DNA from: Bilabrum cf. latius
Lineage: Eukaryota
Length of the DNA: 64,000 bases
Direction of reading: 5' to 3'
Assembly: GCA_965178125.1 (NCBI GenBank)
Contig: OZ237735.1
Span: forward strand, 2,604,001-2,668,000
Shown here one piece after another: positions 1-64,000 of this stretch. Made by a program: the position numbers and the translations under genes. How positions within the stretch are numbered: position 1 is the stretch's first letter; each line of letters starts with the position of its first letter. Below the pieces are notes generated by a model. That model saw nothing but the letters and a program-made list of their open reading frames with translations, did not search any database and was not told the DNA's origin.

Positions 1-2856
1 GTCGAGGTGGAAGGCAGAGCATCGAGGGGGCTTGCCTTGGTGGCCTCTTTGGGAACGATGGAGCCCGACACCGGCGAACTCGTGCAGAGTGACATTGGTG
101 ATCGAGATAGTACCATCTGCGGAGACGGCACCCAGGGAAAATTGTCGCGTGAAGACAGAACGAAGGAGCAGGAGCATGTTGGATCTTTGGTGGGGGTGCA
201 GCCAGATCCCAGGCGTAGTGACGGGGCCTCCGCGGCAAGGCAGCGGTCACCACCACCACCAAGTGAAGAGCAGCTTCGAGTCCGTGCGATGGACCCCGCG
301 CCCATGTATCCCCACCCAATCGGTCCACAGGTCCCTTCATATTCTGGTATTTATCCGGAATTCTCTGCCATCTTCACCGGGTGCATGGAGGGGCTGTCAG
401 CGATCGGGCAAGCGGTGCGTGGCGGCCACAGTGGCCAGAAACGAGGCAAGCGCATCAGGGCGCAGAGGGCAGACGCGGTCCAAGCAGCAACGTGCTTCTT
501 GAGCATACTCCAGGCAGTCAAGGCTCACGATGTGGAGGCTGCCCCTTTCCAGGCGCCTCGCGGCAGCCTTCAGGGCCGCCTCACTCGAGAGGCCTACGTG
601 TCGCTCATTGCGCCGGTGCAAGCGGGCACAGGTGAGAGCGACAGCGGCAACGCGGGAGGCTCCGCGGACACCACCGACTCAGACGACGCGGACGAATGCC
701 CGCCCTCGCCCTCGCCTTCTACTCGTGGATCCAGCGATCACGAGGTCGACTCTGTACCCGGGGCCGATGACATCTGGTGGTCAAAGGCGGGCCAGAGGCT
801 GACCGCGCCGGATAGCGGACATGTACTCAGCCGAGGAGACGCAGAAATCTCCGCTGGGATTGCGGCGCTGCGCCGGAGGGCAGGCAAACCGGAGGCAAAG
901 CCGGCTCATGCTGCCACTGGGATGATGGCATCGCACGCAAAGCACCCCCCAAAACAGCCCGCTGTTTTGCCGCCGAGTGCAGCTTCCCACAAGGCGGGGC
1001 GCGGTAGATCCTCACGGGACATTATTAGAGCACAAGGAGACTTGCGCTCATCCCTGGCAAAACTGAGAGCCCTGTACACACTCGCCACGGACGATGAGGC
1101 ACTGCAAGGCAGGCCAGCCAGTGCCCCCAGCCAGAGTGCCGGCAACGAAGGCTCTGGATTCGCCCTGCCTGATCCACCGAAAGCTTCGTCTCTCGAGCAC
1201 TTTACTCGCGTCTTTCGGGTCATCCGGAATCGAAATGAGGTGTATTCCTTGGTCTGCAACGCGTTGGCGACGTGGGAGCGCCCGCCGAGCAAGCGCCGGG
1301 TGCAGCTCCAGGAGGATGCGGCGGCCGAGGGCAATCAGTCCTCCATGTGGCCCACTCTCACCGGGGGTGGCCTCTGGAGGGAAATGCACTGGGCGCTTGA
1401 CGTCACTCCCGGCTGGCACCTCCTGTGGTCCTGGGGAAAGCCGCCGGTGCAGCGATCCAAGCTGGTGGTCTGGCAGAAGGTGAACCACTTCAAGCACGCC
1501 AGAGAGCTCTGCAGGAAGGATCTACTCAAGAAGAACCTGGGCAGGTATCAGTGCCTGGGTGGGCGCATGGCCAGGGCATTCACCATCATGCCGCCTACCT
1601 TCGTGCTGCCCAAGGAGTACCTCGCGTTCGCTGAGGCGTTCGGGAAAGAGACCTACGGGGCCATGTCGGGCGACTCGGTGGCGGCCTATGCTACGACCAA
1701 TCAGAGCACGGCTCGCACAGTGGCTGCAGCGGCGGCAGCTGCGCTCTCCGCCGGAAAGGGCGTAGCACGAGTGGGTGCTGCTTCGGCAGCCGGGGCGCAG
1801 GCATAGGGTGGAGCAGGACCTAATTGGTGGATCCTCAAGCCCGTGGGCATGTCGAGAGGGCGAGGGATTGAGCTGGTCACCAGCATCGAGGACGTGCGAT
1901 ACGGCCAGGACTGCGTGCTGCAGCGGTACATCCGGAACCCTTGCTTGCTGGATGGATACAAATTCGACCTTCGGCTCTACGTGCTGGTGACGTCTTTCTC
2001 GCCGGTGGAGGCCTTCCTGTACACGAAGGGATTCGCAAGGCTGAGCTCTCGAAAGTACTCAACGAACACCGAGGGTGCCTCCGACAAAGCCATCCACCTG
2101 ACGAACAGCTCGATCTAGAAGCACGTGCAGGCAGGAGCGGCCTCGACAGTGCATTCGGCGGGTCAGGAGCACGCGGGTGGGACCAAGATATCGCTGCAGT
2201 ACCTTTGGCAGCGCCTCGCCGCGGATGGCAAGGACGTGCAGGCAGCCTGGTCCAACATCGTTGATGTAATTGTCAAGAGTCTGGTTTGCTTGGATGACGT
2301 GGTGCCTCATCAGCCCAACTCGTTCGAAGTATTCGGCTACGATGTCCTGCTTGACGAGAATTTGAGGGCGTGGCTGATCGAGGTGAACAGCAGCCCGTCC
2401 ATGGGCATTGACTCCATGCTGGACGCGCGCACAAAGCTGTCTCTGATCCGCGACACGGTGGCTCTCGTTGACCCCTTGCCTTTCTCGCACGAGGCGCTGG
2501 CAGAAGTGACTGAGAGGAGGATCCACATGCACGCGGAGGCAGCCAGGCGGCCGCACCAGGTCTCCATAGGCAGCGGGCTAGGCTCTGGCTCTGGGGCGTC
2601 GGTCACGGGTGAGGACCGCAGGCAGCTTGACCTCGACCTGTTCAGAGTCCTCCGAGGGAGGCGGCCCCGCGCGTACGGTGAGATGCCCGCGAGCCTGGGG
2701 GCCTACGAGAGGATATGTCCCGGGTCAGAGCCGTTCCGAAGGGTAATGAAGCTGAAGTTTTCTTAGTTTGCTAGCGGTACGCGAGCCGGCAAGGCGCGCC
2801 TGACCAAGATGGCGAAGGCGCTTGGCGCTGCGGGGTTGAGAAGAAAAGGGACCTGA
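1..2856 (+). CDS. Tubulin-tyrosine ligase-like (TTLL) polyglutamylase-type protein, 5'-partial
   Basis: ORFs 7-1806, 1843-2118 and 2125-2766 share one frame, joined by TAG at 1804, 2116 and 2764; first non-TAG stop is TGA 2854-2856. TTLL motifs: QKVNHF..LCRKDLL, WILKP..SRGRGI, QRYI.NP.L.DGYKFDLRLYVLVTS, HLTNSSI(Q)K, FEVFGYDVLLD...WLIEVNSSPS. Confidence 0.9.
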
Positions 2857-3043
2857 TCGAATTGTGGATCGTTCTATCTTGGCAGCCGTACGCGCAAATT
2901 GAGATCCATCTCTGCCTAGCCTTTGCTCAATCACCATGGTATCCTAATTCAACAAAACATCCGACACATGTTCTTGTAGCCAGATTGACGATCGTGTTCG
3001 CAATCTCGCTTAGACGCCCACAGGCTTGGCCCGGTCTGTCCCA

Positions 3044-5438
3044 TCACAGCTGCGTGGCCTGCCCAGATGACTGCACGCCCGCTGCATCCCTCGATGGCTC
3101 TGTGCTCCCAGGCGGGCAACACGCGATCCCGCAGTACGTGCACGGCCGGCCCAGGCAGCAGCACGCGCGGTTGCAGAAGCCGGCATCCGTATTCGGAGTT
3201 GAACAGCAGCCGTCGACCTCAGAATCGAGTACCGGGTGCGATGGAGCGGCGTTGCACAGGCACGGCAGCGCGGGGAACATTGACGCGTCCTCATACACCT
3301 CGTAGCAGCACCTTTGCACCTTCTTCCCTTCGCCCCCACCCCCGCAGCAGCAGCAGCACGCGTACCCCACGCACGCGACGCAGTTCCCGCAACCGATGCA
3401 AACAGCCCGAATGGTGCACAGCATAAGGATGAAGACTGTCGTGCATGGCACCACGATAAAGAAAAAGATAAACACCACGAACCCGCCCGGAGTGCCGGAC
3501 GGCTGGCAAGTGTCTCCGTCCTCGTCCGCGACTGGGACCACGAAGCATCCGCCATCGGGCACACCTGATTGATCTTGAAAGTAGCCGTAGCTGGCGTTGT
3601 TCTCTGTCACCATGGGATACCAAGCCGACCCGTGCGTGTAGTATGTGCACCTGTTGACATCTCCTCCACCAATGGCTGGCAGTATGTCCAAGCCCTTGCC
3701 TACAAGCTTCATGCAGCGATCCACCGCAGGCCGGTTCTGCAAATCGGTGACCCCAAACATGCACCGCATTCCCACATTCACGTCCAGCGACACTGCATAC
3801 GGATCCAGGCCGTCATAGAACCCCACGATGTGGTCAGAATGGTCGTCCGACGGATCCACGAAACCGCGCCACGAATCGGCTGGGTTTCCCATGGATTTGC
3901 CCTCGAACGTGAAGCACTGCGATCCCGTGGATCCAAACGTTACCGTGCGGAACCGCAGCTCGTGCACGTGCGCGTAGTACATGGACACAAGCTGCGCCCT
4001 TGTGCCGCCCTAGGAGTACCCATGGAAGGAGAAGTCCATGACGTCATCCTGCGTGGGTTCGTCGCCCAGGATCTCCTCGGCGATGGCGAGCGAGAGCGGA
4101 AACTGGCCGAAGGACTCGATGTCGTCTTCAAAGACGTAGTCGGACGAGTAGTCCCCGTTCTGCACGGCGTCTTTCAGGGCTCTGATTAGCTTCCTGACGC
4201 GAGCATTGAACTCTGGGAGGTGATGGTGAAGAGCACAGAGAGCGAGGCGGCAACAAGATCCGCGACTGCGAGATAGGGGATGGCTTGCTTTACTTCGAGT
4301 GAGACTCACCGAAGCGGACAGCCTGCCTAACAAACCATTCGAAGGCGCCTTCTTGGTCCTCCTCGTCCTCGGAGATCGACAGGCCTGCCTCGCGGTACCC
4401 GGACACAAGCGCCTCTCGGCTCTTGTGGTACATGAAGTTGCCGAACAGCAGCCGCACATTATAGAAATCGATGTCTCCGTAGCTGCCCCTGTAGCTCAGC
4501 ACCTGGTGCCCGCTGCCCATGGTCCACAGCACGGCATACACGCCCACCTCGTCGTCGGGCAGGAAGTCACCCGAGTCGCCGATGAAGGCGGTCTCGTTGG
4601 TGGCCTTGTCGGTGCCATCGGCAAAGAGCTGGTTCTTGAGCTCGGCCCGGAATCTGTTGGTGGCATCGAGCCTGTTTTGTTCTTCCTTCTCAACTGTGTC
4701 AGAGGCAGGCCCGAAGATGCTGCCCCCTTCGGCAAGCAGCTCAGAGAATTTGTCGGGGTCCACGCTGAGATCTTCGTCAGGGAAGGAAGTGATGCACAGC
4801 TTGGAAGAGGTGTGCACTCGCTCAAGGGGCGTGAGTCCTGAGAGTTCTGGAAGGACCACTTGGTCGATGGTGTCGCCACCAGTCGCGCTTTGCGACCGGC
4901 GGCTGCCAGAGAGAGCGCCACTGGCACTGGCAGCCTCACCGCGCCGGCTCCCAGGGGTGGCCAGCTGGCTCTCCGAGCCACGTGTGTTGCGGCTCGTGCG
5001 GAGCTCCCGCCTCTTCGTTCTCAGCTCATCTTCTTCTTCGGGTGTAAACTTGTGCACTGCCTACACCGTGTTCTTAAGCAGAGGGTGCTTCTTAAAGACG
5101 ATTTCAGGTGCAAATCCGTTGAAGGCCTGCAGCATAGGTTCGGACAGAGCAGGATTCAGCGCACTGGTGCGTGACTTCGATTACTAATGACTGCCGGCAT
5201 CTGTCAATTTAGATGCTTAACTGATTATGCATGCAGCCTTGCACTTCATCTCGGCGCCTGTAGCTCGAAGAGCTGTGGTCTCGCAAATGAGGCTGGGTCC
5301 ATCCGTATCGTCTGCGTAGGCTTTCCTCACCTGTTCGTGCAAGCGCCTGTGAGTTGGTGGCATAGCATCATGGATGTGTTCAAATTTGATAGCATGCACA
5401 GCAGCTAGACCGAGCAATAGTCCTACAGCGCCCTTCAT
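3044..5438 (-). CDS. Signal-peptide, single-pass membrane protein with Cys-rich C-terminal tail, unknown function
   Basis: N-terminus MKGAVGLLLGLAAVHA (ATG 5438). In-frame TAG at 5061 and 4010. GT-AG intron 4309-4213 keeps frame. TM segment GGFVVFIFFFIVV followed by CCCCC-rich tail; TGA at 3044. The 5' exon junction (about 5130-5250) is unresolved. Confidence 0.6.
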
Positions 5439-5746
5439 GGCACTCAATTCTGCCAAAGAAGCGCATGCTGCAGACCGCGAGGAAACCGCAATTCGGATCT
5501 AATAATATCTCGAGGAAACACCGATTCGGTATCATATCGTTAAATAAGGGTTGTTTGGGATCTTTGCAACTCGATACGTTGGGCGGAGCAGTCCACCAGA
5601 TTCGCGTGTGCCCGCCGCGGACGGCGTCGCACTCCGAGAGTCTGCCACTGGCAGCCGTCTGCCAGTGGTTCCGTGGTCGCAACTACATTATGTCCACATC
5701 CCCCCTGAATCACAGGGCCTTTGGAAAGTCTCAACCTAGTTTCAAT

Positions 5747-8700
5747 TCATTTTCCATATGATTCATTCGACTTGCCGTGGTCCGCCCCTGAATCGCTCTG
5801 CTAGGCCTCCGGCTGCCAGGACGAAACTCTGGCCATCGAAACGGCACCAAGGCCGCCCGCCTCCATCCCGGCGGCCCCGCCTGCAATCGGGCTAGTTGCG
5901 CCGCTCAGCACCTTGCTAGTTGCAGCGCTAATGCCCTTGCTCTGCGTCAGGGCTGACCGCAACTCATGGAGCGAGATGGCCCCGTCCCCGTCCTGGTCGA
6001 TGGCAGCCACTAGCTCGCCCACCTCCGACGGTGCCAGCTGCACACCGGCTTGCGAGAGTAGCCCGTTCAAGTCTTCCGGGCTCAGCAGCCCGGAATGATC
6101 CCCGTCTGCCGCCTCGAAGAGCCTCGAGATCGACACGCCGCCGCTGGCCATCGCATCTGCCACTCGCGCGATCAGCTGCCTCCTCGCCCGCAGGTGACCC
6201 TCATCCCTAGTTGTGAACAGGGTCGACAGCGGTGTCCCGGCCCACGAGGCCCTGGGCCGCTCCCGCCGCCGCTCCACCATTGTCTGGAAGAATCGCTCCC
6301 TGTCTGCAACTGCCACCCGAGACATGGCTCGCAGCAGAGCTCTGACCCCCGATGACGAGTAGTACAGGTCTGCGTTCATCAGCTTGAGCAGAGCGCGGGG
6401 CAGATGTCGGTCGGGCACCAGACGGTTCAGCCTAGCAGCCAGCTCTCGCTGCGGCGCGTCGATCTCCTTCCCTGCACCTGCTGCCGCGGCAGCTCCAGAG
6501 GTAGTCTCCTCTGTGCCCCCCCCCACAGGGGGCAGGTCCCCCCCCACAGGGGGCAGGTCCCCCCCCACAGGGGGCAGGTCCCCCCCCACAGGGGGCAGGT
6601 CCCCCCCCACAGGGGGCAGGTCCCCCCCCACAGGGGGCAGGTCCAGCACGGTGCCACTGGCAGGCAGGTATACCTCCGCCGACCGCGCCACACCGATGGC
6701 GTCCGGTGACTGCTCCGACAGCGGCGCGCCGCTCCCATTCCGCATGGCCCCGTGGAGCATGCGTCGGAGCGCCGCCGCATGCGCGAGAGGCACAAGCATG
6801 GTGGCTGCCCCGTCGTGAGGAGTGGACCCTGCGTCCGCCCCCCTCTGCGAGGGCGTCTACCCCACCCCGAGCATCGAGGGGGACCGGAATCCATACGGAT
6901 CGCTTGCCCCTTGCCCGCTCCCCATCGCAGCAACGGGTCCCTTAGACGTGGTGTCCTCCACCAGCTCCAGTGGCGCGGCTGTGCTCTGGTCGGGGGCACC
7001 TCCCGGCAGCGCCACCCTCACGGCCACCTCTGCGAGCTTGAGGCGGAAATCAGGCTAGAACACGATGCGTGGGGGGGCCCAGCCCCTGCTGATGAACAGA
7101 TCCTGTCCAACGGAGGCAAGGGGCGACTGGTCCTGGTGCGGCTGCCACTTGGCAAGGGAATGGAAGTGGCCGGCGGAGGCCTCGATCGCATCGGCAGCGG
7201 CCGCCTGTAGCCTGCCAAGCGTTGCCTGCTCCTACTCGGTCAGGCCACGGGGGGTGCCATCGTCCCCGCCGCTCTTCGACTCGCTCGTGCCTGCGCCTTG
7301 GCTGGCCTGCTCGCTCAGTACGGCCCTCAGACGAGCCCGCTCGGCCTGCTCCGCGGCGACCGCAGAAGCAGCCCGAGCTGCCGCTAGCACCGCATCTAGG
7401 TCCGCGGGGCTCCTGTCACCTAGCTTCACGTCGGCTGCGGCATACCACTTCATGTGCGTGACCTGTTTCTGCTCCTCCTTCTGCTCTTCTTGCTCCTTTT
7501 GCGCCTCCTTCTCCTGGATCATGTTCTCGTCCAGCCGTCGAGCTGCTGCACGCTGAGCCGCGAGCAACTCGTCCTCCTTGTCCTCTTTGCCGGCATGCAA
7601 GCCACCGGCAGCAGTGACACCCTGATGCTCTTTCATTCGCGCCTGGCGCTGTTCTTCCCTTTGCTGCTTGGCCGCTTGCGCCCTCCTCCGTATCTCAGCC
7701 AGGGCAGCCTCGGACGACGGCCTGACGAACTGGTTGACGCCCTCAAGTTGCTGCTCCAGCGACTGCTCGAAGGGCATCCCCTCATACTCCTCCCCGGGAT
7801 CGCCAGGAGCGGCCTCCCCCTTGAACGAAAAGTCCACGTCCTCGCGGAACACAGCTAGCGCGTCCTTCAAGGCCTCCTGCGTGCGAGGTACCTCACCCTC
7901 CCTTGCGTCTCTGCGCCGCACGCCGCCGTGGGCCAGCAGCAGGTCGGCGAGGGCGCTCTTTCTCCACACCTGCTCCAGGTCCTGCTGCCTCAGCTGCGCG
8001 TGCTGCAGCCTCTCGTGCTCGATGGTGTTGCGAGTCAGCCATGCAAGCACAGACACTGGGACTGGCTCGGAACCCCACAGCGAGCCCGCCGACCTCCTGA
8101 CCAGCCCTTGGATCTCGGGGGTCAGCAGCAGCTCCACCGTCTGACCCTTCGCGATGCCGCGCATGCGCCAGGCCGCTTGACTCACCGCGCGCACGTCCGA
8201 ATCCTTGCCTAACGTCAGCAGGGCGCGGGCGGTTGGCGCCTGCGCCAGGTCTGCACCGACGCAGTGGCTCTGGTCGTAGAAGCTCGTCCGCTTGGAAGGG
8301 TCGATGCCCACCTCGGACAATAGCTGCGGCCTGGGGTTCCCTCGCACCAGGATACGCTTGTCATCGTGCCGGTCAAAGTACACCACGCCATCCATGCCCT
8401 TGAGACCCTCCTTCAGCAGGAAGCGAGCCACCTCCTCGTTGTCCATGCCAAACACCAGCGCCCCGCAGTCTATGAGCGCATGGTACGGTGGGTCTGCCCT
8501 TGCCACTGCACGCAGCAGCCCGCGCACGGTCCAGCCCTCCGCATCTGCCACCCCATCGCCTGCGGTTGCACCGCTAAAGCCGGGCAAGTCAGCCATGCTG
8601 ACCACCTTGGGGTCGGTCAGGACGTGTATGATGCGGCCCTCCGAGCCCCTCTCGAAGCGGCAGGGTCCCATCGCCATCGGGGTCAGGTCGTTGGCCGTGC

Positions 8701-11700
8701 CGCTAAACCCGAATCGGACATCAAAGAGCGTGTCAGAGCCCAGCTCCTGCGCACTGGCCGAGATCTTTGCCTCTCGGTGCGAAGTCACCGTGTTGTACAC
8801 CACCGTCCGCAAAAAGTGCTCAATGGTCGGGACGTGGTATTGCAGGAGCCGCCAGGCCTCGAGCACGTGCGTGGGCTCCTCCACCTCGAGAAACTCCAGG
8901 CTGGGCACGCGAGGGAGCCCTTTGTGCGCCTGCCGGAGCGTCTCGTCGTCGAGGTCGCGGGTGTCCAAGCCAGCAGCCGCCGCCACGTCCAGAGAGCTCT
9001 GCCTGCTCACAAGGGTCGGCAGTTCGTCCTAGCCATCTGCTTCCGTGCTGTCGCCCGCCACAAGCGGCTCTGCCCCGCTGGAAGGCTGCCTGCTCATCGT
9101 TGCACTCGGCGCCCTGCCGCCTCGCGACGCGCCCCGAAGGCTGATGGCGCGGACGGCCACGGAAGCCGACCTCTGCGAAAACGCCTCGGCCAGCCGCCCG
9201 AACTTGCCCGTCCACTCCTCTCCGGCGCCGGCGATCCAGCTCTGGAAAAGCTTCCTCGAGGCCCTCTCCTCGTAAATACCCGGCTCTCGCTTGAGCGAGC
9301 TCTTGAGGTGCCGCAGCAGCACACGGATGTGCCTGAGCTGCAGGCCCTCCTGTCTGAAGCCAAGGTACGTCAACGAGATCAAGGCATCAACATGGGCAAA
9401 GTCAGCGGTGGGGGAGGGCACGTCCTTTGCCAGGAATGGCACCGCAACGAGGCCTCGGCGCTGGGCGCCCTGCGACAGCCCGCTGCTCATGGCATCGGAG
9501 TTCTTCGGCATCTCGGAATCCCTCAGGAGACCGTATGTAACTCGGTCGATCTTGCTGAGCACGTGAGGCCCCACCGAGGACACCCACTCCCTGCAGAGCA
9601 GCAGGATCTCCGTGGACCTTTTGCCCAGAAGTGCAAGCACCGCCCGTCTCTGCGGCTTGGTGAGCATCCCGCCTTGGCTCGCACCCAGTACGAAGGATAC
9701 CACGCAGCGCTGCGGCACTGGTCCTACCATGGTATCGCCCGCCCGGGGCCGAATGAATCGGTTCAGGCCTGCCTTAAGCTGCGCGAGCTCCTCTGATGAC
9801 ATCGATTCCTGACCGGCCTGCGAGGGACTGGAAGCATCAGCATCAGCATCGCCATCCTCGCGGAGCGGCAAGCCGCGGACCGCCTCTGTCACGGCATCAT
9901 CGTACAGGCTCTGGCTGGCGCGATCCGCTGCTAGTGCACCGTCCAACTGACTCGCCTGCCCCCCCTCCTTGGCCTGCTTCTGCCTTGCAGAGAGCTGCAC
10001 TTCTGCGCTGCGACGGACACCAGACGCGGCCTTTGTGAGATCTGACCTCACGGCATCCAGCGCGGATGCGCCGACAGCACCCATGAGCTGGAGGGCTTGC
10101 ATCATCTGTGCCCCCTTCTCTCCCAACCGCCCGATCGGCAGCTGGCTCGCGGCAGCTAGTGCAGCGTCCGACTGCCCTTGGACTGCTTGAAGCACCTGCT
10201 TGGCAGCCGAAACCGAAGCATCCGCGATGATTGACGCCGCCTTGCCCCAGTACTCCACCGGGATATCGTCCTGCACCTGCAATAGGAGAGAGGCTGCATC
10301 GCTGACGTCTCCCACGTCCTTGACCGCGTCCTTGAAGGCCTGCTGCTCCTCCTCCTGCGGGGTCTGCAGGCGGTTCCTTGACCGGAGCCACCAAGCCATC
10401 CAACGAGCAATTGCGTGTCCCAAGTGCTCCTCGTAGAAATGCCTCTGCAGCAGGATCAGGTGAGGCGACACCTGCAAGGCCCGCTTGCGCAAACCAAGTG
10501 CAATCGTGTCGCGGATGGGCATCTCGGCGGGGTTGATCTGGTTCTTGCTGCGCGACTTGGCCTCGCCCTGTGAGCTGGCACCGCCGCCGCCACCGATAGG
10601 CCCGAGCCCGAGCATCTCATCCCCGCCCACTGCCCCCAGTTCGGCATCGGGGTCGAAGTCCTCATTGCCCTCGGCCACGCCGTCAGAAGCAGGACCGGGG
10701 GCAGCAGGGTCCAGCGACCGGGCTCCGCTCGAACGCCCGGCTGCAGCGTCGGTGGCCCGGCACAGCACGTCCAGGATTGCAATCGGCAGCTCCCAGCGCT
10801 CCGGCCTCGGCTCTAGGTTCTTTTTGCTCGAGATGGGGTAGTTGCACTCGCTGGTCATGCTGTTGAGAAGGGCGTCAACCTCGTCCATGATCACGAGGCC
10901 CTTCTGCGCGGGGCTGAACATGTCAAGGATCTGAGCCAGCTCCTCGGCAGCCTTGGCGTGCTGCTCGGAGGACTCGCCTGTCGCGCTGTGGCGGGGAGTC
11001 TTGCCGTCCGTGCCGACGCCCTTTCCTGCTGCCTCGATGAACACGAGCATGAGCGACTTGATCGAAGTCGGGTCGCTCAGCACGATGCCTCCGCATGCCT
11101 GGGTGTCCTTGAGCTTGCGCCTCAGTTTCTTGAGCTCCCCGATCCCCTTCTCCTCAACAAATCCTCGGTTGAACTGCAGCTGGATGATGCGCTTGGGAAT
11201 CACGCGCGTGAACCGCTCGTACAGCACCTGGGCCGTCTGCGGGATGAGCGCTGCCGGAGCCACCTGCGTGACGAGTGTGTTCCCGTCCGCCAGTAGGAGA
11301 CTAGCCAGCGGCCCGATGGCGGCCGTCTTGCCAATGCCCATGAGGGCGCTGTAAATGCTAGAGGGGGAGTTCTTCCCGATGGACACGTCATCAGGGGACA
11401 CCTCCCTCCTGGCCTCGGCAGCAAAGCTGTCCACAAGCTCGACCTGTCTCTGTCGAAGGATCCAACCAAACAGGAACTCAAACACGAGGTACCGCGTGTC
11501 GAACACCGCCCCTCGAGAGTGCGAACCACCCGCAGCGCCTTCCGGTTCCGCAAAGGTAAGAGACCCATCCGCCTCGCTTGCTGCCACCCCCTTGGTGTAG
11601 TGCCTCACAGCCGACACCGTGGCAGCCAGCCTCTGGCCCTGCTGCAGCAAGCGGTCCGCTTCGTCAGCCTGAAGGGCTGTGCTCCTGCTTGCTAGCTTGC

Positions 11701-14700
11701 TTAGTTTCCTCTGCATTGACAGCGCCATGGCGATTACTCGGTTGCACTGGGAGATCCTAGAGGCCCGAAGCATGGCCACAACAACGCCACGCAGAATCGC
11801 CTTGGCTTGGGGACGACTGAGGGTCGGATTCACGGCTCGCAGGTCGGTCACACCGCGGCTGGACAGCGCGCAAGACATGAGGTACTCGTGCTCCATGAGT
11901 GCGCGGCTGCCTGCCATGCGCTCCAATTGCACTTGCACTGCGGCAGTTCTGGGACCACTCTCGGGATCCTGGTTGCCGAGCGAGTTCTGCCGACGAATGC
12001 ACGCAGGCCTAGCACTCGCTGCAGCAGCGTCAGACCCGGCGCCGCTGGCCGGCGGTACGGTTGGCGTTGACCCGCCCTCGCAGCCGTCCGCGGCCCCTGC
12101 TTCTTGCGAGTTCGCCGCGGCAAGGAGCTTTGCCATGGCACCGCGCAGGGCGGCCGAGTCTCTGGCTCGCACCCGGCGCACCTCGCTCACCAGCTGGCCG
12201 ACAGAGGACGCAGAGGAGCCTGCGTCCACTTGCAGCTGCGGTGGGCCCTTGGGCCTCCACGTGCTGCCCGTCTGCTTGCAAAGGCACTGAAGCTGCGGTA
12301 TGCGCTGCCCAGCCCAGACATCGGCAAAGTCTTCGCACTCCTTCTTCATCCTGCCGAGCACCCGTTGGCCCACCACGTCTCTTGGCTCTCCCCCGTGCCC
12401 CTCTTTCAGATCGAAAGGAAGCTTGCCCTGGGGCGCCGTCTCTCCGATGTCCTGCGGGGCAACGGTGGCCATGAAACGCCTCCACACGGCCTGCAGTGGC
12501 CTGCAGCCCAAAGACAGCACCTCGTGGTCAGGCAGGCTGGCTCCGAGCCTCTCGTCCATCTCATCGTCGCCGTGCCCTTCGGCAGGGCATATTTGCTGCG
12601 GCGGCGCGCGCGTGTCGGATGCAGTTGGGGGCTGTGGTGGCACCATGTCGGCACTCACCACAATGCTGCCTGCCGCACGATCAGCGTACTGGCCAGCGAC
12701 TCCGGACTTGCCCACCGAATCGAGTCTTCGGTGGTGCGCGTCGTTCACTCGAACGCTGACCACACGGACGACCCGATCGGGAGCGTAGGCAAACACGCAA
12801 GGGAAGTACTCCCCGGGCGGCACTCGCTTCAGCACAATCTTGGCTTCATCTGCGGCGCTCTCGCCCCCCGATGCGCCGCCGCTGCTGGCAGAACGAGGTA
12901 CTCCCCCTGGGTGCTCCCCTGTCGCAGGACCGACCCTTTGCACGGCCATGATTCCCGGCACTGTGCCATCGAACAGGTCAAGCAGCATGCGGAACCGGGT
13001 GCCTGGGTGCACCTGATTTGCCGTTGGCCCGCCCACCTGCCTCCCATTCACGCTGCCCTGGCCATTGAAAGCCCGCAGCAGGGCGCACCCGTTCGGACGC
13101 ATGTGCGCAGCAGTACCAATGTGCATGGGCCCAAACCCAAACAGTGTGCCCTCGTCCCCCATGTTGTCCTTAAGCAGCTCAAAGTCGACGCTCATGCGCC
13201 CTGCCTTGATACCAGTTTCCAGGTGCACGGCGGCTTCCTGTCGCTACATGCCAGCCAATCCGGTCTTGATGGCACCCAGCGAAATTACTGGGGCAGTATC
13301 GTCGTCTTTGTCACTGTCATTTGCTGCTGTCTGAGCTTTGGCCCTGTTTACGATGTGCACAGGTCCTACAGCAGTGTCTAGATCCACGGTCCGAGACACA
13401 GCGACCCAGCCTTGGTCCTTGTCTGCTAGCTGCGACACCATGGTCTCCATCCACTCATCACCCTTCTTCTTGCCTGACGCCGACGACTCCCCGCCTATCT
13501 TGCTCAGGTCCTCTTTCCCATCTGTGACCAGCCTCACCCGAACCTTGCTGGAGGTACGCAAGAACACGCAAGGAAAGCGAGCATACTCGGTGGAGATGCC
13601 GCCGTCTACCAGCTCGAAGCCCTTGCTCTCCGCCGTGCGCATCCACAGCCTGCCGAACTTGGCCTCGCCGTCGCCACCACCGGTAGTTCTTCCACCCTTC
13701 CCAGCGTCAACCCCGGCAGCGGCCCCCCCAGTAGCCTCGCTGCCCTCTGCGGCTGCTGGCTCGCCGCCATCGCCGGCAGTAGCTGCAGCATCTGGCTCAT
13801 TTGCAACTTGCTTCACCTTCGGAGTCATGTCAAGTACAAATTCCGCAACCGCGCCGCTCTTGAGCCGGCGTGCCGCTCGCACCCCACTGCCCTCCTTGCC
13901 GTCAGCAAGTACTCTGCCGTTCGCTAGCTCAACCACTGTAGCCCGCACTGCGTCGGGAATCTCAGGAGCAGGAGAACCCAGAGAGGCTCTTCCCACTCCC
14001 ACATACACTGCATCTCCTGATGACTCGTCTGTGTGGCCCAGCTTTGGCGCATCTACGTGCAACCTCCACCGCAGCTGCTTGCCCTCGGGCGCGCCCTGAC
14101 CCATTCGGCAGCTGGCTGCCAGCACGCTGGGCTCCTTGCCCTTGGACTCGAGAGTCACAGAGCTGCGGTCGTGTTCTACATGGTCGCCCAGGAACCCAGT
14201 CCAACTCGCGTTGCTCATCAGCGAGATTTTCTTCGTGTCGGGCAGCTCAGCCGTCGCAATGGCTTCCTAAGTAGCTTGTTTGCCCGCATCACCGCCTCCG
14301 TCGCCGCTCGATCCGGACACCTTTGCGCCGGGAGCTTCTGCTGCCAAGCGTTCGTCCTCCACTGCAGTCTCCAGCGACAGCAGCACCACCTTGATTGGCG
14401 ACGCACCGGTCGCAACCTGCTCATCGGTCATGGCGCCAAGGACGCATGGATGCCAGGTCACACTGGCAGGTTCCCCTGCACCAGATAACTAGGCACTCGC
14501 AGGGATTACACCGCGGGCCACTGTTTGCTTGCCAGAACCGCTCTTCTCAGCGATGATCAGGTCGCCTGGCTTGCTTCCGTCACCGAGGCGAGCAGTGACA
14601 AGGTACTCGCCCCCCCGTTTGAACTGATCGATGTCCACTGGACTTCCAGTTCCCTGTGCGAACAGCACCTTTGACGGCGACGAAAATGCGACAGCTTTAC

Positions 14701-17700
14701 AATCTGGTGAGTCCGCCTTGCTGGAGCCGAGAGTACCCGGCGAAACGCCGATGGCGAGTGGCACAGCCTCACCGCCCGAACCTGCCACTGCCAACTTGAA
14801 TCGGATGACACCCTTGGCAGCCCCTTGCGTGGACATCAAGGCGCATCCACCGTTCAAGTCAGCCTGGTTATCGCCGGTCACTGAAGCGTACCCAAAGCCA
14901 CTCGCAATGACAGACCCGGGATTCCACTTCGCATCAGCAGTGACAAACTTTGTCGTGTCCACCGCTGTTTCTGGATCAGAAGTCTCGTCCTCTCCCGTGG
15001 CATGGTCGCCGTCTGCATCTGGCGCGTCCGAACCGGCCCCGACCAGTTCCACCTTCTCCAGTCTGGCCTCCCCGGGGCCCTAGAATCCAATCCCGGGCGC
15101 GTAACCCCCCGACGGCTTCGCAGCTGGCAAACGGCCGGCCGGAATCAGCGGTACAAACGTCCCCGACTCGTTGTTAACGCAGATGTGCATGCTGGGAGAC
15201 TTTGTACCGTCCCCGAGGTTCATGCGCAACCTGATCAGCTGCCCCACCTTCCGGACCCATTCATGCTGCTGCTGCGCGGCCAGCACCACTCCCTCCAGTA
15301 GCGCCTCCCCGAGATGCGTGATCAGACCACTGAAGCGGCCATCACGGTGCGCCACGCTGGGGAAATCACCCCCCTTCCGACGGAAGCCAACCACAATGGG
15401 AAGCAAAGAGCGCCGGTTTCCCGCCATGGTCCTAAACTGTGCCTCCACTGTGCCGCTGGTGAAGTACCGGCGGGTGCAAACGTGCCCTCCAGACCGGGCC
15501 AAGTCCATCAAGATGGCTTTCTTGCCTTGCTTGTCGACGTGGAGCAGACCTAACGTGCGAACTTCGTGCATGTGAAGCCTGTTCTGGGCTTCATCATCTT
15601 CCATGGCGGCTTGCACTCTAGCAATCTCCGCCTGGGTGGCCTCGGCCCCGCTCGTGCTGCCGCCTTCGGTAGATGTCTCGGCACGCACCATCGTGACTCT
15701 CACGCCTGGACCATAGCTCAAGACAGCGGGGCAAGCTGTCAGCGCGGCTTGCTCGTCCCCCTTGCGCCGCAATGAATCACCTTTGGCCAGCACAAAGCTG
15801 CCCAGCGAAGTGCTCACTCGCAAGATTGGTTCCTTCTTGTCGCTAGAGTCGCTGCCGGCGGATGGAGGCGGGGGTACTTTCTCTCTGTGCTCCGGTGCGG
15901 GCTTGCCTTCCGGAGTTGGAGCTGCAGCAGACGCTGGTGCATCTGCAGCAGCATTGCCATCATCCAACAGTGACGCAGCGATGGCCGCTTCGAGCTCTGT
16001 CGCATCGCTGTCTGCGCTGGGTGCCCGCGACACATCGCCACCGGCTGACGCGCCCCCAGCGGGCTGGCTGATTTCAGGCTGCGGGCCAGACGCCTTGGTG
16101 TCTGCGCCAGGAGGCCCGCACCAATCGAGAAGGAACTCAATGTCCTCGCCCACCGGCAGGCGCAGCCTGGAGTCCACCGAACCGGAGGTTGAAGGGCCTT
16201 GCCTGCGGAAAACGCGGCCGTTGATTGCGTTGCACAGCACGCTAGATCCACCGATCTGGGTCGGATCCATCGTGTTTCTATCCGCTGCTTCTGCTGTTGC
16301 AACCCCAGCCATCACGCATGGAAGCACATCTCCGGCTGCAGCTCCAGTCTCCGCGTCAATTCGCAGAGTCCACCGGACCCTGCCCGTAGCGCCCTCGCCG
16401 AACCTCGCCCGGATGATACCCCGGCTCACCTCGGTCCGGATGGCACGAGAAGGTGCACCAGCTGCACCAGCTGCACCAGCTGCACCAGCTGCACCAGCTG
16501 CACCCGCGGGACCCGACCAGCCCAACTAGGAGTGTGCAACGGGTGTCCAGCCGCTGGGGCTGGTGAGATGCTGCAGCACCTCGCGCACGCGCCGCTCCTC
16601 ATCTGATTTGCTGAGCGCCGCGGCTACCCGTGCCGACTCAAACTTGGCCCTTTCCTTGTCTTCTTTCTCCTTCTTCTGCTTTGCGAGAAATTCATCGTCG
16701 TACCCGGCGATGGGAAGCGGCTTCTCGGATCCATGCAGGGTGATATGCTTGTCGCTGGCTGCCTCCAGGGCATGCTGGAACTGCTGCTTGACAGCCTGTG
16801 CCCAGCTCTGCATCTGTGTCTACGAGCTGGAGTTCCTCAGCCGAAGCTCTGCATTCGGTGCGCGCATAAACGACTGCGGTACCCCTCTCTTGTACGGCTC
16901 ACCGCTCTGCTAGATTCGTGCAGCGATGGAGGCTCCGTGAAGCGGGGCACCAAACGACTCCGACCACGAGGCCAAGTCAAAGCCGGCGGTCGGGTCGTCT
17001 TTCTTCACGCCCTTTCCTTCTGCGTCCTCCTCGGTCAGCACTAATGCGCGTGCGATAAGAAGGGCCAGCTAGGTGCTGCTGTCTCCCCATTCTGGAACAA
17101 GCACCATCTGCTGACTGCCAACCGCCATGTTGTACAGCGCGATTGCTCGCTTCGCGGGGCGATTCTTCCAGTATTGCTCCAGCTCCTTCTCGCACTCTTC
17201 TCCAGTGAGCTTGTCTCTCCCAATAAAATCCGCAGGGTCGTAGACGGCAGTGCGAGGGAAGCCACTAAACTTGAGGCCGGCGATCCCGCCTTTCATGAAT
17301 CCCTCGGAGCGTTTCTCCTGATCAACCCACACGCTGGACAAGGGCCATCTGGGGGCATCGAACGACTTCTTGATTGTGAACGCGTTGCCCTTAAGCAGCT
17401 GCTCGAGCCTGCCTCTCCGCTCCGCCAGCTTGGAACGCATGCGCGACCCCTGCTCCTCGAGCAGGTCACACAGCGATATTTCGTCTCGCAGTCCGATGCG
17501 GCAGCTTGCGCTCACGTGCCCCTGCTTGGATACGTACTTCTTGTACTCCTAATCAGCCTTAAACGGCAGCTTAGCGGGATTGTATCGAAGCGCGAGAGCC
17601 AGGTGCAGCATGCACGCGTGGAAATCAGGCGAAGCGTCCCTCGGATGGGTGGGTCCGTCAAACGCCAGGCGCAGGCCGGTTTCGATCGCCTCGGAACGCA

Positions 17701-20700
17701 CGCCGTGCTCGCCCCCGGAGAGCCCAAGCGTGTAAGACTCTTCCTTTCCGAACGCCCTGTCAGTCTGCAGCGAAGCCATGAGCTTCTTTGCGTCCTCGTA
17801 CTGACGGTGCACGATGTTGCTCACCAGCAGGTAGAGAGTCGCAGACACAGAAGGAAGCTGCAAAAAGGCCCCCGACACGTTCACAGGGAACACGTAGGCC
17901 CGGTTGCGCACCTTGTTCTCCCATCCTGGTCGGCCCCTGAAGTACTGCACGTAGGTCGTGAACGGGTGCCCCGTGATCGAGGGTCGCAGCATGGGGTGCG
18001 AGGGAACGAACACGAACAGCTCGCTCTGGTCATTCTGCAGAACTAAGCTCTGGGGCAGGCCTCGCAGCAGCTTCTGCGGAGACAGTGCGTCGAGCGCGGC
18101 GCTGGGCTCCTCGCCCGACTCGGCCCCATCCAGCAAGAACATAGAGGTGCGGTCGGACAGCCGCAACACAAGGGAGCCGTCGGCACTGCGGCTGGGCAGC
18201 AGACCAGTTCGAAGCCTGGGCAGCTCAACGCAAGCCAGAGGAACCGACTCACCTCGAGAGACCAGGCCAGCAAGAGACATGGGGCCCAAGATCGGGGCAC
18301 AAGAGCTTGTGCCGCTGGGACCATGCCCCGTACCACGGCCCTGCGCATCCGCGGCAATCGGTGCTGTGCCCTCTGCAATGCGGCGCTGCAGCATTTTGAT
18401 CGGAAGGGTAGCCCATGGGAGCACGAAGCCAGCGTCCTCCACGCGAGCGACGGTCCTCAGCACCTTTGCGAGATCAGCGTCGCTGCCCACCGACTGCGGG
18501 GCGACAAGGATCCTCGGCAGCTTGCAGTTGGGGTCTCGCAGCACAGCTTCCGCTGCACTAGCCCCCACCCGCTGCAGCTACCTGCCCAGCGACCTGATAT
18601 GCGCACGGTGCGACTCGCCGTACAGCGCGTTCGCAATGACTTGGACCGCACCGTGCCACGGGGTCCCAGCGTATACGGGTACCTCAAGCACGTGCGCCTC
18701 CACAGCCGCGACCGGTCCGTTCCCATCCACGGCCTCGCTGTCGGGTCTTCGAGACAGGTGGATCTCATACACGGCCCCAGGAAGAACCTCTTCTGCGCCA
18801 GCCATCAGGTCGGAGGCAGCCTCCGTTGCTGAGCTGACGTAGGCGGAGCTCTTCGGCTCGCCAACGAGCACAACCCGCGGCGGCGATGATGCTGAAGTGG
18901 CAGACGCCACCGCAGCAGCCATAGTGTCTTCGATCCCATTGCTGGAGTCTATCCTCCACCACTGCACATCCCCACGCAGTAGCGCGCCAGGCACGGCGCC
19001 TTGCAAGAGCGCCGAAGGTACCCAGCTGGCTCGCACGGCAGCCCCGCATCCCGGCTCCTGCCTGCATCTCACGATCTCCATCCCAGGGACCTCCTCGGGC
19101 CCTGCCATGATGTCACCAAGTCTGAAGTGAAGCATGCAGGACGGGTGTCTCGCCAGAGCGTTGTCCCATGGTGCCAGCCCGGTGGGAGCTGCGGCACTGC
19201 CAAAGGTCCTCCCCAGCGACCTCCTCCCGTCCGTGGTGAAAGACAGCACGCGATACACCCTGCGGGCGTACTCTTGAAAGCGATACACCTCGATCATGCC
19301 CAACTCGCCACCCTCGGGGTCTGGCTTCTTTGCCACAATCTCCCGCACATCCCCGGTCCTGGCATCCCGCCACAGAAGCGTGCAGCTGTCGGGTTGGCCT
19401 GCCCTGGCAGCGGCGGACGGGGCTGAGTCATCGCTATGCTTAGCAAAAACCTGCATGTTCTAGAGGGCCTGCTCCGCTAGCTACCTACGCTTCTTGAGGT
19501 CATCCGCCCTCGTGTCCTTCTGACCCTCGCCGGGCCCCGGCGTGGCTGCCTCGATCAGCTCCTGCAGAAGCGTGTCCTCCAACAGCGACTGCAACCAGGC
19601 CTCTTCTCCCGTCAAGCGCGTTCCTTTCGCGCTCTCGGTAGACCCTTGCTTCTCGACCCGCTGCAGGATTTTGGCCATCTCCTCCTCGTCCGCCTGCTCT
19701 CTGTCCGCTGCAACCTCTTTGATGGCACGGCCGGACAGCACCGCCATCATGTCGATGCTAAAGTGCACCTGCCGGTCATAGCTGTCACCGAGGTACTCAA
19801 GGACGCGCTTGCCCTGGACTTCTATGCCACTGGTGGCCGTGGAAGCGCCAGACGCTTCATTCTAGGCACCACCAGCGGCAGCCCCTCCTTCGTCAGACTT
19901 CTTCTGATCGCCCCCGCCACCCTCGCCCAGCGACATGCGCAACGCCTCTGCCAGCTCTGGGTCACCTCCATCTACCGCTGCCTAAATCTGGGACCGGATC
20001 TAGGCGTTGGGGTCTTCCGCCGCACCGGCATTAGAGGCCTGCGCACCGGCGTCGTTGGGCGCCGACGGCTTCCCCATTGACGCTTCCATTGCCTTTCGCA
20101 GCTGCTGCTCTTCCAATGTCTCACCAGGATACGCCTTCAACCCGCTCTGCTCAGAAGCTTCCCGCTCAGCCTTTGCCTCCTTCTCTTTGGCAGCCTGCCG
20201 CTCGACTGCGGACGCTGGTCCCAGCCACCTCGGGTATCCGTGCGGGGCCAGCTGCCCGTACTGCGTGAGTGGGAGCGGCTCCCAGTGGCGAACGACCACC
20301 TGCCCATGGGCGGTGACCTGCGGCTCGCTCGAGACGATCTCCAGCTCCGTGACGTTCTCGTGCCGCTGCGTGATAGCGCAGTGGGGCACGGAGCCTCCGA
20401 AGAAGGCGCGGAACGCCGACGTCTGTGCCGTGCGGAATGGCACAGTTTGGATCTAGTCGCCCGACTGCAGGCGCAACGTGGCCGTCTGCAGCTCAAAGTA
20501 GTACTTCTTGTCAGCGTCGACCACGATGCCGCTCGAAAAACCGGCATCGTCTCGGTTGAGTCGGCCCCCAACGGCCCCGATCTCATTGCAGACCCTAACC
20601 GAAGCACCGCCAGAACGCTTGGCTCTCTGCAGCTGCTATGCGAGATCAAAGGCAGAGCTTCCTCGCCCTAAAATCGCCGGTGTTCCGTGGCCGTGCGCGA

Positions 20701-23700
20701 CTGCGTCGCGGGCTGCCTCTACATCGCCACCGGCAGCGCGCAGGGTAGCCCTCAAGCCCCACGCGGCCTCTGGATCGGCACCCAGCGCTTTCTGCAGCGC
20801 GTCCAACCTAGCGTCCTCGCTTGCCGCCCCGTCCCCAGGGACCAGCCCGAACTGCACCTTGTCGTTTTCCAGAATCACGCGGAGCGCGATCGTGAGCGCC
20901 TCCTGGCGGTCCGTGCACGAGGCCACTGCGAGCCAGCTCATAATCCGCGGCATCACGCGGTGCAGCGCCTCGAAGACGTCGCCTTCCGCGGCGAAGATGC
21001 CGCGCCTGAGATACTTCGGCTCGGCGTCGCGCACGTCTAGCTCGCCCACATCTGCTGTCCGCATTGTGCCGTTCACCAGCTTGAGACGAGCGGGAATCCG
21101 CAACGAGCGGAGAACCTGCTGCCCGGGCACGTGCCAGTTGCCGAATGCAACGGCCGCGCCCACGCACCTTCCCACCTGCACGCTGTCCATGGCCTGCAGC
21201 GGGCAGCCGCTCGCTGCGATGACCTGGTGCGCAAACACAGCGCTCCTCAGCCTGTTGTCCCTTCTCGACACCGCGTCCTGCATAAAGAACGCAAACACGG
21301 GCGAGCAGTCGTCGTCCAGGACACCGCGGAGCCCCGCTGCCAGCTCCTCCACAGCGCCGCGCAGACCCACCGTGGGCCCACACGGGTGGTCACAGGGCAG
21401 GCCAAGCACTGCGTGCGCGAACGACTCGATCCTCGATACCAGCCGCACGCAGAAGAAGAAGACCGTCACATGAGCGGGATCCGCGTTGTTCTTACACAGG
21501 TAAATCACCTGCTGTAGCAGCCTGCGAGCAGGAACGAGAACCGCAGCCGGAGCGCACGCAATCTCGTGCATGAGGGGGCCCCATGGAGTGGCCAGGCTGC
21601 CTCCGTCACGCTCTCGCGCGGGAAACTGGTCGGGAACCGCGCTGCCCTACGAAACAGCGAGCGAATCCAGAGGGTTCACTTCCTACTTCTCAGCGGCAGC
21701 GTCTTCTTTCTGCGAAGTGGCATCACCTGCGCCCCCAGACGAGCTGCCCGCCCCCGATGCAGCAGCAGCAGCAGCCTCACCGCTGGGCTTGGCCATCGTG
21801 GCTGCGCCGGCATTAGGTGAGGCGATGCCGGAGCTATCGCCCGATCCCGCGGGCTGGGGCATGGTGAGGCCCTCGAAGACAGCGTGCCACAGCAAGTGCC
21901 TGATTTCTTGGTTGAAGAGAGCGCCGGAGCCCTCCTGCGACATGAACTGCAGCAGCAGCGGGATGCGCACGTGCGGTTCGCAGAGGAACGTGAGCATCCG
22001 CTCGGCGTGGTCCTCCGTGAGAGCGCCATCGAAATCGTCCACCGCCCGTGCGAGCACCACGTCGTCCTCGTCCGGTGGGGATGACGGTTTCCGGCTCCGA
22101 ATCCCGTGGGCCAGGGGATTGGTGCATCTGACCCTCGGCTGCCTGTAGAAGTGGATTGGCTCCTTGGACTGGAAGATACCCACGATGGCCCTCACGCTCT
22201 GCTCGTTCTTGTCATAATTGGTCAGTCGCACCTGGAACACCTGCCTCTCGTGCATGACACCGCCTGCGCTCGGCTCTGCCACGAAGCTCTGGTACGTTGG
22301 TTCGCAGGCGACGCGGGCAGCGAGGGCTGCCGTGACCATTGGCGTGTACTCGGGACAGCGCCTGTAGTCGCCCGTGAAGTCGGTTCTACCCTCCATCACG
22401 AGCTCCTCCGTCGAGGCGCTGGCGTTGAAGTCGTTCAGCGCGTTGAGCAGGTAGACCTGCCTGGAAAAAGAGGCAGGCAAGTCCTCGGTACTGACCTTTC
22501 CCCTGCCAAACATATCTTCCTCGTCCAACCCTGCCATGCTCTGGTAGTGGAACAGGTGCATCCTCCGAATGCCGCCCTTGTCCGGCAGCCCGCACATCCG
22601 AGCCAGCACAGCCACCTGCTCTAGTGCCGGAGTCGTTTTCGCCAGGGCCAGAGTCGGGTTGTCTCGGCGCCTAGAGACACCGCCGCCGAGCAGGCCGGCG
22701 ATCCCTCCAGCGTCCCCTTCGTCGTCTGAGTCATCCGAGTCGTCACTGCTGCCGTCGCTGTCCTCGCCATCGGCATCCTCATTGCCACCCCCCTCAGCCT
22801 GGGCATCGCCCCCAGTACCAGTACCCGTGCCAGCCCCGAGCCGGTCATCTCGGTGCATCGAATCCAGGAACTCCACGTCGAAGAAGGGGGTCTGGGCCAG
22901 GGCGCGCTGCCTGCGGTCGTGCTCCACGAGCCGGGCCCGGCACACGGCCACCTCGGGCGTGCAGACGTCCCACTCTCCGCAGATAGACTCGAGGGGTTTC
23001 CTCGGAGTACCCAGGTCCAGTCGCAGTCGCTGCCCGTGGTACTTTTGCAGGTCGCTAAACGTGGACGCCGCTTCAGCCGCACGTCCCTCCAAAAGGTCGG
23101 CCATCGCACTCTCGCCTGGCTTGAAGAGGGCGCGCGTGGCCGCGTCGATGAACGCGCATGCCGCAAGCACCGTCACCGACTTCTGCGCGGCGGCGTGTGA
23201 ATCGAAGCGTCGCACCAGCGCGGTGGCATTCAGATAGGCTCCCAGCAGCTGCTGCAGCTGGCGGAGCATGCTTCGCACATCGTCAGCGGGGAGCTTGGAG
23301 CCCCTGGCCCACTCGGTGCGATCGAAGGGCAACGCCTGGGTGAACAGCCGGACCAGGGCCTGCTGCAGGTGGTAGGCCCATGCTATCGTGGTACCGGAGC
23401 CTTCCAAGAGATTGGCGATCGCAGCCGCGGATTTGACCGCGTCGCGTACCTCTTCGGCCGTGCGGCAGAGGGTGCCGGGGATGGACAGAAAGTCCGGAAC
23501 CGTCGAATCGGTGGGCTTTGAGGCCTTCCCCTTGAAAGGATCCTGGTCCACCTGAGCCGCCAAGAGCTCCATCCCCTTGAGTGGGGCGTACTGCACCGAG
23601 GCATCCGACTTTCCGTGCCAGCCCAGCGGTTTCACCCCCGGGTCTGTCCAGCCCGGGTCCTGAGACGCGGGCACGATCGAGTGTTGGATCTCGGCTAGCT

Positions 23701-24987
23701 CGGCCTGGATCTCCTCCGCCTCTTTTTCGCTGATGCTCCCCGCCTTAAGGTTCTTAATTGCGTGGTGGGCCGTCTGCTTGCAGCCAATGCCGATGAGGTC
23801 TCGGTCGCTGGGATGCAGGCCCAGCCCGGGAGCCTTGTGCGCGTGCACACCGGAGCCATCCTTCCTGGCCTTGAGGTCCTCTTTGACCATGAGCATGTAG
23901 CACGCGCGGATATAGAGCGTGAATCGCTTGCACTCCTCTTTGCTCATCCCGCGCAGACGCGCGTAGAAGCGCAGGGCAGCCAGCGATGACCTGTAGTAGC
24001 ACGTGCCTGCCCTCTGCGGGGTGATCCAGTCTCCAGACTTGGCAGAGTCGCTCGTCTCGTGCGACCGCGCGGCAAACCGTGAGGGGTCGCCGTCACAGAT
24101 GTAGGGCAGATACAGCTAGTAGTAAAGGTGCGGCCCGTTGCGGTCGTGCGCCTTGGATCCGTTCCGCATCAGGCACCAGATCGCGGCTGGGTCGATGACC
24201 CTGTTCCTTGGGATGCCGTCGAGCCGCATGGCGCACTTGGCCTTGTTCCCTGCCAGGCCCACCTTGGGCCACTCAATCTCGGCCGAGGCGTGGTGTCCAA
24301 GCCCCTGACCCGTGTTCACCACCACCACGGCAAAGTGCTCCTCGGATTCTCGCAGGAACACGGTCATGATGGCGTGCCCGCCGCTGGACCCCATCCAGCA
24401 AGTAGAGTGCATGTAGCACCCGCCCACGGCGAGCCCCTTCAAGCGATTGTGCACGCGGCGAACCCGCTCATGCAGCTTCATGCTGTCTTCATTGTACGTG
24501 CTCGCGGACTCGTGCAGCCGAGCAGCGACGTCCGTCACGATAGGCACGCTCACGCGCCAGCCCCGCTTAGGCGCCTCCGCCGCGACCCGCTCCACGACCC
24601 CGTGCAGATATCGCAATGAGAGCAGCGGCAGGCCACCTTCTAGTTCAGTCTCATCGCTGCGATGAGCGCGGTGGGAAATAGAATGGCGATCCAAAATGCG
24701 CGCACCAAGCAACTCCAGAACGCGGGGTGTTTGTCGCATCAGAGCGACCACCAACAGGTTGTGCTCACATGTAAGGGTCCCCAAACTCTCCTCTGCGATT
24801 TGATCAAATGGTTGATTGGAAAAGACAACGGTAGCAAAGGAAGATCGACGCAAATAAGAGCACCTATTCCGCAAGATCGGTCGCCCTTGTGCAACTTGAA
24901 TATTTTCTTACGCATACGCTCCTGTTCGCCACAGCGCAAAGTCATCAACACTACCTGATATGCGCCTTTCTGCTTCAGACTTGCCAT
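5747..24987 (-). CDS. Giant (~6,350 aa) DUF3638/DUF3645-family protein: putative N-terminal cysteine protease, UBA/UIM motifs, SPRY-like modules, P-loop/helicase-like core, C-terminal EF-hands
   Basis: Sixteen listed minus-strand ORFs (low ends 5801 to 24116) are all in one frame. I translated every gap and found only TAG (25 in total), ending at TGA 5747-5749. Motifs: [68 protein letters not shown]-hands [13 protein letters not shown] and [13 protein letters not shown]. The start (ATG 24987 with an intron ending at 24793) is tentative. Confidence 0.85.
6516..6644. repeat. 21-bp coding minisatellite, about 6 copies (DLPPVGG on minus strand)
   Basis: Tandem unit ccccccccacagggggcaggt is directly visible. 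Confidence 0.95.
16454..16504. repeat. 9-bp coding tandem repeat (gcaccagct)n encoding AGA repeats
   Basis: About 5.5 perfect copies visible. Confidence 0.9.
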
Positions 24988-25271
24988 CTGCTGACATGTC
25001 GGCCCCTGCAGGTTATGCACGGCGGCTGATTTCCACCGGGCACTGGTAAGTTCCGCTCGACCCGTGTCGTGGCGCCGCGGCGCCACTGGCTCCGACACGA
25101 TTCAACAAAAGTAGTACGCATCCATTTCACTGGCGGGGCGTGTTCGAAGGAAGAAGTTTAGCGCTAGCTGTATTGATTCGTTTGTTTGGGCTCGTTTCAG
25201 CTATGACATGAAGCGCTGAGTTGGTGCCCTCGGTATATTTCACCACTTGCTTCTTCTGAAACGTCTTGACG

Positions 25272-26741
25272 ATGGCAATCAGCCGCAGTATTTCAAGCAA
25301 AGATGTGTATTTCGAAGCGTAGGAGCAGGCCCTGTGTGGCCTACACGCGCTCAATGGGCTCTTGCAATTCGACCTTGGAGATCACTTCACAAAAGCTGAG
25401 CTCGACTAGTACGCTGACGCGCTGGCAGAGAGCGACCCTGAAGAACGAGGGTGTTTTGGAGCTTTACTCAGCTACATATGTTGCTGTTGCGTGTGCTCAA
25501 ACTTTCGGAACTCCATGGGTGACTACGATGTCACGGTTCTGTGCATGGCGCTGGCGGACCGCGGACTTGACCTGACCTGGTGGGATCGCCGCAAGAGGGC
25601 GTCTGCGATCGATTTCGACTAGGAGGGCCTAATTGGAATGCTAGTCAACGGTGAATCCCACTCGATGTTTGCCTCGTTAGCGTCAGGAAGGCACTGGTTT
25701 GCCATCCGCAGGATCGGCGACTCTTTCTGGAACCTGGACAGCACGAATGAAAGGCCGAAGCACTTCTTCGACGTCGGGGAGCTCAAAACCGAGCTGCAGA
25801 CAGTGCAGGACGAGGAAGGGCAGATCATCTTAGTCAGAGTGAAGAAGCCAAGCGAGCAGGAGCGGGACGAGGGGCAAGCGAAGGGCGGAGGCGGGGCCGG
25901 TGGCAGCCACGGCAGCAGCAATGGCGGGCCAACCAAGCAGGCTGCACTCGGGGAGAGCGCGCAGGCCCGCGATGATTCCAATGGAAGTCAGTCCAATGGA
26001 ACTGCCGCACTTCAAGGGGGTCTGAACCGGGACGGCGCTGCCGGTGGGCGATCAAGCGCGATGATGTGCGAAACGGACGGCACGGGCAGCACAAGCAGCG
26101 GCGAGTCCGGAGCCGCGGTCCAGAGGGGGGTCTCGGCACACTCGTCACACCTGACAGGCAGATCGATGTTGATGCGCGGTGACGGGGGCAGCAGATTGGG
26201 GACGAGTTCTGGCGCGGGTCAGGGAACCTCCTCCTTGTCGCAGGGTGCTGGTACTGGCGCCAGCGCCAGCGGGGGTGCAGCGGGCAGGGGCAGCGGCCGG
26301 GCGAGGGCGTGGGATTAGAATCGAAGCACCGCTGCCAGCGGGGCCGCTTCCTCGTATGCCGGGATGGAGTCCCAGGACAACCCCGTGGCGATGGCGAGCA
26401 TGAGGTCCGGCGGTGGCTCGGCGTCCGTGCGCTCGGTGCGCTCGGAGGAGAGCGGTGTCAACGCAGGCGAGCACGGAGCAGGTGCTCGCACTCGCGCCGG
26501 TGCTGCCGGCTCCCTGCCGCCTCCCCCGCCACCTGGAGGACCCGTGGTATCGGCACAGGGGTCCAGGGCCAGGAGCGCCTCCTCGTTTCCGAGCACAAAG
26601 GCGGCCGCTGGAGCGGGTACAGCCAGCGGGGCCGGAGACGGGGCAGCAGCTCTTGTCGTGGCCGCCAACCCGGCCGCCGTCGGGCAGGTGGCGGTGCGAC
26701 AGGGCCGTTCTGTGAGCAATGCGGTCGTTTCCAGGCGGTGA
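25272..26741 (+). CDS. Josephin-domain (MJD family) deubiquitinase with long Gly/Ser/Ala-rich tail
   Basis: ATG 25272; VYFEA(TAG)EQALCGLHALNGLLQ, GDYDVTVLCMAL, WWDRRK, RHWFAIRRIGDSFWNLDS give the Cys-His-Asn triad. In-frame TAG at 25320, 25407, 25620, 26316; TGA 26739-26741. Confidence 0.9.
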
Positions 26742-26915
26742 TGCGCGCTGCCATATGCTCATGGGCTTGTGGCGCAGAGCCAAGCTGTAGTCTTTGGCGC
26801 TCGCTCCGTGGAGCGGGCCGTGACGACGACAGCTTGAGCGTATTCGCATTTTTATACTTCGTGTCATATTCCTCTGTAAATCTGGCCACGACTTTGCATC
26901 AACACAGTAGCAGTG

Positions 26916-27914
26916 ATGGAGTTTCTTGATCTATTCTCATCCGTGCCTGCCGTTGTGGGTGGTGAGCATGAGTAGGCTTCGGGAACCGCAGCAACTAGCT
27001 CGAGCTCGAGTGCTGCCACTGCTAGAGATTCGTCGAGGTCAGCCCCAATGGAAAATGAAGAAGACGATTCGTGGATGCATGGTGCTTTCACTGTTTCGCA
27101 TGATGATGCCGCTGCAGGCGCCGAGGCGCTGGAGCGTCTCGTCGGTGCTGCAGGTTTAGGCGACGTCAACAGGGTGGCAGAGAGCGCTCGCCGCGCCCGC
27201 GCAAAGCAAGCAAGCGGGAGCTATGATGAAACTGCAATAGACACTGCTGTGGGCGTGATAGATCTCGGGGATGGAACAGGGTTGCAGCTTTCTCCAGCGT
27301 GGGCAGCGAGGTTCGCTGCATCGCAGGAACGCAGGCGATTGCGTCGAGCAGGAGAGCGCCGAGCAGAATCACGATCGTAGCAAGCTCTAGATAAGGAAGA
27401 GTTTGTGAAGGAGCAGGGTGCTGAGAGGAATGTTCCACCGGGGTGCACAGAATCGAACCGGGGCTCTCGAGGCGACTCCCACAGCGGCATTACTGGGAGC
27501 GCCCCGGTGTCTATGGGCCCCGGGTCTAATCGAACGGGTTCATCCTCATCGGTATAGCACGAGCACGTCCGGTCGAGGGGCGAGAAACGAGCCCGGGAGC
27601 CGGTCCCATTCGACGAGCGAGCCATGGCCGACCGGGAGGAGGAAGCCCGGCAGCAGGAGACACGAGCACGACAGCACGGGCCGCAGACCGGCGGGTCCGT
27701 TGCCAGCAGCGGTGCCAGTAGCGGTGCTGCCAAGATGTCGGACGGGGAGCCACAGGACTCGGAGCAGCAGCCGACGGGGAGAGGAGAGGGTGCCATCGCG
27801 GAGCACGGCGTGGCAGGGCAGATGGGACTGTCCTCGTACGAGCTCGTGCGATAGCGGTCTAGGATATAGCGGGAACACGCCAAGAAGCCTAGAGTGGAAT
27901 AGGCGTCGACTTGA
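26916..27914 (+). CDS. Hypothetical low-complexity protein
   Basis: One frame from ATG 26916 to TGA 27912-27914 with 6 in-frame TAGs, joining ORFs 27048-27380 and 27624-27854. No family recognised. Confidence 0.55.
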
Positions 27915-28018
27915 ACCGCTCGCCAAGCACGCGGCTGCGCGGCAGTTCCTTGTGCCGCTGCTCCGAATCCGGCCGGGTGCCGACAGCAACTTGCACCAAA
28001 GCACGCCAGCAAGGACGG

Positions 28019-29668
28019 ATGCCGAAGCGCAGGGCGGGCAGAACGAAGCCCCTAAAGGCTATCATGAAGCAAGGTGTAAAGTCACTTAAACATGCGCGTG
28101 TACTGACTTCCCGGTTCCACGAGTTGCTGCAGCTCAAGGCTGCTGCGGAAGCCGACCGAACAATGAAGCCGAAAGAGAAGGCCATAGCAGTCCAAGAGAT
28201 ACAGTAGAAAATAGACGCGATGGGTGGCCTGGACAAGTACTAGTAGGCCTCTGTTGCAGCAACTGCTGCGTTCAAGACAAGCAAATTTGTGTTCTAGCAA
28301 CTTACAAGGCTCGGCTTGCGCGGCTCCAAAGGGCAAGAGCCTCCTCCAGGTCTGGAAATAGGTGCTGTAAACACTCAATTGTGCACCTGCCCGTGGTTAA
28401 AAGTTAGATCGATAGACATGAATTCGTAGGATCGGCGGATCGAGCAGCTGAACTTCTTTGAGGTCCCGGTCCCGCCTCGCACCGGAAAGCGGTTGGCTTT
28501 TGTTGTGAATGCTATGGTCATTAACTGTGTCCCATCTCCACTATAGCGCGGTGAAATGCTGTCCAGATGCCGCGAGCTGCTGGTGCCGGGCGGCCTCATG
28601 TTTCTGATGCTGCCTAGGAGGTGCCTGGTGGCCTCGCCGTGGATGACACCCAAGGTGTTCGAGCTGGCCCTGGCGGCAGCGGGTTTCAGAAAGGTCTTGG
28701 TCAGACGAGACACTCCCAAAATTTGCATGCTGCTGCTGCAGCGCGACTGCGCAACGGGCGCCCCGGTCGGGCCGCCAGCTGCAGCAGCAGCAGCAGCAGC
28801 AGCAGCTGGAGGTGATGCCATAGCCAGCGCCAGCGGTGACGTCGACGGACAATCTCCGCCGACTGCCAAGAAGGCAAGAGTATCGCACGGCACGGTGCTG
28901 GCCAGCCAGCCTGTTTCAACCGATGGTGCTGGTGCTGGTGCTGCTCCGGGCTTGTCAACGTCAGTGACAAAGCTGTCGGGCAGTTCGTCTCGAGGAGGTG
29001 CGGAAGAGGAGACCCCTAGGCCCTGGTGGGCAGCGGAACCCCCTTGCGCCTGGAGAAAGCGCTTTGCTACGCCTTCAAGTCAGCCCGGGGTGGGTGGAAG
29101 CCAACGCAGTGCGGTGAAAGCCAAAGGGAAGGATTCGGCTGTTTGGCAACTAGAGGGCACCTAGGGCCCGGGCACGGCAGGCATACAGAGCAGCCAAGTC
29201 CTGGGTGGTGCAGATGGACCTGCGTCAGAGCCCCCTAACCACCTGCCCTCCGCGGCATCAATGGCAGGCAGCTCAGCGAGCAGTATCTCGGCATCGAGCA
29301 GTAGCTCTAGCTCCACGCCGTCTTTGTCGCCGTCCGCCGCGGCTGGTTCGGCCGGGACATCCCGCAAGCGGCGCCGGGCACAAGACGGGAGCGCGGTTCT
29401 GGGTGAAGAATCCGTTCCAGATCGGTCGGGACCCCTGTGGTGGGAGGAGCGGCTGCTAGCAATGGCAAAGGGCGAGCATCCCGAGGGCTAGCACGAGCAA
29501 GTGCTTCCTGCTGTGCCCGGCAAGGATGCCAGGCGGCTCTTCAGCGACCCCCCTGCGGTAGTAGGCTCTGGAATCAAAGGCGCTGGGGACACTGCAAAGT
29601 TTGGTATCAGCTTCTACCGCCAAACCATGTCGTCCAGCGGAGCGATCGGGCAGAGAACGAAGGGTTGA
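28019..29668 (+). CDS. BMT2: Bmt2-like 25S rRNA (adenine-N1) methyltransferase
   Basis: RFHELL, MGGLDKY(TAG)(TAG)AS, LEIGAVN, IDMNS(TAG)DRRIEQLNFF, MVINCVP...RGEML, LMFLMLPRRC resemble Bmt2 motifs. Eight in-frame TAGs; TGA 29666-29668. Confidence 0.8.
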
Positions 29669-30070
29669 CACTGTTCCTTGCCGTTTGCATCCGCACAGCT
29701 GTCGTAAACCAAACTCCAGTCAGTCATGTTTACTGCGTTAAAAAAGTTATTTGTTCCATGTTTATGGCGCTTTGTGCGCGCACGTCGGATTCGGCCATGT
29801 TTGGTGAGGAAAAATTGAAGGCCTTCATCATCGGGGCTTCCCAGCTGGTCACCCACGCTAGTACTGGCCCGACTGGTGATTGCTTAGCTTCTGAGGTCGG
29901 CAGGGCTCAGGCGGGTCCAATCACATATGAACGAAGACAATCACCGGAGGGCATTATAATATACATTCACTCAAATGTCTCTTTTGAAAAATAGACTGCC
30001 AAGGTAGTTTCCTGCGACCGTTTTAAGTTCATGCTGTCAAACTACTCGTATTAGCACCTGGTACATCCAT

Positions 30071-31637
30071 TCAATCGGTCTTCACCGCTGCCTGCGCCAT
30101 TTTCAGAGCCCCCTCGAATGTCTTGTTCCCGCCGATGAACCCGCCGGCATGGCAGAAGACGGCCCCCTCGATCCCGATGAGCTTGGCCAAGTCCTCGTCC
30201 CGCTGGCCCCTCCACGCCGCTGGCAGCAGCTTGCGGCTGGCGAAGCCCGTCCGGGCCTCGGGGACGCACTGGATCCTCCAGCCCCCGCTAGTGTCTGGGT
30301 ACAGGGCATACAGGGCCTTGGGCTGGGCCGCAGCACCGGCCGATCCCCCGCTCGGCGTCGCGCGCCTCTCGTCCTCCTCCTCGATGTCGAAAAGGTGGGA
30401 CTTCCAAGGTGCCCGCCGCGCCAGTTTGACCACCCTCCCCTCGCACCCGGGGCAGTCCTCCTCCCTGCTGCCGTAGGCCGCCTCCACCACTGCGCGGGCG
30501 GGGAGCCACTCCACCGCCAGGCCGCGCACCTGCTCGAAGAACTCGCAGAGAGCGACCTCCATGCCCTGCGCGAAGCGAGCGTTCTCCACCTCTGGTCCCG
30601 CCTCTTCCTGCCAGCCCGGGTTGAAGCGGCCCACGCGCGCCGCCAAGCCGGAAGTAACACCGTACACGAGGTGCGTCCGGCCCTCTAGAGAGACGACCCC
30701 CTCGCTCCTGCCCTCGCCCTCGCCCTCGCCCTCGCCACCCGCCTCCTCCGCGGCCTTGGGGCCCATGTGCATGATGTCCACGCCGTTGTCGATCGCATCC
30801 ACCTCACGGATCAGCCCGGCGTACACGCGGTCGAAGATCGCGTCCACGTCGGAGGGCGTGTACTTGAAGCTGCCCGCCGCCGCGGCTTGTGCGCCTCCCG
30901 TTGCTTTCGAGCCGTCCGCGCCCGCATCCACGCCAAGCATTTCACTGATAATTTGCTTGCCGTGGTGCAAGTACACAAGGCCCGCGGAGCTCATTTTCAC
31001 CGGTAGGGAGCCCTTCCTCTAGAGTATGGACGGCAGAGGGAAGGTCTCCTTGAACGTGCGCTAGTGATGGTCGTAACGCATGCGAGAGGCGTCGTACTCG
31101 CCTCCAACATCCACAACGGCTGTAGCCTTTGGAAAGACAGCGCCGTTGCGAGTGCGCACGATGACTGCAAGCAATAGCCAAGGTGAGGAAGGGAGTAGAG
31201 AGCTCTTGCTCGTTATTATTTCGTATGCTGGCGGAATTAGCGGGCTCCACAAACTTACTAGCATCTTTGAATTCTGGAAGTACCTTCAGAATAGCACAAG
31301 CAAGGGATTCGTCGCAATGAAAGTGCCCAGAGTGAGTGCAGAGAACGGGACCCTCGTGACCGTCAGGAATCTCGCTCAAGACAGGAGTTGCCCTAATCGT
31401 TTCCAGCACAGTCTTAATATCCACACCTTTCGATGCAATAGCGCCTGTATGAGACGGGACTATGCTTGTGGAAGCCGAGCCCGCCATCGCACCCTCCTCT
31501 GATCTTCGTCGCTTGAGATCGTTTCCCAGCGCACTCGAGCCTGCTGAAGCCATACAGATGCCTCGGTGGCGACAAGAATATGAGAGCAGTCGAGAACTGT
31601 TCTTAAGTACGCCTGCACGCAGGTGCCTTGCTATCAT
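30071..31637 (-). CDS. MYG1: MYG1 exonuclease (UPF0160)
   Basis: THSGHFHCDESLAC, VVDVGGEYD..RYDHH(TAG)R, KMSSAGLVY.HHG, EVDAIDNG, FCHAGGFIGGN. Intron 31258-31165 (GTAAGT..TGCAG); TAG at 31061 and 31019; TGA at 30071. Alternative ATG at 31553. Confidence 0.92.
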
Positions 31638-31712
31638 GCGGTGTGGACCGGCACAGCGATTCTGCCTCCTGGCTTTGGCTCCGGATGGATCATCGATCGT
31701 GGTGCCCTGTGG

Positions 31713-32170
31713 TACTTACCAGGTCACCACGGAGACCTGCACGATACCCCGTCCCCGGCCCATCCCCGGCCCATCCCCCGGACCACGTTTCTGGAGCCGG
31801 GGTCCGGGTTGTGGGCCGGTGGGTGGGCCGGGGGTAACCGTGGAGGTGTGTCACCGTGACTTTGCAGGCTACTAGTAGAACGGGCCCCGGTCCTGCCCTC
31901 TGCGGTCATATATGGGAGCTTGTGCACGCTATGGGGTGTAACACATGCGCCCATCGTCAAGGTGAAAGGAGACCTCAGGCCAGAGCATCGGGTACTACTT
32001 AGTAGGGCGCATGTGGACTTGTTGGCATTGAGACGATACTCCGTACTATCGCCAGTATTACGCCATTAGGCATCATTCTCTTTGCATGCTCCCTGTGTGA
32101 GCTCTGTGGGATCATCGGACCCGCCGGGTCCCGCCCGACTAAAACCGGATCCTGCAGCTGCTGGTGCGTG
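31713..32170 (+). ncRNA. Candidate structured non-coding RNA (closing helix plus two long hairpins), class unknown
   Basis: Nested complementarity found by eye: 31717-31722/32161-32166, 31753-31784/31801-31834, 31863-31868/32151-32156, 31881-31890/32124-32133, 31907-31919/32088-32099, and a perfect 11 bp 31942-31952/32005-32015. Many G-U pairs on the + strand. Confidence 0.35.
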
Positions 32171-32251
32171 ACACCTTGGCTCTTATCAGACACATCGAAC
32201 CAAAAGGTCGTTTCAGACCGATCTATACAGAGGTTTTGTATTTCAAGGTCA

Positions 32252-33726
32252 ATGAAGAGCTCAATTCATCTTGCTTTCGCGGCAGCAGCGTGCTTTGCAG
32301 TCGTCGCTCATGCATCAAAGACTTCCGTCAGTATATGTGGAAGTGGGACGCAATGGTGCGTGAATGGGCAATAGACGAATAGAGGTATGGTATTTTATTC
32401 CTTCATGCGTCCGTGGCTGCTGGTAGATCTCGCTGGAAAGCAGATATCTGTGTCAGTTGCAGTTGACGAGCTTCGCATCGCAGGATCCCAGGCAGAAGGA
32501 CTTTTAATCAACAGTCGAATGATCCAAGGCATTTTCGACGATGAGAACTCCACTACTGTTGATATGTGGAAGTACCCTGACACTGGCCGGTAAGGTGCAT
32601 CGAGCGCCGTTGGACTGTCAGTATTGGGGATCCACGAGTAGATGCATTGTTTCGCCTTCGTAGCCACAAAACAAGCATTGCAGGTGGGATCCAGCGCGTA
32701 ATACGAATGAGTTCGTCGGCAATATCTCCCAGTGGGTGTTTAAGGGGCTCAACGGCTTCACAGTCGGCATGCAGGGTGGCGGGCCAATTGGCGGCCATTT
32801 CGGGGACAAGCAGCCCTTTATCGTCACTGCCTACAACCCCGACGGCAGCCTTAAACTGTCCTGGAAGGATCGCATCACGCAGATCCTGCGCGCGGCAGAC
32901 GACGCCGGCGCGGTCGTGATCGTGCAGTGCTTCTACCACGCGCAGACGAGGCGGCTTGCCGGTGACATCCCAGTGTAGAAGGCCATCAACGAGACGGTTG
33001 ACCTGATCGTTTCAGGGGGATGGACCAACGCAGTGCTGGAGGTGCTCAAGTAAGAGAATCGTGAAGGCATACACAAGAGAAAACAGACATGGTTCGAGTG
33101 TGCACATTGCCCCGCTAGCAACCTAGCCCTAACCCCAGTGTCGTGCCTCCGAGTCTTGCTTTCGCCCACAGCAGCCAGCTGCCTTCGCCGAACTATCCCC
33201 TTCATAGTTCTATGCCCCGGTTTTCAGCTGAAGTGCTTCGCATCCCATCTACCGCAGCGAGGTCAACGTGGGCACCCAGGACAACCCGCCCTACCTGCAG
33301 CCAGACGTGATCCAGGTCGCCATCGCGCAGGCCCAGGCGAGGGGTAAAGGGCAGCTGCTCGTGTCCAGCTCGTGGGTGGGCAAGGTGCCAACGGAGGCTA
33401 GTGTGGCGCAGGAAGACTTCATTCTCTTGCACTGCAATGGAATGAAGCCCGGCGACATCGGGCCCTACTTGCATAAGATCAGGAACATGTCTGCGTATGC
33501 CAACAAGCCCAAACCCATCGTCTTCAACGAGTGCTCCGTCGACCTGGGCGTATTTGAACAGGCGGTGCAGCACGGCGCCGGGTGGGGCTACTATGACCAG
33601 GGCAAGAGCGACTACAACGACGGGTACCAGTCCCCGCCCACGTCCTGGCTGGACCGTGGGACGAGCAGCAAGGAGGGGTTCTTCGCGATGGTGCAGAACC
33701 TGACGAGCGCTGGGTATGGGCACTGA
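32252..33726 (+). CDS. Secreted protein resembling an uncharacterised bacterial TIM-barrel glycoside-hydrolase-like family
   Basis: Signal peptide MKSSIHLAFAAAACFAVVAHA. Three frame-preserving GT-AG introns (32385-32483, 32590-32683, 33050-33257). Motifs EGLLINSRMIQGIFDD, WKYPDTGRWDPARNTNEF, MQGGGP, EVLNE, PIVFNE, WGYYD, GYQSPP. TAG at 32372 and 32976; TGA 33724-33726. Confidence 0.7.
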
Positions 33727-34100
33727 AATAGATGCGCAAATATTCGATGTCGACTTAGACACGCAATCATAGTGTGGCATTCATTGCAGGCGTAGGAGAG
33801 CCGAACCATCTTGTTCGAAATGGGTTGCGTGCAGTTTGGAAGGTCGCACGGGAGTATCTCGTCCTCGGACCATCTGAGCGTCTTCGAGATGGCAGTGAGG
33901 TGATCTGGATTATTGTAGCCCGCTTTTATTCGTTGACGGGCTTTGACTGCTTCGCGGATGCAATCTGGAGGCCTTTTGATCAGCTGGGCCACCTCCCAGT
34001 GCCGGATCTAGTGGTGCTTATCCTGCTCTAAAATATGCCAGAGCAGACATACATGCCGAGATTTTGAAGATTAACACATAAATGGCATCTTTTCTAACCA

Positions 34101-35090
34101 ATGCCGCAGTCTGCATCGACTAGGTCATCTGCAATGCGGGAATTCCGCGACATCACTCAGGCGAGTGACAGACAAGCTCGTAGGATGCTGGAAGAGTCTT
34201 CTTGGAGCGTTGCAGGGGCAACAAACAATTGGTTCTCTAGAGGAATGGTTCCAGAAGGGTGAGCAGCAACCCACGGCTTCTCAGATTGTGTGGGATATGC
34301 AAGCGACCACCAGTGCTCGCTACACTCGTGTTCTCGCATGTTTCGCAGGGGTAAAACGGTCGACGTAGCAGCAGTTCGCAAGTCCTACGACAAGTACGCA
34401 AGTTAGTTCACCTGTACGTACTACTTTGGCTCTCTTGCTACGCTGTACCCCTCTCCACGCTGCGACACCCTAGCTCGCTTTTGATTTGCAGCAACCGTTG
34501 TTGAGACTGTGGTCGGCGAAGAAACCCAGCGCGCCACGATTATGTCAGAGGATGGCTTCGAAGCATTCTGCGCGGACGTCGGCGTGGATCCCTTCGAGGA
34601 CGCGTTTGCGCTGCAGATTCTGCAAGCGATGAACGCCGAGGACGCCTCCAACATCAGCTTCGACCAGTATCGCCGGGGCATGGTGAGCATGCAGGCCACG
34701 GACGCAGCTTCGCTCAAGGCCCGTCGCAAGACTCTCGAGCGGGAGGTCCGCGCGGACCGGAAGGCCTTCTTGAAGCTGTGGGCGCACGCCTTCAAGGCCA
34801 ACAGGGAAACTGGCATGCGGGTGGTCACCGTGGATGTCATTAAAGCCCTGCTGGACATGTTTACGCCCGACTGGAAAATGAAGGAGGAATTCGAGGCCTT
34901 CTTGGACACCAAGAAGGTTGTCTCGCTGGACACGTGGAAGCAGCTGCTCCGCTTCCAGAACGAGGTCAAGCAGGACCTCACCGGGTACGAGGACGACATG
35001 TCCTGGCCCTCCACCATCGACGAGTTCGTGGCATTCGTGCAGAAGCGCAGGTCGGGAGGGGCTGCAGCGGGCGGTGCGGGGGGCACATGA
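34101..35090 (+). CDS. DCN1: DCN1-like cullin neddylation E3 (UBA-like plus PONY domain)
   Basis: FRDITQASDRQARRMLEESSWSV is UBA-like. Introns 34259-34348 and 34402-34491 keep frame. DGFEAFCADVGVDP, VSLDTWKQLLRF, YEDDMSWPSTIDEFV; TGA 35088-35090; no TAG. Confidence 0.85.
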
Positions 35091-35231
35091 TAGTAGACGC
35101 CTGGGACCTCTTCGTGACGTGCGCGGCAGACACGCACAACGCACGCACTCTCTACGCGAGCAGCATACGCATTCAGTTGTCTGTCACCCATTCAACGCAT
35201 CACAGAGCACCCTTCGTTGCCCACCCGTCGC

Positions 35232-38200
35232 TCACATGCCCACCCTGGCCCTCAGCCCCCTCACGGGCCCCCTCTGCACGAAATCATAGCATGACATGCC
35301 AGCCCCGTTCAGCTTGCCGTCGTCAGCGCCAAGCCTGCACAGCAGCCGCACCAGCTTCATGTGCCCTGCGAGAGCGGCGGCGTGGCATGGCGTATTTCCG
35401 CGCAGGTCGGAGGCATCCACATCGGCCTCGTGCGTCCTGGCCAGCACCTGCACCAGCCGGCTGTAACCTCTGGAGGCGGCAGAGTGCAGCAGCGTGGTGC
35501 CGTCCTCGCCCCTGTCATCCACGCAGATGACTCCGGCGTGCAGCAGCGCAGACACCCGCTGGATGTCGTTGCGAGCCGCAGCATCGAAAGCAGCCGTCAC
35601 TCCCGCAGTGCATGCGCCGCCGCCATCCACGCCCTCATCCCCATCTTCATCGTCCTCGCTATCTCCGCCCTGGCTCCGGCTCGCAGCTCCCTCAAGGTCA
35701 GAGTCTTCCTCGACTGCCTGCGTGGCTGAGGCGCCCCTGAAGGTCATGTTCCCCGCGCTGATGGGAAGCTTCTCGGCGGGCGTCCGCGGCGGAGACCGCT
35801 CACCGTCCGATTCCACCAGCCCGCTGCTGTCGGCAGGGGAGTGGCTCCCTTGCATCGTGCCCCTCAACTCATCGTTATGGCCATCTACTGGCATGCCAGA
35901 GCCTCCGTGTCGCGGCGGAGTCCTGTCTCCGTCAGAATCTACAAGGTTACTGTCATCGGAGTCAGCAGCGCCTGCCCCAGGCAGTGAGCCAGGGCTAGCG
36001 GCTGGAGATCGGCAGGCACCACTTGGAGGGCTGAACGGCAGCTGGTTTGCCGTTTCTTGGTCTTTGCGCTCTCTTCTTCTTCGAGCTTTGGCAGCCAAGG
36101 GGCTTCCAAACGAACCGCTGTCCTCGCCGTCGTCCCCGAATGACCCTTGCTCTAGCACGGACTTCACCGTGAAGCTCCTCCCGTCCGATTCCACGAGCGA
36201 CACGGCGTCCTCACCGACCCGCAGCTCCCCATCCTCTGAGAATGCCTCCTCTTCCTGCCTCGCGCGGTCGCAGTCTTCCACCCCCTCCTCGTCCTGGTTC
36301 TGCTGCCCCTCAGATGCAGGCCCAATGAGCGCGCCCATGCCAAAGGCGACCCCGGCACCAACTTCCCTTTGGTTGCCTTCTCCCCGACGGTCTGGTGTCC
36401 TGCGAGGCACGGCCACGGAGCGTGGCCTTTCCAGCGAGCCGAACCCCGCCGGGCCCGGGGTCAGCCTCACAGGGATAAGACCGGCAAGGCCAGTGCCAGG
36501 TGTACCAGGGGAGGCCCTGCGCTCCTCTTTATCCGGCTCTGGTCCTGCCTGCGGGCCTAGTCTCGATCGAGACCGGCTTCGGCTCTGCATACTGCGAATA
36601 GCCGCGTCCAGGACCGGGCTGCTGCTGCTGCTGGTGCTGGTGCAATGGGCCGCCTGCCCCGACGGTGTGAGCAGCCCGCCCGCACACGTGGATTGCCCGC
36701 CGAGTGCATGCGACTCAGACTCAGCCGCTGCAATCGCTCGAGCTGCCGGGGATCTGATCGTCGGGCCCTTGTGCCTTGGCCTGGCGCCACCTCCTCGAGC
36801 TTTGTTCCTTGGCCTGCCAGAGTACTGTCCTCGGATGGATCCCAGCGATCGCGGCTTGGACGGGGGCGCCGGCCTCATCGAAGCACCACCGTGCAGTGCA
36901 TCCGCACTGGATGTCAGCTGGCCCGGCCCGGCCGCCCTGGAGCTCCCACCGCCGCCGTGATGCGCCACTAACCTCCTGCCCCTTCGCACGAACGACCTGC
37001 CGCCCACCCGGGCCTTGAACCCAGCCGCTCTTCCCGTCTCCCTCCCCCTGCCAACTGCCGCCTGCCTGCTTGAGGTGGCTTCAACCCTCTGCTGCTTCTC
37101 GGCCGCAGCACCTTTCGATCCGGTCTCCGTCTCCGCAGCCGCAAACACGGCGTGCAGACTCCTGCGACTGGAATCCAGCGCGGCCGCCACACTAGTTCGC
37201 CTGTCGCTTTCCCTCTCCGTTTCCATTTTCCTTTCGCCGCTTGCCCGTTCGTTGCCCTGCCCACCATGGCGTTGATCTTTCCGGCTTGCCTGCTCCTCCA
37301 GCGCCGCCTGCCTCCGCCTTCGCTCCTCTGCGTCCGCCCAGTGCACGTGCAGCGAGCCGTCCATCTCCATTGCCGTGGTTGCGTCTGCAAGCTGCTCCCT
37401 ATCCTGCTGTTCCCTGCTGCGCTGCCGCCCTCCTCGCAGCGCAGACCTGACCTGACACGGTGTCTTGCTGCCGTCCTTGTTCCCCGCCCCGCTGCCTCCG
37501 CTCCATACCAGCCCCCGAATGGCGCTGACTCGGCGCGTGGCAGACGCTGCGGATCCCACCCTGCCCGGTGTCCGAGACACGCCATTGCTGTGCTGGCGCT
37601 GATGGAGTGCCCGTCGCACATCACCCCCTGAATGGTGCTCTGGAATAGCAGCAGAGCAGCCGTGCACAGGCGCATGCACAGGCACTGGCACAGGCGTGCG
37701 GGCATGCTCCCCACCCTCGGGGGTGAGCCGCTGCTTGCTGATACCCCGGCTGCCGGTCAGATCTGCCGTGCACGCTCGGCGCCCCTGCACAGACCCCCCT
37801 CGTGAATGCAGCCTGAACACCGCTGCAGACAGAGGGCCCGATCTTCGGCTGCCTGGCGTTCGGTTCCTGCTGGTCTGCTTGCCTCCAGAGTACCGGTCGC
37901 TTCGGCCGGCAAGCGATGCGGCAGCCTTGCCCTGGCTCCAACGAGCCATCTTTTCGCTTGAAGTCGAGTGTTTGGTCAATCTGGCAGCTTTGGGCTGCGC
38001 TGCAGACCCGCCTGCCTCGTCCGCCGCGCTGTTCCGTCTGGACCTGATCAGCTGAGACTATGGAGTTCGCGCGGGCGCCCCAGCCAATTCGCGAGCTCTA
38101 CTAGAGCCTATAATCTGCTTGGGAGACTTTATTCCGCTTTGGAGATCTCGAGAGAGCATACTTCGAGAAGAAGCAACTGGTGTTCCGGCTGGCGTAGCTC

Positions 38201-38327
38201 GCGAAGCCACGCCAGAATGGATACTTAACGCCGTGCTATACTTTGCCGACTGTGATGCTCTGTAGCACCCAATAGTTGCATTTGTTGCTGTTCTGGTCAT
38301 TGCAGAGCCCACACTCTCGAACCCCAT
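35232..38327 (-). CDS. Low-complexity protein with C-terminal ankyrin repeats
   Basis: GTTLLHSAASRG and GNTPCHAAALAGH ankyrin motifs. ORF 38058-38327 joins in frame via TAG 38058; TGA at 35232. Confidence 0.75.
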
Positions 38328-38564
38328 AGAGCTTTCCCCGATCTAGGTATCTAGTTGTCTGTCCACACCCCCAAAAGTGCAATTCCGGGATTTAAGGCGA
38401 GTATTTGTAGCATTAGACTTTAGTGATGTCCTATACATTGGTTCAGCTGCAGCCATCGCGTTCTGATGTGCAATCTGAAACGGGTGTAAACATCTGTTTT
38501 TTGTTTTCATGCACGCTACAATTCGATTCTGAACAATTGCATTTTTCCGGTCCACTGAGGATGC

Positions 38565-40646
38565 ATGGAGAATCACTCTGGCAGTTGTAGCCGACTGAGT
38601 GAAGTACATGTATCAGTTAATGCCTCTCACTCGCGATTGACGGCACACCACGCTCATGTTAGCACGTTTGCAGCCTGTGCGGTCCTGATCGGGTTATCAG
38701 CAGTTTCATTCGTCGCTGACCAGACGTATCCTTTCGTGTCGCTAAAGTGCCTCCGTCATGCTGATGATAGTAGAGCGACACAGATTGACCCAACGCGTGG
38801 GCTTCCAGAGGACATCGATTGCCAAATGCAGCGGAGTGTGTGGGTTTCCACTGACGGCAGCATGCAGCTGACCAGAATAGACGAAACGTTCGAGCTTGTC
38901 AATGTTAGCCTCGTTGAGCTTCACAACAGTGCATTAATCTCCGGATCACCTGCATCCGATACCAGCGATTCTGGGTCTCGTGCGCATGCAGGAGTTGCAA
39001 GCGAACGGGACGAAGACCGTGTCCGCTGCGTGGTGCAGCTTGAGACTCCAGACACCGGGCGTCCTTTCATTGAGTTGGCTTCCTACCCACTGCACGAGTG
39101 CCAGCGCGCCGAGAAGCTCACGGAGGAGGTGCAGGGGTTCCTGTCCAAGGCAGCGCGGCACTAGAGCAGGCGCCTGAGCCTTGACATAGAAAGGGACGGC
39201 TCCTTCTGGGTGGAACTGGCCTGGATCCTGTTCGCGGTACTCGCTGTGGCGGCCTCCACCTGTGCGCCTGCCGTCAGCCGCACCTCGATCGATGCGACCG
39301 ACGGCACGGTCACGCAGACGGACACGAGCATCGTGCCCTGCTGCGTGCGGAACCTCAAGGCCAGGCCTCTGGGCGCAGTGCGCGGCGCCGCTGTGGAGGA
39401 AGTCAGGGTGCTGCAGCCGGCCGCCCGGTTCGATCTGGCGGCCCTCGTGGAGAGGAGGCTCTACAGGGCTGTGCTGCGGCTCGAGCTAGAGGGCAATGCA
39501 GTCGCATACCCTGGGGCAGGGGCAGGGGCAGGGGCAGGGGCAGGGGGTGAACAGAGGCACCGCGGGCGCGTATATTCGCAGGAAGCTCATGTGGGAGGCG
39601 CAGGCGCGGCACACAGCGGCCGCAGGCGGCACGTGCAGAGCAGGGCAGCATCGAACCAGCGGCCCAGCGAAGAGCACAGGCACGCAACCCCAGCTGGAGC
39701 TTTGCCAGGGCCAGGGCCAGGGTCCATGGGAGCAGCGGGCGCCGCTGCGCCTGTGGTCGCTGCGGAAGGCGCATTTTCTGGAAATCAGGGGAACGTTGCT
39801 GAGTAGGCTACCGGAGTGGAACTGCGTCCGTTGCCATTGCCCGCATCGTCAGCTGCAGGATACGATGCCGTCGTGAGTGCAACCGCTCCCTCCGGTGGCG
39901 AGGCAGCACGATCCAGCGTGCATGCAGCAGGCGCAGAAGCTGCCGCGCAGCCAAGCGCCGCTGCGGTGCACGCCGCAGCGCCGCATTCCGACCTGCGAGA
40001 CCTCGTTGATGATGCCGTGCAGCAGCAGACCGACCGCACCTAGATGCGCCAAGCTGCTGCCGCTGCGGCTGCAGCGGCAGCCCCTCGAGAGTCCACCCTG
40101 CCCCTCGGCCCGCTCGTGGCAGACAGGGCACAGGCGGACAGGACCCGGGCCTCCGTGGAGCGGTACCTGCTGCGGTGCGAGGAGACCTGGCCCGGGTCTG
40201 TGCGGCTCGTGCCCGAGGAGCAGGGCCATGGTGATGGTGACCCGCAGCAGCGGTCGGTGCCGTAGGCAGTGCTCGCGGGCTGGGCGGGGATGCAGTCGTG
40301 GTCTAGCCATAGAGGGGTGGCGGGCGAGGAGCTACATGGGCAGGGCACAGACCATGTCGTCGAACCGGGCGAGTCGGCGGAAGAAGAGGGGGAAGCGGCA
40401 GGCGCAGGACAAGCCAGCAGCAGTGGGGACCAACAATGCGGCAAGCCGCGTGCCTTTGGTGCTGCCTAGTGCGTGGTGTGCTAGGAGCAGCGGTCGGGCA
40501 CGTCGGCTGGCCCCACAGTGGTGCTGCTGCCCTGCCGACACATGTGCATGTGCGAGGGGTGCGCAGTGGCCGCCGCCCGTAGTGGCATGAGCAGCTGTCC
40601 GGTGTGCAGGGCGCAAGTTGTTGCATCTTTGACAGTGTTTGCTTGA
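38565..40646 (+). CDS. Membrane-associated protein with C-terminal RING-HC finger (probable E3 ligase)
   Basis: Five same-frame ORFs joined by TAG (39162, 39804, 40041, 40263, 40467, 40482). C-terminal CVVC(TAG)E..VVLLPCRHMCMCEGCA..CPVCR, absent from the ORF track. Two hydrophobic segments; TGA 40644-40646. Confidence 0.8.
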
Positions 40647-40726
40647 CAAATTCGTTCTGCTTGAGTGATTTCCCGGGTCTGGCGTGCCGTGACATGCCGC
40701 TTCGCGTGCGTACCTTGCGTCGTTCA

Positions 40727-43700
40727 TCACTGCCGACCAGGCGTCTCACCTCCGTCGCTGCCGCTGCCATCAGGGCCCAGTGCAGCATCTCCCCTGCGTA
40801 GTCGTGGCACCAGCCGCCCCGCGCCCCCCCGGATGCTCGCAGCACCCGGGTCACACTCGTCCTCCTTTGCATCCCCCCACAAGCCGCCCGCACGCCCGCT
40901 AGCCTCGGCTCCCTCACCCCCGTTCTCCCACTCCACCTCCAGGCCCTGCACCTCGGCCTCTAGAGTGGGAATCTCGGCGAACCCGGCGTACTGCCCGCCA
41001 AGCGATAGCATGACCCGCCTCCACGTCGAGCTGCCGCCAGCTGAAGGCCCGGCCACCTCGTCCCCAGCGGCCCCCTTCCCCTTCCCCTTCCCCTTTGCCT
41101 CCTGATCCGGCCTCGATCCGAAGTATGGCGCGCTGTGTCCTCGCCCTGCAGCTTCCAGGACCAGCGCCCAGGGGTTCTCGTGCTCGACCACTACCCAGCT
41201 GCCCTCCCGCAGCTCGCGCTCCAGCTATCCGGGGGCCCATCCGCTGAGGCTCTCAAACCCCACCACGTCCTCCAGCTCAGCAGCACCCGAAGGGGCCGTT
41301 CGGGCCTGACCGGCAGCAGCGCGCACGGCTGCTCGCTGAAGCTGGGATGGTTTGGCATTGGAGAGCACCTGCAGCACGGACACATCCACCTCTTCCTCTG
41401 CGTCATCCGCATCCTGCTGCTTTGCCGATGCACGAGCATCTTGCTTGGCCCCGTGCTGCCTTCCCTTCCCCTGCGCCACGGCACCTTGCCTAAGTACCAC
41501 AGGCAAAGAGAGCACTGCATCGCCCCCGAGACGAGAGTCGGTGTGCAAAGAGAAGGGAGATGTTCGCAGCGGGCCGCCGCACAGTAGCGGGATCTCTCCG
41601 GCCGCGTGGGCTGCCAGCGCGCGGGTTGGGCCATCCCTCCCAGACTCGCCGGTCGCCTGCAAGCCTTCTCCGGTCGAGGTGCCGACAACACGATCCAATC
41701 GGCTCCGCCGTGCGTGCAGTACGTCCGCCAAGGAACCGCCCTTACTTTTCTGGCTGCGGTGCAAGTCTCGCTTGCTTCTGTATCGCTCCCTTATGCGAGG
41801 GTAGCAGTCCTCTGCAAACACGTCGGATGGTGACGCGCCGTCGAGCACGATCGGGGCGTGTCCAGACGCACCGTCCACGGGAGATCCCGATGAAGACGAT
41901 GATGTCGTTGGCAGTGCGCCTGCCAGCCCAAGCACGCTCTCGTACGACACCGAACCATCGAACTCGTCCGCATCATCAGTTTGAGAGGCATCGCCGACTG
42001 CTTCATCGGCTACCGAATCCTCCCCAGTCCCGGCACCGTCTCCCTGCTATGCGTCGCTGGTATCTGCTGTGTCCGCTGCTGCATCGGATACGCCGAGTCC
42101 AATTGACCTATCCAGCAGCCAGTCCTCGTCGTCCTCCTGGCCGACGCCCTCCCCTGACAGATCCACGGGCCCGAGCCCAGAGTCCCGCGCATGTGCAGCC
42201 CGGCCCCGCCGCCACCTTGCTGGGGGCACCGGGGATCTGAGTTGTGAGCCGCCGGTTGTTGCACCAGTGCCAACATCGTCACTTCCACGCCATTCTCCGT
42301 CGCTCTCTGCATCCGATCCTGCCGGAACGCGAGCACCTGAGCGACCTCCTCCCAGCTATGGGATGTCCGGCGCATCCTCAGATCCCGATTTCTCCATCAG
42401 CAAGCGGGCGAGAACCGCGCTGTCCCTGCCCATGTCCCCGGTGAGCTCGAACCCGAGCTTGCTCGCAGCGGTTGCCAGCTTGTGGGAGGCGCGCACGATG
42501 GCCTGCACCTCGTTCCGCATCGAGGGGGGCAGCATGGAGCTTAAGACCGCCAAGTCCTCGTCAAGCGGCGGCTGGCTATCGCTGCCTGATTTCTTCGAAC
42601 CGCCCTCGTCGTCCTCGCCGTCCAGCAGATCTGCCGCCCACTCCGACATGACGGCCACGTCCTTGGCAAAATCAGGTGCGGTGGCCAGCATGTTGGCCAC
42701 CTCAGACAAGAGGTGGTCGCCACCTGGCACACGGGCGGCTCCCATTCCCTCTCCGCCCCCCATGGGCACAAGGGCATCTTCCTCCCGTCTGGCGATGTGC
42801 TAGTTCACGGTCATGTCGCGACCCGGCTCGACCACACCCACGGTGCCGGGCTGCATGTTCAAGCTAGAGCCTCGCAAGGTCGCGGACCTGCTCCACACCT
42901 CTCGAAGACCCTCGATGTGCGCTTTAATGTCGGGATCCAATCCCAGCTTCGCGTGGGCAGACATGGCCCCAAGTGCATCCACCACGATGAACGGCATCGA
43001 AGCGCTCCCGGTCCCAAAGCACTCGTGCATGGGCCTGGGACTGGCCAGGTCGATGCCCCCCAGCTCTGATCTGCGTCGCGAAGTGCGCGCCGCCGTAGAC
43101 GCTTGCCCAGAGCTTGAAGAAGCGGAAGCATCCTTCCCCTAGCCCCCCCCTTCCCCGGCAAGTTCGGTGGCATCTCTACGAGGCGCCCACTGCCGCTCCA
43201 TCGCTCTCTTTGCTAGCTTCTTCCTGGCGACCCTCTCTTTCTTTCGCCTGACGAGCTCTTCCACATCGATGGCCCCGCGGGCATCCACGGGCAGTCGCAC
43301 CGGCCGTCCCTCGGCGATGGCCTACCTCGCCTTGCTCGGCAGCGCGTCTGCAATGGCCTCCACGCTCTGCATGAGCACATACCTGGCCGCCTCTCCCTTG
43401 GCCTCCTCGTAGTCCTCGTGGCTCGAGTAGGCGTCCGGGTCTAGCGAGTCCTCCTCGCTATCAGAATCGCTGCCGCTAGAGTCTGACTCGGATGTAAGGT
43501 CAGAGTCAGAATCAGAGTCAGTATCGCTGCCTTCGTCGTCGGTGCAGTCCGTGTCAGACTCATCGTCGTCGATGCCGAGCGCCGAAGCAGCGCCACCAAG
43601 CCGTCCATCTGCGGCACCACGCAGGAATGCATCCTTCGGGTCGAAGTCGCTGCTGTTGGGCGGCAATAGGGCCGCTTCAAAGGAGCCTGCAGCGACCGAA

Positions 43701-45586
43701 CCACCCGTTGTAGACTATGAACTAGACTATGAGCCTTCCCCGGAGGGCGTCTTGACCCGCTTCCACTGACCTTCGAGCATCCACGGCTCGATGTCGTCGA
43801 TGCTGCCATCGCTGCTTGCCTCTGGCACCATGTCTGGATCCGGGGTCCAGTCTGCCGATACGTCCACCTCGACTGTGCGGTAGGCAGCTCGAATGAACTG
43901 CGCCAGGAGGCTGTCGCTGGGGACGTGCACCGTCCTGTGCCTTGGGTCCTCAGTTGCACGCGACTGCGGCTGCTAGCCCGCTTGCTCCACCGCAGAAGGC
44001 TTCGCCGATCCGTCGCTACTGCTTGAAGACTCGCCGAACGCGTAAGGCTCGGTCCGTCTAGGCGCGCTTGCTCCGGAACTCTAGCCCCACATCGGAGTGC
44101 CCGCCTCGCCGACCTGCATGGGCGGCACCGGCATGCCGGAGAGTTCCTGCAGCAGCGCGCCTGTGCCTGACCCTGTGCCTGTACCAGTGCCTGTGACGAG
44201 ATCCGATTCAGCATCGGAAGAAGACAATTGAGACGATGAAGCTCTAGCGGGTCCGTCAGGAGGCAGTGCTGGTAGGGAAACGCTCCTGGCGGGGTCGGTC
44301 TCTCGCAGTACCGCCATCGGTTGCAATCGGAAACCGGTGCTGGCGCTGCTGCTTGGAGCACGGCGCGCTTGTGAGCTGAGCACGGTCGAGGAGCTCTGCA
44401 GATCTACCTCGCTGCTTCTGCGAGAGTAGTCGCTTGCTTCAGCGCTATTGCCATCGCTTCGTCGCGTTCGTCCCATCCGTGGGGCAGCCCTGTCCCCGCT
44501 GTTCCCTGCGGCGCCTCCACCGATCCTAACCTCTCTGGCCTCTCTAGCCGCGGCCATGCGAGTACCGTGCTGCTACTGGCCGCTGGATGTGCCAGCCACC
44601 AGCTGCGGTCCCATGGTTGCGCTGCCTTGTGCCTGCCAAGACTGGCAGTGGGCAGACAGCCGGCTCCAGACCGGGTCTGCGAATACGCCCATGCGAGGAG
44701 AGCGACGGATAGACGGCAGCTCTGGAGGTGCACGCACTTGCTACCCACCCCCCTAAGTGTCTTGTTCGTTTGAATGCACGGACTCGCGCGCCCCGCCCCT
44801 GGCCGATTCGCCCGCTGCCTCAGGAGCAGCACCGTGATGACGTTGCGGAGGTGACGACGGCGACGGTCCCGCTGTGCCAGCCGTCGAATGACCACCCGCC
44901 TCGCTGCCTGAAGAGGGGATTAATCTTCCGTAGGGAGGAAGGGATGCATCGATATGCCAGGAGTTTACAACGACGCCGAATGCCCCCGTCTTTGGGCTGT
45001 AGTCCACGACGAAAATGAGGCTTTTATGGAAATTAGATGAAGGCATCATGGGGTGAGCCACCAAAAATGTGCCAGGTCTAGGCTGTCCAGAGATTCTGCA
45101 CTCCCCACTTGGAGGGCGATTGGAATCAGGATGGCTTGCACCCGCCCTTCTTGGGCTCTCGAGTGGGCCAAGCACGCCAAGCCTCCGAGCTCTCTGCAAC
45201 GCCGAATTTAAAGCCTTGATGACATCGAAAGACGCATCCAAAGACAACTTCAAGCCTTGACTATTGATGGAAGGCTCCAACGATTCCTGCCGAAAACACT
45301 TTTTTGCAAGCTCGGCAAATCCACGGGCCGTCGGAAGGTAAAATTCGCGACCACCTGGAAGCACGGCTTGATCAAGCCCCCAGCGAGAGATGCACTCGGT
45401 ATCTTGACGGAGAATGACAGCCTGCAGGGGTTAATGTCAGAAACGGATGCATTGGAAGATGCAAAAACAGCCAGCCAGACGTGTGCTCCACCATCGTCGC
45501 TCTCTTACTTTCAGCTGAGGGTTCCTGTCAAACTGCCTGCACAGCCGAAGCACCGACCTAAATATTGCTTTAAAACCCCTATCCAT
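40727..45586 (-). CDS. DUF179 (AlgH/YqgE-like) domain protein with very large acidic/low-complexity insertion
   Basis: Nine same-frame ORFs joined by 13 TAGs. PGTFLVAHPMM..NFHKSLIFVVDY..GAFGVVVN near 45000; LCGGP and SGWAPG(TAG)LERELREGSW near 41200-41600. Probable first exon 45586-45509 and intron 45508-45422; TGA at 40727. Confidence 0.75.
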
Positions 45587-45738
45587 TCTTGAATAGTTGC
45601 CGAGAAAGCAAGGAAATAGAAGAAATTGAGTCTCAGCGAATCCGCCACCATGATGATGATGATGATGACATGATCATTCTGCTGCTTCTGTTCTTCTCTT
45701 CTTTGTGTGCCACGTACTGTAATGACAACACACTTGCA

Positions 45739-47418
45739 TCAATTACACTTACGCATGTGCGTCCTGAGTGAGCCTGCCTCCCCAAATGCCTTGCCGCACA
45801 CGCTGCACTCGTGATTCCGCTGGCCCAGATGCACAGTGGACTCGTGCCTCCTGAGTGAGCCTGCCCGCCCAAATGCCTTCCCGCACACGCTGCACTCGTG
45901 CTTCCGCTCGCCCAGATGCACAGTGGACATGTGCCTCCTGAGTGAGCCTGCCCGCCCAAATGCCTTCCCGCACACGCTGCACTCGTGCTTCCGCTCGCCC
46001 AGATGCACAGTGGACTCGTGCCTCCTGAGTGAGCCTGCCTCCCCAAATGCCTTCCCGCACACGCTGCACTCGTGCTTCCGCTGGCCCAGATGCACAGTGG
46101 ACTCGTGCGTCCTGAGTGAGCCTGCCCGCCCAAATGCCTTCCCGCACACGCTGCACTTGTGCTTCCGCTCGCCCAGATGCACAGTGGACTCGTGCGTCCT
46201 GAGTGAGCCTGCCCGCCCAAATGCCTTGCCGCACACGCTGCACTCGTGATTCCGCTGGCCCAGATGCACAGTGGACTCGTGCCTCCTGAGTGAGCCTGCC
46301 TCCCCAAATGCCTTGCCGCACACGCTGCACTCGTGCTTCCGCTCGCCCAGATGCACAGTGGACATGTGCCTCCTGAGATCACCTGCCTCCCCAAATGCCT
46401 TCCCGCACACGCTGCACTCGTGCTTCCGCTCGCCCAGATGCACAGTGGACATGTGCCTCCTGAGATCACCTGCCTCCCCAAATGCCTTCCCGCACACGCT
46501 GCACTCGTGCTTCCGCTCGCCCAGATGCACAGTGGACATGTGCTTCCTGAGTGAGCCTGCCTCCCCAAATGCCTTCCCGCACACGCTGCACTCGTGATTC
46601 CGCTCGCCCAGATGCACAGTGGACATGTGCGTCCTGAGTGAGCCTGCCCGCCCAAATGCCGTCCCGCACACGCTGCACTCGTGCTTCCGCTCGCCCAGAT
46701 GCACAGTGGACATGTGCCTCCTGAGATCACCTGCCTCCCCAAATGCCTTCCCGCACACGCTGCACTCGTGCTTCCGCTCGCCCAGATGCACAGTGGACAT
46801 GTGCGTCCTGAGTGAGCCTGCCCGCCCAAATGCCTTCCCGCACACGCTGCACTCGTGCTTCCGCTCGCCCAGATGCACAGTGGACATGTGCCTCCTGAGT
46901 GAGCCTGCCCGCCCAAATGCCTTCCCGCACACGCTGCACGCAAATCCGTCAGCTGAGACACCTCCAGCTGCTTCCCCTCGCCGCCTCTTCGCCCCCCCTC
47001 CGAGTCGCGTCCTGATGCCATTCTCTTCGTCTCTACTCCGCAATGCCGGCCTGCCCCGCTTTTGCCCCAACGAGGCACTGCTAGCACTGTCTGTAGCTGT
47101 AAATGAGCTTGAATGTGCCATCAACCGCGGCATCGTGCAACTGCCGTCAGTGGATGGACCTGATGATGCCATGACGGACACGGGAGCACCGGCGGCAGGT
47201 CGCGACTAGCTTGGACCGACGGACCTAAACTTGGCCCTATCGCGAGATGGATGCAACGCCTTTCCTTTCGGCTGTGCGCCTCTACTGCCCCATCGACCGC
47301 TGCTAGCCGATGATGATCCGGCAATCGTGTCGAGAAAATCAACATCACTGCCGCCTGCGTCGCTGTCACTGCTGACGAGATCGATCACCTTCCCTGAGCT
47401 TGCATCAGCTTGGGCCAT
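45739..47418 (-). CDS. C2H2 zinc-finger array protein (14 fingers, last C2HC-like)
   Basis: Repeated CSVCGKAFGxAGxLRxHxSTVHLGxRxH. N-terminal extension via TAG 47206 to ATG 47418 (tentative); TGA at 45739. Confidence 0.9.
45752..46938. repeat. 87-bp coding tandem repeat, about 13.6 near-identical units (zinc-finger minisatellite)
   Basis: Direct inspection; one unit is one 29-aa finger. Confidence 0.95.
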
Positions 47419-47749
47419 AACTTCCACTTCTACCAGATACGTGCCAGGGCAATTCGCAACTGATTCCACTACAGGGTCAGACTCGTTCGTGACAGGTGCA
47501 ACCAGCGATCTGACTACCAGTAGCACTTTTTAACGGCCAGCGCTGACTTGATCGACCTTGTATAAATCGTTTCCTTCCTTTGCACTGTGATTCAAGAATC
47601 CAATGTCAATGAAGAGACTAGAAATGGTGCAAACCACCCTGGACGTCGCGATTCTGAGTTGCGTGCACTTTAATGCCCCTGATGCTCACCTCCGAGTTCG
47701 ACAAACCGCGGGCTCCACTCGATCTAATGGCCGACATGACACCCCACAC

Positions 47750-50700
47750 ATGATTTTATCGTACACATTTGTTGCTGCGGCCGGCGCTCTTCTTGCTGTC
47801 CGGGCAGCGTGCCCAGTACAGCCACGAGGTGATCCCAGATTCTACAGTACGCCGACGGGCGCGACATGCTAGAACTGCTTCGATTGCGAAAGCAAGGTGT
47901 GTCGCGGTGGCTTTTGTGATCCTCCGACATGCATCGATGAGGAGCAAAACTAGCATGAGTCTGCTGTTGACTGCGGCGGAGAGTGCAGTCCATGCCCGTT
48001 GGAGTTTCCGTGCTTTTACGGCCAGGATTGCGTGACTTCGGTGTGCTGCTTAGATGCAAATCAGACGGCGTGTTTTTCAGAGAGTTGCTTCGATGGGGTT
48101 TGGAACAACGGCGAGGCAGACGTCGATTGCGGGGGCTCTTGCCTGACAGCGTGCGCGGACGGGTTCCAATGTGCTGATAGCCGAGACTGCGACTCATTCA
48201 GGTGCCGCAGCATTGATTTAGAGTACGGCGGGTCGTACTGCTAGGATAGAAGCCCTTCTGAAGACGACGATAGGCTCGTATCGGTCCTGCAGTCGTATGT
48301 CACGGTGCACAGCATCAGCAAGGCAACATTCTCGCACGAATCGTTCAAGGAGGCCGTTGGGTTCCTGATAGGTGTACCGGCTGACCACGTCACCGTGAAC
48401 GTCCTGCAAGAAATACAATAGCAGAGATCGTACGTGGACCCGCGAACCCTCTCTACTAGTCCCGTTGTGGTGGACCCCAGCACAGCAGGGTACGCCGGGG
48501 GGGTGCAGGGCTACACCTCGCAGTGCCTGCGGATGCTGGGGTCGCAAAGCAGGAGGGAACTACAAAGTAGCGAGGACACTTCATTCATGTTCGTGAGCAC
48601 GTCTAGCACGGTACAGAAGATGAAAATTAGGTTCAGCGTGTCCTGCGAGCCGTTCGAGGTGGAGCTGCTGCAAGCTCGCCTCATCAACATACTTAACGTG
48701 CGCATCGAAGTGGAATCATCAGGAGCGGTCACGCGCTGGATTGTCGACTCCATGGACGAACACGGGAACCCAATGCAGCTGGCGCGATATCTAGCTCTCG
48801 ACAACAGCTCGGTTCCTCCGTTGCCACGTGCCGTCAACGCCAGGAAGCTGACTGCACCGGTCCCGTGGCGGACATCCATCCAAGCGTCAGCCTCGATAAG
48901 CACAGGGCAGAATTGGTACAAGACAAGTTCTAGACGGGCTGCAGAGTTGCCCGGGGGAATCTCAGATATCCCCTGGCTCCCCGGAGCTGACCAGTTCGAT
49001 CTCTTGCAGCTGCTGCAGCACGCCGGACTGACCGGGGCCACAGCGGTGGACAAGTCGCAGGCCAATGAACTGGATGCCGGAACAGACGGCACAAACACTG
49101 GTATGCCTGCCTCCTCGTATTATATCCCGCACTCGATCGTGGTGGAGCGACAGCCGAACCGCAGCTAGGCCAGCCCACTGTACAACGGGCTCCCAATCCC
49201 GGTGCAACCCATCGTGTTTGTCCAGGATCGCCACGGCAGGCCCATACTCAGGTACGAAGATACGTCATAGATCCGGGTATACCTTAACGAAACGCTGTAC
49301 CCCGTTCCGGAGGACTTTTTGGAGCGGCAGAACGCCACCGAGGTGCTGGGCACGCTCGAGCAGCGGCTCGAGTACTACGCAGAGGGCAGGGCAGAGTTTC
49401 AGAACCTCATCGTTACCAAGCCCAGCGATGGCATCCGGCTGTTCTTCGAGTTTCTCACGGAGTCCACAGTGCTCAGGGATGTTGATGTGGCGGTGGGCGC
49501 GACGGACGAGTTCGAGGTGACGTACCTGGTTCCACCCGAGATAATCCCGCACCCGCGTGAGCCCTTTCCGTACTGGGCCATCATTCTCTTGTTCACCGCT
49601 GCCCTGGCTGCCATCATGGGCCTCTTGTGGTGGTTTCGTGGGGAGCTGGCTCGATGGTTTGGAATCCGGCCGATCACGGAACCCTTCCGCAAGTCGAAGA
49701 CCAAGAAGGACGCGTTCGCCTTCGCGGACAGGGAAAGGATACAGATAGAAAGCGACATCGCCGAGCCCGAATACGTTATTGCAGTGGACGATGGGGTGTC
49801 ATCAGAGGGTGGATTTGACACCCGGAGCGACGGGAGTGGCCTGCGCGCGGACGAGTCGTTGCCTGGCGGGGCCGAGTCTGTATCGGAGGGGAAGAGCCAG
49901 GCGCCAGTGGCGAGAGCAGTGCCGCCACATGGTGAGGAAAGGCGAGTTAGAGGCATAGATGGCGCGGCTGCCGAGCCGTTTGATGCGTCGATGACCTCGG
50001 ACCAGGACCGTGTAGACGTGCTACGACTCGCTGGGCTGGAGGAGGGAGGCGACACAAGTACCGCGGCGGGGCAAGACATCGCGGACGATTCCGCGGGCGT
50101 GCGAGTACAGAGCGCGGACAGCAAGGCAAGCCATGCGAAGCGAGTTGCATGGGCTGATGAGATGCACGCGGGAGCGATGGTCTCTGCAAGTGTGTCGTTG
50201 CAAGATGGCGGCGAGACCAGACAAGCTGGCATGCGGCAGGACCGTGACGGGATCGTTGCCCCAGAGAGCAGCGTAGTGTCGGGCAGTGTTGTCAGCGGAG
50301 TGCCCGGATCGCCCGATACGCATGGAGGTGGCGTGGATGGGTCCAACTCCATGCATGGGATACTCCGTAGCCAAAACCGGCCCCGGGGGCACAACGGTAG
50401 GCACGGGCTTGGCCACCGAGCGAGCGGTGGCGGCCGGCCGCGCGCCGTTGGTCGCAGTCGCCACCGCAACCCTGGCCAAAGACTGGGAGCTCGACCCATC
50501 GGGCGGGGTGTGCTGCCAGCGCAACAGGCCCCCGTGCGCAGCCTGGCACAGGTGGTCCCGGCCGACGGCAACTCGTTCGCGGGGGAAGCGATGGATGCCC
50601 TGGATGCCTCGGTTCGAGTGGCCGACGCGGAGCCCAGAGAGGCCAGAGACCGCCTGGAGATACACGCGCCGACGCCTGCAGCGAGGGCAGCCAGCGATGA

Positions 50701-51046
50701 AGCCAAGGTCGGCGTGAAGACGGCCACAGAACGCGTGAGAGAGGCTCGGCATGCCTGCCAGTGGTGTCTGGAGGCCTGCTTCCGGGTCCTACAGCTGAAC
50801 CAGGTGGCCGACTCTGTGGCGGTCGACCCGGACTGGGACCAGCCGCCCGAGGTCCGCAAGCGCAACAGGGACGCGAGAAAGGCGGCGCGCGCTCGGCAGC
50901 TGGAAGAGAAGCTAGCAGCAGAGGAGGAGGCCCGCATCAAGGCAGAAGAGGAGTTCCTGTCGGACAGTGAAGACGATCGAGACGAGGAAAAGGATGAGGA
51001 CGAGGAAGAGGAGGAAGAGGAAGAGGAAGGGGGTCCGGGTCAATAA
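47750..51046 (+). CDS. Type I membrane protein with N-terminal Cys-rich ExxVDCGG repeats and acidic tail
   Basis: Signal peptide MILSYTFVAAAGALLAVRA; CIDEEQN(TAG)HESAVDCGGEC and CFDGVWNNGEADVDCGGSC; TM YWAIILLFTAALAAIMGLLWWF. Six in-frame TAGs; ends TAA 51044-51046. Confidence 0.75.
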
Positions 51047-51262
51047 GCGTGGCCGGCTCGACTGGCAGACCCGGGAGCCCCAGCAAGCACAATTACAAGA
51101 GTTGCGCAGCAGTGAATTCACGTCAACAGATGCGCGCTGTGCCTCCAATCGCATGTGACTTGCAATCTAGAACATGTATCAACGCCCAGCAAGGAAGCTA
51201 GTCAGCAGCCAATGCGCCTACTTACAGGCAACGCGTGGTCCGCAGTCACGATCCCTGATCGA

Positions 51263-52933
51263 TCATGTCGCCACGTGCAGCCAAGCCTTGCGCAGCAGCC
51301 CCCTCTGCTGCCAAGCGGGCAGCCCCTCGAACTCGTCTCGATTCCTTTCAAAGACTCTCTGAAACTCACCGTCGGACAGCGCGGCGTGCGGCTGCTGCGC
51401 GCACGCACCGAGGCGGCCAAGCTGCTTGCTGCGAACGACCTCTCGCACGGCCTCATATGCCGCGGGTAGGGCCAGGGGGGCCGAGGCAGAGCCCGCCCGG
51501 TCGCTGGGCGGGGGAGGCAGCCCGGCCCCACTGCCGCCTGGAGGGGGCGGGGGCAAGGAGGGGCCACCGCCCTGCACTGGCGGGGGCGGGGCTCCGGATC
51601 CGCCTGCACCTGCACCCGCACCCGCACCAGAACCGGGCCCCGTCGCCGGGGGTGGCGGAGTTCCGTTGGCCACCGCGCTCCCTCGGCTCGGTGGGGGGGG
51701 GGCCTTGGATCTCCCCTGAGGCGGCGGCGGGGGCACGCCGTTACCGCCAGGTGGTGAAGACCCGCCCTAGTCTGGAGCAGAAGGTGGTCCGGGCTAGGGC
51801 GAGCCAGCCGATGGTGGAGGACCCGGTGTGCTAGCTGGCGCTGGGGCGGGAGCGGGGGCTGGTTCGGGTGCTACCTTGGGAGCAGGTGCAGGTGCAGGTG
51901 CAGGTGCAGGTGCAGGTGCAGGTGCAGGTGCAGGTGCAGGCGCAGGTGCAGGCGCAGGCGCAGGTGCTGGTGCTGGTACTGGGGTCCCGTTGCTCCGGTT
52001 AGCCTCTCTCGCTCGTTTCTTGGCCTCTTGCTCCTCGAGCCACTCGTCAAATGTGGGGACGGTGTCCCCACTGCCCGCCTCTTCCAGCCGCTTGCAGTGC
52101 CGCTGCCATTGCGCCTCTTTTGTTTTTCTCTCGATTTCGCGCTTTGCAGCGGCTCGCTTTTCTTCTTCCTCTTTCTGCTTGGCCTCTCGTGCAAGCCGCC
52201 TTCGCTTTTCCGACTCCGACTCTGCGTACTCGCCAGTGTCCGCGCCTGCGCCGGAGGCAGCACCGCCTCTACCACCCAATCCGCCCCCACGACCTCTACC
52301 ACGGCCCCGGCCTCGGCCTCTACCTCTACCACCTAATGCTCCTCGCTTCGCGCGAGCAATTCCACCTGCGATCGAGTCAAAGCGATGCGCAGCGCGCAAC
52401 TCCTTATGGGCAATCTGTCACGATTTGCAGGCAAGAATCGGACGCTAAACTCACTTCTCATCATTTGCTTTACTTTGCCATCAATTTTCGTCTGCTCCTC
52501 CCCAAGCGAAACGGCAACTGATTTGCGCTCGTCTTGCAGAGAAGCAAGCTTCTTCTCGAGTTTTTCATCCTTAACGCCAAGCTTAGCTACCCTATCAATC
52601 TAGGCTGCGAACAGTAAAAATGGCCAAGCTGTCTTTGCTTAATGGGACAGATGGACTCAAAACCTTGAGATCTGCGCCGCGACTTGTATCGCACGCTCGC
52701 TTGGACCGCGCGGCATGTTCAGTGGAGAGTGGTTGGGCCCGACGGACCGGCTCAATCACATCGAAACTCCATTGTATTCATCCAGTAGGTTTAGCCTTAG
52801 CAGCCGCAGTAACGCGCTCACCCTGCACCTTCTATATCTCCTTTTGGCGCTTCTCTTCCTCCTTCGCCTTAGCTTCCATCATTTTTTGAATGGGATTGCT
52901 ATCAGCATTAAATCTGCTCTATCCCATTGCCAT
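51263..52933 (-). CDS. Proline-rich coiled-coil protein with C-terminal villin-headpiece-like domain
   Basis: LSDGEFQRVFERNRDEFEGLPAWQQRGLLRKAWL resembles villin headpiece; polyPro, (PA)n and RG tracts. TAG at 51767 and 51794; TGA at 51263. The 5' exons (introns about 52473-52415 and 52821-52605) are tentative. Confidence 0.65.
51882..51978. repeat. Hexamer coding microsatellite (gcaggt)n encoding (Pro-Ala)n
   Basis: Directly visible. Confidence 0.9.
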
Positions 52934-53094
52934 GATTATTACGCGAAGCAGAGAAGCGCTGCAGCACTTGAAACAAAACTATAATCTACGAGCAGCAGGA
53001 ACGCTACGGCGCCGCGCAACAAGTGTGGTTCCGCTGGAGAGTTTGGTGGGCAGACTGTTGGTGGGCAACTTACGAGAAGTGTACCCAAACTAAA

Positions 53095-54317
53095 TCATTT
53101 GCTAGATGCACCGCTGCCGGCACCACCAGTAGCAGCCCCTCCTTCCCCCGACGACGCGCCCTCCCCGCCGAGAAGCAGCGACAGGAGCGCCATCCTCGTG
53201 TACAGCCCGTACCTCATCTGCCTGAAGTAGGCCGCCCGCGGGTCCGAATCCACCTCTTCCAGGATCTCGCCCACCCTTGGCAGCGGGTGCATCAGCACGC
53301 AATCCTCCTTGGCCTTGCTCATGGTCGCGGCATCCACGACGTAGGACCCCTGCGCCGCGAGGTACTCTGCCTCGCTGCCGAATCGCTCCCGCTGCACACG
53401 AGTGACGTACACCACGTCAGCGGAACCGATGCACTCCGCAAGGGATGGGGCCACGGAGCACTTGCTCCCCTTGGCCCTCGCTGCCTCGAGCACCTCCTCG
53501 GGCATTCCGAGTCCCTCGGGCGACACGCACACGATGCTCGCTCCAAACGGGGCGAGCAGCTTTGCAAGCGAGTGCACGGTGCGGCCGTGCTTCAAATCGC
53601 CGACCATGGCGATCGTGAGGCCCTTCAGGCAACTAGCCACTGCATCCTTGCCCCCGCCGGCCTTCCTCTCCGCGCATACGGTCACTAGGTCCAAGAGCGC
53701 CTGCGTGGGATGCTCGCCCGAGCCGTCCCCGGCGTTCAGCACCGGAACATCGACGGCGCTCGCTGCTTCCACGGCACTTCCCTTGGCAGGATGCCGGAGC
53801 ACGATTGCATCGCAATAGCATTCCATGGTTTTCATCGTGTCTCCCAGGGTTTCTCCCTTCTTAACCGAGGAAGACGAAGCACTCACCGGAACGACTGCTC
53901 CGCCAAGACGCAGCATGGCAGCATGGAAAGAGCACGAAGTTCGTGTGCTTGCTTCATAGAATACATTGGCAAGTATCTGCGTGGATGAGGTAAAATAGCG
54001 CCACAGGTACAACTTAGGTGAAGCTGCGATCGAATCGGCGCTCGAGCCTGCTAACTGCAACTCCTACCTTGGACTTCAGAATCTCGCACCTGCCACGAGT
54101 CTCTACGATATCTTTCATTTTCATCGCAGTCATCCATACAAGCCTGTGCGTGATGCGGGCTGAGAGGTGCATCCAGCGGCCGTTACCTTCTCTCGTGAAC
54201 CAGCGAGTTGCATCAGCAGCACTTCACTCACTCAAGAGCAGGGCCTGAAAACTAATCGACGGAGACAATGCTCTGTCCGCACCAATCACCTACATTTGAA
54301 CCTATATCCTGAGCCAT
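53095..54317 (-). CDS. pyrB: Aspartate carbamoyltransferase (stand-alone ATCase)
   Basis: FYEASTRT, KKGETLGDT, LNAGDGSGEHPTQALLD, VGDLKHGRTVHSL, YVTRVQRERF, MHPLPR, AAYFRQM. Intron 54067-53977; TGA at 53095. The exact start is uncertain. Confidence 0.93.
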
Positions 54318-54790
54318 GTTCGAATCGAGTGCAGAAATCCAGACTTGTGGGGCAAGATTCGCACGCAGGCCGCATGCCAGTCCAGACCGGAAGTCCGTAT
54401 TTGAACAGGCTCAAGGCTGTTGTTTGACACTCCTGTTGAGGACCAATAGATATTTTCCCACAAACGACTAGAAGTGAGCAATCCTATTACAGTGTGCTTC
54501 CAGTGCTGCGGGTACCCAGGTTGAAATTTCGTCGGGTTCTGCCATCATGAGGGAATTCGACGCTTACGCAACTTGAGGTATAGTCGCCGGTTGCCGAGCC
54601 GCAAGTGGCTTCCAAGCGAGCTATTCATTATATGCAGCCTATTTTATTGCTAGAGAAACGGTGGACCCGCTCTCAGCTCCCCGACTTACGTCCCTCTGAC
54701 CAAGGGAACTCAAGGCTCAAGCTGCACGCGCACGCATTGGCTCAGTATCCCCGGTTAAGCATCCAACCCTGCTTTCAGCTTTGGCGCAGG
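54318..54790. promoter_or_regulatory. Probable bidirectional promoter region between ATCase and CPSase
   Basis: Positional inference only: a relatively AT-rich ~470-bp gap between divergent starts. Confidence 0.4.
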
Positions 54791-57700
54791 ATGTCCTCAT
54801 CCAGTAAATCTTCAGGCGGTGCAGGCGCTGGCAGGCTGCCGGGCTCCGGGCGAAAACGCAAGGCTGGCGAAATGCAACCTGCCATCCCAGATCCCGCGAG
54901 GCTACTCGAGGATCCCAAGGACAGCAGGGGCAAATTGGTGATGAAAAATGGTAAGAGAGATATGCTAGGCTACGTCGGCTTGCGTGTGTACCAGCAAACC
55001 CGCGAAATACATTATGCAAGCGAAGTCGACACCAGCTGATGCAATTGTGTGTCACGGCCTGCCCGCCCGTTTGCGTTCCTCGCAGGCAAGACGATCGAAG
55101 GATTCAGCTTTGGTGCTCGCAAACCCATGGCTGGCGAGGTTGTGTTCAACACCGGCATGGTCGGTTACCCCGAGGCGCTGACGGACCCGTCGTACCGCGG
55201 GCAGATCCTCGTGCTCACCTACCCGCTCGTGGGCAACTACGGCGTGCCCGACCGCGAGGTCAAGGACGAGTACGGCCTTCCTAAGTTCTTCGAGAGCAAG
55301 GAGGTGCATATCTCTGGCCTCATCGTCTCCAGCTACACGGGTGAGAGGGGCACCGGTCCTGTGCAGTGCAATGCAGTTCAATGCATCCTGGTGCCGCCTG
55401 GCACATGCCCCCGTTGGCAGCATGCATGCAAGCATCCTTTCCCCCCCCCTTTCACTTCCCCACAACCCGCCCGCAGAGGATTTCTCCCACTGGAACGCCA
55501 CCTCCTCGCTGGGCCGCTGGCTGCAGGAATCGGGCATCCCAGCCCTGCACGGCGTAGACACGAGGGAGCTCACCAAGGGGCTCCGGGAGGAGGGATCCAC
55601 CCTCGGCAAGATCGTCTTCCCCAAGCTGGACGTGCCCTTCTCTGACCCTAACCGGCGCAACCTCGTGGCCGAGGTATCCTGCAAGGAGCCCATGGTCTTC
55701 AACAAGGGGGCCTCGCCCAAGATCGTCGCCTTCGACTGCGGCATCAAGTACAACATCATCCGGTACATCGCCAGGAAGGGCGTCGAGCTCACCGGTGAGT
55801 CCATGCTTGGCAACCCCGGGGATGGACGCTGCTTTCTTGCACCGCGATGAAAGCGAGCTCACTGCATGTTGCTGACCCCGCCCATGCCATGTTCACTTCT
55901 CCTAGTGCTCACTCTCTGTCTCTTCTCCCCCTTTTGTTGTCGTGCCCTTCACATCGCAGTGGTGCCCTACGACCACGACCTCAGCAAAGACCCCGTCAAG
56001 TACGACGGCGTGTTCGTGTCCAACGGGCCGGGTGACCCCGCCATGGCCTCCTCTGTGATCGTGCAGCTGAGGCGCATCCTGCGGAGATACGGCCTCACCG
56101 TGCCGGAGGACTCGCAGCTCCCGCGGTTCTCGGAGCGCCCCGAGGAAGGCGACGCGGCAGCGGCGAAGGGGACCGCGGGCAAGAGCGGGCAGGCCTTGAT
56201 GGAGGACGGAGAGGCGGCCACGGGCGGCGCCGCATCTGCGGCCAAGTCTTCCTCGTCATCGTCTTCGGCGGCGTCTTCTTCTTCCTCGTCTTCTGCCGCT
56301 GCTGCCGCGCCGGTCGTGGACTCGTCTGCTCCGCCGATCTTCGGCATCTGCCTGGGTAACCAGCTGCTGGCCCTGGCTGCAGGCGCCAAGACGTACAAGA
56401 TGAAGTACGGCAACCGCGGCATGAACCAGCCCTGCGTCGACATGCGCACCACGCGCTGCTACATCACCCCGCAGAACCACGGGTTCGCAGTGGACAGCGA
56501 GTCGCTGCCCGACGGGTGGCGCACGTTCTTTTTGAACGCGAACGACCACACCAACGAGGGCATCATCCACACGACGGCCCCAGTCAGCTCGGTGCAGTTC
56601 CACCCCGAGTCCAGCGGAGGTCCCCTCGACACGGACTTTCTGTTCGACATGTTCCTGGAGCAGGTCAAGGGAAGCCCTCCGGCCATTTCAACCGTGGAGC
56701 CCTCGCACTACCTAACTGGGCGCGGGAAGGTGCGCAAGGTGCTCATCCTGGGCTCCGGCGGGCTGTCCATCGGGCAGGCGGGCGAGTTCGACTACAGCGG
56801 CTCCCAGGCCATCAAGGCCCTCAAGGAGGAGAACATCCAGACCGTGCTGGTCAACCCGAACATCGCCACGGTGCAGACCTCCAAGGGGTTGGCTGACCGG
56901 GTGTACTTCCTGCCCGTGACCTCGGGCTTCGTCCTGGACATCATCAAGAAGGAGAGGCCCGACGCGATCCTCATCTCGATGGGCGGACAGACCGCACTCA
57001 ACGTGGGCGTGGAGCTCCACGACTCCGGGGCGCTGGCCAAGTACGGCGTGCGGGTGCTGGGCACGTCGATCGACACGATCAAGGCCACGGAGGACAGGGA
57101 GATCTTCGCGGCCAAGCTGGCGGAGATCGACGAGTCCATCGCCAAGTCGTTCCCCGCCACCTCGGTCGATGAGGCCGTGGAGGCGGCAGCCAAGATCGGA
57201 TACCCTGTGCTGGTGCGGGCGGCGTTCGCGCTGGGCGGGCTGGGGTCCGGTTTCGCCGACAACGAGGAGCAGCTCCGCGAGCTGGCTACCAAGGCCTTCG
57301 CCTCATCCTCGCAGATCCTGATCGACATGGACCTGAGGGGCTGGAAGGAGGTGGAGTACGAGGTGGTGCGCGACCGGATGGACAACTGCATCACGGTGTG
57401 CAACATGGAGAATTTCGACCCTCTGGGCGTGCACACGGGCGATAGCATCGTGGTGGCGCCGTCGCAGACACTGTCTAACTCGGAGTACTTCATGCTCCGC
57501 AAGACTGCCCTCAAGGTGGTCAGGCACCTTGGCGTGGTGGGCGAATGCAACATCCAGTACGCGCTCAACCCCAAGAGCGAGCAGTACTGCATCATCGAGG
57601 TGAACGCGCGGCTCTCGCGATCGTCTGCACTGGCCTCCAAGGCCACGGGGTACCCGCTGGCCTACGTGGCAGCCAAGCTGGCCCTGGGCGTGGACCTCGT

Positions 57701-60395
57701 GTCACTCCGAAACTCGATCACCAAGAGCACCACTGCATGCTTTGAGCCCAGCCTCGACTACTGCGTGGTGAAGGTGCCCCGGTGGGACCTCAAGAAGTTC
57801 AACCGAGTGTCAACCAACATCGGGAGCAGCATGAAGAGCGTGGGCGAAGTCATGAGCATCGCAAGGTCCTTCGAGGAGGCGCTGCAGAAGGCTGTCCGCA
57901 TGGTGAACCCCGCACTCGCGGGCTTCGAGGCCAGGCGCAAGACTTCTTCCCCTTCCGATGGCGGCAGCGCCTCGGCCGCTGTGAAATTTGCGGAAGGCAC
58001 CAAGTCCCCCGGCGAGCCCGGCGCCCTGCCCATGAGCCCGGCCCGGAACGGGGCCTCTTCGGTGCTGCCCCTGGCCAGCGCTGCCATGGACGGAGAGGGC
58101 CCCGACGGGCTCAAGCTCCCCACGGCTGCTAGCTCGGCTGCTAGCTCGGCTGCTGCTGCGTCGGGCAAGTCTATGCCTGCGAGGCGCAGGCAGCGGAGTG
58201 CCAGTACCGCCGAGGCCACGGCCATGGCAGGCGGGGACGCCTCCACCGACCTGCCCGCTGCGCACGCGCGCCCCGCTGCTAGCGGTGCCGGTGCGGACGC
58301 CCACCCCGTGTCGGGCAAGGGCCCTCGCGGGGACGGCTCTCGCAGCGCCAAGAAGAGGCGCAAGGCCGGTGGATCGGGCAAGCCCGGCGAGCTGGACGCG
58401 GCCGAGTACAGCGACGACGAGCTGAGCCACCGGCTGCAGAAGCCGCACCACACGCGCCTGCTTGAGATCGCCGAGGCCCTCGAGCGCGGGTGGACCGTGG
58501 ACCGCATCCACGACCTCACCCGGATCGACCCATTCTTCCTGCGCAAGCTGGCCACCATCGCAGACATGGGCAAGACCATCGAGGCCCACGGCAACGTGTC
58601 CACCCTGCCGGAGCACTCCATGAAAGAGCTCAAGCGGGTCGGCTTCTCGGACCTTCAGATCGCTCGCCGCATGGGCTGCGACGAGTTCGCGGTGCGCCGC
58701 CGCCGCAAGGAGATGGGCATCGTGCCTGCCGTCAAGCAGATCGACACGCTGGCCGCCGAATTCCCGGCGCAGACCAACTACTTGTACATGACCTATGGCG
58801 GAGACCACGACGACGTGGAGCCCACCAACGCGGGAGCGGTGGTGCTGGGCAGCGGTGCCTACTGCATCGGCTCGAGCGTCGAGTTCGACTGGTGCGCCGT
58901 GTCGTGCATCCGCACCCTGAGGCAGGCTGGCAACCCCGCCATCGTGGTGAACTACAACCCCGAGACCGTCAGCACGGACTACGACGAGAGCGACCGGCTG
59001 TACTTTGAGGAGCTGTCCCTGGAGAGGGTGATGGACATCTACGAGCGGGAGCAGCCCGGTGGGGTGATCGTGAGCGTGGGCGGGCAGATCCCCAACAACC
59101 TGGCGCTGCCGCTGCACAAGCAGGGCGTCAACGTGCTGGGCACCAACCCAATGATGATCGACCGCGCCGAGGACCGCTTCAAGTTCAGCCAGCTGCTGGA
59201 CGACCTCGGAGTGGACCAGCCCAGGTGGAAGGAGACCACCCGCGTGGAGGAGGTGCTCTCCTTCGTGGAGGAGGTGGGCTACCCCGTCATCGTGCGACCC
59301 TCCTACGTGCTCTCTGGCGCTGCCATGCGCGTGGCCGAGGACGAGCCGGCGCTGCGGGCTTGCCTGGAGGACGCCGTGGACGTGTCGCCCGAGTACCCAG
59401 TGGTGGTGAGCAAGTTCGTGCTCAACGCCAAGGAGGTGGAGTTCGACGCGGTGGCGAGCCGGGGGCACATCCTCAACTACGCTATCTCGGAGCACGTCGA
59501 GAACGCGGGCGTGCACTCTGGCGACGCGACCCTGGTGCTGCCGGCCCAGAAGCTGTACGTGGAGACGATCCGGCAGGTGAAGCGCATCTCCCAGTCGATC
59601 GCCAAGGCGCTGAATATCACCGGCCCGTTCAACATTCAGTTCATCAGCAAGGACAACGAGGTAAAGGTGATCGAGTGCAACCTGCGTGCGTCGAGGACGT
59701 TCCCCTTCATCAGCAAGACCTTCGACTTCAACTTCATCTCGCTGGCCACCAAGGCCATGGCGGGGCTGCCGCTGAAGCCTGGCGTCTTCTCCCTGGTGGA
59801 TCTGGACTACGTGGGGGTCAAGGCTCCCATGTTCTCCTTCACTCGGCTGCAGGGAGCGGACCCCACTCTGGGCGTGGAGATGATGTCTACCGGTGAGGTG
59901 GCGTGCTTCGGGCAGGACCTGCACGAGGCCTTCCTGAAGGCGCTGCTGTCGACAGGCTTCAAGCTGCCCAAGGCGAACAGCTCGGTGCTGTTGTCCTTCG
60001 GTGACGCCGAGAAGAAGCACCTGATTGAGGCCGCTGGAGTTCTCGAGAAGCTCGGCTTCTCCCTGTTTGCCACTGAGGGGACGCACAAGAGGATGGCGGA
60101 GGCCGGAGTGAAGAGTGAGATCCTGTACAAACCATCGTCGGGCAAGGAGCCCTCTGTGGTCACCGCCCTGGAGCAAGGCAAGATCTCGCTGGTCATCAAC
60201 GACCCGAACGCGGGTGACCGACAGGGCACCACCGACGGGTACGTCATCCGCCGTACCGCCGTGGACTTTGGTGTGAGCCTAATCACCAACTTTAAGTGCG
60301 CCGTGCTCTTCGCGAACGCATTGGCCAAGATCCGGTCGTTCCCCATCAAGCACGTGGACGAGTATTACACCCTGGGCCACCTTGCCGAAACATGA
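54791..60395 (+). CDS. Glutamine-dependent carbamoyl-phosphate synthetase (fused GATase and synthetase, CPS II type), ~1,720 aa
   Basis: [36 protein letters not shown] (catalytic Cys), [30 protein letters not shown], and a C-terminal MGS-like domain. Introns 54951-55085, 55341-55476 and 55795-55959; TGA 60393-60395; no TAG. Confidence 0.97.
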
Positions 60396-60599
60396 GTGCG
60401 GACGGAGCAAGTGCTCTGTTTGGGGTGCGCCCCTGAAGAGCTGAGGTTATCTAATTGAACCAGTGTAATTTGATTGATCTGGATGACACCTAATTTTAGT
60501 ATCCGATTGATGTCCAAAATTTATTAATCACTCTATCTTTTACATAATTTGGATTGTCAAGTGTAATAGGCGGGTTGCTACAGCAGACGCATCCAGAAA

Positions 60600-63500
60600 T
60601 CAGCCGGGTGGGAGCTGCGGAGGAGCTGCAGAAATACCCAGGTCCTGCCTCATGATCCTAGGGGAAAGAGATCCTGCAACAGCCGGTGACGCAGCGATAC
60701 TACGTTGCTTGCCTCGAGCCGCCCGTGGCGGCTCCGCTTGATGCGCGGTTGCTGCTCTGGCAATCCCTGCGACAGGCTTCGCAGCATCCCCTTGCTGGCC
60801 CTACAGGTACCTCGTGAGAGGAGACCGGGCCTGCATGCCGGTAGGGAGGAACGACCTCGACAATGCCAACGCTCCTGGCGCACTTGAGCTGCTCCCACCG
60901 GTGTTGCCATGGCCACGCCCCTCGGGGCTTGGAGCCTAGGGTTGGGCGCCCCCACGACCAAGCGCGCTATCCTGCCCAGCCTAGCTCCGATGCTGGGAAT
61001 GTGCCGGTGGAGAATGGTGCAACCCGGTGTCGACCTTTGCTCCAATATGCATGTATCGCTTGGGAGTTCGGCTGCGACGCTTGCGGCCGTAGCCACCCCT
61101 GTGCGCATCCGGCGAGGAAAGCGCAGATCCTGGCATGCCACCGTTGGCCTCTTGCCCGGCAGGCGGTGATGCGCCGAGTCGAGCAGATAATGGAGACCAT
61201 TCCTATTGGCGAGAGGCCGTTCCCAAGTCAGGTGCATGTACAGGCGCAGACCGCGCAGGGCCTGTATGTATGGAGACGGGTTGTAGTAGCTGCTCCTACC
61301 GTGTGTGCGTGTTTCGATCCGAATCGCCGCGGTTAAGTGTCTTCTTCAGGCCCGTGTCAACGCGACTAGGCACAGAGACGTACTTGGAGCCCGGAGAAGA
61401 TTTCGGCGCCAGTCGAGCGAGAAGCCCTGCTGGCAAGTCCTGCAACACGGTACCAGCAAGAGAAGGGGATACACCGGGCCGATGCATCGAGCTCGTCCTG
61501 ATTCGTGTGCCTCGCTGCAGCAAAGGCTCTTTGGGTCCCAGCACCCGCGGCACACCGCTCTGGTGCGAACTCAAAGATGCGGTTCCACCGGCACCACCGC
61601 TACCCTATCCGCTCTGCGGCAGGCGCACCTGCACATCTACTTGCTGCTGATGCTGCTGTTGCTATTCTCTCTGGGCCGCTGCATGCTCTAAAATGCCGCG
61701 AAGCGCCTGTGCGGGCGACTGGCCCTGAGACGGCGGTGATGATGCGACTTCTTGCACGGCCCTCTGGAGTGTTGCCACGCTAGGCATGCGCATGTGCTGA
61801 CGACCGGTCTACTCAGCCACTTGGTCCCCCGCGGCAGCAGGCGCAGCAGCAACGCCAGTGAACCCGCGGGGCCCAGTGGCAGTGACCGGAGGGGGTACTG
61901 ATGCAGCAAGCGTGCCCCCACGAGTTGATGTTTGCCTCGAAGGCACAGCAGTTGACCCATTCAGCAGTTGACCCATGCCCGCCTACGACGGGTTGCCCTC
62001 GTCGTCTGTCGGTCGCTCGAACCCGGTGTCCTGGCCGCGGATTGCTGCCTTGCTGCGGAGGTGCGCCAGGAGCTGCATGGCAGCTGCAGCCTTGTCTGAG
62101 CCCAGTGTCGCGGGGTCTGTCGCAGCACCACCAGCGACTCCCGATGCTCTAGGTGCCGGGGGCTCTCCCAATGCGGCGGGGCGGAATGACGCAGACTGCA
62201 GCGCTTCCCGCTGCTGCCTCCTCAGCTCGTGGTTCTCTGAGGTCAGCGCGGCAAGCCGGTCTGCCACGAGGAGGGACTCCTTGGCCGCAGCCAGAACTTC
62301 CTCGTTCAGCTTGTTCTTTGTGCTGGCGGAGCTGCCGTCGGCTCCTTCTTCCAGCTGGCGCGCCTGCTCCTCGTGCTGCCTTACCATCTCTCGGATCCGC
62401 TCCACCCTCGCAAGCTCGTCCGCGAGCTACGCACTGCCCGGCGATGCCGCTGCAGCGCTGGGACCAGCTAACCCAGAGGCATCCAGCGCGCCGAGTGCCT
62501 TGGTTACGGAGCTCTTACCCGACTTCGAGGGCGAGCTGACAAGTCGGCCGTGCTGCCTGCGAGAGCGAAGCAGCTTCTCATTAGCTTGGTGCATGGTCTC
62601 CACGGCCTGCCGCAGCTAGCTATTCTCGATTTCAGCCTCCAGCAGGGCTCTCAGGCTCTTACTGTGCTCGCCAGCGAGCTTGGCCAGTTCAGACGCTTGC
62701 TCAACGGACATATTCCTGGTTATGAGGTCGGCTTGGTGCTGCGCTGCATCCAGCAACGGAGTTAGCATGGCTGGCTGGTCCTCTTCCTTGTTGGAAGCAG
62801 CCGCCCCTTCGGCCATGTTTTCACCATCGGGACGCTCGCTTGCAGTGCCGCGAGCCGTGTAGCCTTCATCTGCCCTGCGCGGCTTGCTTACCGATGCTCC
62901 TGCATCATTGGCCGCGATCTGAGCGTGGCGCGAGCCGTTGGCAACGTTTGCTTGTTGCGGCACCTCGTCAGCATCGAGCGGCCCGTGCGCTAGGAGCTGC
63001 ATGTCCATCCACTCTCGCACAGACTGGAGGGCTCTCTGCGCCGCCCGATCCAAATCATCTTCACAATCAGCGTCCGAGGTGGTAGAGCCCCTCGACGTGC
63101 CTTGAGCTAGGCCCGCGAGGGCGCTCGGCATGTCGGCACGTGCCGCCGCCGCTCTCTCAGCAGCAGCAGCCCGCCCGAGTGGATACGTCTGTACCGCGTC
63201 CATGGATGGCAGCCCTGCAGCACGCGGTGTTCTGTTCTCCTACTCTGGGGAGGCGGGCGGTGACAGGTGCGCTCCCGGGGCCACCCTGGACGAACGCGAG
63301 GAGACCGCCCTTGCCGCCGCTGCAGCCGCCCTGGCAGTGGCCATGCCGGCAGATTCCGCCTGCAGCAACAGCGTGGCTTCCAGCTCCCGCACCTGACTCA
63401 CTGCAGCCGCGACTGCCATCTGGCCGGCTCGCCTGGCTCGGCGCACGACCTCTTGCGGGGACTGGTCGCCGTCCTCGTCGTCAACTGGCAGCCCCGCCGA

Positions 63501-64000
63501 TCGCAACGGACTCGCAGGCACCTCTGTGCTCAGCTGTTGCTGTGCAGTGGCCACTGCTCGAAAGGCTGCAGCTGCTGCTTCTGCCACCGGACTCGCGTTT
63601 CTTGCGCTTCGGGACAGGCCCTGAATGGCGGCCAGGTCCTCGTTCCGCTCAGGCGGGGTGCGCGGGCCGCTGATGCGGAGACCTTCCGTGCTGGCCACGG
63701 CTGAATCGCCCTGGGTGCTGGGGGTAGAATCGCGCGCTCCGGTCTAGCTTGCATCGCTGCCCGCCTCCACGTTGTTCCCCATCGACTGCACAATCCTGCT
63801 CAGTGAGGACCGTGTGGATGAGGGCTGGCGCACCTGCTCGGGCAAAGCCGGCGCGCGGAGTCCCTTAAACCCAGTAGATCCCCGGCGAGGTACTTGTCCC
63901 AGAACATCCAGGTGTGCCGGGGCGCTACTGCCCTCAAGCACACCAGGAGAAGACACGCGCCTGCCATGCTCGCCCGTCGACTCGTGTCCGTGTTGGTGGC
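60600..64000 (-). CDS. Low-complexity/coiled-coil hypothetical protein, 5'-partial
   Basis: ORFs with low ends 63744, 63240, 62616, 61983 and 61296 share one frame with about 13 TAGs; first other stop is TGA 60600-60602. Confidence 0.65.

Follow-up and report, generated by a model that had tools for sequence, protein, structure and literature searches.

In the 64-kb stretch of nuclear DNA analysed here (the window), UAG appears to have lost its function as a stop codon and to specify glutamine, while UAA has not become a sense codon. This arrangement corresponds to NCBI translation table 15, and we assign a probability of about 0.88 to this reading, including the proposal that the code is a trait of the lineage. 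A preliminary description of the same DNA had proposed glutamine as the meaning of UAG, and homologous columns, a likelihood test, related sequences, a TAG/CAG variant and spliced transcripts all agree with it. The code was inferred from the window and from one locus of a relative, L001, a syntenic 6-kb metagenome locus reached via the MYG1 alignment; extrapolating from these 64 kb and 6 kb, the use of UAG as glutamine would extend across the genome.

In-frame TAG codons throughout the window

The window is intron-poor, with a GC content of about 62% (range 0.58-0.66), and holds 18 gene models on both strands:

1-2856, plus strand: tubulin-tyrosine-ligase-like (TTLL) gene (Pfam TTL, 9.3e-68), 5′ end beyond the window; 3 in-frame TAGs (1804, 2116, 2764); ends in TGA
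3044-4459, minus strand: Cys-rich protein without a Pfam family; 1 TAG (4010-4012); ends in TGA
5747-24739, minus strand: giant single-exon gene of 6,331 codons with DUF3638, DUF3645 and C-terminal EF-hands; 25 in-frame TAGs, 0 TAA, 0 TGA; terminator TGA
25272-26741, plus strand: Josephin-domain deubiquitinase (Pfam Josephin, 6.9e-26); 4 TAGs (25320, 25407, 25620, 26316)
26916-27914, plus strand: gene without a Pfam family, kept in L001; 6 TAGs; ends in TGA
28019-29668, plus strand: Bmt2-type rRNA methyltransferase (Pfam Bmt2, 3.4e-38); 8 TAGs (28205, 28241, 28244, 28295, 28427, 28544, 29162, 29489); ends in TGA
30071-31553, minus strand: MYG1 exonuclease (Pfam, 4.2e-87), two exons separated by a 94-nt GT-AG intron (31165-31258); TAGs at 31061-31063 and 31019-31021
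32252-33726, plus strand: secreted-looking protein without a Pfam family, four exons (introns 32383-32481, 32589-32682, 33050-33257) joined into a continuous spliced ORF; 2 TAGs (32372, 32976)
34134-35090, plus strand: DCN1-like (cullin-binding) gene (Pfam Cullin_binding, 7.8e-20), two 90-nt introns; 0 TAG
35232-38612, minus strand: ankyrin-repeat protein ORF; 2 TAGs (38343-38345, 38058-38060), both possibly 5′ of the true start
38565-40646, plus strand: RING-finger protein (Pfam zf-C3HC4_3); 6 TAGs (39162, 39804, 40041, 40263, 40467, 40482)
40727-45430, minus strand: AlgH/DUF179-like protein with a long insertion (Pfam DUF179); 13 TAGs
45739-47418, minus strand: C2H2 zinc-finger array; 1 TAG (47206-47208)
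47603-51046, plus strand: Cys-rich membrane protein; 6 TAGs; the sole gene ending in TAA (51044-51046)
51263-52417, minus strand: Pro-rich protein with a villin headpiece (Pfam VHP); 2 TAGs (51794-51796, 51767-51769)
53095-53979, minus strand: aspartate carbamoyltransferase (ATCase), last exon (human CAD ATCase domain in PDB, 6.7e-82; also Pfam); 0 TAG in the coding part
55040-60395, plus strand: CPSII, in which a glutamine amidotransferase is fused to a carbamoyl-phosphate synthase; the 5′ part has introns
60600-63998, minus strand: low-complexity protein, 5′ end beyond the window; 13 TAGs

Across the 18,615 sense codons of these spliced models, we counted 94 in-frame TAGs and not a single TAA or TGA. 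The TAGs are spread over 15 of the 18 genes, a recount that closely reproduces the earlier estimate (about 95, in the same number of genes and likewise on both strands) and lies far beyond what chance would produce, and the five codons that the preliminary description had singled out (25320, 31061-31063, 2116, 28241 and 41225-41227) are all TAG. Two corrections concern gene boundaries. Three TAGs ahead of the Bmt2 start, a Met that the L001 orthologue confirms, belong to a 5′ region that is in the Bmt2 frame and lies outside its coding part; this region is where the separate gene at 26916-27914, with its own 6 TAGs, is found. The sole TAG of the ATCase ORF, at codon 4, is upstream of both a likely splice acceptor and the aligned part of the protein; it was left out of the count and dropped as a test site.

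Reading TAG as sense increased the longest ORF from 1,515 to 6,387 codons, and such merging of ORFs was seen with TAG alone; with TGA as sense, the longest ORF reached at most 1,853 codons. Pfam domains span the TAGs, and the strong third-position GC bias continues across them as well. In the 14 longest ORFs, TAG occurs 89 times in frame 0 versus 96 and 108 times in frames 1 and 2, and thus is not depleted in frame. TGA, by comparison, occurs 0, 262 and 298 times in the same three frames. With TAG making up about 11% of the glutamine codons in the window genes, UAG is an ordinary glutamine codon of moderate use that the most codon-biased genes avoid; the last exon of CPSII, with a GC3 of 0.88, has no TAG in 1,514 codons.

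Termination by UGA and, rarely, UAA

Among the 18 gene ends of the window, 17 are TGA, one is TAA and none is TAG. Termination is by UGA and rarely by UAA, with the role of TAA as a terminator resting on one gene. A code in which UAA and UAG both encode glutamine and UGA is the sole stop (NCBI table 6), with TAA merely rare through high GC, would account for the 17 TGA ends, and would fit the lone TAA-terminated frame (47603-51046), which would reach a TGA 22 codons later. The GC3 of the genes, about 0.6-0.9, would also depress TAA. The TAA triplet is not rare, however: in the 14 longest ORFs it occurs 39 and 48 times in frames 1 and 2, and never in frame 0. If TAA and TAG were used in the proportion of CAA to CAG (151:583 in the 18 gene models), about 24 in-frame TAAs would be expected, and 0 were observed against 94 TAGs. 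Reading TAA as sense also left the top of the ORF list unchanged, with upstream extensions through TAA of 0-73 codons that gained no domain. We consider table 6 very improbable. Since TAA is not sense, the reassignment is one of UAG only, and on this point the preliminary description stands.

UAG could also be ambiguous, acting as sense inside genes and as a terminator near their 3′ ends, as in Condylostoma, karyorelicts and Blastocrithidia. The gene ends observed number 22 in all, which leaves this reading some latitude, but TAG closes none of the 18 window genes and none of the four genes of L001, all four of which end in TGA. Moreover, in-frame TAGs approach the ends of genes closely: the last TAG of the giant gene is 18 codons before the stop (codon 6369 of 6387), and the gene at 26916-27914 has one just 4 codons before its stop. 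We judge an ambiguous UAG to be as improbable as table 6, and favour an unambiguous sense codon.

UAG positions correspond to glutamine

The amino acid specified by UAG was read from homologous columns. At the DHH[TAG]R motif of MYG1, glutamine is found in 119 of 119 aligned homologues, with one further gap, and in the human structure too. The first TAG of Y[TAG][TAG]AS in Bmt2 falls in a column that is glutamine in 22 of 22 aligned homologues, with 3 gaps, and the TAG of PSPL[TAG]R in the same protein faces glutamine in all 3 of the SAMTOR chain alignments shown. In the Josephin gene, the TAG at 25320 takes the place of the glutamine that precedes the catalytic Cys (4 of 4 JOSD2/ataxin-3 alignments shown), and GWAPG[TAG]LE of the DUF179-like protein (41225-41227) has glutamine at the TAG in both structures, 2haf and 2aj2. 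Four of the five conserved-glutamine motifs named in the preliminary description (Josephin, MYG1, Bmt2 and DUF179) were thereby upheld. The fifth, in the TTLL gene, was not: the TAG at 2116, in HLTNSSI[TAG]K, is opposite Asn in each of the three TTLL6 structure chains shown. A column-likelihood test over 14 TAG columns, in which the control gave back the standard meaning for 56 of 58 sense codons, returned +12.2 for Gln, followed by Ala at -6.0, with Lys at -14.1, revealing the enrichment for glutamine that the proposed code predicts.

These results bear directly on whether UAG might encode another residue (Glu, Lys, Leu, Ser or Tyr), or a mixture produced by near-cognate read-through. Some TAGs do fall in variable columns, where homologues carry R/A, A/E, S or E/R/S and where K, too, is found opposite TAG, and in one Bmt2 column the count is 9 Q followed by 7 K. 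Glutamine is likewise not conserved at the TAG sites of the RING domain, and a large search in which the query was 1,200 aa from the giant protein gave a single widely conserved TAG column, 834, in which the residues are variable; its use lay in the near-identical fragments described below. Against another residue stand the log-odds, the invariant glutamine columns of MYG1 and Bmt2, the catalytic-site glutamine of Josephin, and exchanges of TAG with CAG and CAA, both between close relatives and within the species. Any residue other than glutamine is accordingly less probable still than the two readings of termination discussed above.

The exchanges come from several sources. Near-identical public fragments (81-95% identity) that span a TAG of the giant gene have glutamine there in 3 of 3 cases, and fragments of 56-59% identity have E, G, Q, D and T opposite the TAG. 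The L001 locus has in-frame TAGs of its own, five in Bmt2 and one in a neighbouring gene, and shares two TAGs with the window orthologues. At 11 sites a window TAG faces a non-TAG codon in L001, and in 4 of these that codon is CAG, one being codon 330 of the 26916-27914 ORF. Conversely, 4 TAGs of L001 face a non-TAG codon in the window, which is CAA in 2; one of these lies in an AVNTQ motif, the Q column of which is absent from the listed invariant or nearly invariant alignment columns. Within the species, the window has TAG at position 32976, and a variant copy or allele has CAG (contigs of runs X1, X5 and X7). As the same code is found in at least one clearly diverged relative, it is a trait of the lineage and not an oddity of one strain. 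The codon comparison left out the other, distant loci L002-L007 (27-53% identity), and a related-locus search for a relative of the giant protein (4,990-aa query), in which 263 pattern stretches matched, found none.

TAG codons are retained in spliced contigs

The last set of alternatives denies that the TAGs are translated as they stand, and takes them instead for assembly or sequencing errors, sites of UAG-to-CAG editing, or parts of pseudogenes or unrecognised introns. We compared the window with contigs from sequencing runs, of which X5 and X7 belong to one study and X6 to another, and X1 is a DNA-like run. Contigs of X5, X6 and X7 join across GT..AG introns that X1 retains, and these removed introns are the sole grounds for regarding X5-X7 as RNA. 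In the DCN1-like gene, for example, the joints 34257/34348 and 34401/34492 are found in X5, X6 and X7; contig joints likewise mark the introns of the gene at 32252-33726. Spliced MYG1 contigs are present in the same three runs and contain both TAGs with 0 differences from the window, which answers whether the TAGs are edited or spliced out of the RNA: they are kept. The contigs listed for X5 and X6 span 38 TAGs and match the window at every one, at the level of contigs and not of raw reads. These include the Josephin gene (X5, 25146-26724), the RING-finger gene (X6, 38562-39501 and 39556-40643) and the DUF179-like gene (X5, 41105-45000), each with 0 differences. Run X5 was classed as 'probably DNA', and its contigs of intron-less genes do not prove an RNA origin. 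X6 and X7 cover parts of the window between 35.7 and 38.3 kb sparsely or not at all, an observation to which we attach no meaning.

Over the four runs and three studies, the bases at the TAGs are the same, and the differences listed lie solely within 32515-33605. Two kinds of observation could be taken to favour TAGs that are not translated: the TAG at 32976 reads C in other contigs, and two TAGs are truly intronic, one in the ATCase ORF and one at 32661. The C at 32976 is also seen in the DNA-like X1, however, and is thus a variant and not the product of editing. Because the spliced contigs carry their TAGs unchanged, editing and assembly error are excluded as general explanations; the domains and third-position GC bias, moreover, run intact across the TAGs, and L001 carries its own. 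Taken as a whole, this set of alternatives is barely credible. Recoding of the selenocysteine or pyrrolysine type is ruled out by the 94 sites, which lie in unrelated genes at glutamine columns.

Phylogenetic position

Two quick single-gene trees place the window probably among the stramenopiles, near Cafeteria. In the CPSII tree, the window sequence, Cafeteria roenbergensis and 5 unnamed sequences make up a clade of 7 (SH-aLRT 99), and all but two of the roughly 20 best named CPSII matches are stramenopiles. In the MYG1 tree, the window sequence and those of Fibrocapsa and Aphanomyces are in one group of 12 (SH-aLRT 97), separate from fungi and animals. Cafeteria itself probably uses the standard code.

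Discussion

A dedicated tRNA-Gln with the anticodon CUA, which differs from tRNA-Gln(CUG) by a single C-to-U step, would decode UAG, and eRF1 would no longer recognize UAG while keeping its recognition of UAA and UGA. ARAGORN predicted no tRNA gene in either the window or L001-L007.

A practical consequence is already visible in public data. Protein fragments of the giant gene stop one residue before TAGs, and one MYG1 prediction begins just after them. Automatic predictions are cut at every TAG, so that applying the standard code would give wrong annotations, orthologue sets and phylogenomic matrices for most genes of this organism (15 of 18 here).

Nuclear code changes are rare, and those that separate UAG from UAA are rarer still; a discussion published in 2024 lists Iotanema, Protocruzia, several phyllopharyngean ciliates, a rhizarian, Scotinosphaera and another ciliate. 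Our literature search found no report that any stramenopile, bicosoecid or member of Bigyra has a reassigned nuclear UAG; it covered few subscription journals, and a report could exist. The chances are about even that this is the first nuclear stop-codon reassignment in stramenopiles and an independent origin of UAG as glutamine, in a bicosoecid-related clade where at least two diverged species share it, and in a GC-rich genome. The scenario usually invoked for a change of code is 'codon capture' under AT pressure. If the code proposed here is correct, its GC-rich setting, with UGA as almost the sole terminator, would be the opposite of that scenario, and the lineage would offer a culturable, non-ciliate model for the uncoupling of UAG from UAA. 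A further case of seemingly independent origin, in a different major group and a GC-rich genome, would also provide a data point on the co-evolution of release-factor specificity and suppressor tRNAs.

The closest counterparts (PMC11687900; PMC5304391) are Iotanema spirale (Fornicata), Protocruzia tuzeti and two phyllopharyngean ciliate lineages, in which UAG is glutamine and UAA is kept as a stop; the tRNA and eRF1 of these lineages are reported to have been described. The window resembles these lineages in that UAG alone has moved to glutamine, UAA is not sense and TAG is spread across ordinary genes. Unlike Iotanema, a metamonad, and unlike the ciliates, the window probably groups with stramenopiles, is GC-rich (0.58-0.66) and has UGA as by far its main terminator (17/18).

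Glutamine is encoded by both UAA and UAG (table 6) in many ciliates, Ulvophyceae, Hexamita, Streblomastix and Amoeboaphelidium (PMC11687900). Such codes are similar in moving UAR codons to glutamine with UGA as the main stop, but they use UAA as well as UAG as a sense codon, whereas the window has 0 in-frame TAAs versus 94 TAGs. UAG alone has been reassigned to other residues in the rhizarian exLh (Leu), in Scotinosphaera (Ser) and in a phyllopharyngean ciliate (Leu) (PMC11687900), and the ciliate PL0344 reads UAG as Glu and UAA as Lys (PMC10553269). In all of these, UAG is likewise uncoupled from UAA; the residue differs, with Leu, Ser and Glu scoring below Ala (-6.0) in our column test. Finally, Condylostoma, karyorelicts, Blastocrithidia and Amoebophrya sp. 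ex Karlodinium are described as lacking a dedicated stop and having stop codons inside genes. In contrast to such codes, TGA and TAA are barred from the reading frames of the window and TAG never ends a gene, and the code looks unambiguous.

TAG is read as a sense codon in the window

The G+C content lies between 58 and 66% across the whole 64 kb, and eukaryotic genes with short GT-AG introns (90–208 nt) are present on both strands. Their products and neighboring features include:

Tubulin-tyrosine-ligase-like (TTLL) protein
5747-24739, minus: giant DUF3638/DUF3645/EF-hand protein
Josephin deubiquitinase
Bmt2-type methyltransferase
29820-29938, minus: 5S rRNA gene
MYG1
32252-33726: secreted-protein gene
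DCN1-like protein
40727-45430, minus: AlgH/DUF179-like protein
Ankyrin, RING, C2H2 (45739-47418, minus) and villin-headpiece proteins
53095-53979, minus: aspartate carbamoyltransferase (ATCase)
55040-60395, plus: CPSII, a GATase-CPS fusion

Across the 18,615 sense codons of 18 gene models, which were built on observed splice joints, there are 94 in-frame TAGs and no in-frame TAA or TGA. The TAGs fall in 15 of the 18 genes, close to the tally of a preliminary description (about 95 in 15 of 18), and the five positions it had flagged are all TAG codons. TAG makes up 11% of the putative Gln codons (94/828); it is missing from ATCase, DCN1 and CPSII, the last being the most codon-biased gene (GC3 0.88, 37 CAG, 1 CAA). 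Reading TAG as sense was the only change that altered the ORF landscape: with all three stops in force, the longest ORFs spanned 1,515, 1,405 and 942 codons, and with TAG as sense they spanned 6,387, 1,568, 1,515 and 1,152 codons. The top ORFs were unchanged with TAA as sense and reached at most 1,853 codons with TGA as sense. Within the 14 longest ORFs, TAG occurs 89 times in frame versus 96 and 108 times in the other two frames, compared with 0 versus 262 and 298 for TGA. Being as frequent in frame as out of frame, TAG behaves like a sense codon that is not counter-selected.

TAA follows the opposite pattern. It is common outside the reading frame of the same ORFs (39 and 48) and never found within it; scaled by CAA:CAG usage (151:583), some 24 in-frame TAAs should have appeared in the gene models. 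The 18 window genes thus give no sign of UAA reassignment, and they end in 17 TGAs and one TAA (51044-51046, with the next in-frame TGA 22 codons further). TAG terminates none of the 22 gene ends that combine these genes with four from L001, a syntenic metagenome contig. The earlier proposal that UAG alone was reassigned is supported, and the data argue for a code in which UAG is Gln and the stops are UGA and, rarely, UAA.

TAG codons are retained in transcripts

Sampled words of the window were recovered at 99% in sequencing runs X1–X4, all from one sample. Recovery was 53–70% in X5 and X7, which belong to a second study, and in X6, from a third. We compared contigs of X1, X5, X6 and X7 with window positions 25001-45000. 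The X5, X6 and X7 contigs lack six GT..AG introns that X1, a DNA-like run, retains, and so derive from transcripts at least at these introns:

31165-31258
32383-32481
32589-32682
33050-33257
34258-34347
34402-34491

Spliced MYG1 contigs from all three runs keep both TAGs with no differences, confirming at contig level that TAG persists in RNA. The listed X5 and X6 contigs (contigs, not raw reads) span 38 TAGs without a difference, in genes for the Josephin, Bmt2, MYG1, secreted, RING and DUF179 proteins and in the gene upstream of Bmt2; X5 is flagged as probably DNA, and the RNA origin of the contigs is shown for spliced genes and only possible for intron-less ones. Differences within the compared region are confined to 32515-33605 and represent variant copies of one gene. 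There, the T of the TAG codon at 32976 reads C (CAG) in X1, X5 and X7 contigs. RNA editing at this position is ruled out because the C is also present in DNA (X1); the site is a natural TAG/CAG variant.

Variant copies of the secreted-protein gene differ from the window at many positions in X7 and at few in X1 and X5. The gene sits in a lower-GC stretch (0.58; 31700-34100) and is not found in the syntenic part of L001 (745-2100), where the MYG1-DCN1 gap is about 1.3 kb, which suggests that it was recently gained or duplicated. The window DNA as a whole appears, at 30–99% of words, in runs X1–X8 under four coded organism names from four studies, with small word shares in ‘protist metagenome’ and ‘algae metagenome’ runs; the window organism may be a companion in other cultures.

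TAG aligns with conserved glutamines

TAG was translated as X in alignments so that they could not be steered. In MYG1, the X of DHH[X]R lies opposite Q in the human structure and in 119/119 aligned homologues (one gap). The Josephin X lies opposite the Gln upstream of the catalytic Cys in all four alignments shown (JOSD2 and ataxin-3), and DUF179 GWAPG[X]LE pairs with Q in 2/2 chains. In Bmt2, PSPL[X]R matched Q in 3/3 SAMTOR alignments; among 25 homologues, Q occupied the first X of Y[X][X]AS in 22/22 aligned, NS[X]D in 12 and PL[X]R in 9, and the remaining three TAG columns were variable. Gln had previously been proposed at motifs in five families, and this is supported for these four but not for TTLL, where the three TTLL6 chains shown have Asn opposite the TAG. 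A Codetta-like likelihood over 14 TAG columns with at least three aligned residues, drawn from MYG1, Bmt2 and 1,200 aa of the giant protein, favored Gln (+12.2) over Ala (−6.0) and Lys (−14.1). In the control, which covered the 58 sense codons that had five or more columns, the standard meaning was recovered for 56.

Close relatives show the same code and its effect on annotation

Public fragments 96–98% identical to the giant protein stop exactly one residue short of window TAGs (query stretches 95-189, 714-833, 847-993 and 1005-1076; TAGs at 190, 834, 994 and 1077). A 91% identical fragment begins at 199, two residues past the TAG at 197, and a 90% identical MYG1 prediction begins just past the two MYG1 TAGs. 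These predictions were made under the standard code and are cut at TAG. Where near-identical fragments cross a window TAG, they carry Gln in 3/3 cases (P0266, 91%; P0276, 81%; P0273, 95%). P0026, P0266, P0268, P0270, P0271 and P0273 are automatic predictions, fragments bounded by TAG codons, from Bilabrum cf. latius or very close strains. Standard-code annotation evidently breaks genes of this organism.

L001 (6.1 kb, GC 0.56) shares DCN1, MYG1, Bmt2 and a small gene upstream of Bmt2 with the window at 47–75% amino-acid identity. It has five in-frame TAGs in Bmt2 and one in a neighboring gene, and its four complete genes all end in TGA, placing the reassignment before the split of the two organisms. 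Thirteen window TAGs align to CAG (four), TAG, AAG and GGN (two each) and ACT, GTT and GCA (one each) in L001; the six L001 TAGs align to two shared TAGs, two CAAs, one of them in an AVNTQ motif, one GCA and one GTG. Among the 15 unshared comparisons, 6 thus pair TAG with Gln, against a Gln share of about 4% among all codons.

The window organism is likely a stramenopile

The best named CPSII matches (Albugo, Cafeteria, Phytophthora, Saprolegnia, Aurantiochytrium, diatoms and brown algae) are nearly all stramenopiles, with Bigelowiella and Batrachochytrium as exceptions. In a quick IQ-TREE analysis of 38 CPSII rows, chosen among 120 listed (20 named, 17 others), the window falls in a set of seven with Cafeteria roenbergensis and five others (SH-aLRT 99), separate from labyrinthulomycetes, oomycetes and ochrophytes. 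In a MYG1 tree, a set of 12 (SH-aLRT 97) that lies apart from fungi and animals includes the window, its two relatives and both named stramenopiles, Fibrocapsa and Aphanomyces. MYG1 identity is 68–90% in relatives lacking a species name but about 40% at best in organisms that have one, indicating a lineage poorly covered by named entries. These two single-gene trees suggest that the organism is likely a stramenopile near bicosoecids.

Other features of the window

The 5S rRNA gene (full length, Rfam 81.4 bits) sits where the Bmt2 and MYG1 genes converge; X1 contig depth is 292 in its bin and about 7–19 nearby, as expected of a multi-copy gene. ATCase and CPSII form a head-to-head pyrimidine-synthesis pair about 1 kb apart. 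CPSII lacks ATCase and DHOase domains and carries a low-complexity insert between its synthetase halves; two or more introns interrupt the 5′ part of the gene. The giant protein is encoded by one exon of 6,331 codons and contains UIM-like motifs, DLPPVGG repeated six times in tandem and EF-hands at its C terminus; a ~270-residue part (query 600-870 of the searched piece), over which no Pfam model lies, is conserved in many proteins of 4,000–7,000 residues. The AlgH/DUF179 fold is split within a single open frame, its N-terminal part near residue 120 and its GWxxGQLE part near residue 1,400, separated by about 1,200 low-complexity residues. The C2H2 gene holds about 14 nearly identical zinc fingers, and a second frame on the same strand, open for 495 codons (45633-47120), is probably a by-product of this repeat.

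Mechanism and comparison with known codes

The conserved Gln columns, the likelihood and the close relatives support the original reading of UAG as Gln, and we put the probability that UAG encodes Gln here while UAA and UGA have no sense meaning at nearly nine in ten. Such codes are known to arise when a tRNA-Gln anticodon changes from CUG to CUA and eRF1 becomes blind to UAG; here, the change would involve a tRNA-Gln(CUA) and an eRF1 that no longer recognizes UAG. No tRNA gene was found in the window, in L001 or in the distant related loci L002–L007. According to PMC11687900, a CUA anticodon decodes UAG and not UAA.

The literature searched in full text reports no nuclear code change in stramenopiles, bicosoecids or Bigyra, though an earlier report may exist; a 2024 stramenopile overview contains ‘genetic code’ and ‘codon reassignment’ nowhere but in its reference list, where both belong to a single mitochondrial paper's title. 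Few UAG-only reassignments have been published, and PMC11687900 lists UAG as Leu in a rhizarian and a ciliate and as Ser in Scotinosphaera, with one more ciliate using UAG as Glu and UAA as Lys. The window code resembles instead those of Iotanema, Protocruzia and phyllopharyngean ciliates, listed there with UAG as Gln (PMC11687900). It is therefore of a kind already known, and is unusual in its GC-rich setting and in its nearly exclusive use of UGA as terminator.

Follow-up and report, generated by a model that had tools for sequence, protein, structure and literature searches.

Giant proteins that combine the domains DUF3638 and DUF3645 form a widespread family that is already known but uncharacterised, and no functional study of such proteins was found in the literature searched, as judged from titles and abstracts. 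Giant protist members include AB1Y20_019635 of Prymnesium parvum (P0009, 6363 aa), A0A0G4G6D4 of Chromera velia (P0007, 5757 aa), P0169 of Chrysochromulina tobinii, P0008 (6981 aa) and P0011 (6246 aa), in which a conserved middle scaffold is found together with DUF3638, DUF3645, a RecA2-like part and often EF-hands. Precomputed Pfam annotation assigns further ubiquitin-related or protein-binding modules to giant relatives: SPRY and thioredoxin to P0009, MIB_HERC2 to P0007 and P0008, UBA to P0005 and P0006, and ankyrin to P0008 and P0011. To the fungal DUF6606-DUF3638-DUF3645 proteins, such as IQ07DRAFT_681560 of Pyrenochaeta sp. (P0174, 3122 aa), precomputed Pfam annotation likewise assigns both DUF3638 and DUF3645. 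Giant-virus proteins (Harvfovirus, Hokovirus, Hyperionvirus, Fadolivirus and Yasminevirus), named DUF3638 or ubiquitinyl hydrolase 1, are represented by BFVD models of 307-1486 residues, which may be parts of longer proteins.

In the window, by which we mean the whole 64-kb stretch of DNA that was analysed, the minus strand encodes a predicted protein (P0001) in which both DUF3638 and DUF3645 exceed the Pfam gathering cut-offs. Among 893 candidates scored there were 12 homologues of 3580-6981 aa, including proteins of Cafeteria, Chromera and Prymnesium. The best full-length homologue is FNF27_03064 of Cafeteria roenbergensis (P0002, 4139 aa, 'ubiquitinyl hydrolase 1' in UniRef), with P0003 and P0004 as related proteins. 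Between aa 29 and aa 6260 the BLASTP blocks against P0002 keep a colinear order: they begin in the N-terminal head (34% identity, aa 29-386), continue in DUF3638 and DUF3645/RecA2 (39%, aa 5029-5703) and end in the EF-hand region. The two proteins share the GEFGDP motif and a His-Asn-Gln-Cys set. In contrast, P0002 is 2,200 residues shorter, has no counterpart of aa 2427-4089, does not contain the UIM-like stretch (aa 1489-1614), and is annotated in the standard code. Identity to the core of the giant protist relatives is 30-39%, but their accessory modules differ in kind and position. The fungal P0174 is more remote (core identity only 26%, E 3.7e-14), and its N-terminal DUF6606 gave no profile match to the head (hhalign probability 0.3%).

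These sequence comparisons place the predicted protein in the giant DUF3638/DUF3645 family (UniRef label 'ubiquitinyl hydrolase 1') as a new member. That single proteins of other protists align with it colinearly agrees with the preliminary description of this DNA, which had proposed one multidomain gene with TAG as a sense codon. The gene, its code and the family assignment, taken jointly, appear practically certain. For the whole proposal, a three-exon gene that reads TAG as Gln and encodes a giant DUF3638/DUF3645 protein with the functions suggested below, we estimate a probability of about 0.6.

The N-terminal head domain

The amino end of the protein is predicted to form a separate domain:

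23648..24646, minus strand: cysteine-protease-like domain with helical cap, aa ~32-364 of P0001

Modelled as a segment of its own, as the preliminary description had suggested, the head gave an AF2 model with pLDDT 81.4 and pTM 0.79, and its only strong match among solved structures was to the Legionella pneumophila effectors LegA15/AnkD and AnkH. The VIA Z scores were 18.6 for LegA15 (7xql/7kj6), 17.3 for AnkD (7ew8) and 16.0 for AnkH (6mca), with the next match at only 7.2; the alignments to the effectors covered 242-259 residues at an rmsd of 3.3-3.8 and 10-14% identity. This link is structural only, as a search of PDB sequences with the A1 profile (E<=10) did not find LegA15, AnkD or AnkH. 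The giant-virus models have the same head fold, with 7 viral matches at E<=0.001 (Harvfovirus A0A3G5A476: Foldseek E 2.6e-10, TMq 0.57).

Candidate catalytic residues, predicted from the columns of alignment A1, are H122, N142, Q242 and C247. The four occur together in 33/48 rows; 14 rows lack the His, 11 of which lack the Cys as well, and the Gln stands five residues before the Cys in 45/48 rows. In papain-like enzymes a Gln ahead of the Cys has an oxyanion-hole role. In the AF2 head model combined with A1, GGHA stands at the beginning of strand 97-106, strand 111-117 ends with NTG, and helix 223-238 starts with QRAGTC. The AnkH report (PMC6712400) describes a clan-CE-like fold whose triad runs His, Asp/Asn, Cys, with rGHa, D/NRg and GNC as motifs; the His begins a strand, the strand that follows ends in the Asp, and the Cys precedes a helix. 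The head has the same order and similar short motifs. Unlike the protein studied here, the Legionella effectors have ankyrin repeats at the N-terminus and lack an ATPase, and whether their activity is protease-like or that of a GTPase is disputed. The earlier claim of a protease-like N-terminus is borne out by the modelled fold and its conserved His-Asn-Gln-Cys set.

The chemistry is a separate question. The head could be a nucleotide-binding or -hydrolysing module, or a silent binding module, in which case the protein would be a giant NTPase scaffold and the 'ubiquitinyl hydrolase' label an annotation artefact; we regard this as rather unlikely. LegA15, the closest solved structure, has been reported as an atypical GTPase using the same conserved Cys for hydrolysis (PMC9757750), with a Kd for GTP of 1.38 uM, and protease activity of AnkH in vitro was not detected by its authors (PMC6712400). 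No peptidase activity is reported for the family or for the structural relatives of the head in the portions of the literature consulted. The distant family members P0005, P0006 and P0007 keep the head domain but have neither the His nor the Cys, so the common function of the family cannot depend on that chemistry, and H150, present in 48/48 rows of A1, is more strictly conserved than the proposed catalytic His (34/46). On the other hand, the joint retention and loss of His and Cys is usual for a catalytic dyad with pseudo-enzyme offshoots, the Gln is placed as a papain-like oxyanion-hole Gln would be, motif order and placement fit the clan-CE description, and UBA domains are present in P0005 and P0006. 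Weighing these observations, we give protease-type chemistry in the head somewhat less than an even chance.

Motor region and accessory modules

The carboxy-terminal part contains the following features:

10754..11365, minus strand: DUF3638 P-loop domain, aa 4459-4662 (PF12340, E 7.4e-22, 78.2 bits, cut-off 31)
within DUF3638: Walker A (MGIGKT, aa 4467-4472) and Walker B (DEVD, aa 4619-4622)
9368..9463, minus strand: DUF3645, aa 5093-5124 (PF12359, E 7.3e-11, 41.7 bits, cut-off 25)
7988..8710, minus strand: RecA2-like (helicase C-terminal-like) domain, aa ~5344-5584 (AF2 pLDDT 76-93)

A DUF3638 P-loop with DEVD, followed by DUF3645, had been named in the preliminary description, and both Pfam families were found, together with a Walker A of the GxGKT type; on the sub-region alone PF12340 reached E 1.2e-23. 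The Walker motifs, the DExD-type Walker B included, are shared with SF2 motors such as DEAH HrpB, DEAD-box Hera, NS3 and SNF2-type enzymes. In the RecA2-like part the family consensus contains GFSGT, HxxGxD and QxAxRMRGIxxGQ; the QxxxRxxRxGxGQ pattern resembles helicase motif VI. In the wide VIA search HrpB was the best match to this part (Z 8.1 over 143 aa, rmsd 3.6), a score that the tool itself classes as 'middling'. Among the 50 rows (Z 6.1-8.1), 42 named SF2-type helicases or translocases. Foldseek matches were weak (best E 0.037), and the RecA1/DUF3638 half stayed unfolded in the model (pLDDT ~30). Unlike SF2 motors, the region matched no Pfam helicase family even at E<=10, and ~720 residues, DUF3645 included, separate Walker B from GFSGT. 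For the proposed helicase-C-like domain, the model hints at a RecA2-like fold.

Outside the motor the candidate modules are:

20699..20818, minus strand: UBA candidate of the preliminary description, aa 1308-1347
19928..20113, minus strand: two UIM-like motifs, aa 1543-1555 and 1593-1604 (UIM_2, E 1.2, 10.1 bits, cut-off 21)
15965..16000, minus strand: third UIM-like motif, aa 2914-2925 (UIM_2, E 1.3, 9.9 bits, sub-threshold)
12530..17392, minus strand: ~1,600-aa insert, aa ~2450-4070, with no aligned counterpart in 12 distant homologues
13034..13219, minus strand: SPRY-like module candidate, aa 3841-3902 (phmmer/PDB 4qt6_A, HERC1, E 0.0085, 17.8 bits)
7463..7513, minus strand: E/Q/K-rich stretch, aa 5743-5759, read from the sequence
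6517..6644, minus strand: perfect 21-nt tandem repeat, 6.1 copies, DLPPVGG x6 (TRF 100% matches, score 256)
5951..6127, minus strand: EF-hand pair, aa 6205-6263 (EF-hand_7, E 2.9e-7, 31.2 bits, cut-off 30)

The UBA candidate was not confirmed, with no Pfam match at E<=5 and no PDB sequence match at E<=10, and the UIM proposal found sub-threshold matches to Pfam UIM_2 alone. In the insert, where the preliminary description had placed SPRY-like modules, neither a Pfam family nor an internal repeat was detected, and one of about five candidates had a weak PDB match, to 4qt6, which we take to be the SPRY domain of HERC1. Residues 2449-4026 fall outside all BLASTP blocks against P0002-P0013; GC3 of the insert is lower (0.64-0.67), and 8/25 TAGs lie in it. 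The E/Q/K-rich stretch had been called a coiled coil, and an EQEQE-type stretch is conserved at this site in the consensus of A2 and A3. Contigs of sequencing runs X1, X5 and X6 break at the tandem repeat.

The EF-hands were recovered as predicted. EF-hand_1, _5 and _6 also exceeded their Pfam cut-offs, the A3 profile matched calmodulins (E 1e-22 to 1e-25), and the pair is conserved in P0002, P0004, P0005, P0008, P0011 and P0012. By sequence the second loop is canonical and the first has Asp at position 12.

Reading frame, genetic code and gene model

With TAG taken as sense, the ORF listing gives one continuous minus-strand ORF of 6330 aa (5747..24739) with 25 TAGs. From stop to stop the frame extends to 24907 and has 6386 codons, including 25 TAG, no TAA and a single TGA, which ends it; over this stretch each of the remaining five frames contains 36-132 TGA and 5-23 TAA. 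Given the trinucleotide frequencies of the window, a run of 6386 codons free of TAA and TGA has a probability of ~1e-40, and the frame described earlier, with TAG as its only internal stop-type codon, stands. No frameshift occurs across the 19 kb. In each of the 13 blocks of 500 codons GC3 exceeds GC1 and GC1 exceeds GC2, and the full length therefore appears to be coding. Translation with the standard code would split the frame into 26 pieces, 18 of at least 60 aa and 14 of at least 100 aa, which makes the earlier figure of about 16 fragments a fair one, and the gene of a close relative is already public in such pieces (P0161-P0163).

Nuclear codes in which UAG alone is reassigned have been described (NCBI table 15; Panek et al. 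2017, PMC5304391), and the usage here is of this type, with TAG as sense and TAA and TGA as stops. The best named matches of two genes of the window are from stramenopiles, and the source is best described as a stramenopile-like protist with a GC-rich genome; a UAG-only nuclear code in a stramenopile was not found in the literature searched, judged by titles and beginnings of abstracts. At least ten further ORFs of the window use TAG in frame, and its long ORFs end in TGA (10/11) or TAA (1/11), never in TAG. In the aligned parts of neighbouring genes, three of six TAG sites are opposite Gln of the best PDB homologue, and the remaining three are opposite N, E and P. In the Josephin neighbour, a TAG at aa 17 corresponds to a Gln that JOSD2 and ataxin-3 have five residues ahead of their catalytic Cys, and a second one is opposite Gln at aa 118; in the MYG1 neighbour a TAG is opposite the Gln of the DHH-Q motif. 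Close relatives of the giant gene cover six of its TAG sites, with Q at three and E, R and S at the others. Taken together, the sequence comparisons show a nuclear code in which TAG encodes Gln and TGA and TAA remain stops.

It seems very improbable that TAG is a context-dependent stop or another residue, and the predicted protein one of several products. Such ambiguity could be read from the position of all 25 TAGs in variable columns (8/25 covered by distant homologues, with mixed residues), from the highly conserved 1514-aa CPSase ORF of the window, which has no TAG, and from the failure to find tRNA genes in the window. However, the Josephin and MYG1 Gln are functionally conserved, TAG is about as frequent in frame (25) as off frame (26-41), no long ORF ends in TAG, and domains conserved in homologues lie downstream of many TAGs.

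The preliminary description had proposed a single exon starting at 24987. This is nearly so, since the last exon makes up 99.4% of the CDS, but there are two 5' introns, and the ATG is at 24997:

24912..24997, minus strand: exon 1, 86 nt, ATG at 24997-24995, in-frame stop 5 codons upstream
24793..24911, minus strand: intron 1, 119 nt, GTAAGA...CGCAG (CT..AC on the plus strand)
24769..24792, minus strand: exon 2, 24-nt micro-exon encoding the family-conserved GEFGDPY
24657..24768, minus strand: intron 2, 112 nt, GTGAGC...CGCAG, containing the misleading ATG 24739
5747..24656, minus strand: exon 3, 18,910 nt, with all 25 in-frame TAGs and the TGA stop at 5749-5747

In contig record 23 of run X6, position 24656 abuts 24769 and position 24792 abuts 24912; the two segments skipped in this way are both GT..AG on the minus strand. 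The run is labelled 'RNA? (probably DNA)', and its contigs cannot prove a single 19-kb transcript. On exon 3 they are colinear, with no more canonical joints and no base differences listed; exon 1 is entered by only ~37 nt, so we infer its 5' limit. The CDS (24997-24912 + 24792-24769 + 24656-5747) has 19,020 nt, is divisible by 3 and encodes 6,339 aa. Inclusion of the micro-exon restores GEFGDPY, which is also N-terminal in P0002 and P0004.

Several standard-code genes, or a pseudogene with TAG nonsense mutations, might be suspected from the 26 pieces (table 11) and from the separate public proteins P0161-P0163, but are hardly conceivable given the uninterrupted frame, the codon-position bias in every block, the colinear single proteins of other protists, the TAG usage of the other ORFs and the motif restored by splicing.

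Proposed function

In the product of the three-exon gene, the head would act as a cysteine isopeptidase of the papain-like (clan-CE-like) type, with ubiquitin or a ubiquitin-like modifier as its target. The region from DUF3638 through DUF3645 to the RecA2-like part may be an SF2-type NTPase motor, which would serve in substrate remodelling or translocation, or in positioning the protease, and the EF-hand pair could make the machine responsive to Ca2+. The lineage-specific 1,600-residue insert, whose modules are beta-rich and possibly SPRY-like, would contribute with the UIM-like motifs to substrate or ubiquitin recognition. The preliminary description had envisaged a Ca2+-sensing, NTP-driven, ubiquitin-binding protease machine; its domain content was found in part, and its function is our inference as well. 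If all these parts act together, the protein may be a coupled ATP- and Ca2+-regulated deconjugation machine, which we consider a tentative and somewhat improbable extension of the individual assignments.

Reading frame and genetic code

Listing of open reading frames with TAG treated as a sense codon yielded a single minus-strand frame at 5747..24739, whose translation (P0001) is 6330 aa long and includes 25 TAG codons. Followed from stop to stop, the frame reaches up to 24907 and comprises 6386 codons with 25 TAG, no TAA and one TGA, the latter being the terminal stop. Apart from the terminal TGA, this codon count confirmed the long frame with 25 TAG and no TAA or TGA that had been reported in the preliminary description. 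Each of the remaining five frames over the same stretch contains 36-132 TGA and 5-23 TAA triplets, and the chance of 6386 codons without TAA or TGA, calculated from the trinucleotide frequencies of the window, is about 1e-40. In the giant gene stretch TAG occurs at similar rates in frame (25) and off frame (26-41), which is the behaviour of an ordinary sense codon, and the order GC3 > GC1 > GC2 holds in 13 of 13 blocks of 500 codons.

The other long ORFs of the window encode TTL, Josephin, Bmt2, MYG1, ankyrin, RING, DUF179, C2H2 and CPSase proteins. In-frame TAGs number 0-13 in the long ORFs, ten of eleven having between 1 and 13, and the stops of the eleven ORFs are TGA (ten) and TAA (one), never TAG. 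Examples of ORFs that use TAG as a sense codon are the following.

Open reading frames with sense TAG (examples)
1-2856, plus strand, ORF with TAG as sense codon
25272-26741, plus strand, ORF with TAG as sense codon
27530-29668, plus strand, ORF with TAG as sense codon
40727-45430, minus strand, ORF with TAG as sense codon
60600-63998, minus strand, ORF with TAG as sense codon

The meaning of TAG was read from alignments to homologues of solved structure, in which six TAG sites fall within aligned parts of window genes. TAG at aa 17 of the Josephin protein stands opposite the Gln that precedes the catalytic Cys of JOSD2 and ataxin-3 by five residues, TAG at aa 118 of the same protein is opposite a Q of JOSD2, and TAG at aa 75 of MYG1 is opposite the Q of the DHH-Q motif. 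At the other three sites the aligned residues are N (TTLL6), E and P. In fragments of the giant gene product from close relatives, Q was found at three of the six covered TAG sites (aa 208, 5895 and 6313), the others being E, R and S. Of the 25 TAG sites in the giant gene, 8 are aligned with distant homologues, whose residues there are mixed, so that the codon could not be interpreted from this gene by itself. If TAG is counted as Gln, the Gln codons of the giant gene are 230 CAG, 42 CAA and 25 TAG. Judged from these alignments and from stop usage, we regard it as settled that in this nuclear code TAG stands for Gln and that TGA and TAA are the stops (NCBI table 15 type). A tRNA scan of the 64-kb window detected no tRNA gene.

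The named best match of the giant protein is from the stramenopile Cafeteria, and those of the CPSase protein are all from stramenopiles (Albugo, Cafeteria, Phytophthora, Saprolegnia, Mucochytrium, Aurantiochytrium and diatoms). The literature searched, by title and start of abstract, contained no paper on a stramenopile that reads nuclear UAG as Gln. The highly conserved, fused CPSase ORF (55851-60395, plus strand, 1514 aa) contains no TAG and low-complexity ORFs contain up to 13; genes that are conserved or strongly expressed may avoid this codon.

With the standard code the giant gene is split into 26 pieces. Such fragmentation, which had been predicted, is seen in the close relative, whose gene (Logan contig of 36,478 nt) was called in standard-code pieces of 1053, 552 and 240 aa (P0161, P0162 and P0163) that are 91-96% identical to the giant protein and are stored as separate proteins. 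The largest of them, P0161, matches aa 5244-6329 with 91.5% identity.

Gene model and neighbouring genes

Contigs of four public sequencing runs (X1, X5, X6 and X7) were placed on 5500-25400. A 1196 nt contig of X6 (record 23) covers 23522-24656, then 24769-24792, and continues from 24912 onward. The two stretches that it skips, 112 and 119 nt long, are both bounded by GT..AG on the minus strand, and contigs of the DNA-like runs X1 and X5 are continuous across both. The following gene model, all on the minus strand, was obtained.

Exons of the giant gene
24997-24912, minus strand, first exon, with the start ATG at 24997
24792-24769, minus strand, 24-nt micro-exon
24656-5747, minus strand, 18,910-nt exon

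The exons add up to 19,020 nt, that is 6339 codons and the stop, and an in-frame stop lies five codons upstream of the start. The micro-exon encodes GEFGDPY, a motif that also precedes TELEG at the N-terminus of the 4139-aa Cafeteria roenbergensis homologue (P0002) and of its relative P0004. The gene had been described as a single exon; this holds for 99.4% of the coding sequence, which lies in the 18,910-nt exon, but not for the 5' end, where the X6 contig reveals two GT..AG introns. The long frame's own initial ATG, at 24739, therefore falls within an intron. The micro-exon shows that even for near-intronless giant genes RNA evidence is needed at the 5' end.

A search of public sequencing runs listed no RNA run that holds the stretch; X6 is labelled 'RNA? 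(probably DNA)', and its contigs carry no information on strand, ends or one continuous transcript. They cover 30 of 30 depth bins, with no additional canonical joint and no base difference listed. Among the pieces listed from the four runs none spans the whole giant gene, and the single 19-kb transcript is a prediction. Contigs of all four runs end at both of two perfect, in-frame tandem repeats.

Tandem repeats in the giant gene
6517-6644, perfect in-frame tandem repeat, 21 nt x 6.1, encoding DLPPVGG
16454-16504, perfect in-frame tandem repeat, 9 nt x 5.7, encoding GAA/AGA runs

One contig each of X6 and X7 has a joint 8883->18089, which skips 9,205 nt, has CC..GC ends and a short side of 21 nt; this joint is probably a repeat-induced assembly artefact.

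A Josephin-type deubiquitinase gene (25272-26741, plus strand, Pfam E 6.9e-26) faces the giant gene in head-to-head orientation, with 274 bp between the start codons at 24997 and 25272. A promoter acting in both directions may thus serve this pair of ubiquitin-related genes, both of the cysteine-protease-like type. The region downstream of the giant gene contains a 483-codon ORF (3044-4495, minus strand) without Pfam match; its GYSQGG motif is reminiscent of serine esterases and cutinases, and a hydrophobic stretch and then a Cys-rich tail come after it. Another ORF (45739-47529, minus strand) has one TAG and encodes an array of C2H2 zinc fingers, 13 or more near-identical HECSVCGKAFG... units, that looks recently expanded or homogenised.

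Family membership and domain composition

Both domains after which the family is named scored above the Pfam gathering thresholds, as had been proposed. DUF3638 (PF12340) matches aa 4459-4662 (E 7.4e-22, 78.2 bits with a cut-off of 31; 84 bits on the sub-region), and DUF3645 (PF12359) follows downstream at aa 5093-5124 (E 7.3e-11, 41.7 bits, cut-off 25). A word-indexed search found, among 893 scored candidates, 12 homologues of 3580-6981 aa, including proteins of Cafeteria roenbergensis (4139 aa), Chromera velia (5757 aa) and Prymnesium parvum (6363 aa); several of the giant homologues carry the UniRef label 'ubiquitinyl hydrolase 1'. BLASTP aligned the giant protein with P0002 in eight ordered, colinear blocks that span aa 29-6260, and a similar pattern was seen with P0003 and P0004, relatives of P0002. 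Residues 2427-4089 have no counterpart in the Cafeteria protein and form an insert of about 1,600 residues, and self-BLASTP detected no internal repeat in aa 2441-4090. Gene, code and family membership can be considered settled: the protein belongs to a known, uncharacterised family, equally large members of which are already in public databases. No functional study of DUF3638/DUF3645 (or DUF6606) proteins was found, by title or abstract, in the literature searched.

The P-loop and DEVD motifs claimed for DUF3638 were both located, as a Walker A sequence MGIGKT at aa 4467-4472 and a Walker B sequence DEVD at aa 4619-4622; the family consensus in an alignment of 19 members (A2) is GAGKT and DEVD. 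This consensus also includes GFSGTP, HTTGMD and QGAxRMRGIGxGQ, which we take to resemble helicase motifs. The AlphaFold2 model of aa 4445-5640 has an overall pLDDT of 48.6, with values around 30 in the DUF3638 half (aa 4445-4782) and 76-93 in aa 5404-5584. With the latter part VIA-align retrieved RecA2 domains; HrpB was matched with Z 8.1 (in the 'middling' range) over 143 residues at an rmsd of 3.6, and 42 of 50 rows for the RecA2-like part name SF2-type helicases or translocases. The best Foldseek match of the aa 4445-5640 model was weak (E 0.037), with nothing at E<=0.001. None of the Pfam helicase families ResIII, DEAD, Helicase_C and SNF2 was detected at E<=10 in aa 4381-4700, 5011-5330 or 5331-5600, and phmmer against PDB gave nothing real for aa 4301-5600. 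A profile of a further family alignment (A3) found calmodulin-type EF-hand chains as the best 60 of 593 PDB matches, which would hide any helicases. The helicase-C-like domain of the preliminary description is thus plausible but not firm.

The EF-hands proposed near the C-terminus proved well founded. The pair at aa 6205-6263 exceeds the Pfam cut-offs (EF-hand_7, 31.2 vs 30; EF-hand_1, 27.2 vs 25.4), and its loop 2 is a canonical 12-residue loop.

The modules assigned to the middle of the protein fared less well. Pfam detected no family at E<=0.01 in aa 1-4300 and, at E<=5, only noise and sub-threshold UIM_2 matches. The UBA domain found neither a Pfam match (aa 1301-1800, E<=5) nor a PDB sequence match (aa 1290-1700, E<=10). 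Three UIM-like motifs fit, by eye, the short hydrophobic-xx-A-xxx-S core, but their UIM_2 scores of 10.1 and 9.9 bits (E 1.2-1.3) are below the cut-off of 21, and the assignment was not upheld. A regex and shuffle test of the UIM cores returned one motif as two overlapping matches, equalled in 19 of 500 shuffles, and was too narrow to inform. For the SPRY-like modules there is one weak PDB match, to 4qt6 (HERC1, SPRY domain), at aa 3841-3902 with E 0.0085, but no Pfam match at E<=5, no phmmer match in PDB for aa 2750-3240 and no internal repeat. The predicted coiled-coil stretch is based on composition. In precomputed Pfam annotations homologues carry SPRY, MIB_HERC2 and UBA, which indicates that ubiquitin-related accessory modules recur across the family.

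Head domain and possible function of the giant protein

Of the 245 representative proteins that an exhaustive HMMER search with aa 25-420 detected at E<=0.001, 97 reached E<=1e-10. The query and 47 of the 150 listed matches, mostly the shorter ones, were aligned (A1, 48 rows). The AlphaFold2 model of the head domain has a mean pLDDT of 81.4 and a pTM of 0.79. With this model, Foldseek retrieved from PDB at E<=0.001 Legionella effectors only (LegA15, 7kj6 and 7xql; AnkD, 7ew8; AnkH, 6mca), with E 2.5e-5. A wide VIA-align search gave Z 17.1 and 16.0, the next match being at Z 7.6; in a second look Z values of 18.6, 18.6, 17.3 and 16.0 were obtained over 242-259 residues, and RavZ had Z 5. In BFVD there were seven Foldseek matches at E<=0.001, all giant-virus proteins (best E 2.6e-10), several of them named DUF3638 or ubiquitinyl hydrolase 1. 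DUF3638 proteins of Klosneuvirus-group giant viruses (Harvfovirus A0A3G5A476, Hokovirus A0A1V0SG42) have predicted structures with the head-domain fold.

In the AnkH report the domain is described as clan-CE-like (XopD/Ulp1 type) with the triad order His, Asp, Cys and the motifs rGHa, D/NRg and GNC; one strand begins with the His, the strand after it ends with the Asp, and the Cys precedes a helix (PMC6712400). In our model GGHA (H122) is at the start of strand 97-106, NTG (N142) at the end of strand 111-117, and QRAGTC (Q242, C247) at the start of helix 223-238. In sequence and modelled secondary structure the head domain agrees with the AnkH/LegA15-type description in having the order His, Asp/Asn, Cys with a Gln before the Cys. 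The protease-like N-terminus that had been proposed is supported to the extent that the modelled fold is shared with the AnkH/LegA15-type domain and its cap, and that a candidate H/N/Q/C set can be named.

These residues are conserved in A1 in 34 of 46 (His), 45 of 48 (Asn), 45 of 48 (Gln) and 37 of 48 (Cys) rows, and occur all together in 33 of 48. Eleven of the 14 rows that lack the His also lack the Cys; such joint loss is in favour of a functional dyad from which pseudo-enzymes have branched off. Three findings count against a protease. The fold is that of LegA15, AnkD and AnkH, but AnkH is reported to be without protease activity in vitro (PMC6712400) and LegA15 is described as an atypical GTPase acting through the same Cys (PMC9757750), so that peptidase activity is unproven for the former and disputed for the latter. 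Moreover, the profile of A1 finds none of the Legionella chains by sequence: neither it nor phmmer detected LegA15, AnkD or AnkH in PDB at E<=10, the profile matching designed helical proteins only (E>1) and phmmer with aa 1-700 giving nothing real apart from one low-complexity match (E 0.87). No match to A1 was found by hhalign with P0174, a fungal DUF6606-DUF3638-DUF3645 protein. In the main rival interpretation the architecture is kept, with a head domain that would either handle nucleotides or be silent.

In the mechanism that we infer from domain content, a Cys/His isopeptidase head would act in concert with an SF2-like NTPase and with a pair of Ca2+-binding hands, alongside lineage-specific recognition modules. 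Taken jointly, the data might be read as follows, with a probability of roughly one in five. The giant DUF3638/DUF3645 proteins would form a class of eukaryotic machine that has escaped recognition and is present also in giant viruses, in which an SF2-type motor drives, and Ca2+ gates, a clan-CE-like cysteine isopeptidase head; the 'orphan' cysteine-protease-like fold of AnkH and LegA15/AnkD would have descended from the protist family by host-to-bacterium transfer; and the organism would be the first stramenopile with nuclear UAG = Gln, a code by which such genes would be hidden in standard annotation.

The giant protein is a well-documented family member with a function that can be proposed from its domains. 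New are the gene model under the TAG = Gln code, the link suggested by structural models between the family's head domain and the AnkH/LegA15 fold, and the co-varying candidate catalytic residues deduced from the alignment. Once the code is recognised, 26 pieces become one protein again, among the largest that the genome encodes. For a widespread, unstudied giant family of protists, fungi and giant viruses, a connection is made with Legionella effectors of disputed chemistry, which alone among the relatives of the head domain have solved structures, and a testable residue set (H122, N142, Q242 and C247) is provided. Should the head domain prove to be a ubiquitin/Ubl protease that works with an ATPase and EF-hands, this would be a new architecture among deconjugating enzymes.

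Follow-up and report, generated by a model that had tools for sequence, protein, structure and literature searches.

A large family of fast-diverging zinc-finger genes with SIM-like N-termini in a stramenopile: a possible counterpart of KRAB-ZFP repertoires

The analysed window, a 64,000-nucleotide stretch of the Bilabrum cf. latius genome (assembly GCA_965178125.1, contig OZ237735.1, positions 2,604,001 to 2,668,000 of the forward strand), carries a gene for a zinc-finger array (Table 1). Its neighbours include a giant intronless ORF with DUF3638 and DUF3645, a DUF179 gene, and two adjacent, divergently transcribed genes for a carbamoyltransferase and a carbamoyl-phosphate synthase. Close to its 5′ end the DUF179 gene contains an intron as long as one finger unit, a match that looks coincidental. 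The named, non-fused best matches of the carbamoyl-phosphate synthase come from oomycetes, diatoms, Cafeteria and Blastocystis (∼ 75–80% identity), so the host is a stramenopile.

The giant ORF, ∼ 6386 codons long, is open only when TAG is not taken as a stop, so TAG is a sense codon. This holds for the nuclear code genome-wide, with TAA and TGA as stops; the frame of the carbamoyl-phosphate synthase has zero TAG in 1514 codons. TAG most likely encodes Gln. Within the fingers, TAG and CAG replace each other at the same positions; in alignments of paralogues, TAG is paired with CAG more often than with any other codon (10 of 43); and in the SET2 paralogue, aligned by eye, it stands opposite Gln. 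PDB alignments were not decisive on the residue, and a literature search found no report of TAG as a sense codon in stramenopiles.

Table 1. Features of the window and of related loci elsewhere in the genome. Positions without a locus label are those of the window.
Feature	Position	Strand	Remarks
Giant intronless ORF with DUF3638 and DUF3645	5747–24907	−	
DUF179 gene (40727–45430): GT-AG intron close to its 5′ end	45422–45508	−	87 nt; skipped in runs X5 and X7
Zinc-finger CDS, intronless	45739–47418	−	559 aa + TGA, TAG read as sense; in-frame TAA upstream at ∼ 47530
Coding minisatellite, 14 × 29-aa zinc fingers	45742–46944	−	variable at −1 (R/E), +3 (S/D), +6 (R/T/K)
Tandem repeat (TRF)	45754–46939		period 87, 13.6 copies, 94% matches
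Bipartite NLS-like basic motifs (LGQKRGR ... KRRR)	46978–47070	−	first motif in 52/53 N-termini
Ser/Gly/Ala-rich spacer, poorly conserved	47071–47340	−	in-frame TAG at 47206–47208
SIM-like KVIDLV, then Ser/Asp run	47341–47391	−	putative SUMO-binding effector; motif in 53/53 N-termini
Probable 5′ untranslated region	47419–47610	−	X5 contig ends at 47610, DNA run X1 continues; weak hint
Carbamoyltransferase gene	53095–54063	−	
Carbamoyl-phosphate synthase gene	55851–60395	+	
Ngaro-type tyrosine-recombinase retrotransposon, full-length, intact-looking	L083:2110–10000 and L116:1–1950 (G000 C33)		
Coding minisatellites, 42-aa TPR-like and ARM-like repeats	L089:1324–2390; L095:1500–2500		beside Ngaro repeats
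Protein with several C2H2-like fingers of irregular form, unrelated to the family	L082:6371–8999 (C17)	−	near Ngaro repeats
AT-rich endogenous virophage/Polinton-like elements (30–46% GC)	L140–L143 (G000 C7, C5)		rve integrase, C5 methylase

The read contig of run X5 is identical to the zinc-finger gene, without gaps, over positions 46893–47610, and no upstream exon was seen in it up to 47610. This run, labelled by the tool as 'RNA? (probably DNA)', skips the intron of the neighbouring gene. Together, the skipped intron and the ungapped contig are moderate evidence that the gene is transcribed and has no upstream SET or KRAB exon. The absence of SET and KRAB, already noted from the sequence, agrees with the Pfam search, which matched no family in the N-terminus (KRAB, SSXRD and PR/SET all absent). 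The basic motifs upstream of the array, which we take to be nuclear localization signals from their consensus, predict a nuclear protein. A collapsed or mis-assembled repeat was considered and rejected: in DNA run X1 three exact pieces of the array had depths of 18.7, 20.4 and 17.8× per copy and the flanks 17.8–20.1×, so the array is not collapsed. The other runs are essentially identical to the gene and fragmented within the array, with no independent allele resolved.

The minus-strand frame encodes 13 CX2C-X12-H-X4-H fingers followed by one terminal C2HC finger, and Pfam recognizes 14 stretches of PF00096 (C2H2), with spacing within CX2C-X12-H-X3–5-H. The array described in the sequence-only reading is thus real; all six of the recognition helices that it named are present, as are the M/E, E/Q and K/N alternations. 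The unit is 29 aa (87 bp), compared with 28 aa in PRDM9. The claim that variation is concentrated at the DNA-contact positions was upheld by the per-site diversity of fingers 2–13, in which 48% of the amino-acid heterozygosity falls at −1, +3 and +6 (exact p = 0.0023, with 1771 triples of non-structural positions compared), with the caveat that the non-contact position +8 (M/E) varies roughly as much as −1. For the same fingers, pN is 0.395 at the contacts and 0.037 in the scaffold, where pS is 0.039, and silent changes are indeed few (2 of 14 variable nucleotide columns). The proposed combinatorial shuffling stands in part: all four gametes are found for 12 of the 21 site pairs, yet D at +3 is always linked to E at −1 and R at +6, forming a four-base block that is also present in two other genes.

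In an alignment-based AlphaFold model of the window fingers (pLDDT 77), three helices start at +1. As the helix begins at the Ala that follows R/E, the R/E residue occupies −1 and the numbering is right. The top fold matches of this model are DNA-bound zinc-finger proteins, and the fold is canonical. An all-beta model from single-sequence AlphaFold (pLDDT 86, the other four models at 28–66 and in disagreement) was treated as a repeat artefact, the alignment-based run having given fingers; an AlphaFold artefact on repeats is named in the title of PMC11795689. DGR-type adenine-directed mutagenesis was also rejected, the silent A at the +1 Ala being kept in 454 of 485 fingers.

The gene belongs to a large family, which the first reading had missed. 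A search with a 261-bp query gave at least 198 matches (40 of 78 candidates scored), and a linker pattern matched 431 times genome-wide; the 351 matches retrieved, on which the family statistics are based, fall into 57 array ORFs on 17 contigs, with 5–15 fingers each. An N-terminus was found in 53 of these ORFs, which gives at least 53 intronless paralogues, and the other four are array fragments behind insertions or at the edge of the retrieved sequence. Family members are clustered as tandem duplicates, together with repeats, and several copies are broken by insertions. The N-termini fall into 22 similarity groups, that of the window gene being at best 71% identical in nucleotides to that of another member.

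All 53 members share one architecture, a SIM-like motif plus an array, with a bipartite NLS in nearly all and nothing else in common. In SIMs of the PIAS/Daxx type, the hydrophobic core is followed by an acidic extension. Each of the 53 N-termini contains, 6–12 residues from the Met, the motif [VI][IV]DL followed by an acidic/Ser run, in which D, E and S make up 6–11 of the 12 residues after the core; a GQKR-type basic motif is matched in 52. The family N-termini thus show the SIM consensus, a hydrophobic V/I-x-D-L core with an acidic flank, and are predicted to bind SUMO. An exact match to the SIM DNA pattern is present in only 25 genes; the family was therefore also recovered by routes other than the motif.

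Contact residues are diversified throughout the family. In all 51 arrays with at least five internal fingers (six were dropped), contact pN exceeds scaffold pS, although pN/pS is merely descriptive under gene conversion (PMC5519329). The contact share of diversity has a median of 0.49 (range 0.27–1.0) and the window gene is an average member, ranking 28th of 51. The scaffold is homogenised, with a median unit DNA identity within arrays of 91%: scaffolds are three times closer within arrays than between them (distances of 0.060 vs 0.177), whereas contact distances are nearly alike (0.324 vs 0.407). The 513 fingers carry 109 contact triplets, and the contact strings are distinct in all 57 arrays. 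Rewriting after duplication is fast. Among pairs whose N-termini are at least 95% identical (pairs that are mutually non-independent), the contact string differs in 38 of 38 and the finger number in 33 of 38; in one pair with 98.4% N-terminal identity, 14 of 14 fingers differ. Contact codes are thus almost fully rewritten by 2–3% N-terminal divergence. The residues used are N, D, H or S at +3 (Ser serves as the +3 residue for T, which completes the four-base module vocabulary), Q, R, E, V or L at −1 and R, K or T at +6. They match those of engineered DNA-binding modules such as QSGDLRR for GCA, DPGNLVR for GAC and RSDHLTT for TGG (PMC7317221).

The statistics and the paralogue comparison both support the earlier suggestion that this is a DNA-binding array in a protist that recombination may reprogram. 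Its description as PRDM9-like applies to the homogenised array with diverse contacts, but not to the 29-aa unit, the SIM-like effector or the status as one of at least 53 paralogues. A family of this size with such an effector has more in common with KRAB-ZFP repertoires than with PRDM9, a single locus.

Three arrays are interrupted, without target-site duplication, by a 615-bp repeat that bounds an element with a reverse transcriptase and a tyrosine recombinase, i.e. of the Ngaro type. Ngaro elements and solo AB repeats with the same features have been described in Cafeteria (PMC8547959). Of the 58 exact matches to the Ngaro repeat, 19 are at most 2 kb from an array (0.3–0.4 expected), a count to be read with the facts that the query was the copy inside an array, that some matches are co-duplicated and that five genes were found via such matches; with 10 independent events, the clustering has p ∼ 7e-12. 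Among Ngaro loci away from the zinc fingers, 8 of 32 adjoin other tandem repeats, compared with a baseline of 1.7% of positions. The solo repeats of Ngaro occur preferentially at minisatellites, where no target-site duplication accompanies them. The TPR-like and ARM-like coding minisatellites beside such repeats are possibly further diversifying receptor families. No Ngaro-type element was found near the window gene. A transposon-carried gene was rejected, as common termini are absent and the Ngaro repeats lie at varying distance and orientation. The virophage/Polinton-like elements, which use TAG as sense, also encode a P-loop protein and a small SET protein; SET matches like the latter occur on three further contigs (C3, C9 and C25).

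Targets were predicted with an approximate zinc-finger recognition code. Of the 53 arrays, z exceeded 2 for 3 on Ngaro, for 7 on the viral element and for 6 on host DNA, with no signal over host. Mapping of predicted motifs to repeats and viruses, suggested in the sequence-only reading, thus gave no target over host DNA, and the conflict with mobile elements or viruses is still something that we infer. The window array has its best absolute predicted-site scores in GC-rich host DNA; its z = 4.5 on the viral element was rejected as an effect of the AT-rich background, because the absolute score is below that of host sites.

Genome-wide searches gave no candidates for Piwi (the positive control was found in 2 of 14 genomes) or for PAZ (a search without positive control), and one single-domain RNase III protein with no Dicer-like gene detected. 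As far as these profiles tell, the genome appears to lack RNAi. Genes for SUMO and for an EZH2 homologue, E(z), are present, as are two Spo11/TopoVIA homologues. All 18 SET matches lie away from the known array loci, and the 12 of 18 SET loci that were read by eye included no SUV39/SETDB1-like gene.

Protein searches found no close homologue, only generic arrays of at most 50% identity, mostly animal where named. Searches of viral contigs gave one 27% match and otherwise none, and a metagenome pattern search gave 0. One of the two nearest look-alikes, P0215, is encoded on a 4.7-kb contig and fuses a nine-finger array to a T5orf172 nuclease, which makes it a candidate natural zinc-finger nuclease. 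It shares with the family the helix scaffold FG-x-AG-x-LR-x-H...TVH[LM]G (49% identity) and the same variable positions, through homology or convergence, but has 31-aa CX4C fingers, a C-terminal nuclease and no SIM; no family member contains a nuclease domain. Atlas neighbours of this architecture are Nucleocytoviricota clusters at 0.80–0.88, a lead only. The other, P0401, is a non-nuclease protein with a very similar 29-aa finger.

Our preferred reading, to which we give a probability of about 0.5, is a convergent KRAB-ZFP-like repertoire that would recruit SUMO-linked silencing to mobile DNA and be diversified by PRDM9-style recombination. The window gene would then be one of a lineage-specific set of nuclear, sequence-specific repressors whose fingers read DNA in 3-bp steps, with contact residues spanning a four-base code. 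New specificities would arise as the units of each 87-bp minisatellite undergo unequal exchange and gene conversion, and helix blocks may sometimes be exchanged between paralogues. The VIDLV-acidic motif would bind SUMO on chromatin co-repressors, perhaps PRC2-linked, and the selecting targets would be mobile DNAs: Ngaro, the endogenous virophage/Polinton-like elements and incoming viruses. A bolder form is tentative and, in our view, less likely than not: that a unicellular stramenopile, having lost RNAi, independently evolved an adaptive, protein-based genome defence in which > 50 SIM-tagged, recombining zinc-finger genes, drawing on a full four-base recognition vocabulary, direct SUMO/PRC2 silencing at retrotransposons and endogenous viruses, a union of KRAB-ZFP logic and PRDM9-style diversification. 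In favour of the preferred reading are the family size, the SIM-like motif in every N-terminus, the contact excess in all 51 arrays, the rapid rewriting of the codes, the lack of Piwi and PAZ candidates, the presence of SUMO and the EZH2 homologue, the Ngaro and AT-rich integrase-bearing elements, and the clustering of Ngaro repeats at the arrays, as in KZFP clusters. Against it stand the target scan, the Ngaro association, which extends to other minisatellites and is missing at the window gene, the lack of a SUV39/SETDB1-like gene among the loci read, and the fact that VIDL-acidic motifs are found in many nuclear proteins.

The broken copies and the window array's best predicted sites in GC-rich host DNA would also suit an ordinary expanded family of transcription factors for host genes, with fast minisatellite turnover, contacts relaxed by redundancy and no genetic conflict; the available part of a study of C2H2 expansion in red algae likewise discusses it without reference to TE defence or such a mechanism (PMC8304369). 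We regard this as rather unlikely, because relaxed constraint predicts pN ∼ pS, as opposed to the contact excess in 51 of 51 arrays, and because codes rewritten by 2–3% N-terminal divergence change too fast for stable host regulons. That the ligand of the arrays is RNA or protein, and not DNA, is very improbable: the HX4H fingers and the linker, which lacks the Thr and Pro of TGEKP, would allow it, but the variation sits at base-contact positions, with residues as in engineered DNA modules, and the top fold matches are DNA-bound.

The family could also be selfish or self-directed (at satellites, minisatellites or rival haplotypes, in drive/suppressor or incompatibility systems), or sense viral DNA, rather than repress chromatin. 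The clustered tandem duplication with repeats, the existence of other coding minisatellite genes and the coupling of the same helix scaffold to a nuclease in P0215 speak for it, but we find it unlikely: shared terminal repeats and a fixed cargo arrangement are lacking, the flanks of the window gene match those of no other member among the matches listed, members have no nuclease domain and no close viral or metagenomic relative, and the very similar finger of P0401 belongs to a non-nuclease. Quite unlikely, finally, is a SET-less analogue of PRDM9 whose arrays choose recombination sites while the SIM anchors them on meiotic axes rich in SUMO, with hotspot erosion driving the turnover. The minisatellite dynamics, the two Spo11/TopoVIA homologues and the contact share of 0.48 in the window gene, which like the family median lies within the 0.33–1.0 of complete PRDM9s in part of Table 1 of PMC5519329, would fit. 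However, Baker et al. saw arrays evolve rapidly only where the complete PRDM9 domain set of KRAB, SSXRD and SET is present (PMC5519329), domains missing here and, for SET, from the known array loci; moreover, > 50 paralogues would dilute hotspot erosion, and this reading presupposes meiosis in the organism.

According to Wells et al., heavily duplicated ZNF families are rare in non-animal lineages, which rely on Argonaute for this task, and the targeting of TEs by ZNFs probably arose as a metazoan innovation (10.1101/2022.11.29.518450); limited finger repertoires are reported for fungi and plants (PMC7293014). A large, diversified ZNF family in a protist in which no Argonaute was detected puts this claim directly to the test, and looks like an independent invention of a targeted gene-silencing toolkit so far ascribed to animals. 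We found no description of such a protist family in titles and abstracts, a search that covered few subscription papers. PRDM9-type array turnover without KRAB, SSXRD and SET also means that this signature alone does not imply hotspot control, and the near-constant scaffold with its natural contact triplets is a natural library for the zinc-finger recognition code.

Compared with known systems, the predicted effector resembles a PIAS/Daxx-type SIM (VIDLT in PIAS1; PMC4907222) in its V-I-D-L core and the acidic/Ser run after it, and differs in being fused to a programmable array, in having no SP-RING and in its fifth residue, which is mostly Val. With PRDM9 the window gene shares a coding minisatellite of near-identical fingers, diversity at −1, +3 and +6 and changes in finger number. 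Orthology to PRDM9 was rejected on the missing domains, and the unit length, the many paralogues and the stramenopile host differ as well. Like KRAB-ZFPs, zebrafish FZNF and insect ZAD proteins, the family combines a short N-terminal effector with a long array, clustered duplication and an excess of change at the contacts; the large, clustered family with rapidly diverging contacts is a KRAB-ZFP feature found here, and KZFP clusters are themselves enriched in retroelement repeats (PMC13709654). Unlike KRAB-ZFPs, its members lack KRAB, have a linear SIM-like effector in place of a folded domain, consist of a single exon with fingers homogenised within the gene, and belong to a unicellular host. 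The gene is thus a member of neither PRDM9 nor the KRAB-ZFPs: it evolves like the former and is organised like the latter.
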